From Bugula neritina (Eukaryota; Animalia; Bryozoa), in assembly GCA_964035545.1 (NCBI GenBank), contig OZ037767.1, forward strand, positions 30,768,628-30,832,627: DNA of 64,000 nt. The letters are read 5' to 3'. Both the position numbers and the translations under genes were made by a program. Below are positions 1 through 64,000 of this stretch, piece by piece (positions within the stretch are counted from its first letter, which is position 1; each line of letters starts with the position of its first letter). The notes below the pieces were generated by a model. It worked only from the letters and a program-made list of their open reading frames with translations. It ran no database searches and was not told the origin of the DNA.

Positions 1-244
1 TCTGCTTGAATATACACCAGTGAACAACTGAGCGTGACAACTTTTTCATTATGTTATAGTACCATAGTCATCATATTTTTAGTGATTCTTGAACAAGCGC
101 CATAATCATACTTGAAATCGTTATATTGAATGAATATACATATGGCAATAGTATTTAATAAATAAGCAGCACCATAATATGGGAATTTGAAACTAAAAGT
201 TAACAATAAACTTGTAGTTCTAATTATTTTGATTTCAGCCAGTA

Positions 245-341
245 AACCAACCAACCAATTAATCAATCAACCAATAAATCAATCAACCAACCAACCAATA
301 AATCAATCAATCAACTTATAAATCAATCAATCAACCAATCA
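245..341. repeat. (CCAA/TCAA)n tetranucleotide microsatellite
   Basis: Direct reading of the sequence. Confidence 0.85.
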
Positions 342-579
342 TTTTTAAGGTGAGCCAGACAAACGCCTTTTTAACCACCCAACTGCCTTCTAGCATTTAT
401 CTCTAGTATCTTCGTTGATATATGTCTATTGAACATCCAAAAATATTGCAGAGTGGCCACTTCATTCGGCTACACAGTTATAACTGACTACTTTGCTCTG
501 AAAGTTATAGAAAATAAACCACACCTGTCCAGCCAATCACAGAGGGTGAGCAAATCGTTGTAAGAATTATGCCCACAAC

Positions 580-936
580 AGACTACAGTTGACACTCAAC
601 TGTGAATGCGTTTTTGGAGGCTAAACTTTGAACTCAGTGACATGAAGCTAGTAATTTTGAATAAGTGAAACTAGTAAATTACTATAAAAATAAATAGTAA
701 ATCTGATTGAATTATGCTAGTAAATCTCAATAAATTGCGCTAAATTTGATTTTTGGTTGCTGTGGATCCAGCAGAAACTAAGCTACAGGATTCCTATTGG
801 TTAAAAGTTTACTACAGGGCTAGAGACAGTTAGCTTTCAGCATTTGTAGTGAACTGTAGTGTGACCAGCAAAAAGTAGGAAGGTATGCTCCAGCAGCTCG
901 AAAAACGAGTTCACAGTTCAGTTTCGACTGTAGTCT
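580..936. mobile_element. Degenerate MITE-like element
   Basis: ~40-bp imperfect terminal inverted repeats: AGACTACAGTTGACACTCAACTGTGAATGCGTTTTTGGAG vs CTCGAAAAACGAGTTCACAGTTCAGTTTCGACTGTAGTCT. No clear TSD. Confidence 0.55.
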
Positions 937-2589
937 TTAGACCCCCATTACCCTAACTAACTCGAAGTGTTGTCACACTGAGCTGCCCCAAAGAGAAGAA
1001 ACCATATGACCAAATGTTCATATCTTGGACTTTTGCAAAACTCTTTAGAAGGAGATTAATACATCTGGTTTTCCTCCTCAGTTCATGAAGCTGTAGGCAG
1101 AGGCTCTGCAGAGGCTTTTAATTAATTAATGATGTAAGTACCAACTCCTGAGTTACTCTTGAGCCTACTTAGCCTTATGCTTAGCGAATTAAAATAAGCT
1201 TATTTTATATAAAATTTCATATTTGCTAAGAGTAAGAGTAAGCACAGTATTATATTATTATTATTATTAATCATAATACTATTATGAAATTGAATATAAT
1301 AATAAATATAATAATTTATTATCCTTTTTATTATACTAATATTTAGTTTTACGAATACAAATTAAAATATAATATGATTATGATATTTCCTATTAATATA
1401 ATTGCAATTTAAGTTATAATTCTCATGACAAGATGAAGGTGAGTTAGACAATAAAAACCATTATGATCATGACATTGACTTATGAGTGCGGGATGCCGAT
1501 AGTCTAAGTCATACTCATAGGATAGTCCTCATTACAAAAACAGTCCAATGACAACAAGCAATGTAAATATTAAATCTTATTTTTTATGATTATCATTATG
1601 ATAACATTAATTTTAAGTGATTAACCGTTAACGGAGTCACTATCACGATGAGTATGACTATCAGTATGAGTATCACTATGGTTATGCCAACGGTGACGGG
1701 TGACCCAGACTGTGATTACTGGTCCATCAATCAGAATGTTAAACTCAATGTGAAGTATAAAACTAAAAGCTAAAACTAAAATACTAAGACTAAGAGTAAG
1801 AGTAAGAGACAGTCATAGTGATAGAGTTAGACTCATAGAGTGAGAGTCAGAGTGATTATAATTTCTTGCAATCAGCAATGTGAATGTAACTTATAGAACA
1901 TAAAATCGCAGGGTGCTGTAATCAGCAATGCAGGCAAAGATTTTTTTAAAAGTATTGTTACATTATTGCCACATACTTAGAGTTAACAGACAATATACAT
2001 CGTCGCTGTGATTGTCATTGTCATTGTGATATTCATATTGAACGTAAGTACTGCAACATCGATAATACTATACAGCTGGTGTTTTAATCTTTCTGCTAGT
2101 TTCCGGTCGAACGCTTATTTACACAGAAGAACTCGTTATATTTCCGTTTCCACTCTGCTGTTTTTTTAGAAATACCCTATAATTGTAATGCTGGTACGAT
2201 TGCAATTATAATTCAGCATTATTTATTAAAAAATACTTATTTTTTAAGCATAAAAATTTATTAACAAATAATTTTTTATGCTTAAAATTTGTTAACATAT
2301 ACAATCAGAAAGAATTCTATTAAGAAGTTGCATATGCAAGTACAAATGATTAAATGGCCAATAGGCTCACCGGACTAGCTTATTTCGAGAGAGACAACTC
2401 CTCATAAACAAGGTTCAAGTGCTCAATTTCAGAAAAAGTCTCAGTCAGTGATGACCTACGCGAATTAGTATATTAATTAATTATTAGATTAGCTCCAAGT
2501 TTTTGTTACGCACGCTTATAAGAAACGATTTGCCAGTGAGATTGTCACTTATTTGTTTTAGTTAAACTGTACTGAAGCAGTTAAATAAC

Positions 2590-16907
<14,318 letters not shown>

Positions 16908-17865
16908 ACTCTAATCCACACGCAACGCCATCACAGCATGCTGGCAGTTGTCTGCCCTTTGCGCTGCTTTTTCCTGGAAACTCTGTATCTACTTTAAAAC
17001 TGGGTTTAATTTTGTAAAAGCTGTTATTATATGGAGTGGAGAGTTTGCTGTTTTATGATTCTGTTTATAAATTTCTTATAGTCTGGTATGACCTACAAAT
17101 TTAACCAAATGATGAATTATACAGACAGGTTGTAGGTAAAGTCTGTGAAATACACTTTACCTGCGACCTTTGACATTAAACCCTGCTAATGCTTTATTGA
17201 TATTACAGCAGCTGTACCAGTATTTGAAGTGATTAGCTTTGTTCTCTGTCAACTGGTCTAAATAAAGTAGTCCCCCTTTCTATTTAATACTAGTTTCATT
17301 ATCTTTTTTCGATATATCCTGGTTTCATTATTGTATAAACTATATAATCAGTGTTGGCCTGAAATGCCGATAATTACGCCACTCCTATGTATAGCATTTA
17401 TTTTTATATGTTGTGCATGGTTTGATTTTACTGGAGAGCAGACTTATCGTTTTGATAGACAATGGGATATTTTGTTAACATCTTCGTGTTTTTTCTAAGT
17501 GCCAGTTGTTTTGGGATATAGTGCCATGCTAATAGTCTCTGTAAATGAATTATCTCATTGTTTATGATCTTAGGCTAAGAAACTGGTTGATTAGGCGTGA
17601 TGACTTTGATAGCTGCTTGTAGCATGTGGGATATATATACTTGTATAAATATAATTTCTTTCCCAACAGTTTACTGTGGCCATAAATTGCTACACATTCC
17701 TGCACTATTATATGTATGTCTGTTAAATACATTATATTGTGGTAAACAAAGTATTGCTATTTTAATATATATTATGTCATTGCTATGCTAATAAGCGGTT
17801 TTATTATATCTTTTGTGTAATCTTTATCACTACTGCTGTTCATAAAAAATATAAATTCAGTTTTT

Positions 17866-17871
17866 AATAAA
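17866..17871 (+). terminator. Candidate calsyntenin polyadenylation signal (AATAAA); a proximal one lies at 17261
   Basis: AATAAA ~960 nt after the stop codon, followed by T/GT-rich sequence. Motif evidence only. Confidence 0.35.
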
Positions 17872-19625
17872 GTTTATTAAATAACACATTCTTCATAATG
17901 TTATTGTTATAAAACCTCAAGTAAAAATTGAATATTGCAAAGACAATTTAGTCACCCGTGACATTTAATCAATGAGGTTATGAGAGCTGCATGCCATCTA
18001 TCGCGTTGGAATGGTTCTATAAGCAGCATCGAGTCGGTAAAGGACGGTTTTAGTGGGATCTGATGTTGGTGTTTTGTCCCCAACTACTGCACTCATTCAC
18101 CAACAGCTCAGAGCTGCTTATAGAATCATTCATCGCGCGGAATCAAAGCCGAATGTATTGGTTTGGAGTTCAGTGAACGATCTGTATACAAAATATACTG
18201 TGTATAGTTACCCCTCACATCAGTGCTGCTTCTAGCATACTAGAACTAGAAGTTTCATTTTAAATTTGATTTATACTTGTAGTATATTATTAAGTTTACT
18301 GTTACCGTTAGTATTAGTATTACTATTACTACTACTATTACAGTAATACTATTAGTATGATTATACAACAATTAGTGAATTACAATATTAATATGAATCA
18401 GAATATCAATATCATTAATATTATTTATTAATATCATTATGATTATCAATATGAATATCAATATGAATATCAATCAATGAATCATTCAAATAATTTCAAT
18501 GTCATAATAATTAATATCAAATAATCAATATCACTATGATAATGATAATCACAATATGTATCACTATTAATCATGACGATTAATTATTTATTGATAATCA
18601 TAATCATAATGATGAGGATCAACTCATAATTTAAATTAATAGGAATAATTATTATTTATTTATTATAATAACAAATATAATGCTCATCATAATATTAATG
18701 ATAATGATAATCTAAATACATTTTAATTAATAAGTAAACAACATTAGGTGTTAGTTTACCAATACCAGTAGCCAAGACTATCAATATTAAGACTATTAGT
18801 ATTACTATGACTATGAGTATTACTATTAGTACTAGTAATACTAAGCCTAATACTAATACTAATAGTAATAGTCACTAGTGTGACTGTAATTCCCTTAAAA
18901 TCAGCATAATCTTATGACTTATCAGTATGAGTATCACATTTGACTTTGCACTCTGGTGTCACATTTTTACTCCAAGTGCTTAACCCTTACCCAATGCGGG
19001 ACAACTGTCTTTAAGCAATTAACATTGGACTTGATTGTTACTAATACCTGTCATAAACTTAGAGCAATAGTCATAGACCATAGCCATAGGCCTGCTCATA
19101 CTTACAGACACACTCACAGCGATATTCAACGCAATTCAGTGTGAATGTTATATTAACTTCAACTATAATATTGAGAGTATAAATTTATATGATCATCGAA
19201 AAACTTATTACACTTACAATAAAAAAGGAAAAAATAATTAAATAGTACCAATACCTGTCTACAGTTATTGGTGGAATTAATCTCTGCTGATTTTATCATT
19301 ATTTGCTGTTTTCTCCCAGTTTTAGTTTATTGCAATGCTCAAATTTACTAAATAATAGCTTGCTACTCTAAAATTGAATTTAAATGACAAAAAAACTTTC
19401 TTTATTGGTTGTTTTACTGCTGCTGGGTGGAATTTGCTGTTGAGGGGAGGTTGGTTATTGATGATACTGACTAACGGGCAAGATTGACTTATGAGTGATA
19501 TTTGAGTTAGGGACAAGGTTAATTAAAGAATAATGATATGCTGGTAGCTTATTAGATTAGTAGGTGCTCTAAGGGTTTAGGCCCACCACTGTCATGTGTT
19601 TTTTTATGTTTGATTTTTTTGCAGC

Positions 19626-22600
19626 ATGGCTGAAGCAGATCATCCTGTAGAAGCAGAGTGTGGATTTTGTTTACAGAGAGGCGACCTTGAGAATCCAAAG
19701 TCTCTACCATGTGGTCACATTCACTGTTTACTTTGTCTTACTAGGAATGTTATGGTCAATCACATGATCAGGTGTCCCTTTTGCAGGTATGTTTTTTAAC
19801 ATCAGCATCTTTGCAACTTTTCACTTTTGTAATGGATGAAACTGAATGTAACAAACTTATATCTCTATTAGGGCATATTTAGAAAGTGTGTAAAATGAAG
19901 TAAACCTAGGATGTTTGTGTGTGTATTATATTTCATTATGTTGTACGATTACATGTGTTACAGAGCAGTGTTTGATGGTAGTATAGAGACTCTGCCTTCT
20001 GCTGATGTAGAGGACAACTCCACATCATGCTTTGTCTGTACTAAGAAGGGGATAAAGAATATCCCAGCTGTGATATACTGTACTGTGTGCAGTAAACTCT
20101 TTTGTGGGAAACATAGAGAGGTACTGATTTAATCATATTTTTGAAATCTATTAAGAATTTAGAATATATAGTTCATATTATGCAAGTCTTCATTTACTAA
20201 TAGTAATTATATATGATAATTTAATGTTGGTGTTAAATTTCTTTTTTCTGTGATTGCTTTTATACAAGCCACTCAATTTTGATATGATATTTAATGCTGT
20301 GTATATTTGCTTTGCTTTGAGACTCTAACTTTCAAACCAGTTCTCTATTCTGATGTGTATAATGTGCTCTCCAGTCACATGATGACGTGAGTGATGACCA
20401 CCAGCAGTTGACCATCTCAGAATACAGAATACAAGCTAAGAGACTGGAAAGAAGAGTTTGTTCTAAACATACAGATTCTCCTTACTCTATAGGATGTAGA
20501 GTCTGCCTTCAGCTGTTTTGTGTGCAGTGTTTGTCCCGGGCCAACTCTTGTGTTGGAGGTAGGATATTCGCTTTACTCATACTTTACCATAATTGCTTAG
20601 TAGTGCACTAACATCTGCTATGTATTTGGTGTATGTTTTGAAACGAAGGCTCACAGCACGAGATGGTTAGTCTGGATAACTTAGTGGAGGAGCTGATTAA
20701 TCTGGAGGGACTGGTTGCTGCAGAAGACAAGATGTCTGTTTTGATGAAACAGATCGCTAAAACTATATCTGACTTTGATACAGAGACTGATGACTTGCTG
20801 CATTTACTCTACAGGCAACGGGATGAGCAGGTACTTCAGTATTCAGTAGTCTTTCTACTTCTGTTTCCTGTTCTATTCTGATACTGAAACAGAAGAGTTA
20901 CTAGACATTCTCCATACACAGCGTGATGAACAGGTGTGATTGATATCACATTTTCTAGAATGTGTTTGTTTCCTGTCACACCATGTAAAGGTTTTAATGG
21001 TTTACTCGTATGTTTTAGTTGGCTGAGGTGAGACTAAAGTATGAGAAACTTGAAGAGGAGTTCTTAGCTAGTAGAAAGAAAACTAAAGATGTACTGGATG
21101 CATACATGGAGAGAGAAGTTGGAACTGTTTTGTCTGAACTTAGCAACTACAAAATGAAATTAGAAGCTCAACTCAGACAAAACAATCAGGTGTGTAGACA
21201 CTGAGAAGTTTGTGTTTTGGCAATAAAGAAACTATGTTGGTGTATTATAACATTATTAAAATTTTTACCAAATTTACTCAGCAGTGATCAGTAATGGGAG
21301 TTGTAATGTTAGATTTTGGAGACGGAGAAATAATGAGCTTATCTGACAACATTAGAGTTGGTTGTAGAAGCGAATATTGTATATCACCACATTGCGCTGT
21401 ACTTACAATCTAGAGACTGGGTGTGCAGATTATCTAAACACTGAGGGTTTTAATGGCACTATGCGCCCCTTACTTTCTGGAATATAGTTTTTATTTCATA
21501 ATTTTGTAGTTTTACCATTGATATTACATAAACTGATTATCAAACTTCTTCATTTTTATTTGTAATAGGAAGTTATTTAGTTTATTTATGTTTGCTTTAA
21601 TACCATGTTTTATTACTATTATTTTCATCAATCATGTCATTCACTGTCAAGTTTGCTTTTCACTAGTTTATCCTTCAGTGTCAGAGTTTGTGTAGAAGTT
21701 GAATTGCTTTTACTCTGCTACCTGAACCTGCATCATTCTCATTCTATTCACAGGTGGATCTAGTTGAAGGTTATGCAGAGATTAAGGATAGAATACAGAG
21801 ACTTGTATCTGTTGAGATACCTGAACTAGAACTGTGTGATGTCATGACTCTAGAGGTCAAAGGTTTGCATTATTAGAGTGTTTTTGAAATAATAATTTAC
21901 TGTAACACTCGTTGCTGTACTTGCTGTAACACTCATGTAATACTTATAGCGGAAAAGAGAGGCATAGAGGTAGATATAGTTCCTACTGCAGACGTATCTA
22001 TTAGTTTGGATCAAGGAGTGACAAATTCTACCCCTCCAGTTCCCAAGATTCTCAAACTCTTACAGACTGTTGAGGCTTCTAACAACTGCTACTCTGTGAG
22101 TAGATATGAGGACTTCACTTATGTGGGGGTGTACGGCGGGAAGGTGGACAGGATAGACGCCAACGGGAACATCACGAAATCACTAATAGCTAGTACGGGA
22201 TACGTGTTTGGTCTTACAGTGTACAAGCATCTGCTGTACACCTTAGTGAATTATAACCAAAATAATTGGAAGGTAAATGTGTACGACCTTACAGGGAATC
22301 AGGTGACCAGCTGGCCTCACAGTGATAAAAATGGATTCACTAACAAACTAACTATCGTTGATGATCAGGTTGTGGTCCCTGACAGGCATAGTAAAAGGCT
22401 AACTCTTTACTCTCTTACTGGAGAGGTAATTAAACATGTCTCCTCTTCTCTAATCAGTAATAACACTGTAGCTATATGTGCAGCAGACAGACATTGTGTA
22501 GTAGTATCTGATAAAGCCTCTTCCAAAGTATTTAAGTTAGACCTGACAACAGAGAAAGTCATCTGGACATGTAGGGATGTGTCTAATCCACAAGGTGTGA

Positions 22601-23173
22601 CGTGCTATAGAAGTAAATATATTCTCTTAACTGATTCTAGCAGTAAGACTGCTGTTTGGATTCTGGATTTGAAGACAGGTTAGTTGGGAAATATTATATT
22701 ATTTAATTGATGCCACTTTTAATTGTAATCTCGTCTCTAGTTATTCTCCTTTCATTACTGATTACTAAAGTTAATCACTAATTAATTCTGTTTTATGCAC
22801 TGTAAACGATTATTATAACACATAGAAAGACAAAATGCACTAGAAATTGTATTTAATATTTTGCACAATATCATAATTCACTTTCACCCTGAGCTGTACT
22901 ATACGATTTATATGTATTTATGCTGAGTAAGTTTAGTATGTCGCAACCTTTTTATGCAAAATGAAGAGAAAAAAAATCAATAATATTTATTGAGTACAGT
23001 ATATACTGTGTATTGTAGTACATTGTATTATTTCATTTCCAGGTGCTAAACTCTCCACGATAGAAAATCCAGCTGATGGTCTCACCAATGTGTTTGATTT
23101 CCATGCACACCGGAAGACTTTAGTTGTGCCCAGATGGGGGGAGAAGAAGGTTCAGTTCTATCAGCTGACGTGA
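19626..23173 (+). CDS. TRIM-like RING/B-box/B-box/coiled-coil/NHL-like beta-propeller protein, copy 1 (most divergent paralogue)
   Basis: Exons 19626-19786, 19964-20120, 20375-20558, 20649-20830, 21019-21189, 21754-21862, 21950-22678, 23043-23173 (TGA). C3HC4 RING (CGFC..LPCGHIHCLLC..CPFC), B-box1 (CFVC..YCTVCSKLFCGKH..H..H), B-box2 (CSKH..GCRVCLQLFCVQC), helical region, propeller repeats (VVVPDR, VVVSD, PQGVTC). No stop or frameshift seen. Confidence 0.88.
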
Positions 23174-24893
23174 GTAGGTAACTCTTTAGCCTGTGTTCTT
23201 GCATACCTTGTCTAGTCATAAGGGTTGTATCAGTTGGTTTGTGATGGAGAACAAAGGCAAAGCCTAGTATTTCAGGTCAGGAAATTGTTAGTAAATGGAT
23301 AATTTGGATGAAATAGGTAATGATAGGTTTGGTTTGCTGATTGGTTTACTAATACATCGAATTTTATTGCAGATGAAGTTTTATTTAAAATGTTTATTGA
23401 AAAAGAAATAGTCGTGTTTCAAAACCTACTGCTTTCTTCCGCTTAGTTTGGGGAGGGTGACTGAAAAATTATACAGTATCTATTGAGTATAATCATGTTC
23501 CCATTTATTTTTAATTTTGAGCTTAAATATATATATGCTAACGAGTCCTTGATTCTGGATTAGTGAAAGGTGGTTGTTAGTATTCATTAGCGTCATATAA
23601 TAGTATTATAATAAGAACTGTTCTTTGTAGATGAAGGAAGGAACGCATTGGTGCCACAATCTCCAACGGCGATTTAACTACTGGCAATGGAATGCTGGAA
23701 TCTAAATATTTTGGTAGAGGTTATTTCATCAGTGTTTACCATCATAGATTTGTCTTCCCAAGTAGACTAGCTTTCAGAGGAATTCCCCAGCTATTAGCAA
23801 TATTTTATCTGCAGACTTCAATTTTAATGTTTAGAAGTTGTTGGAATGTATATTCATGGATTGATGTGATTGGTTATTAGTTCATAGCTGTTTATGGGTT
23901 GATATGATTGGTTGTTAATGCTTCATAGCTATGTATGGGTTGGTATGATTGGCTACTGACGTTTATAGCTCTTTACATAATCAATAACGTAATTAGAAGA
24001 GAGATGACAATCAGTACTATACTGAAGTGTTGATCTTTGGTTTAGTTTTAATATGAGTGTAAAATGTTTATATCCTGTCCTGGAAAATGCTATAAATGTC
24101 GGAGAAGCCTATGGGTGATAATTTTGTATACTCTTCTTTATGATAAGTACATGGTGGCTTTTTCTCATAATCTTCTTGTATATGCTCTAGATCTCAGTGA
24201 TTTACTAATAAATATTTTCAAGCATATTTCAACTGAAGTTGCTATTGCTTGATATGTATCGCAAAATAAAAATTTGTAGCATTAATTTGAGTTTTGATAT
24301 AATTTATCATTTAGCAGTTTGGGTTACTACATATTAGATAAAACCAGTTATTAGTTATAATGCCAACGCACCTGTATTACTTGATGCACTAATGTTGTCA
24401 AATAATTGCCCAAATTCCCTCCCCCCCCTCCGGCAAGGATGATGTTATATTTCTCAACTTTTAGTTCAGACACTTACATTGGTGTAATATATATGAATGA
24501 GCAAGTTTAGTTTAAACTATTTCATAACAGTTTGATCTTAATAGTATAATTGGCTGAGAAATAAACTTCCAATTTATTTTAATCCGGCAGTCATTGGTTA
24601 TGTATATTGCCCTCTCTGAGTCTGCATGATTGATGACAATGGTGAAGGAAAGAGTAAAGAAACCGTTCATTTTTGTACTACTGCGGTAACAAACAAATAT
24701 CATTGATTTTTATTAAAAATACTCAGACGCTTTAGATACAAGGTATACTTTACACGCACATCGTATATGCATGCGAAATTATTGCATTATGCATTGCTAA
24801 GCGAGTTAGAACACGGGAGTCGTCTTTTCTACATGTCTATTGCTAATATTTTCGCAGTTGCAAGCTGCGAAAACCCGCATTAATACTTCCCTT

Positions 24894-24943
24894 GGAAATC
24901 CCCAAATAATTATAAGGCTTCAGTTAGAGTTCGGTAAAAGTAG
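24894..24943 (+). promoter_or_regulatory. Putative core promoter and short non-coding first exon of copy 2: kB-like GGAAATCCCC, Inr-like TCAGTT, donor TAG|GTAAGT
   Basis: Motif block conserved upstream of copies 2-6. The intron ends at an AG ~27 nt before the ATG. Confidence 0.55.
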
Positions 24944-25585
24944 GTAAGTTGAACATTAGCAAATCTAGAAATTATTATATCAATTAATGGTTGTGCTTTT
25001 GATATTCATAAATTAAAATTGCACTATTTTTGTAACTGAAATAAGAGTTTTTGCCAGTACCACTTTACTCACCCCATATGAGCCAACCATCTGCAGTGTA
25101 CTTCTATGAGTATGACTATAGATAATACTAATAGTAATACTAATAGTAACAGACATAGTCAGTATCATAGTGATAGTATTACTTTTACTATTAATATTAC
25201 ATTTTAATTTACTATTACTATTAGTATTAGTGTTACTCTTAGCATTCGCATAATTTAAATTATAACTACAGCTCTATAAGTATTACTATTAGTATTACTC
25301 TTACAGATAATAACTATTAGTATTACTATTACTATTAGTCTATAATGCATTTAGCTTTACTATTACTATTACTATTAGTATTACTATTAGCAAATGATAT
25401 TAACTAACTATAAGTATTAATATAGGTGAACACAACTGTAATTGTGACTAGTAGTTATTCTATAGTCTAGTAGTAGTAATACTTAAAATTTATCGTTCCG
25501 TATCTATAAATATTAATATCCAACTCATTTAATGTATATTAAATTACTATTTTTTCAGGTAATCTGAAAACTATTTTGAAACAAG

Positions 25586-28500
25586 ATGGCTGAAGCAGAG
25601 CCCAGGGAGATAGAGTGTGGGTTTTGTTTGTTAAAGGAAGGTCTTGAGAACCCAAAGTCTCTACCATGTGGTCACATACATTGTTTAGTTTGTCTAACTA
25701 GAAATTATGACGCTAATGACCTGATCAGATGTCCCTGGTGCAGGTAAGTTTTATTATAAACTATGTTATTCTCAGACTACAAGTGTATCTATTTAACTTC
25801 ATAGTGTGACCCTGATGCATGTTGAGTGTACTTTCTATTATATTCGGCATTATATGTGTTACAGAGAAGTGTTTGATGTGAGTATAGAGACTCTGCCTTC
25901 TGCTGATGTAGAGGACAACTCCACATCATGCTTTGTCTGTACTAAGAAGGGGATAAAGAATATCCCAGCTGTGATATACTGTACTGTGTGCAGTAAACTC
26001 TTTTGTGAGAAACATAGAGAGGTACTTTAGTGTTGACTCTCTTGTTTGAATAGTTGAATCTGCATAAAAAATGAAACCAGACAAAAACACCTGCCTTCCT
26101 GACATTCAATATCTTCTTTAGGTCCATGACATTGTTAGTGATGATCATCAGCAGATGACCATATCTGAATACAGAATACAAGCTAAGCGACTGGAAAGAA
26201 GAGTTTGTTCTAAACATACAGATTACCAAATATCTCTGGGATGTAAACTCTGTGCTCAACTGTTTTGTGTGCAGTGTTTATCTCAGGCCGACTCTTGTGT
26301 TGGAGGTGAAATTTTTATCTTGCTCCTGATACTATTTATTCACATTTAATGTGCATGATAATTGGAAAAAAAAAAATTTTACTATACTCTATAATGACTA
26401 CAACATTCTAGTCTGTTGGCTTGAATTAGTTACTAGAGTTGCCTCACACCTAGTAAATGAGATTTTATATATACAAATTATAGCAAATTGATAGCAATAT
26501 TTGGGATCATCTAACTGAAAGTCGTCTATCTGGAATGACACCCAAATCATTGTGGATTCTGTGACTGTTTTATCCTGTAACATTAACTGTAGTTTAGTAA
26601 TACATTTCCAGGTTCACTGCATGACATGGCTGGGTTAGATGACCTCATCAAGAAACTGGTGAATGTAGAAGAACTGATTACTACAGAAGACAAAGTATCT
26701 TCTCTCTTCAAACAACTTTCTAAAACTATATCTGACTTTGATACTGAAACAGGAGAGTTACTAGACATTCTCCATACACAGCGTGATGAACAGGTGTGAT
26801 TGGTGTCACATTTTCTAGAATGTGTTTGTTTCCTGTCACACCATGTAAAGGTTTTAATGGTTTACTCGTTTGTTTTAGTTGACTGAGGTGAGACTAAAGT
26901 ATGAGAAACTTGAAAAGGAGTTCTTAGCTAGTAGAAAGAAAACTAAAGATGCACTGGATGCATACATGGAGAGAGAAGTTGGAACTGTTTTGTCTGAACT
27001 GAGTAAAAGTAGAATGAAGATAGACGCTCAACTGAGACAAAACAATCAGGTGTGTAGAGTTGACATACAAGTAACTTGTGTTGAATAATTGAGTCTAAAG
27101 AACACAGTATTGTGTAAGTTGTACAACATTACTCATATTGTTAGAGTTTTTCTTTTTTACCAGTCTCTAGGTTTTCTTGTTGTTTGAACTGGTCTTAAAC
27201 TTATATGATAATTGTATCGCATGATTATCTACTGTACTTGAAAACAGTTTTGTTTGAGTGAATAAATGTAAATTGTTGAATTGATAGGATAGTTTGAAGA
27301 AAAGTGGGAAGTATTTTCAAAATTTTGAGAAAATCCTTGAGTGAACTAATGTTCCACTAGTGACTAAAGTACAAGTATATTTCATAGCTAGATGTTAAAG
27401 GGATAACTTCTGAACTCCTGTTTGGTTTTATATTCCAAAATGCAGTTTCAAAAGAGAAGCTTAAAAAGGTTTATGTTGATATTCATTCTCTCTATTAAAT
27501 ATTTTCTGATTATTGGAGAAGTTTTATTAAAACTTTCCAATCCAATTTAGAAGCTGGTTTAGCTGTGTGGCCTTTTTGATTTGCTAAAGCACTTAGCATG
27601 TTTTTATCAACTATCAGTGAGTCAGTGATATTCATTGAGTAGATTTTTTAAAGTTTTTATTCTGCATTAAACAAGAAAGAATCAGTTTTAATTTCACATT
27701 ATTGTTGCTATTCTTCATGTAATTATAGTTGATCTCTATTCACAGGTGGATCTAGTTGAAGGATATGCAGAGATTAAGGATAGAATACAGAGACTTGTAT
27801 CTGTTGAGATACCTGAACTAGAACTGTGTGATGTCATGACTCTAGAGGTCAAAGGTTAGGTAATATAAGCTGACTATTGTATATTCATGTAGTACTGTGT
27901 TACTGAATATGTTGTATTTATTTTTACTCTCTACATCGTAGTCAATCTATACTCTCTTATATTAATTACTAGATTTAATTGTATAGGAAAGATAGAACAT
28001 TACAACTCTTGTGTAGAATACAATAACCATACACACCAGTTTATCAACATTACTTCTACTTGTCATATGATACGGTGTAGAGATCTTTGTATATACTCCG
28101 TATAGTTTTATACAAGTTTGTGTATTCTTTGAAACCCAGCATTGAACTGTCATTATAATATTTTCTGCTACTATATAATATATTCACTGCTATTATATAA
28201 TATATTCACTGCTATTATATAATATATTCACTGCTATTATATAATATATTCACTACTATTATATAATATATTCACTGCTATTATATAATATATTCACTGC
28301 TATTATATAATATATTCACTACTATTATATAATATATTCACTGCTATTATATAATATATTCACTACTATTATATAATAGATTTCCTATAAACTCACCCTA
28401 TTTCTATATTCTTTATCACTCCATGTTGAACTATAATGTTATCTTTCCTATTGTATAACATTATCTTCACTACTGTTACATTACATTATATTCTCTACTG

Positions 28501-29956
28501 TTTTATGATATATTATTTCCATCACTAACATATAGTACTATCTTCACTATTATTATATAATGTTATATTTTCTGCTATTATATAATGTTATATTCCCTAC
28601 AAATAGTATAGTATAATAATTGTGTTTAAGTAGTAGATTCAGTACTATTTTATAATATATGTGATTTATGCTATTATTTAATTTAGTTCATTTATATATA
28701 CTTTACAGGAGAGAAGGGAGACATAGAAGTAGATATAGTTTCTACAGCAGACTTATCTATTAGTTTGGATCAAGGAGTGACAACTTCTACTCTTCCTAAT
28801 TCCCTCAAACTCTTTCAGTCTGTTGATGTTTATAATTATTGTGACTCAGTCTGTAGATATGAGGGTAACACTTATGTAGGGGTCAATGGTGGTGTAGATA
28901 GAGTAGATGAGAACTATAATGTTACTCAGTCATTTGTTACAGTCAGTGATTATGTGTTTGGTCTTACAGCATATAAAGATCAGCTGTACACTTTAGTGCG
29001 AGGTGGCCTTAATAATTGCAAGGTAGAAGTGTATGACTTTAGTGGGAATCAGGTGACCAGCTGGTCTCACAGTGATTGTGGTGATGTGTATATCAATAAA
29101 CTTGTTATAGTTGATGATCAGGTTGTAGTCCCTGATAGACAAAGTAAAAGACTCACAATCTACTCTCTTACTGGGGAGGTAATTAAACAAGTGCCCTGCT
29201 CTTTACTTAATAACAGTTTGGTAGCTATATGTGCAGCAGACAGACATTGTGTAGTAGTTTCTGATTTGAATTCCTCTCAAGTATTTAAGTTAGACCTGAC
29301 AACAAAGAAAGTCATCTGGACATGTAAGGATGTGACTAGACCACAAGGTGTGACCTGCTATAGAAGTAAATATATTCTTGTGACTAACCTCAGCAGTAAA
29401 ACTACTATCTGGATACTGGATGTGAAGACAGGTTAGTTGGTGTTTATTCTACCATATGGGAAGCTCTTGTACACAAACTATAGTTGGTTTGCATGTATGC
29501 TCTCAGTCTAACCTTTAGATGGAAGCTATTACATGCTATATCATCATATATTATTATTAACAAAGTATATGGTAGCTACTAAATATAGAAAACCTTTATC
29601 ATATATAATGCAGTATAACCCTGTATAGTCATTACCTATAATATTATCATATATAATATAGTTTCTTATTAACAGAGTATACAGTAGCTAGAGAGTATAG
29701 AAATCCTTTGTCTTATATAATGTAGTATAACCAGGTTCTTTATTGGTATATAATATAATATAATTTGATATTTGAGAACATAATATACTAAGCATAGGAT
29801 ATTGCATCATATCCCGTTACAGGCACACAGCTGGCTAAGATAGAAGATCCAACTATTAGAGAGAACAGTAATGTATTTGATCTCCATGTGTATAGAGACA
29901 CTCTGATTGTACCCAGATATAATGAGAAGAAAGTTCTGTTCTACCAGCTCAACTAA
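25586..29956 (+). CDS. TRIM-like RING/B-box/coiled-coil/beta-propeller protein, copy 2
   Basis: Exons 25586-25743, 25865-26021, 26122-26305, 26612-26793, 26879-27049, 27746-27854, 28709-29431, 29823-29956 (TAA). Same exon phases and motifs as copy 1; frame open throughout. Confidence 0.9.
28165..28380. repeat. 22-bp VNTR (CTACTATTATATAATATATTCA) in intron 6, copy 2
   Basis: About 9 units. Confidence 0.9.
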
Positions 29957-31556
29957 ACAGGTATTATATAATATTGTGTTTTATAGTCAAAGGGGATCTC
30001 TTATATTATTTAATATATATTGATAAATATATTTCATGCTTAGACTTTAAACCTGTAAATTACTGAATTTACTCCTTGTTTTCATTTGCTCATATAATAT
30101 TATCCTCTAATGTTTTCACTGCTGTCAATCTTTATCTCAGTAAATGAAGGTTTATAATCTTTGACAATATTATTCTATATGATAGTGTAATGTACTTCCT
30201 GTTATGTTGATACTCACATCTGATTGGTGTATGTTGTAGGTCATGTGGAGATAACCCTTACACTGTGTCAAAATGCTTGCTAGTTCTTGGGTACACCTGA
30301 GAATATCTTAGTAGTTGTCTTCTTACTCTTAGAATGTCTCAGTCAGTACCAACTGTTTATATTAAATATTGTTTAGTAAATTGCAGCAATTTCCTAATAT
30401 TTGTCTTTTACTTATCTCTTTGTTCTTTGATATTGAAAACAATCTTTTACAATAATAATATTTTTTACTGATGGTGAAATGATAATTGCACTTTGTTCTG
30501 GTAGAAACATGTAGGTTTGCATGCAGTGACTGACTTTATTATTTGATATTATATCGTTTGTATTTTGCTAAACAAAAACTTTTAATATTATTCTTTTTTT
30601 TTCATATTTCACTTTATTATTTTTTACTTTCAAAACTACTTTTAGCTATTATTGTGGTGATTATGGTTGCTTGTAACGAATTTTAGTTGCAACATTTAAT
30701 GTTTTATGGAAAGTTTATGATTGAGATTTCTTCAAATGCAATATAACTATAATTATTTTGTTCCTGTTTCCCTCCTTCTTGATGTGCACTAGTTCCACCC
30801 TAAATCTAATTGTAGGCAAAACTATTGAGTTGGTTATAATTATATTGAACAATATGATTCTTCAGCAGTTTAAAAATTGATGTTTTCAATTCAGTTTTAT
30901 CAGTAAGATTTCGAAGCACAAATCACTTGAATGCTGCAACTAATGAGAACTCATGAATTCACTGACAATTCTCATGTAACTCACATATCCATATTCATGT
31001 ATAATCCACATTGTAACAGGTATATGCAGTGTACAGCTGGTGTGCACAATTTATCATAGGTGCATTTTAGTAGATGTACATACTGTAGCAAACGTACAGT
31101 TTGTATCTTACAAATTTTGTGGTTGTGAAAAACTTTAACCACGAGTTTTCCTTTCAACTGGTAATTACAACATTCCTACATATATTTTAATATACAAACA
31201 CAGTTTATAAAGAAGACAGGTCTAAAAGAGTGATAGCTAGACTATCAATAAGTTAGTTGAAATTGGTGATTAGCATGAAATAGTAAATGTGAACTTGTTT
31301 GGTGCACTACTGCTGTAGGAAGTAAATGCTATTGACTTTTACTCAACAAACTCTTTTGATCGATACTTTGTTTTCCCAATGTACTTATATATTCTGCAAA
31401 TAAATTATTTATATTATAGTATATACGCACACGCATCAAACTTATAATCAAAATTAGATATTATTGCTTTGCGCGAGGCAAAAAACAAGAGAGTTGTCCT
31501 GCCTTAGTGAACATAAAATAATTTTCGCGATTTCAAGCTGCGAAAACGGCATTGAT

Positions 31557-31613
31557 ACTTCCGGTGGGGAATCCCCAAATGAAATTCTCAGTTAGAGTTT
31601 GGTGGAAAAGTAG
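31557..31613 (+). promoter_or_regulatory. Putative promoter/first exon of copy 3: ETS-like ACTTCCGG, palindromic kB site GGGGAATCCCC (31566-31576), TCAGTT, donor at 31614
   Basis: Matches the NF-kB consensus GGGRNWYYCC; position conserved across paralogues. Confidence 0.6.
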
Positions 31614-32729
31614 GTAAGTTGAATATTCAATATTGGCAAATACTGAAAGTTGTTAAATATCAATTTATGCTTGTACTTTTGGCCTTAAAATATTGTAATA
31701 TTTTTGAACCCGAATTGAAGGTTTTTTGTGATTAAATATATATCAATAGATGTGAACTCGACATTGGCCTTGGGACTGAGGTTCGCTGCACAATTTCAGC
31801 AACAACTTCAAGTTGAAGTTGTACTACAGTTTTAAGTCTAAGAGTGAGACCAAAGTTCAGTTTCATTTTGATTGTAAAATGATCAGTATTAATAATAAAT
31901 ATAATATGATTATTGCTAATTTGTTGTCTTATTACTAACGTCGTTTGATTTTTACTTTGATAGTGATTGTCTACACGCCTTAGATTCCTATACTGTAGTT
32001 ATACTTATATCTTTCAACAATTCAGCAAATTGACCTAATCTTAAAATTGATAGATGCTATTATTCAAATATACAAGTGATTTTAATTAGACAAGCATTAG
32101 CTTAAGAATTAGCATGAAAGCTAGTTTTGTTCTGAGTTTAATATTGACAATTGTAATGGATAGTATTTGCGCTTCCATATTTTTACAGTTTCTTTCCATA
32201 AAAAGTACCTAATCTTGTGAAATGAAGTGCTCTTCAGTTAATAAAGTTTTTAGCCAGCATGTTGGCAACTCTTTTTTTTAGTCAGATGAATGAGACATGT
32301 ATGAATTTTACAAAGTGTAACTTCTTACTTTCTAACTGACAGTTAAGCATCACAAGCCTAATCTATCTTTGCACATCAAATATTTACAAAAACATATAAT
32401 AAGTAGAAGATTCTATTTCCCTGAAATGATTTGGAACAGCAAATAGTGTCTCATACTTTAATGTCTTAAAAAGTATGGTTTTTGTGCCATTCAGCTAGAG
32501 TTTGAAGAAATAATCTCAATATATCAAATAATTAGTTTATTTAGTCTTTTTTGCATTCTAAATACTAAATTCACTTCACATGAACTAACCATGTATTTTC
32601 GTGATAACTAAGTGAACTAGTTAATCTAATATGTACACATAGTCTTGTAAACACTCTTCAGTTTCTTTTCTATAAAAATTATCTAATGTATATTTATTTT
32701 AGGTATTTTGACACATTTATTGAAACAAG

Positions 32730-35700
32730 ATGGCTGAAGCAGAACCCAGGGAGATAGAATGTGGGTTTTGTTTGTTAAAGGAAGGTCTTGAGAACCCAAA
32801 GTCTCTACCCTGTGGTCACATACATTGTTTACTTTGTCTAACTAGGAATGTTGATGTGAATGATCTGATCAGATGTCCCTGGTGCAGGTAAATTATATTA
32901 TAAACTATGTTATTCTCAGACTACAAGTGTATCTATTTAACTTCATAGTGTGACTCTGATGCATGTTGAGTGTACTTTCTATCATATTCTGCATTATATA
33001 TGCTACAGAGAAGTGTTTGATGTGAGTATAGAGACTCTGCCTTCTGCTGATGTAGAGGACAACTCCACATCATGCACTGTCTGCACTAAGAAGGGGATAA
33101 AGAATATCCCAGTAGTGATATACTGTACTGTGTGCAGTAAACTCTTTTGTGGGAAACATAGAGAGGTACTTTAATGTTGATTATGTTGTTTGAACCATTG
33201 GAACTGTGTAGAAAATGAAACCAGACAAAAACACCTGCCTTCCTGAAAATCAATATATTTTGTAGTCACATGATGACTTAAATGATGATCACCAGCAAAT
33301 GACCATCTCAGAATACAGAATACAAACTAAGAGATTGGAAAGAAGAGTTTGTTCTAAACATACAGACTACCAAATATCTCTGGGATGTAAACTCTGTGCT
33401 CAACTGTTTTGTATGCAGTGTTTATCTCAGGCCAACTCTTGTGTTGGAGGTGAAATTATTATATTGCTCCTGATATAATTTATTCACATTTAGTGTGCAT
33501 GATAATTTGAAAAAAAAATTTGCTATACTCTATAATGACTACAACATTCTTGTCTGTTGGCTTGAATCAGTTACTACCCTGTAAAATCAATTGTAGTTTA
33601 GTAATATCTTTCTAGGTTCACTACATGACATGGCTGGGTTAGATGACCTCATCAAGGAACTGGTGAATGTAGAAGAACTGATTACTACAGAAGACAAAGT
33701 ATCTGCTCTCTTCAAACAACTTTCTAAAACTATATCTGACTTTGATACTGAAACAGGAGAGTTACTAGACATTCTCCATACACAGCGTGATGAACAGGTG
33801 TGATTGATATCACATTTTCTAGAATGTGTTTGTCTCGTGTCACACCATGTAAAGGTTTTAATGGTTTACTCGTATGTTTTAGTTGACTGAGGTGAGACTA
33901 AAGTATGAGAAAGTTGAAGAGGAGTTCTTAGCTAGTAGAAAGAAAACTAAAGATGCACTGGATGCATACATGGAGAGAGAAGTTGGAACTGTTTTGTCTG
34001 AACTGAGTAAAAGTAGAATGAAGATAGAAGCTCAACTCAGACAAAACAATCAGGTGTGTAGAGTTGACATACAAATAACTTGTGCTGAATAATTGAGTCT
34101 AAAGAACACAGTATTGTACAAGTTGCGCAACATTACCCAAGTTGTTAGAGTTTTATTTTATATTTTCAAACAGTCTCTAGGTTTGCTTGTAAAACATTGT
34201 TTGAACTGGTTTTAAAATTATATGATAATTGTATCAAATGATTATATGCTGTACTTGAAAACAATTTTGTTTAGGTGAATAAATGTAGTTTCTTGAATTG
34301 ATAAGATAGTTTGAAAAACGTGAGAAATATTTTTTAAGATTTTGAGAAACCCTTAAGTGAACTAATGTCTCACTAGTGCAGTGGTTCCCAACCTTTTTCC
34401 TACTATTCCCTCCTTTCATAATTATTTACTATTAATTTCCCCCCTTTAAAAGAGCGAAAATATTTTATGACTTACTGAATGAGAATATATGAAACAATGC
34501 AATATATTTTGTTCTATTATATTTGCATATCCTATAATTAGGATAACATTATTATCGTTATGAAACACAGAGCAGTTCAGTTATTAATGTTATGGCTGCA
34601 GCTGATAATATTGTGCCAGCTTGCTTACGTCTGGCTCTGTGTTTGATCAGGCCCATCTTAGGTCACCTTGCAGGTTGAGGCAGTTTCTCTTCTCTTTGAA
34701 TTGATGAGAGTCCTACCTCAGACAGATAGGTGGTGCTGGATGGCACCAAAAATCTGCTTTGTCAGTTATGTGTGGGAAGAGTTTGCTTGTTGAAACTCAC
34801 GATTATTTTAGGTAAAACTGGTGCATGTAAAAATGGCACAGGTAATAATGGCACAAATGGAAAATTAAGTAGAAACGGCACACCGATGTTATATTATTAC
34901 AAACTCAAACCCCAAACTCTCCTCTCTAAGCCCCCAACCCTTGAACATCTACCCTACACTTCAGAACTCCAAGTACAAACCCTAAATCCTCACCTCAAAA
35001 CCTTCTTTCAAACTCCAAACCCCCACCCCAAAATTGAAAACATATGCCATTTTTTCCTACTTTACCATTTGTGCTATTATTACCTGTACCATTTCTACTG
35101 GACGCTAACCCACAATACATCAACTTGAGAAATTTTCCTGTCACCCTTCATTGCTGAATTGTGAACCAACTCAATAAAATCCTCCTGTAACACCTCTGAA
35201 AACTTGTCAACAAACCGTTGCAATGGGTCACATGTCAAGTTGAGAATCTAGCTCTTTCTTTGTCAGAGGTAGTGCAGAGAAATGCCGTTAAAAGTCGATT
35301 AAAATTTCAGAGAAATGCCTAGAAAGATTTTTAGAAAACGATCTGGAACAGTTGGTGTCCGGGGGGAAAAAATGGCAGATAGTAATGGCACAAATGAAAA
35401 ATTAAGTAAAAATGGCACATTTTCAATATTAGCATTGTAGATTTGAGTTGGGGGGTCAGGCATTCAGGATGGCGGGTTTGGGTTTGGCAAATTCTAACAC
35501 CATTGTGCATTTTTACCTGTGCCATTTTTTACCTAAAATCGTAACAGGTTCTTCTTCTGTAAAATTTCATTGAGTGGGGAAAAACACCATGTTTTTAATA
35601 AACGCCACCACTTTAGTGTAACTTTAAAAACATTGATGCTGCTATGAAAAGCAATGATATGAAGATGCACTCTTGCATTTTTAGGTTTAGACTATTCAGT

Positions 35701-38469
35701 GTAGCAAATATATTCACTAGGTATGTAGTATACAGTTTATAGAGATTGACTTGCATGGCTGCTAAAAGTTGACCTGTTGGTTTTTGCATCTTTTTGACCT
35801 TCATTCGAAGTAGCACAGGGAAGAGTTATGGTAGAGTAATTATTAAACACATTCATGTAGAAGTAAACCAAGATTGCAGAATATATGGTTTGGTTAAATA
35901 AATGAACTAAAATGAAGGTTTATAGATATACATATACATGTAACTTGCAAGAGTTCAAAAACCGTCAACAAAGGGCGTAAATTTTTCAAAGTCCAAATTC
36001 CCCCCTAAAATATCCAAATTCTCCCCTAAGGGAGAATCAGCCCAGGTTGGGAACCACTGCACTAGTGACTAAAGTACAAGTATATTTCATAGCTAGATGC
36101 TAAAGGGATGACTTCTGAACTCTTGTTTGTTTTTATATTCCAAAATGCGGTTCTAAAAAAGAAGCTTAAAAAGGTTTATGTTGATATTCATTCTCTTTAT
36201 TAAAAATTCGACGATTGGAGAAGTTTTATTAAGATTTTTTAATCGAATTTAGAAGCTGGTTTGTAAAAGCGCTTTGCATGTTTTTATTAGATAACAGTGA
36301 GTCAGTGACATTTATTGAGTATTTATTAAGTTTTTATTCTGCATCAAACAAGAAGGAATCAGCTTTAATTTCACATTATTGTTGCTAATCTTCCTTTAAT
36401 TATAGTTGATCTCTATTCACAGGTGGATCTAGTTGAAGGATATGCAGAGATTAAGGATAGAATACAGAGACTTGTATCTGTTGAGATACCTGAACTAGAA
36501 CTGTGTGATGTCATGACTCTAGAGGTCAAAGGTTAGTTGGTACAAGCTGACTATTGTATATTCATGTGGTACTGTGTTATTGAATATGTTGTATTTATGT
36601 TTACTATCTACATCATAGTTTAGCTATACTCTCTTATATTAATTACTAGATTTAATTGTATAGGAAAGATAGAACATTACAACTCATGTGTAGAATACAA
36701 TAACCATACACACCAGTTTATCAACATTACTTCTACTTGTCATATAATACAGTGTAGAGATCTTTGTATAAACTCACTATACTTTTATACTCTTTGAAAC
36801 CCCATGTTGATCTATCATTATACTTGCTACTATTATATAATATATTCACTACTATTATATAATGTTATGTTAACTGCTATTATATAATAGATTTTCTACA
36901 AACTCACCCTATTTCTATATTCTTTATCACTCCATGTTGAACTATAATGTTATCTTTCCTATTATATACCATTATCTTCACTACTGTTACATTATATTAT
37001 ATTCTCTACTGTTTTATAATATATTATTTCCATCACTAACATATAGTATTATTTTCACCATTATTATATAATGTTATATTCTCTGCTATTATATAATGTT
37101 ATATTCCCTACAAATAGTATAGTATAATATATTTAAATAGTATATCAAGTACTATTTTATAATATGTTTACTTTATGCTATTATTTGCTTTACTATATTT
37201 ATATATACTTTACAGGAGAGAAGAGAGACATAGAAGTAGATTTAGTTTCTGCAGCAGGCGTATCTACTAGTTTGGATCAAGGAGTGACAACTTCTACTAC
37301 TCCTAATTCTCTCAAACTCTTTCAGTCTGTTGATGTTTCTAATTCTTGTTGGTCGGTCTGTAGCTATGAGGGTAACACTTATGTAGGACTACATAGTGGT
37401 AGAGTAGACAGAGTAGACGAGAACTATAATGTTACTCAGTCATTTGTTACAGTCAGTGGTTCCGTGTTTGGTCTTACAGCATATAAAGATCAGCTGTATA
37501 GTTTAGTGCTTGATGGCAGTAATAATTGCAAGGTAGAAGTGTATGACTTTAGTGGGAATCAGGTGACCAGTTGGACCCATAGTGATATTAGTAGTGGGTA
37601 TAGCAATGCACTTGTTATAGTTGATGATCAGGTCGTAGTCCCCGATAGACCAAGTAGAAGACTCACAATCTACTCTCTTACTGGGGAGGTAATTAAACAT
37701 GTGCCCTGCTCTCTACTTAGTAACAGTAATGTAGCTATATGTGCAGCAGACAGACACTGTGTAGTAGTTACTGATTACTATTCCTCTCAAGTATTTAAGT
37801 TGGACCTGACAACAGAGAAAGTCATCTGGACATGTAAGGATGTGACTAACCCACAAGGTGTGACCTGCTATGGAAGTAAATATATTCTTGTGACTAACTG
37901 CAGCAGTAAAACTACTATCTGGATACTGGATGTGAAGACAGGTTAGTTGGTGTTTCTTCTACCATATGGGAAGCTCTTGTACACACACTATAGTTGGTTT
38001 GCGTGTATGCTCTCAGTCTAACCTTTAGATGAAAGCTATTACATGTTATATCATCATATATTATTACTACCAATGTATATGGTACCTAGAAAGTATAGGA
38101 AACCTTTGCCATATATAATGCAGTATAACCCTGTATAGTCATTACCTATAATATTCTCATATAATATAATATAGTTTCTTATTAACAGAGTATACAGTAG
38201 CTAGAGAGTATAGAAATCCTTTGTCTTATATAATGTAGTATAACCAGGTTCTTTATTGGTATATAATATAAAATAATTTGATATTTGAGAACATAATATA
38301 CTAAGCATAGGATATTGCATCATATCCTGTTGCAGGCACACAGCTGGCTAAGATAGAAGATCCAACTATTAGAGAGAATAGTATTGTATTTGATCTCCAT
38401 GTGTATAGAGACACTCTGATTGTACCCAGATATAATGAGAAGAAAGTTCTGTTCTACCAGCTCAAATGA
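32730..38469 (+). CDS. TRIM-like RING/B-box/coiled-coil/beta-propeller protein, copy 3
   Basis: Exons 32730-32887, 33009-33165, 33266-33449, 33616-33797, 33883-34053, 36423-36531, 37216-37941, 38336-38469 (TGA). Frame open; hAT insertion in coding intron 5. Confidence 0.9.
34800..35101. mobile_element. MITE-like insertion nested in the hAT element (paralogue ~53050-53351)
   Basis: Inverted arms built of AAATGGCACA units: GTAAAAATGGCACAGGTAATAATGGCACAAATGG vs CCATTTGTGCTATTATTACCTGTACCATTTCTAC. It interrupts transposase relics. Boundaries approximate. Confidence 0.55.
35358..35543. mobile_element. Second, oppositely oriented member of the same MITE-like family nested in the hAT element (paralogue ~53608-53793)
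   Basis: AATGGCACAAATGAAAAATTAAGTAAAAATGGCACA ... TGTGCATTTTTACCTGTGCCATTTTTTACC. The G-rich core is complementary in composition to the C-rich core of the first insert. Boundaries approximate. Confidence 0.5.
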
Positions 38470-40070
38470 ACAGGTATTATATAATACTGTATTTTATAGT
38501 CAAAGGGGATCTCTTGTATTATTTAATATAATATATTGATAAATATATTTCATGCTGAGGCTTTAAACCTGTAAATTACTGAATTTACTCCTTGTTTTCA
38601 TTTGCTCATATAATATTATCCTCTAATGTTTTCACTGCTGTCAATCTTTATCTCAGTAAATGAAGGTTTATAATCTTTGACAATATTATTCTATATGATA
38701 GTGTAATGTACTTCCTGTTATGTTGATACTCACATCTGATTGGTGTATGTTGTAGGTCATGTGGAGATAACCCTTACACTGTGTCAAAATGCTTGCTAGT
38801 TCTTGGGTACACCTGAGAATATCTTAGTAGTTGTCTTCTTACTCTTAGAATGTCTCAGTCAGTACCAACTGTTTATATTAAATATTGTTTAGTAAATTGC
38901 AGCAACTCCTAATATTTGTCTTTTACTTATCTCTTTGTTCTTTGATATTGAAAACAATCTTTTACAATAATAATATTGTTTACTGATGGTGAAATGATAA
39001 TTGCACTTTGTTCTGGTAAATACATGTAGGTTTGCATGCAGTGGCTGGGTTTATTATACAATATTATATTGTTTGTATTTTGCTAAACAAAAACTTTTAA
39101 TATTATTCTTTTTTTTCATATTTCACTTTATTATTTTTTACTTTCAAAACTACTTTTAGCTATTATTGTGGTGATTATGGTTGCTTGTAACGAATTTTAG
39201 TTGCAACATTTAATGTTTTATGTAAAGTTTATGATTGAGATTTCTTCAAATGCAATATAACTATAATTATTTTGTTCCTGTTTCCCTCCTTCTTGATGTG
39301 CACTAGTTCCACCCTAAATCTAATTGTAGGCAAAATTATTGAGTTGGTTATATATTGAACAATATGATTCTTCAGCAGTTTAAAAACTGATGTTTTTAAT
39401 TCCTTTTTATTAGTAAGATTTCGAAGCACAAATCACTTGAATGCTGCAACTAATGAGAACTCATGAATTCACTGACAATTCTCATGTAACTCACATATCC
39501 ATATTCATGTATGATTCACATTGTAGCAGGTATATGCAGTGTACAGCAGGTGTGCACAATTTATCAGAAGTTCACTCTAGTAGATGTACATACTGTAGCA
39601 AACATACAGTTTATATCTTATAAATTTTGTGGTTGTAAAAAACTTTAACCACTGGTTTTTCTTTCAACTGTTACAACATTCCTACATATTTTTTAATATA
39701 CAAATACAGCTTATAACGAAGACAAGTCTAAAAGGTTGATAGCTAGACTATCAATAAGTTAGTTGAAATTGGCGATTAGCATCAGTTGTCAATATGAGAT
39801 AGTAAATGTGAACTTGTTTTGTGCACTACTGCTGTAGCAAGTAAATGCTATTGACTTTTACTATTGTGATATTTTCCGAATGTACTTATATATGCGGCAA
39901 AGATATTATTTATATTATAGTATATACACACACGCATCAAACTTATAACCATTCAGACTTTAAAGAATTAAATATTATTGCATTGTGCAAGGCAAAAAGC
40001 AAGAGAGTTGTCCTGCCTTCGTGAGCATAAAACAATTTTCGAGACTTCAAGCTGCGAAAACGGCATTGCT

Positions 40071-40111
40071 ATTTCTGGTGGGGAATACCCAAATGAAATT
40101 CTCAGTTAGTA
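40071..40111 (+). promoter_or_regulatory. Putative promoter of copy 4 (variant GGGGAATACCC at 40080-40090, TCAGTT), separated from its donor (42379) by the foldback element
   Basis: Homology to the same block in the other copies. Confidence 0.5.
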
Positions 40112-42354
<2,243 letters not shown>

Positions 42355-43649
42355 AGTTAGTATTTGGTGGAAAAGTAGGTAAGTTGAATATTGGCAAATA
42401 CTGAAAGTTGTTATATCAATTTATGCTTGTACCTTTGGCCTCAAAATATGGTAATATTTTTGAACCCGCATTGAAGTTTTTTTGTGATTAAATTTATATC
42501 AATAGATGTGAACTCGACATTGGGCTTGGCCTTGGGACTGAGGTTCGCTGCACAATTTCAGCAACAACTTCAAGTTGAAGTTGTACTACAGTTTTAAGTC
42601 TAAGATCAAAGTTCAGTTTCATTTTGATTGTAAAATGATCAGTATAAATAATAAATATAATATGATTATTGCTAATTCGTTGTCCTAATACTAACGTCGT
42701 TTGATTTTTACTTTGATAGTGATTGTCTACAGGCCTCAGATTCCTATACTATAGTTATAATTTTATCTTTCAACAATTCAGTAAATTGACCTAAACTTAA
42801 AATTGATAGATGTTTATTACTCAAATATACAAGTGATTTTAATTTGACAAGCATTAGATTAAGAATTAGCATGAAAGCTAGTTTTGTTCTGAGTTTAATA
42901 TTGACAATTGTAATGGATAGTATTTGCGCTTCCATATTTTTACAGTTTCTTTGCATGAAAAGTACCATATTTTGTGAAAAGAAGTGCTCTTCAGTTAATA
43001 GAGTTTTCAGTCAGCATGTTGGCAAAGAACGTTGCCTGCTGCATTGTGCAACTCTTTTTTTAGTCAGATAAATGATACATGTATGAATTTTACTTAAACA
43101 AAGTATAACTTCTTACTTTCCAACTGATGGTTAAGCATCATCTATCATTATTACTGCATTTCTATCTTTGCACCTTAAATATTTACATAAATATGTAATA
43201 AGTAGAAGATTCTATTTCCCTGAAATGATTTGGAACAGCAGATAGTGTCTCATGTCTTAAAAAGTATGGTTTTTGTGCCATTCAGCTAGAGTTTGAAGCA
43301 CTAAATTCGTTCCTGTTTTGTGATACTATCTACTCTACATCTTTTGGAAATAATTTGGCAAGCTTTATATTAGGTTGATTTTATACCCTAAGTCCACAGG
43401 TACTCAACATAGAAATAATCTCAATATATCTTATAATTAGTTTATTTAGTCTTTTTTGCTTTCTAAATACCCACTTCACATGAACTAACCATGTATTTCC
43501 GTGATAACTAAGTAAACACACCTATAGTTGTGACTACTAGTTAATCTAATATATACACATAGTCTTGTAAACATTCTTCAGTTTCTTTTCTATAAAAATT
43601 ACCTATTGTATATTTATTTTAGGTATTCTGACGCATTTATTGAAACAAG

Positions 43650-46600
43650 ATGGCTGAAGCAGAACCCAGGGAGATAGAGTGTGGGTTTTGTTTGTTAAAG
43701 GAAGGTCTTGAGAACCCAAAGTCTCTACCCTGTGGTCATATACATTGTTTAGTTTGTCTAACTAGAAATGTTGATGTGAATGACCTGATCAGATGTCCCT
43801 GGTGCAGGTAAATTATATTACATACTATGTTATTCTCAGACTACAAGTGTATCTATTTAACTTCATAGTGTGACCCTGATGCATGTTGAGTGTACTTTCT
43901 ATTATATTCTGCATTATATGTGTTACAGAGAAGTGTTTGATGTGAGTATAGAGACTCTGCCTTCTGCTGATGTAGAGGACAACTTCACATCATGCACTGT
44001 CTGTACTAAGAAGGGGATAAAGAATATCCCAGCTGTGATATACTGTACTGTGTGCAGTAAACTCTTTTGTGGAAAACATAGAGAGGTACTTTAATGTTGA
44101 TTATCTTGTTTGAACAATTGAAACTGTGTAGAGAATGAAACCAGACAAAAACACCTGCCTTCCTGACATTCAATATCTTCTTTAGGCCCATGACATTGTT
44201 AATGATGATCACCAGCAGTTGACCATATCAGAATACAGAATACAAGCTAAGAGACTGGAAAGAAGAGTTTGTTCTAAACACACAGACTACCAAATATCTC
44301 AGGGATGTAAACTCTGTGCTCAACTGTTTTGTGTGCAGTGTTTATCCCAGGCCGACTCTTGTGTTGGAGGTGAAATTTTTATATTGCTCCTAATACTATT
44401 TATTCACATTTAGTGTGCATGATAATTGGGAAAAAATATTTACTATACTCTATAATGACTACAACATTCTTGTCTGTTGGCTGGAATTAGTTACTAGAGT
44501 TGCCTCACACCTAGTAAATGGGATTTTATATATACAAATTATAGTAAATTGATAGCAATATTTGTGGTCGTCTAACTGAAATGACACCCAAATCATTGTG
44601 GATTCTGTTAATGCTTTATCCTGTAAAATTAACTGTAGCTTAGTAATACATTTCCAGGTTCAGATCATAAAATGCTCAGTCTGGATGACCTCATCAAGGA
44701 ACTGGTGAATGTAGAAGAACTGATTACTACAGAAGACAAAGTATCTTCTCTATTCAAACGACTTTCTAAAACTATATCTGACTTTGATACTGAAACAGGA
44801 GAGTTACTAGACATTCTCCATACACAGCGTGATGAACAGGTGTGATTGTTATCACTTTTTCTAGAATGTGTTTGTTTCCTGTCACACCATGTAAAGGTTT
44901 TAATGGTTTACTCGTATGTTTTAGTTGGCTGAGGTGAGACTAAAGTATGAAAAACTTGAAGAGGAGTTCTTAGCTAGTAGAAAGAAAACTAAAGATGCAC
45001 TGGATTCATACATGGAGAGAGAAGTTGGAACTGTTTTGTCTGAACTGAGTAAAAGTAGAATGAAGATAGAAGCTCAACTGAGACAAAACAATCAGGTGTG
45101 TAGAGTTGAGATACAAATAACTTGTGTTGAATAATTGATTCCAAAAAACACAGTGTTGTTGTGAATTTATGCTTCACTGCAATCAACGGGTTTATTTATT
45201 GAAAGCCACTTCACCAGGTTTGTAATGAATAAGAGTTTATTTATGGCTAATTATACACGAATATAATATACAACAACTAACACAACTGTTACATAATAGA
45301 GAGCTATTAACACACGACTTTACATTAGTACAATTCAGTCCTCTCTGCCGGCTAATTTATCAGGCAAGCTTCCACTATACATACGCAGCTCCGCTTACTA
45401 CTAATTATTGTCTACATCCCATTGGTTGTCACGGTGGTGCCATCGTACTGAAGAATGACATGATGTCTACTGCATTATGTTTCAGGTGGAAGAGTTATCC
45501 TTTCGATATAATACCAAATATTTACAGTATTGTACAAGTTGTGCAAAATTACTCAAGTTGTTAAGAGTTTCATTTTATTTTTCAACAGTTTCTGGGTTTG
45601 CTTGTAAAGCATTGTTTGAACTGGTCTTAGACATACAGGATAATTGCATCGCATGATTATCTGTTGTACATGAAAATAATTTTGCCTTTGTGAATAAATG
45701 TGAATTGTTGAATTGATAGGATAGTTTTTTAAAGAGGGAGATATTTTCAAGATTTTGAGAAACCTCTTGAGTGAACTCATGTCCCACTAAATTTCATAGT
45801 TAGATGCCAAAGGCATGATTTTTAAACTCATGTTTGTTTTTGTATTCCAAAATGTGGTTTTAAAAAGAAGCTTAAAAAGGTTGATGTTGATATTTATTCT
45901 CTCTATTCAAAATGTTCTGATTATTGGAGAAGTTTTATTAAAATTTTCTAATCAAATTTAGAAGCTGGTTTGTAAAGGCACATATTGCATGTTTTTATTA
46001 AATAGCAGTGAGTCAGTGACATTTATTGAGTAGATTTATTAAGTTTTTATTCTGCATCAACCAAGAAAGAATCAGCTTTAATTTCACATTATTGTTGCTA
46101 ATCTTCCTGTAATTATAGTTGATCTCTATTCACAGGTGGATCTAGTTGAAGGATATGCAGAGATTAAGGATAGAATACAGAGACTTGTATCTGTTGAGAT
46201 ACCTGAACTAGAACTGTGTGATGTCATGACTCTAGAGGTCAAAGGTTAGTTGGTATAAGCTGACTATTGTATATTCATGTGGTACTGTGTGGTATACATT
46301 GTATTCATGTCATATGATACAGTGTAGAGATCTTTGTACATACTCACTTTACTTCTATACTCTTTATTAATATATGTTGAACTATCATTATATTCACTAC
46401 TATTATATAATATATTCACTATTATTATATAATATATTCACTATTATTATATAATAATATATTCACTACTATTATATAATATATTCACTACTATTATATA
46501 ATATATTCACTACTATTATATACTATATTAACTACTATTATATAATATAGTCACTGCTACTATATGAATATTCAACAAAAAATCCAATATTGTTTCTACC

Positions 46601-47920
46601 ATTTAATAATTTGATTTTACATACACATAATAATATAAATTTATGTATTCTTTACAGAAGAGAAGAGAGACATGGAAGTAGATTTAGTTTCTACAGCAGA
46701 CGTATCTATTAGTTTGGATCAAGGAGTGACAACTTCTACTCTTCCTAATTCTCTCAAACTCTTGCAGTCTGTTGATGTTTCTAATGCTTGTTGGTCAGTC
46801 TGTAGATATGAGGGTAACACTTATGTAGGGCGGTATGGTGGAGTAGCCAGAGTAGATGAGAACTATAATGTTACTCAGTCATTTGTTACAGACAGTGGTT
46901 TTGTGTTTGGTCTTACAGCATATAAAGATCAGCTGTACACTTTAGCTTGTGAGGGCAGTAATTGGAAGGTAGAAGTGTATGACTTTAGTGGGAATCAGGT
47001 GACCAGCTGGTCTCACAGTGATACTAGTATGGGGTGTATCAATAAACTTGTTATAGTTGATGATCAGGTTGTAGTCCCTGATAGACCAAGTAAAAGAGTC
47101 ACAATTTACTCTCTTACTGGGGAGGTAATTAAACAGGTGCCCTGCTCTCTACTTAGTGACAGCTGTGTAGCTATATGTGCAGCAGACAGACATTGTGTAG
47201 TAGTTTCTGATTACAATTCCTCTCAAGTATTTAAGTTGGACCTGACAACAGAGAAAGTCATCTGGACATGTAAGGATGTGACTAACCCACAAGGTGTGAC
47301 CTGCTATAGAAGTAAATATATTCTTGTGACTATTTACAGCAGTAAAACTACTATCTGGATACTGGATGTGAAGACAGGTGAGTTGGTGTTTATTCTACCA
47401 TATGGGAAGCTCCTGTACACACACACTATTGTTGGTTTGCATGTATGCTCTCAGTCTAACCTTTAGATGAAAACTATTACATGCTATATCATCATATATT
47501 ATTATTAACAATGTATGTGGTAGCTAAAAAGTATACACAACATTTGCCATATATAATGCAGTATAATAATTAATATTACAGTCATTACATATAATATTAT
47601 ATATAATATAGTTTCTTATTAACAGAGTATACAGTAGCTAGAAAATATAGAAAACCTTTGTCTTATATAATGTAGTATAACCCTGTAATCAAGTTCTTTA
47701 TTGATATATAATACTCGTATAATAAAATTTGATATTTGAGAACAGAATGTGTTAAACAGAGGTTGTTACATCATTTCCTGTTACAGGCACACAGCTGGCT
47801 AAGATAGGAGATCCAACTGTTAGAGAGAATAGTCATGTACTTGATCTCCATGTGTATAGAGATACTCTGGTTGTACCCAGACATGATGAGAAGAAAGTTC
47901 TGTTCTACCAGCTCAAATAA
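43650..47920 (+). CDS. TRIM-like RING/B-box/coiled-coil/beta-propeller protein, copy 4
   Basis: Exons 43650-43807, 43929-44085, 44186-44369, 44658-44839, 44925-45095, 46136-46244, 46658-47377, 47787-47920 (TAA). Frame open; the putative first exon is interrupted by a foldback element. Confidence 0.88.
45157..45526 (-). mobile_element. Probable solo LTR (370 bp) in coding intron 5 of copy 4
   Basis: Insertion absent from copies 2, 3 and 5 (empty site AACACAGTATTGT). TGT...ACA termini; 4-bp flanks GTGT/GTAT (one mismatch); CCAAT and AATAAA motifs on the minus strand. Confidence 0.6.
46385..46572. repeat. 22-bp VNTR in intron 6, copy 4
   Basis: About 7-8 units. Confidence 0.85.
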
Positions 47921-49462
47921 ACAGGTATTATATAATACTGTATTTTATAGTCAAAGGGGATCTCTTATTATATTTAATATAATATATTGATAAATATATT
48001 TCATGCTGAGGCTTTAAACCTGTAAATTACTGAATTTACTCCTTGTTTTCACTTGCTCATATAATATTATCCTCTAATCTTTTCACTGCTGTCAATCTTT
48101 ATCTCAGTAAATGAAGGTTTATAATCTTTGACAATATAATTCTATATGATAGTGTGATGTACTTCCTGTTATGTTGATACTCACATCTGATTGGTGTATG
48201 TTGTAGGTCATGTGGAGATAACCCTTACACTGTGTCAAAATGCTTGCTAGTTCTTGAGTACACCTGAGAATATCTGAGAAGTTGTCTTCTTACTCTTAGA
48301 ATATCTCAGTCAGTGCCAACTGTTTATATTAAATATTGTTTAGTACATTGTAGCAATTTCCTAATATTTGTCTTTTATTTATCTCTTTGTTCTTTGATAT
48401 TGAAAACAATCTTTTACAATAATAATATCGTTTACTGATGGTGAAATGATAATTGCATTTTGTTCTGGTACATGTAGGTTTGCATGCAGTGGCTGGTTTT
48501 ATTATTTAATATTATATCGTTTGTATTTTGCTAAACAAAAACTTTTAATATTATTCTTTTTTTTCATATTTCACTTTATTATTTTTTACTTTCAAAACTA
48601 CTTTTATGTATTATTGTGGTGATTATGGTTGCTTGTAACGAATTTTAGTTGCAACATTTAATGTTTTATGGAAAGTTTATGATTGAGATTTCTTCAAATG
48701 CAATATATATGATTATAATAATTTTTTTCCTGTTTCCCTCCTTTTTGATGTGCACTAGTTACACCATAAATCAAATTGTAAGCAAAATTATTGAATTGAT
48801 TATATGTTGAACAATATGATCCGTCAGCAGTTTAAAATTTGATGTTTTAAATTCCTTTTTATTAGTAATATTTTGGGGCAGAAATCATCTGAATGCTGCA
48901 ACTAATGAGAACTCATGAATTCACTGACAGTTCTCATGTAACTCACATATCCATATTCATGCATAATTCACATTGTAGCAGGTATATGCAGTGTACAGCA
49001 AATTTGCACAATTAATCAGAAATGCACTCTAGTAGATGTGCATATTGTAGCAAGTTTATATCTTACAAATGATGTTTTTTGGCTGTGAAAAACATCAACC
49101 ACGATATTTCCTTTCAACTGTTACAACATTCCTTCAGCTGTAGGAAGTAAATGCTATTGACTTTTAATCAACAAACTCTTTTGGTACTTTATTTACCGAG
49201 TGCACATATATATTCGGCAAAAATATATATAGTTATATACCGTTACCCGAACTTTGATAGGTGAGAATATATTATATTTATAATAATATTATAGTATAAT
49301 TATATACGCACAAACGCATCAAACTTATAACCATTTAGATTTTAGACCGTAGAGAATTATATAATAATATTGAATTGTGCGGAGCGAAAAGCAAGAGAGT
49401 TGTCTTTTCACGGTGACCATAAGCTGATTTTCGGGGCTGCAAGCTGCGAAAACATCTTTGAT

Positions 49463-49519
49463 ACTTCCGGTGGGGAATCCCCAAATGAAATTCTCAGTTG
49501 GAGTTTGGTGGAGATGTAG
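49463..49519 (+). promoter_or_regulatory. Putative promoter/first exon of copy 5: ACTTCCGG, GGGGAATCCCC (49472-49482), TCAGTT, donor at 49520
   Basis: As for copy 3. Confidence 0.58.
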
Positions 49520-52500
49520 GTAAGTTGAATATTGGCAAATACTGAAAGTTGTTATACCAATTTATGCTTGTACTTTTGGCCTTAAAATCTCGTAATATTT
49601 TTGTACCCGAATTGAAGTTTTTTTGGGATTAAATTTATATCACTAGATGTGAACTCGACATGGGCCTTGGGACTGAGGTTTGCTGCACAATTTCAACTTC
49701 AAGTTGTACTACAGTTATAAGTCTAAGACCAAAGTTCAGTTTCATTTTGATTGTAAAATGATTAATATTAATATTGAATATAATATTAATAATGCTAATT
49801 CGTTGTCCTAATACTAACCTTGTTTGTGTTTTACTCTGATGGTGATTGTCTTCAGGCCTTAGATTCTTATAGATATACTAATACTTATAGTTATAGTCAT
49901 ACTTATAGTTATACTCTTATAGTATAACTGTTATAGTTATATTTTTCAAAAATTCAGTAAATTGACTTAAACTTAAAATTTATAGATGTTTTTACTCAAA
50001 TATACAGGTCATTTTTATTTAGATGAGCATTAATGTAATGATTAGCATGAACGCTAGTTTTGTTTTGAGTTTAATATTGACAATTGTAATATATAGTATT
50101 TGTGCTTCCATATTTTTACAGTTTCTTGGCATAAAAAGTACCTAATCTTGTGAAAAAAAGTGCTCTTCAGTTAATAAAGTTTTCAGTCAGCATGTTGGCA
50201 AAGAACGTTGCCTGCTGCATTGTGCAACTCTTTTTTTAGTCAGATGAATGAGAAACGTATGAATTTTACCTCAACAAAGTATAACTTCTTACTTTCTAGC
50301 TGATGGTTAATCATCTATCATTAATAATGCATTTCTATCTTTGCACCTCAAATATTTACATAAACATGTAGCCTAATAAGTAGATGATTCTATTTTCCTG
50401 AAATGAGTTGGAACAGCAGATAGTGTCTTAAAACGTATGGTTTTTGTTCCATTCAGCTAGAGTTTGAAGCACTATTTTTTGTTCCTCTTATGTGATAGCC
50501 TACTATCTACTCTACTCCTTTTGGAAATAATTTGACAAGCTTTATATTAAGTTGATTTTATACCCGTAAGTCCACAGGTACTCAACATAAAATATTCTCA
50601 ATATATCAAATAATTAGTTCTTTTAGTCTTTTGTTTTCTAAATACTCACTTCACATGAACTAACCATGTAGCTCCATGATAATTACGTGAACACAGCTAT
50701 AGTTATGACTGCTAGTTAATCTAATATATACACATAGTCTTGTAAACATTGTTCAGTTTCTTTTCTATAAAAATTATCTAATGTATATTTATTTTAGGTA
50801 TTTTGACACATTTATTGAAACAAGATGGCTGAAGCAGAACCCAGGGAGATAGAGTGTGGGTTTTGTTTGTTAAAGGAAGGTCTTGAGAACCCAAAGTCTC
50901 TACCCTGTGGTCACATACATTGTTTACTTTGTCTAACTAGGAATGTTGATGTGAATGATCTGATCAGATGTCCTTGGTGCAGGTAAATTATATTACAAAC
51001 TATACTATTCTCAGACTACAAATATATCTATTTAACTTCATAGTGTGACTCTGATGCATGTTGAGTGTACTTTCTATTATATTCTGCATTATATATGTTA
51101 CAGAGAAGTGTTTGATGTGAGTATAGAGACTCTGCCTTCTGCTGATGTAGAGGACAACTTCACATCATGCACTGTCTGCACTAAGAAGGGGATAAAGAAT
51201 ATCCCAGCTGTTATATACTGTACTGTGTGCAGTAAACTCTTCTGTGGGAAACATAGAGAGGTACTTTAATGTTGATTATTCTTTCTGCGGAATTTAGCTG
51301 TGTAAAAATGAATAAAGAAAAAAATAACATAGTGATTTCTGACATGCAATATATTCCATAGTCACATGATGATACCAATGATGATCACCAGCAGATGACC
51401 ATCTCTGAATACAGAGTACAAGCTAAGAGACTGGAAAGAAGAGTTTGTTCTAAACATACAGACTACCAAATATCTCTGGGATGTAAACTCTGTGCTCAAC
51501 TGTTTTGTGTGCAGTGTTTATCTCGGACTGACTCTTGTGTTTGAGGTGAAATTTTTATATTGCTCCTAATATAATTTATTCACATTTAGTGTACATGATA
51601 ATTTGAAAGAAAAAAGTTTACTATACTCTTTAATGACTACACCATTGGCTTGAATTAGTTACTAGGGTTGCCTCACACCTAGTAAATGGGATTTTATATA
51701 TATAAATTATAGCAAATTGATAGCAATATCTGTGGCCATCTAACTGAAATGACACCCAAATCATTGTGGATTCTGTGACTGTTTTATCCTGTAAAATTAA
51801 CTGTAGTTTAGTAATACATTTTCAGGTTCACTACATGACATGGCTGGGTTGGATGACCTCATCAAGGAACTGGTGAATGTAGAAGAATTGATTACTACAG
51901 AAGACAAAGTATCTTCTCTATTCAAACTACTTTCTAAAACTATATCTGACTTTGATACTGAAACAGGAGAGTTACTAGACATTCTCCATACACAGCGTGA
52001 TGAACAGGTGTGATTGATATCACATTTTCTAGAATGTGTTTGTTTCCTGTCACACCGTGTAAAGGTTTTAATGGTTTACTCGTACGTTTTAGTTGACTGA
52101 GGTGCGACTAAAGTATGAGAAACTTGAAGAGGAGTTCTTAGCTAGTAGAAAGAAAACTAAAGATGCACTGGATGCATACATGGAGAGAGAAGTTGGAACT
52201 GTTTTGTCTGAACTGAGTAAAAGTAGAATGAAGATAGAAGCTCAACTTAGACAAAACAATCAGGTGTGTAGAGTTGAATACAAATAACTTGTGCTGAATA
52301 ATTGAGTCTAAAGAACACAGTATTGTGCAAATGGCGCAACATTACTCAAGTTGTTAGAGTTTTATATTATATTTTCAAAACAGTCTCTAGGTTTGCTTGT
52401 AAAACATTGTTTGAACTGGTTTTAAAATTATATGATAATTGTATCAAATGCTTATATGCTGTACTTGAAAACAATTTTGTTTAGGTGAATAAATGTAATT

Positions 52501-52587
52501 TCTTGAATTGATAGGATAGTTTGAAAAACGTGGGAAATATTTTCAAGATTTTGAGAAACCCTTATGTGAACTAATGTCCCACTAGTG

Positions 52588-52680
52588 CAGTGGTTCCCAA
52601 CTTTTTTCCTACTATTCCCCCTTTCATAATTATTTACTATTATTTTCCCGCCTTTAAAAAAGCGAAAATATTTTATGACT

Positions 52681-52745
<65 letters not shown>

Positions 52746-54312
52746 GCAATATATTTTGTTATATTATATTTGCATATCCTATGATTAAGATAACATTATT
52801 ATTATCGTTATGAAACACAGAGCAGTTCAGTTATTAATGTTATGGCTGCAGCTGATAATATTGTGCCAGCTTGCTTACGTCTGGCTCTGTGTTTGATCAG
52901 GCCCATCTTAGGTCACCTTGCAGGTTGAGGCAGTTTCTCTTCTCTTTGAATTGATGAGAATCCTACCTCAGACAGATAGGTGGTGCTGGATGGCACCAAA
53001 AATCTGCTTTGTCAGTTATGTGTGGGAAGAGTTTGCTTGTTGAAACTCACGATTATTTTAGGTAAAACTGGTGCATGTAAAAGTGGCACAGGTCATAATG
53101 GCACAAATAAAAAATTAAGTAGAAACGGCACACCGATGTTATATTATTACAAACTCAAACCCCAAACCCTCCTCTCTAAGCCCCCAACCCTTGAACATCT
53201 ACCCTACACTTCAGAACTCCAAGTACAAACCCTAAATCCTCACCTCAAAACCTTCTTTCAAACTCCAAACCCCCACCCCAAAATTGAAAACATATGCCAT
53301 TTTTTCCTACTTTTCCATTTGTGCTATTATTACCTGTACCATTTCTACTGGACGCTAACCCACAATACATCAACTTGAGAAAATTTCCTGTCACCCTTCA
53401 TTGCTGAATTGTGAACCAACTCAATAAAATCCTCCTGTAACACCTCTGAAAACTTGTCAACAAACCGTTGCAATGGGTCACATGTCAAGTTGAGAATCTA
53501 GCTCTTTCTTTGTCAGAGGTAACGCAGAGAAATGCCGTTAAAAGTCGATTAAAATTTCAGAGAAATGCCTAGAAAGATTTTTAGAAAACGATCTGGAACA
53601 GTTGGTGTCCGGGGAGAAAAAATGGCAGATAGTAATGGCACAAATGAAAAATTAAGTAAAAATGGCACATTTTCAATATTAGCATTGTAGATTTGAGTTG
53701 GGGGGTCAGGCATTCAGGATGGCGGGTTTGGGTTTGGCAAATTCTAACACCATTGTGCATTTTTACCTGTGCCATTTTTTATCTAAAATCGTAACAGGTT
53801 CTTCTCCTGTAAAATTTCATCGAGTGTGGGGAAAAACACCATGTTTTTAATAGACGCCACCACTTTAGTGTAACTTTAAAAACATTGATGCTGCTATGAA
53901 AAGCAATGATATGAAGATGCACTCCTGCATTTTTAGGCTTAGACTATTCAGTGTAGCAAATATATTCATTAGGTATGTAGTATACAGTTTATAGAGATTG
54001 ACTTGCATGGCTGCTAAAAGTTGACCTGTTGGTTTTTGCATCTTTTTGGCCTTCATTCGAAGTAGCACAGAGAAGAGTTATGGTAGAGTAATTATTAAAC
54101 ACATTTATGTAGAAGTAAACCAAAATTGCAAAATATATGGTTTGGTTAAATAAATGAACTAAAATGAAGGTTTATAGATATACATATACATGTAACTTGC
54201 AAGAGTTCAAAAACCGTCAACAAAGTGCGTAAATTTTTCAAAGTCCAAATTCCCCCCCTAAAATATCCAAATTCTTCCCTAGGGGAGAATTACCCCAGGT
54301 TGGGAACCACTG
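52588..54312 (-). mobile_element. Second copy of the same hAT element at the orthologous intron site, duplicated with the gene
   Basis: Same TIRs, TSD CACTAGTG (52580-52587, 54313-54320), near-identical interior, plus a (TA)n tract at ~52685-52742. Confidence 0.92.
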
Positions 54313-55079
54313 CACTAGTGACTAAAGTACAAGCAAATTTCATAGTTAGATGCTAAAGGGATGATTTCTGAACTCCTGTTTGTTTTTATATTCCAAAATG
54401 CGGTTCTAAAAAAGAAGCTTAAAAAGGTTTATGTTGATATTCATTCTCTTTATTAAAAATTCGACGATTGGAGAAGTTTTATTAAGATTTTTTTAATCGA
54501 ATTTAGAAGCTGGCTTGTAAAGGCACTTAGCATGTTTTTATTAGATAACAGTGAGTCAGTGACATTTATTGAGTATTTATTAAGTTTTTATTCTGCATCA
54601 ACCAAGAAAGAATCAGCTTTAATTTCACATTATTGTTGCTAATCTTCCTGTAATTGTAGTTGATCTCTATTCACAGGTGGATCTAGTTGAAGGATATGCA
54701 GAGATTAAGGATAGAATACAGAGACTTGTATCTGTTGAGATACCTGAACTAGAACTGTGTGATGTCAGGACTCTAGAGGTCAAAGGTTAGTTGGTATAAG
54801 CTGACTATTGTATATTCATGTAGTACTGTGTTACTGAATATGTTGTATTTATGTTTCCTATCTACATCACAGTATAGCTCTACTCTCTTATATTAATTAC
54901 TAGATTTAATTGTATAGGAAAGATAGAACATTACAACTCATGTATAGAATACAATAACCATACATACCAGTTTATCAACATTACTTCTACTTGTCATATG
55001 ATACAGTGTAGGATCTTTGTATATACTCACTATACTTTTATACTCTTTGAAACCCCATTTTGATCTATCGTTATACTTG

Positions 55080-55535
55080 CTACTATTATATCATATATTC
55101 ACTACTATTTTATAATATATTCACTACTATTATATAATATATTCACTACTATTATTTAATATATTCACTACTATTATATAATATATTTACTACTATTATA
55201 TAATATATTCACTGCTATTATATAATATATTCACTATTATTATATAATATATTCACTGCTATTATATAATATATTCACTATTATTATATAATATACTCAC
55301 TGCTATTATATAATATATTCACTACTATTATATAATATATTCACTGCTATTATATAATATATTCACTGCTATTATATAATATATTCACTGCTATTATATA
55401 ATATATTCACTGCTATTATATAATATATTCACTACTATTATATAATATATTCACTACTATTATATAATATATTTACTACTATTATATAATATATTCACTA
55501 CTATTATATCATATATTCACTACTATTTTATAATG
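55080..55535. repeat. 22-bp VNTR in intron 6, copy 5
   Basis: About 20 units. Confidence 0.92.
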
Positions 55536-58500
55536 TTATGTTAACAGCTATTATATAATATATTTCCTACAAACTCAGTATATTTCTATATTCTTTATCA
55601 CTCCATGTTGAACTATAATGTTATCTTCACTATTATATAACATTATCTTCACTACTGTTACATTATATTATATTCTCTACTGATTTATGATATATTATTT
55701 CCATCACTAACATATAGTACTATCTTCACTATTATTATATAATGTTATATTCTCTGCTATTATATAATGTTATATTCCCTACAAATAGTATAATATAATA
55801 ATTGTGTTTAAGTAGTAGATTCAGTACTATTTTATAATATATTTACTTTATGCTATTATTTACTTTACTACATGTATATATACTTTACAGGAGAGAAGAG
55901 AGACATAGAAGTAGATTTAGTTTTTACAGCAGACGCATCTATTAGTTTGGATCAAGGAGTGACAACTTCTACTCTTCCTAATTCTCTCCAACTCTTGCAG
56001 TCTGTTGATGTTTCTAATGCTTGTTGGCCAGTTTGTAGATATGAGGGTAACACTTATGTAGGATTAACTGGTAGAGTAGACAGAGTAGATGAGAACTATA
56101 ATGTTACTCAGTCATTTGTTAGAGTCAGGGGTGTTGTGTTTGGTCTTACAGCATATAAAGATCAGCTGTACACTTTAGTGCGTGATGAAAGTAATAGTTG
56201 GAAGGTAGAAGTGTATGACTTTAGTGGGAATCAGGTGACCAGCTGGACCCATAGTGATAATGTTGCGTGGACCAATAAACTTGTTATAGTTGATGATCAG
56301 GTTGTAGTCCCTGATAGGCAAAGTAGTAGACTCACAATCTACTCTTTTACTGGGGAGGTAATTAAACAAGTGCCCTGCTCTCTACTTAGTAACAATTGGG
56401 TAGCTATATGTGCAGCAGACAGACATTGTGTAGTAGTTTCTGATTGCAATTCCTCTCAAGCATTTAAGTTAGACCTGACAACAGAGAAAGTCATCTGGAC
56501 ATGCAAGGATGTGACTAAACCACAAAGTGTGACCTGCTATAGAAGTAAATATATTCTTGTGACTAACCTCAGCAGTAAAACCACTATCTGGATACTGGAT
56601 GTGAAGACAGGTTAGTTGGTGTTTATTCTACCATATGGGAAGCTCTTGTACACAAACACACATTATAGTTGGTTGGCATGTATGCTCTCAGTCTAACCTT
56701 TAGATGGAAGCTATTACACGCTATATCATCATATATTATTATTAACAAAGTATATGGTAGCTAAAAAGTATACAAAACATTTGCCATATACAATGCAGCA
56801 TAAATTTATACTCATTACAGATAATATTATCATATACAATATAGTTTCTTATTAACAGAGTATACAGTAGCTAGCAAGTATAAAAATCCTCTGTCTTATA
56901 TAATGTAGTATGACCCTGTAGTGGGGTTTTTGTTGACATAACAATAGAGAAAGTAATATGTTAAATAAAGAATATTACATCATATCCTGTTACAGGCACA
57001 CAGCTGGCTAAGATAGAAGATCCAACTGTTAGAGAGAATAGCCATGTACTTGATCTCCATGTGTATAGAGACACTCTGATTGTCCCCAGACATAATGAAA
57101 AGAAAGTTCTGTTCTACCAGCTCAAATGAACAGGTATTATGTAATATTGTGTTTTATATTCAAAGGGGATCTCTTGTTTTTTTTAATCTATATTGATAAA
57201 TATATTTCATGCTGAGACTTTAAACCTGTAAATTACTGAATTCACGATTTGTTTTCATTTGCTCATGTATTATCCTCTAATCTTTTCACTGCTGTCAATC
57301 TTTATCTCAGTAAATGAAGTTTTATAATCTTTGACAATATTATTCTATATGATAGTGTAATGTACTTCCTGTTATGTTGATACTCACATCTGATTGGTGT
57401 ATATTTTAGGTCATGTGGAGATAACCCTTACACTGTGTCAAAATGCTTGCTAGTTCTTGAGTACACCTGAAAATATCTGAGGAGTTGCCTTCTTATTCTT
57501 AGAATGTCCCAGTCAGTGCCAACTGTTTATATTGAATATTGTTTAGTAAATTGTAGCAACTTCTTAGTATTTGTCTTTTACTTACCACTTGGTTCTTTGA
57601 TAATGAAAACAATCTTTTACAATAATAGCCATTATATACTGATAGTGAAATGATAATTGCATTTTGTTCGGGTAAATACATGTAGGTTTGCATGCAGTTA
57701 CTGGCTTTATTATACATTATAATATCATTTGTGATTTGCTGAACAAAAACTTATAATATAATTGTTTTTTTTCCATATTTAACTTTATTGTTTTTTACTT
57801 CCAAAAATTCTTTTGACAACTGTTCTAGTGATTGTGGTTGCTTGTAACAAATTTTGGTTGCAGCACCTAACGTTTTATGGAAAGCTTGTGATTGAGATTT
57901 TTTCAAATGCAATATAAATAATTATTATGTTCCTGTTTTCCTCCTTCTTGATGTGCACTAGTTCCACCCTAAATCAAACTGTAGGCAAAATTATTGAGTT
58001 GATTATATGTTGAACAATATGATTCTTCAGCAGTTTGAAAATTGTTGTTTTAAATTCATTTTTATTAGTAAGATTTCGAAGCACAAATCACTTGAATGCT
58101 GCAACTAATGAGAACTCATGAATTCACTGACAATTCTCATGTAACTCACATATCCATATTCATGTATAATTTACATTGTAGCAGGTATATGCAGTGTACA
58201 GCAGGTGTGCACAATTTATCAGAAGTTCACTCTGGTAGATGTACATACTGTAGCAAACATACAGTTTATATCTTACAAATTTTGTGGTTGTAAAAAACTT
58301 TAACCACTGGTTTTTCTTTCAACTGTTACAACATTCCTACATATTTTTTAATATACAAATACAGCTTATAACGAAGACAAGTCTAAAAGGTTGATAGCTA
58401 GACTATCAATAAGTTAGTTGAAATTGGCGATTAGCATCAGTTGTGAATATGAAATAGTAAATGTGAACTTGTTTTGTGCACTACTGCTGTAGCAAGTAAA

Positions 58501-58726
58501 TGCTATTGACTTTTACTATTGTGATATTTTCCGAATGTACTTATATATGCGGCAAAGATATTATTTATATTATAGTATATACACACACGCATCAAACTTA
58601 TAACCATTCAGACTTTAAAGAGTTAGATATTATTGCATTGTGCAAGGCAAAAAAGCAAGAGAGTTGTCCTGCCTTCGTGAGCATAAAATAATTTTCGAGA
58701 CTTCAAGCTGCGAAAACGGCATTGCT

Positions 58727-58783
58727 ATTTCCGGTGGGGAGTACCCAAATGAAATTCTCAGTTAGTATTTGGTGGAAAAGTAG
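58727..58783 (+). promoter_or_regulatory. Putative promoter/first exon of copy 6 (degenerate GGGGAGTACCC at 58736-58746, TCAGTT, donor at 58784)
   Basis: Homology to the same block in the other copies. Confidence 0.5.
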
Positions 58784-60068
58784 GTAAGTTGAATATTGGC
58801 AAATACTGAAAGTTGTTATGTCAATTTATGCTTGTACCTTTGGCCTCAAAATATGGTAATATTTTTGAACCCGCATTGAAGTTTTTTTGTGATTAAATTT
58901 ATATCAATAGATGTGAACTCGACATTGGGCTTGGCCTTGGGACTGAGGTTCGCTGCACAATTTCAGCAACAACTTCAAGTTGAAGTTGTACTACAGTTTT
59001 AAGTCTAAGATCAAAGTTCAGTTTCATTTTGATTGTAAAATGATCAGTATAAATAATAAATATAATATGATTATTGCTAATTCGTTCTCCTAATACTAAC
59101 GTCGTTTGATTTTTACTTTGATAGTTATTGTCTACAGGCCTCAGATTCCTATACTATAGTTATAATTTTATCTTTCAACAATTCAGTAAATTGACCTAAA
59201 CTTAAAATTGATAGATGTTTATTACTCAAATATACAAGTGATTTTAATTTGACAAGCATTAGATTAAGAATTAGCATGAAAGCTAGTTTTGTTCTGAGTT
59301 TAATATTGACAATTGTAATGGATAGTATTTGCGCTTCCATATTTTTACAGTTTCTTTGCATGAAAAGTACCATATTTTGTGAAAAGAAGTGCTTTTCAGT
59401 TAATAGAGTTTTCAGCCAGCGTGTTGGCAGTAAATGTTGCCTGCTGCATTGTGCAAGTCTTTTTTTAGTCAGATGAATAAGACATGTATGAATGTTACTT
59501 AAACAAAGTATAACTTCTTACTTTCTAACTGATAGTTAAGCATCATCTATCATTAATACTGCATTTCTATCTTTGCACCTCAAATATTTACATAAATATG
59601 TAATAAGTAGAGGAATCTATTTCCCTGAAATGAATTGGAACAGCAGAGAGTGTCTCATACTTAAGTGTCCTAAATAGTATGATTTTAGTACCATTCTGCT
59701 AAAATGGTACTAAAAGCACTAAATTTGTTCCTGTTATGTGATACTATCTACTCTACACCTTTTGGAAATAATTTGGCAAGTTTTATATTAGGTTGATTTT
59801 TTACCCCTAAGTCCACAGGTACTCAACATAGAAATAATCTCAATATATCTTATAATTAGTTTATTTAGTCTTTTTTGCTTTCTAAATACTCACTTCACAT
59901 GAACTAACCATGTATTTTCGTGATAACTAAGTGAACACAGCTATAATTATGACTACTAGTTAATATAATATATACACATAGTCTTGTAAACACTCTTCAG
60001 TTTCTTTTCCTTAAAGATTAACTAATGCATATTTATTTTAGGTATTTTGACACATTTATTGAAACAAG

Positions 60069-63000
60069 ATGGCTGAAGCAAAACCCAGGGAGATAGAATG
60101 TGGGTTTTGTTTGTTAAAGGAAGGTCTTGAGACCCCAAAGTCTCTACCCTGTGGTCACATACATTGTTTACTTTGTCTAACTAAAAATGTTGATGTGAAT
60201 GACCTGATCAGATGTCCTTGGTGCAGGTAAATTATATTACATACTATATGCTATTCTCAGACTACAAGTGTATCTATTTAACTTCATAGTGTGACTCTGA
60301 TGCATGTTGAGTGTACTTTCTATTATATTCGGCATTATATGTGTTACAGAGAAGTGTTTGATGTGAGTATAGAGACTCTGCCTTCTGCTGATGTAGAGGA
60401 CAACTCCACATCATGCTTTGTCTGTACTAAGAAGGGGATAAAGAATATCCCAGCTGTGATATACTGTACTGTGTGCAGTAAACTCTTCTGTGGGAAACAT
60501 AGAGAGGTACTTTAATGTTGATTATTCTTTCTGCGGAATTTAGCTGTGTAAAAATTAATAAAGAAAAAAACAACATAGTGATTTCTGACATGAAATATAT
60601 TTTATAGTCACATGATGATACCAATGATGATCACCAGCAGTTGATCATATCAGAATACAGAGTACAAGCTAAGAGACTGGAGAGAAAAGTTTGTTCTAAA
60701 CACACAGACTACCAAATATCTCTGGGATGTAAACTCTGTGCTCAACTGTTTTGTGTGCAGTGTTTATCTCGGACTGACTCTTGTGTTGGAGGTGAAATTT
60801 TTATATTGCTCCTATTACTATTTATTCACATTTAATGTACATGATAATTGTGAAAAAATATTTACTATATTCTATAATGACTACAACATTCTTGTCTGTT
60901 GGCTTGAATTAGTTACTCACACCTAGTAAATGGGATTTTATATATACAAATTATAGCAACCTGGTAGCAGTATTTGTGGTCGTCTAACTGAAAGTCGTCT
61001 AACTGAAAGTCTTACACCCAAATCATTGTGGATTCTGTTAATGTTTTATCCTGTAAAATTAACTGTAGTTTAGTAATACATTTCCAGGTTCAGCCCATCC
61101 CATGCTCAGTCTGGATGACCTCATCAAGGAACTGGTAAATGTAGAAGAACTGACTACTACAGAAGACAAAGTATCTTCTCTATTCAAACAACTTTCTAAA
61201 ACTATATCTGACTTTGATACTGAAACAGGAGAGTTACTAGACATTCTCCATACACAGCGTGATGAACAGGTGTGATTGATGTCACATTTTCTAGAATGTG
61301 TTTGTTTCCTGTCACACCATGTAAAGGTTTTAATGGTTTACTCGTATGTTTTAGTTGGCTGAGGTGAGACTTAAGTATGAGAAACTTGAAGAGGAGTTCT
61401 TAGCTAGTAGAAAGAAAACTAAAGATGCACTGGATGCATACATGGAGAGAGAAGTTGGAGCTGTTTTGTCTGAACTGAGTAAAAGTAGAATGAAGATAGA
61501 TGCTCAACTCAGACAAAACAATCAGGTGTGTAGAGTTGAGATACAAGTAACTTGTGTTGAATTATTGAGTCTGGTTTAAAATTATATGCTAATTGTATCG
61601 CATGATTTTCTGTTGTACATGAAAACAGTTTTGTTTTGGTGAATAAATGTAAATTGTTGAATCGATAGGATAGTGTGAAGAATCTGGGAAGTATTTTCAA
61701 GATTTTGAGAAACCCTTGAGTGAAGTAATGTTCCACTAGTGACTAAAGTACAAGTATATTTCATAGTTAGATGTTAAAGGGATATTTTCTGAACTCTTGT
61801 TTGTTTTTATATTCAAAAAAGTGGTTTTTAAATGTAGCTTAAAAAGATCTAAGTTAATATTTATTCTCTCTATTCAAAATGTTCTGGTTATTGGAGAAGT
61901 TGTATTAAAATTTTCAAATCAAATTTAGAAGCTGGTTTAGCTATGTGGCCTTTTTGATTTGCTAAAGCACTTTTTATTAACTATCAGTGGGTCAGTGATA
62001 ATCATCGAGTATTTATGAAATTTTTATATTGCACAAACAAGAAAGAATCAGCTTTAATTTCACATTATTTTTGCTAATCTTCCTTTAATTACAGTTGACC
62101 TCTATTCACAGGTGGATCTAGTTGAAGGATATGCAGAGATTAAGGATAGAATACAGAGACTTGTATCTGTTGAGATATCTGAACTAGAACTGTGTGATGT
62201 CATGACTCTAGAGGTCAAAGGTTAGTTGGTATAAGCTGACTATTGTATATTCATGTAATACTGTGTTACTGAATATGTTGTATTTATGTTTACTATCTAC
62301 ATCATAGTCATTCTATACTCTCTTATATTAATTACTAGATTTAATTGTATAGGAAAGATAGAACAATACAACTCATGTATAAAATACAATACCATGCATA
62401 CCAGTTTACAAACATTACTTCTACTTGTCATATGATACGGTGTAGAGATCTTTGTATATACTCACTATACTTTTATACTCTTCATTAATCCATGTTGAAC
62501 TAGCATTATATTTACTATTCTATAATATATTCACTACTTTTATATAATATATTCACTACTATTATATAATATATTTACTACTATTATATAATATATTCAC
62601 TACTATTATATAATATATTCACTACTATTATATAATATACTCACTACTATTATATAATATATTCACTACTATCATATAATATATTTACTATTCTATAATA
62701 TATTCACTACTTTTATATAATATATTCACTACTATTATATAATATATTTACTACTATTATATAATATACTCACTGCTATTATATAATATATTCACTACTA
62801 TTATATAATATATTCACTACTATTATATAATATATTCACTGATATTATATAATATATTCACTACTATTATATAATATACTCACTGCTATTATATAATGTA
62901 TTCACTACTATTATATAATATATTCACTACTATTATATAATATATTCACTACTATTATATATTATATTCACTGCTATTATATAATATATTCACTACTATT

Positions 63001-64000
63001 ATATAATATATTCACTACTATTATATAATATATTCACTACTATTCTATAATATATTCACTACTTTTATATAATATATTCACTGCTATTATATAATATATT
63101 CACTACTATTATATAATATATTCACTACTATTATATAATATATTCACTACTATTATATAATATATTCACTACTATTCTATAATATATTCACTGCTATTAT
63201 ATAATATATTCACTGCTATTATATAATATATTCACTGCTATTATTTAATAGACTTCCTACAAACTCACTTCATTTGTTGTATTCACTATTATATACCATT
63301 ATCTTCACTACTGTTACATTACATTATATTCTCTGTTGTTTTATGATATATTATTTCCATCACTAACATGTAGTACTATTTTTACTATTAATATATAATG
63401 TTATATTCACTGCTATTATATAATGTTATATTCCCTACAAATAGTATAGTATAATATATTTAAGTAGTATATTAAGTACTATTTTATAATATGTTTACTT
63501 TATGCTATTATTTACTTTACTACATTTATATATACTTTACAGGAGAGAAGAGAGACATAGAAGTAGATTTAGTTTCTGCAGCAGACGTTTCTATTAGTTT
63601 GGATCAAGGAGTGACAACTTCTACTCTTCCTAATTCCCTCGAACTCTTTCAGTCTGTTGATGTTTCTGATTATTGTTACTCAGTCTGTAGATATGAGGGT
63701 AACACTTATGTAGGACTGCCTGGTAGAGTAGACAGAGTAGATGAGAACTATAATGTTACTCAGTCATTTGTTACAGTCAGTGGTTCTGTGTTTGGTCTTA
63801 CAGCATATAAAGATCAGCTGTATAGTTTAGTGCGAGGTGGCCTTAATAATTGGAAAGTAAATGTGTATGACTTTAGTGGTCATCAGGTGACCAGCTGGTC
63901 TCACAGCGACAATGTTGGGTATAGCAATACTTTTGTTATAGTGGATGATCAGGTTGTAGTCCCTGATAGACAAAGTAAAAGACTCACAATCTACTCTCTT
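60069..64000 (+). CDS. TRIM-like RING/B-box/coiled-coil/beta-propeller protein, copy 6 (3' end beyond window)
   Basis: Exons 60069-60226, 60350-60506, 60608-60791, 61088-61269, 61355-61525, 62112-62220, 63543->64000. Frame is open to the window edge (..VVVPDRQSKRLTIYSL). Confidence 0.88.
62505..63250. repeat. 22-bp VNTR in intron 6, copy 6
   Basis: About 33 units. Confidence 0.92.

Follow-up and report, generated by a model that had tools for sequence, protein, structure and literature searches.

A 64,000-nucleotide (nt) stretch of the Bugula neritina genome (contig OZ037767.1; hereafter the window) carries tandem TRIM-like genes whose products vary mainly in regularly spaced patches of a C-terminal propeller, raising the question of whether these patches form a diversified recognition surface on a constant ubiquitin-ligase scaffold, as an earlier note on this DNA had proposed.

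Structure and expression of the gene array

The window holds six units of an eight-exon TRIM-NHL-type gene encoding a RING, two predicted B-boxes, a putative coiled coil and an NHL-type propeller of six blades. The whole array comprises 12 units and, as traced by blastn with the exons of copy 3, extends approximately 50 kb past the window end. The earlier note had placed the tandem genes at 21950-64000; the tandem arrangement stands, but these limits were too narrow at both ends, the gene of copy 1 beginning at approximately 19686. The units in the window are as follows.

19686..23200, + strand: copy 1; E1-E7 mapped by blastn of copy-3 exons (E7 21950-22678; ORF 22006-22683)
25586..29956, + strand: copy 2; E1 25586-25743, E2 25865-26021, E3 26122-26305, E4 26612-26793, E5 26879-27049, E6 27746-27854, E7 28709-29431, E8 29823-29956
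32730..38469, + strand: copy 3, the reference gene model (~608 aa), with GT..AG boundaries and Pfam RING and B-box matches
32730-32887, 33009-33165 and 33266-33449, + strand: copy 3 N-terminal exons E1 (RING), E2 (predicted B-box1) and E3 (predicted B-box2)
33616-33797 and 33883-34053, + strand: copy 3 putative coiled-coil exons E4 and E5
36423-36531, + strand: copy 3 E6
37216-37941 and 38336-38469, + strand: copy 3 propeller exons E7 (blades 1-5) and E8 (end of blade 5 and blade 6)
43650..47920, + strand: copy 4; E1 43650-43807 through E7 46658-47377 and E8 47787-47920
50825..57129, + strand: copy 5; E1 50825-50982 through E7 55891-56610 and E8 56996-57129
60069..64000, + strand: copy 6; E1 60069-60226 through E6 62112-62220, E7 from 63543, interrupted by the window end

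Copy 1 is more divergent and of the same gene type (propeller exon ~68% identical), and E7 of copy 6 runs on intact in the genome beyond the window. [quoted passage not shown] An in-frame TGA lies in exon 3 of copy 5, at 51542-51544, the last full codon of the exon, and disabling lesions are present in two of the 12 genes of the array. Transcription and splicing of the array are shown by spliced contigs in four public runs (X1, X3, X4 and X5), belonging to four studies; contigs that skip introns with GT..AG joints confirmed introns 1, 3, 4, 5, 6 and 7 of copy 3 to the base, that is, six of the seven predicted. Some transcript contigs are 95-99% identical and may derive from paralogues or other strains. 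A Pfam search of the ORFs in the first 19.6 kb of the window and of the ORF in the intron-5 insertion gave no match, nor did an Rfam search of the window.

Exon 1 encodes a C3HC4 RING with eight zinc ligands (C-x2-C-x14-C-x-H-x2-C-x2-C-x11-C-x2-C), a motif kept in ten array copies; PF00097 scored 21.2 bits against a cut-off of 21, and several further RING models matched at E = 5e-5 to 5e-4. The B-box model PF00643 reached 21.4 bits on exon 3 against a cut-off of 24.1, the exons of the window having been searched one by one, which lowers scores. Exon 2 gave ANCHR-like B-box and AN1 signals. Cys/His spacing can be seen, and B-box matches were likewise sub-threshold in the full-length relatives, Watersipora subatra proteins of 579-626 aa, some of which are named TRIM2-like. 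Exons 4-5 are charged and yielded no Pfam domain.

On the propeller exon and the full-length Watersipora proteins, Pfam returned only sub-threshold matches to PQQ_2 and other propeller models and none to PF01436 (NHL); only searches by fold and by profile placed the domain. The whole propeller was modelled from a Watersipora protein: the AlphaFold model of the complete homologous domain (pLDDT 92.1) shows six blades of four strands each, with closure by an N-terminal strand, and that of exon 7 from the window (pLDDT 91.5) has blades 1-5 with the same strand pattern. The best Foldseek matches were the NHL domains of Brat, Thin, Mei-P26 and TRIM2 (TM 0.68-0.78). A family profile matched the NHL chains of Brat, TRIM3, Thin and TRIM2 at E = 7e-12 to 4e-10, a range that extends to 1e-7 when TRIM71 is included, and the best match of the N-terminal part was the RING and B-box of TRIM2. 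The TRIM-like reading of the earlier note is thus upheld by the RING zinc ligands, the B-box signals and the NHL-type propeller recognized by fold and profile. The intact RING suggests that the proteins would act as E3 ubiquitin ligases.

Location of the variation on the propeller

All the variable strings that had been listed for copies 2-6 are present, single-codon indels included; the alignment reads, for example, DVYNYCD/DVSNSCW/DVSNACW/DVSNACW/DVSDYCY and VN-GG/LHSGR/RY-GG/LT-GR/LP-GR. The alternate turns YEGNTY, DENYNV, YKDQLY, DFSG, VDDQV and ADRHC are near-invariant, as described, and the last exon does contain the two further patches reported for it (R-ENS-x and R-[YCHNS][NDG]-EKK). 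With loop and strand boundaries taken from DSSP of the AlphaFold models, independently of variability, the substitutions and codon indels were located in the B-C and D-A loops, the indels in three of them. Mean column entropy in these structure-defined classes was 1.01 for B-C/D-A loops versus 0.25-0.27 elsewhere. In copy 3 these loops occupy the following codons; the exon 8 boundaries are transferred by homology from the complete Watersipora model.

37338..37916, + strand, exon 7 top-face loop codons (DSSP, AlphaFold), first half: 37338-37346, 37392-37400, 37452-37460, 37512-37526, 37581-37613
The same, + strand, second half: 37647-37658, 37707-37730, 37776-37787, 37836-37850, 37899-37916
38356-38385 and 38431-38442, + strand: exon 8 top-face loops D5-A6 and B6-C6

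DSSP and the antiparallel-meander topology of the blades support a predicted placement of the B-C and D-A loops on one (top) face, the ligand-binding face of NHL and WD40 propellers. The confinement of variation to a single face, which the earlier note had proposed, survived this structural mapping: variable sites occur only in B-C/D-A loops and in residues abutting them. Variation falls at the same loops in two chromosome-6 subfamilies of B. neritina and in 25 Watersipora paralogues (entropy 1.39 versus 0.61-0.64).

Selection and recombination among paralogues

By maximum likelihood (ML) on the DSSP-defined partitions, omega was 1.95 in top loops, as against 0.32 in bottom loops and 0.53 in strands, with a likelihood-ratio test (LRT) of omega_top = 1 of 38.2 (p = 6.5e-10). 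The tree-free NG86 estimate of dN/dS in top loops was 1.73 (bootstrap CI 1.11-2.86), gapped columns being skipped pairwise; elsewhere dN/dS was 0.32-0.69 in bottom (A-B/C-D) loops, 0.4-0.5 in strands and 0.32 in exons 1-6. When each of three segments was given its own tree, omega_top was 2.00, 2.16 and 1.74 (p <= 0.007 in each). The excess of dN over dS that the earlier note had expected in the patches thus appears by NG86, by ML and with segment-specific trees. Site classes defined by entropy had given a dN/dS of 2.5, which is circular, and were replaced by the DSSP-defined partitions.

On a single tree, the comparison of M1a with M2a assigned 12% of sites an omega of 5.8 and yielded an LRT of 164, a value that we treat as over-stated because recombination, detected here by PHI, inflates tree-based site tests; we therefore rely on the tree-free and segment-wise results. 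Among the 23 sites with posterior >0.95, 16 lie within top loops, five abut one and none is in a bottom loop; the 16 come from a set of 69 among 287 columns (Fisher p = 1.7e-6). Residues over-represented at selected sites are Tyr, Trp, His, Arg and Asn. Of the antibody-CDR-like composition noticed earlier, the Tyr and Trp content is borne out, but Ser shows no enrichment.

The PHI test gave p = 0.007, and 53-56% of informative site pairs were incompatible. Identical loop variants occur in non-sister copies, sharing among copies is patchwork, and clusters with unrelated intron 7 sequences, save for ~20 nt at each splice site, differ in exons 7/8 by a dS of 0.11. Intron 6 contains a 22-bp minisatellite, 100-360 bp upstream of the variable exon and present in 1-34 copies per gene.

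55080..55564, also 28154-28382, 46389-46574 and 62513-63250, no strand assigned: 22-bp minisatellite, intron 6

We considered this repeat as a family-wide recombination signal and rejected it, as it is present only in this array. Its position next to the exon, together with the indels in three loops, could instead point to a mutational hotspot or to misaligned indels as the source of the patches. However, synonymous divergence, which the earlier note had named as the mark of a hotspot, is not raised in the patches (dS 0.148 in top loops versus 0.145 in strands), gapped columns did not enter the pairwise estimates, most selected sites lie in ungapped loops, and other clusters show the same pattern without the minisatellite. 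This explanation is already largely refuted, and we find it barely credible.

Alternatively, constraint on the top loops might only be relaxed, such that they drift neutrally while gene conversion and purifying selection homogenize the rest. The tolerance of the loops for indels fits this account, as do an omega_top of merely 1.13-1.18 in the chromosome-6 subfamilies, a bootstrap CI for omega_top of 0.92-2.99 (just including 1) in the eight array copies with alignable introns, and the false positives that detectable recombination can yield in site models. Yet omega_top is significantly above 1 in the non-circular partition test and in all three segments on their own trees, and top-loop dN (0.21-0.26) is twice exon dS and twice the divergence of intron 7 (0.104), a neutral yardstick restricted to the eight array copies, as the second cluster and the chromosome-4 copy have non-homologous introns. 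In addition, the equally exposed A-B/C-D loops show the low ratios given above and no selected site, and the same positions vary in independent subfamilies and in Watersipora. We therefore consider relaxed constraint improbable as the sole cause, and continue with diversifying selection.

A candidate recognition repertoire and its relatives

Taken together, these results probably describe a large, expressed, lineage-specific TRIM-NHL-type RING E3 family of a cheilostome bryozoan, in which top-face loops under diversifying selection constitute a recognition repertoire. In this reading, a constant effector half (RING, two predicted B-boxes and putative coiled coil) is joined to a propeller with a conserved scaffold, whose B-C/D-A loops diversifying selection drives apart among paralogues and recombination or gene conversion additionally reshuffles between them. 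As the most likely working model, each paralogue would bind a different intracellular target by its top face, whereupon the RING would ubiquitinate the recognized target or signal; the outcome would be a germline-encoded recognition repertoire resembling that of TRIM5/finTRIM, with another binding domain. The ligand may be protein or RNA, the role would presumably lie in immunity or conflict, and pathogens or allogeneic tissue may be what is recognized.

The top face could, like that of Brat, LIN-41 and Mei-P26, bind RNA motifs rather than proteins, the family then being one of RNA-binding regulators that track fast-evolving viral or transposon transcripts or a germline conflict. Its closest structures and profile matches are RNA-binding NHL domains, including Brat-RNA and TRIM71-RNA complexes, and the residues enriched at selected sites (Tyr, Trp, His, Arg and Asn) are able to stack on or hydrogen-bond to bases. 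However, the NHL domains of TRIM2, TRIM3 and Thin, which to our knowledge are not established sequence-specific RNA binders, match equally well. We regard this variant, which differs from the preferred recognition repertoire in ligand type only, as rather unlikely.

A third alternative, also raised in the earlier note, is an allorecognition system that decides colony fusion or rejection between bryozoan genotypes. Bryozoans are colonial, and hypervariable propeller-face positions with repeat or cassette shuffling resemble the fungal HET-E/HNWD genes (PMC1805685, PMC2873952). By contrast, the diversity described here was measured between paralogues rather than alleles, and allorecognition loci are usually few and hyper-polymorphic, versus a family of 150 members. 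The gene model, whose protein starts MAEAEPREIEC, has no signal peptide or membrane segment, so that allorecognition at the cell surface is unlikely. Overall, we think allorecognition very unlikely. As for the preferred recognition repertoire, it may, at somewhat less than even odds in our judgement, consist of more than 150 intracellular TRIM-NHL sensors whose specificities arise from diversifying selection and from gene conversion restricted to exons, by which loop cassettes are shuffled from cluster to cluster and even across chromosomes, making it a propeller counterpart of TRIM5/finTRIM or HET-E directed against viruses, transposons or symbionts.

TRIM-NHL proteins are known from textbooks as conserved regulators of development with low copy number. 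They form TRIM class VII, or Marin's subfamily C (TRIM2, TRIM3, TRIM32/Thin, TRIM71/LIN-41, Brat and Mei-P26), share with the bryozoan family the RING, the six-bladed NHL-type propeller and, as predicted, the B-box(es) and coiled coil in the order between them, and supply its best structural (TM 0.68-0.78) and profile (E ~1e-11) matches. The canonical members belong to the 'group 1' TRIMs, which evolve slowly, are few and occur in single copy (PMC2533329), whereas the bryozoan family counts at least 150 paralogues in tandem, lacks a filamin domain and is under positive selection on the face of its propeller. TRIM5alpha, finTRIM and other 'group 2' B30.2/SPRY TRIMs likewise form tandem, lineage-specific arrays with a constant RBCC effector, as predicted for the bryozoan family, and in them positive selection centres on loops at the surface of the domain that binds the target (PMC2533329, PMC3137616). 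This likeness in loop-focused selection is a functional analogy and not membership: the bryozoan C-terminal domain is a beta-propeller of NHL type, with no B30.2/PRY-SPRY match by Pfam, and an antiviral function like that of group 2 TRIMs would be hypothetical here. Group 2 TRIMs have been reported absent from invertebrates, and TRIMs that evolve fast and are amplified in tandem have been described as vertebrate-specific and as bearing SPRY domains (PMC2533329).

The HET-E, HET-D and HNWD NOD-like receptors of Podospora anserina also carry hypervariable positions on the interaction face of a propeller, and are intracellular non-self recognizers subject to diversifying selection and sequence exchange among paralogues (PMC1805685, PMC2873952). 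The comparison crosses kingdoms and is by analogy only: there a WD40 propeller is combined with NACHT and HET domains and owes its variation to repeat units being shuffled inside a gene and from gene to gene, whereas the bryozoan protein is a predicted RING ligase with a RING/B-box N-terminus and no NACHT domain.

In an invertebrate lineage, the NHL propeller would thus have become a diversified module for recognition carried on a ubiquitin-ligase chassis, and its evolutionary signature matches that of antiviral restriction factors and of fungal propeller-based non-self receptors. We know of no immune receptors described from bryozoans, and the family may offer a testable entry into immunity, symbiont control or non-self recognition in this phylum; as a natural library of approximately 150 propeller top faces on a single scaffold, it could also inform binder engineering. 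Full-text literature searches, two bryozoan genome papers included, found no description of the TRIM-NHL family, and a homologue search with the Watersipora propeller returned Watersipora paralogues only. The genome-wide count that the earlier note had suggested gave at least 151 propeller exons in clusters on at least eight chromosomes, nearly all of these exons being open. A protein library contained 436 relatives, mostly unnamed single-exon fragments.

Structure, expression and fold of the arrayed genes

Self-comparison of the window revealed a tandem array of ~9-kb units, each of which carries one gene on the + strand; the non-coding parts of the units are 85-96% identical. The local array comprises 12 units across ~90 kb; close relatives were located on the opposite strand at a distance of 430 kb, and also on chromosome 4. 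For copy 3, which served as the reference, exon borders were read directly off the sequence (all GT..AG), giving a model with a product of ~608 aa whose exons were analysed individually in domain searches and folding.

Exons of copy 3 (window coordinates)
32730-32887, + strand, exon 1, C3HC4 RING
33009-33165, + strand, exon 2, B-box-like zinc finger
33266-33449, + strand, exon 3, second B-box-like zinc finger
33616-33797, + strand, exon 4, charged, presumably coiled coil
33883-34053, + strand, exon 5, charged, presumably coiled coil
36423-36531, + strand, exon 6
37216-37941, + strand, exon 7, 242 codons, symmetric phase-1 exon
38336-38469, + strand, exon 8

In Pfam searches, exon 1 scored 21.2 bits against the RING model PF00097, whose cut-off is 21; exons 2 and 3, searched singly, gave sub-threshold B-box matches. 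Four public runs, each from a different study and tentatively taken to be RNA, supplied contigs that were aligned to window 32700-38400. Their GT..AG joints (32887/33009, 33449/33616, 33797/33883, 34053/36423, 36531/37216 and 37941/38336) coincided exactly with introns 1, 3, 4, 5, 6 and 7 of the copy 3 model. The absence of introns from these contigs demonstrates splicing and expression of the family; those with 95-99% identity may derive from paralogues or other strains, and the contigs therefore do not prove expression of copy 3 itself. One contig, from run X3, joined exon 6 straight to exon 8 (36531 to 38336), skipping the 726-nt propeller exon. The phase is 1 at both ends of this symmetric exon, and a product without it would keep the frame but lack blades 1-5; the joint could represent an isoform, a paralogue or an assembly artefact.

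Copy 5 contains an in-frame TGA at 51542-51544, the last full codon of exon 3 (GGA in the other copies), which, provided the assembly is correct, ends the reading frame early; the propeller exon of this copy has nevertheless stayed open. L014, the unit just past the window end (C3:30838045-30841686), carries a frameshift in exon 7 near codon 214 and is a probable second pseudogene of the 12-gene array. Disabling lesions in two of the 12 genes, if the assembly is right, are consistent with birth-and-death turnover.

The earlier note had described the genes as TRIM-like, an assignment that the RING match, the propeller fold and profile and the N-terminal half all bear out. AlphaFold2, run on copy 3 exon 7 with an alignment of 108 relatives, produced five four-stranded blades (pLDDT 91.5), and the complete C-terminal domain of one Watersipora homologue was modelled with six blades closed by the N-terminal strand (pLDDT 92.1); the strand patterns of the two models coincide on alignment. 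Foldseek ranked the NHL domains of Brat, Thin, Mei-P26 and TRIM2 at the top (TM 0.68-0.78), the family profile matched the same NHL chains (E = 7e-12 to 4e-10), and the best match of the N-terminal half was the RING and B-box of TRIM2. The Pfam NHL model gave no match to the family propeller in exon 7 or the Watersipora proteins. On the basis of the Foldseek, profile and N-terminal matches, the family is of TRIM-NHL type, though diverged and lacking a filamin domain.

A six-frame search of the B. neritina genome, published as an assembly of 216.00 Mb in 9 chromosomes (PMC11480708), detected at least 151 propeller exons, nearly all open, in clusters on chromosomes 3, 4, 5, 6, 7 and 8 and elsewhere. 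The sole named full-length relatives were Watersipora subatra proteins of 579-626 aa labelled 'uncharacterized' or 'TRIM2-like', and full-text literature searches, which took in the genome reports on B. neritina and Flustra, returned no description of the family. Published work presents TRIMs of the NHL class as members of a conserved 'group 1', and describes rapidly evolving TRIM arrays as specific to vertebrates and equipped with SPRY domains (PMC2533329).

Variation and selection on one face of the propeller

The variable strings and codon indels quoted in the earlier note, together with two further patches in the last exon, were all recovered in our alignment. To avoid circularity, site classes were set by DSSP rather than by variability: 'top' loops (B-C and D-A), 'bottom' loops (A-B and C-D), and the remaining strands and N-terminal linker, with exon 8 loop borders transferred by homology from the Watersipora model. 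Because the strands of a blade form an antiparallel meander, B-C and D-A loops share one face, opposite the A-B and C-D loops; the B-C/D-A face is conventionally called the top, ligand-binding face in WD40 and NHL propellers. Mean column entropy was 1.01 in top loops versus 0.25-0.27 in each other class, so that the proposed confinement of variation to one face holds with the face defined by DSSP and topology.

Selection was tested mainly on exons 7 and 8 of 13 close paralogues (287 codons).

dN/dS by site class (NG86; ML omega with shared branch lengths)
Top loops: 1.73 (bootstrap CI 1.11-2.86); 1.95
Bottom loops: 0.69; 0.32
Strands: 0.42; 0.53
Linker: 0.64; 0.42

In the ML partition model, fixing omega of the top loops at 1 cost 19.1 log-likelihood units (LRT 38.2, p = 6.5e-10). 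Because recombination is present, the model was refitted in three segments, each with its own tree, and top-loop omega was 2.00, 2.16 and 1.74 (p = 4e-4, 8e-5 and 7e-3), in agreement with the suspected dN/dS above 1 in the variable loops. A mutational hotspot would raise synonymous divergence in the patches as well; dS was nearly the same in top loops (0.148) and strands (0.145), and a hotspot is therefore absent. Top-loop dN (0.21-0.26) was about twice the exon dS (0.11-0.13) and also about twice the intron 7 divergence (0.104, eight copies with alignable introns). Three observations go beyond what relaxed constraint can explain by itself: omega above 1, a dN larger than the divergence of the intron, and the difference between top and bottom loops, which are equally exposed.

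The comparison of M1a with M2a, which has no prior partition, placed 12% of sites at omega 5.8 (LRT 164) and was used for localisation only, because recombination inflates the LRT. Posterior probability exceeded 0.95 at 23 sites, 16 in top loops, six in strands (five of them next to a top loop) and one in the linker; bottom loops had none (Fisher p = 1.7e-6). The antibody-CDR-like composition suggested for the patches held for aromatic residues and failed for Ser: Tyr (3.2-fold), Trp (6.6-fold), His (3.1-fold) and Cys (2.3-fold) were enriched at these sites, Asn, Gly and Arg 1.5- to 1.8-fold, and Ser was depleted (0.55-fold). Over exons 1-6 of ten array copies, dS was 0.110, dN 0.035 and omega 0.32, which places the effector half under purifying selection.

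The same loops are variable in two chromosome-6 subfamilies, where top-loop omega was 1.18 and 1.13 versus 0.43-0.71 in bottom loops and strands, the same direction as in the array with a weaker effect. Among 25 Watersipora paralogues (proteins only), entropy was 1.39 in top loops versus 0.64 in bottom loops (p = 1e-5) and 0.61 in strands (p = 3e-11), and 0.43 in the N-terminal half. The pattern is therefore a property of the bryozoan family beyond the array. The chromosome-3 and chromosome-6 subfamilies are ~70% identical overall, with most divergence in blades 1-3; blades 4-5 (exon 7 residues ~172-242; copy 3, 37731-37941) are near-identical, and this half may be a fixed docking surface.

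Exchange among copies and candidate function

More than half of the informative site pairs were phylogenetically incompatible, and the PHI test gave p = 0.007 within the array (eight copies) and p = 0.067 over the full set of 13. Identical loop variants were shared by non-sister copies in four cases: SDY with LP-GR (loci L003 and L005), RGGLNN (L005 and L008), RDESNSW (L002 and L010) and RVGNTSW (L011 and L012). Between the array and the second cluster or chromosome-4 copy, dS of exons 7 and 8 was 0.114, as low as within the array, and intron 7 was unrelated save for ~20 nt at each splice site (L003, L007 and L009 against L001), which suggests exon-restricted exchange (gene conversion) or intron replacement.

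Together, these data support the view that the family is intact and expressed, and that it joins a constant RBCC ligase module to a propeller in which selection and recombination have diversified the ligand-binding face. As with every function proposed here for the family, we infer that each paralogue most likely recognises its own intracellular targets, and that recognition would be followed by ubiquitination or signalling, as in TRIM5 and finTRIM. Either a protein or an RNA could serve as ligand, the latter because NHL domains that bind RNA are among the closest structural relatives. Allorecognition at the cell surface is unlikely, given a gene model without a signal peptide; a cytoplasmic post-fusion role, by analogy with fungal HET-E, is possible.

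Intron 6 of array members contains a minisatellite of 22 bp (unit TATAATATATTCACTGCTATTA), 100-360 bp upstream of the hypervariable exon, with 1 to 34 copies; it was not found in any other cluster examined. Besides L002, L004, L011 and L014, it occurs in the window at:

28154-28382, 22-bp minisatellite
46389-46574, 22-bp minisatellite
55080-55564, 22-bp minisatellite
62513-63250, 22-bp minisatellite

An insertion of ~1.6 kb in intron 5 is common to copies 3 (34485-36060) and 5 (52733-54310) and absent in copies 2, 4 and 6. Its 132-aa ORF had no Pfam match, and it is probably a repeat element, because fragments of it occur in contigs resembling transcripts, with internal joints of their own. 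Between copies 3 and 4, window 40169-42282 is a ~2.1-kb self-complementary stretch of almost pure (TA)n (~10% GC). In the otherwise invariant N-terminal half, two or three discrete haplotype-like forms alternate among array copies, namely SHDDLN, AHDIVN or VHDIVS in the first 6 codons of exon 3 (for example, 33266-33283) and SLHDMAG, SDHKMLS or SAHPMLS in the first 8 codons of exon 4 (for example, 33618-33641).
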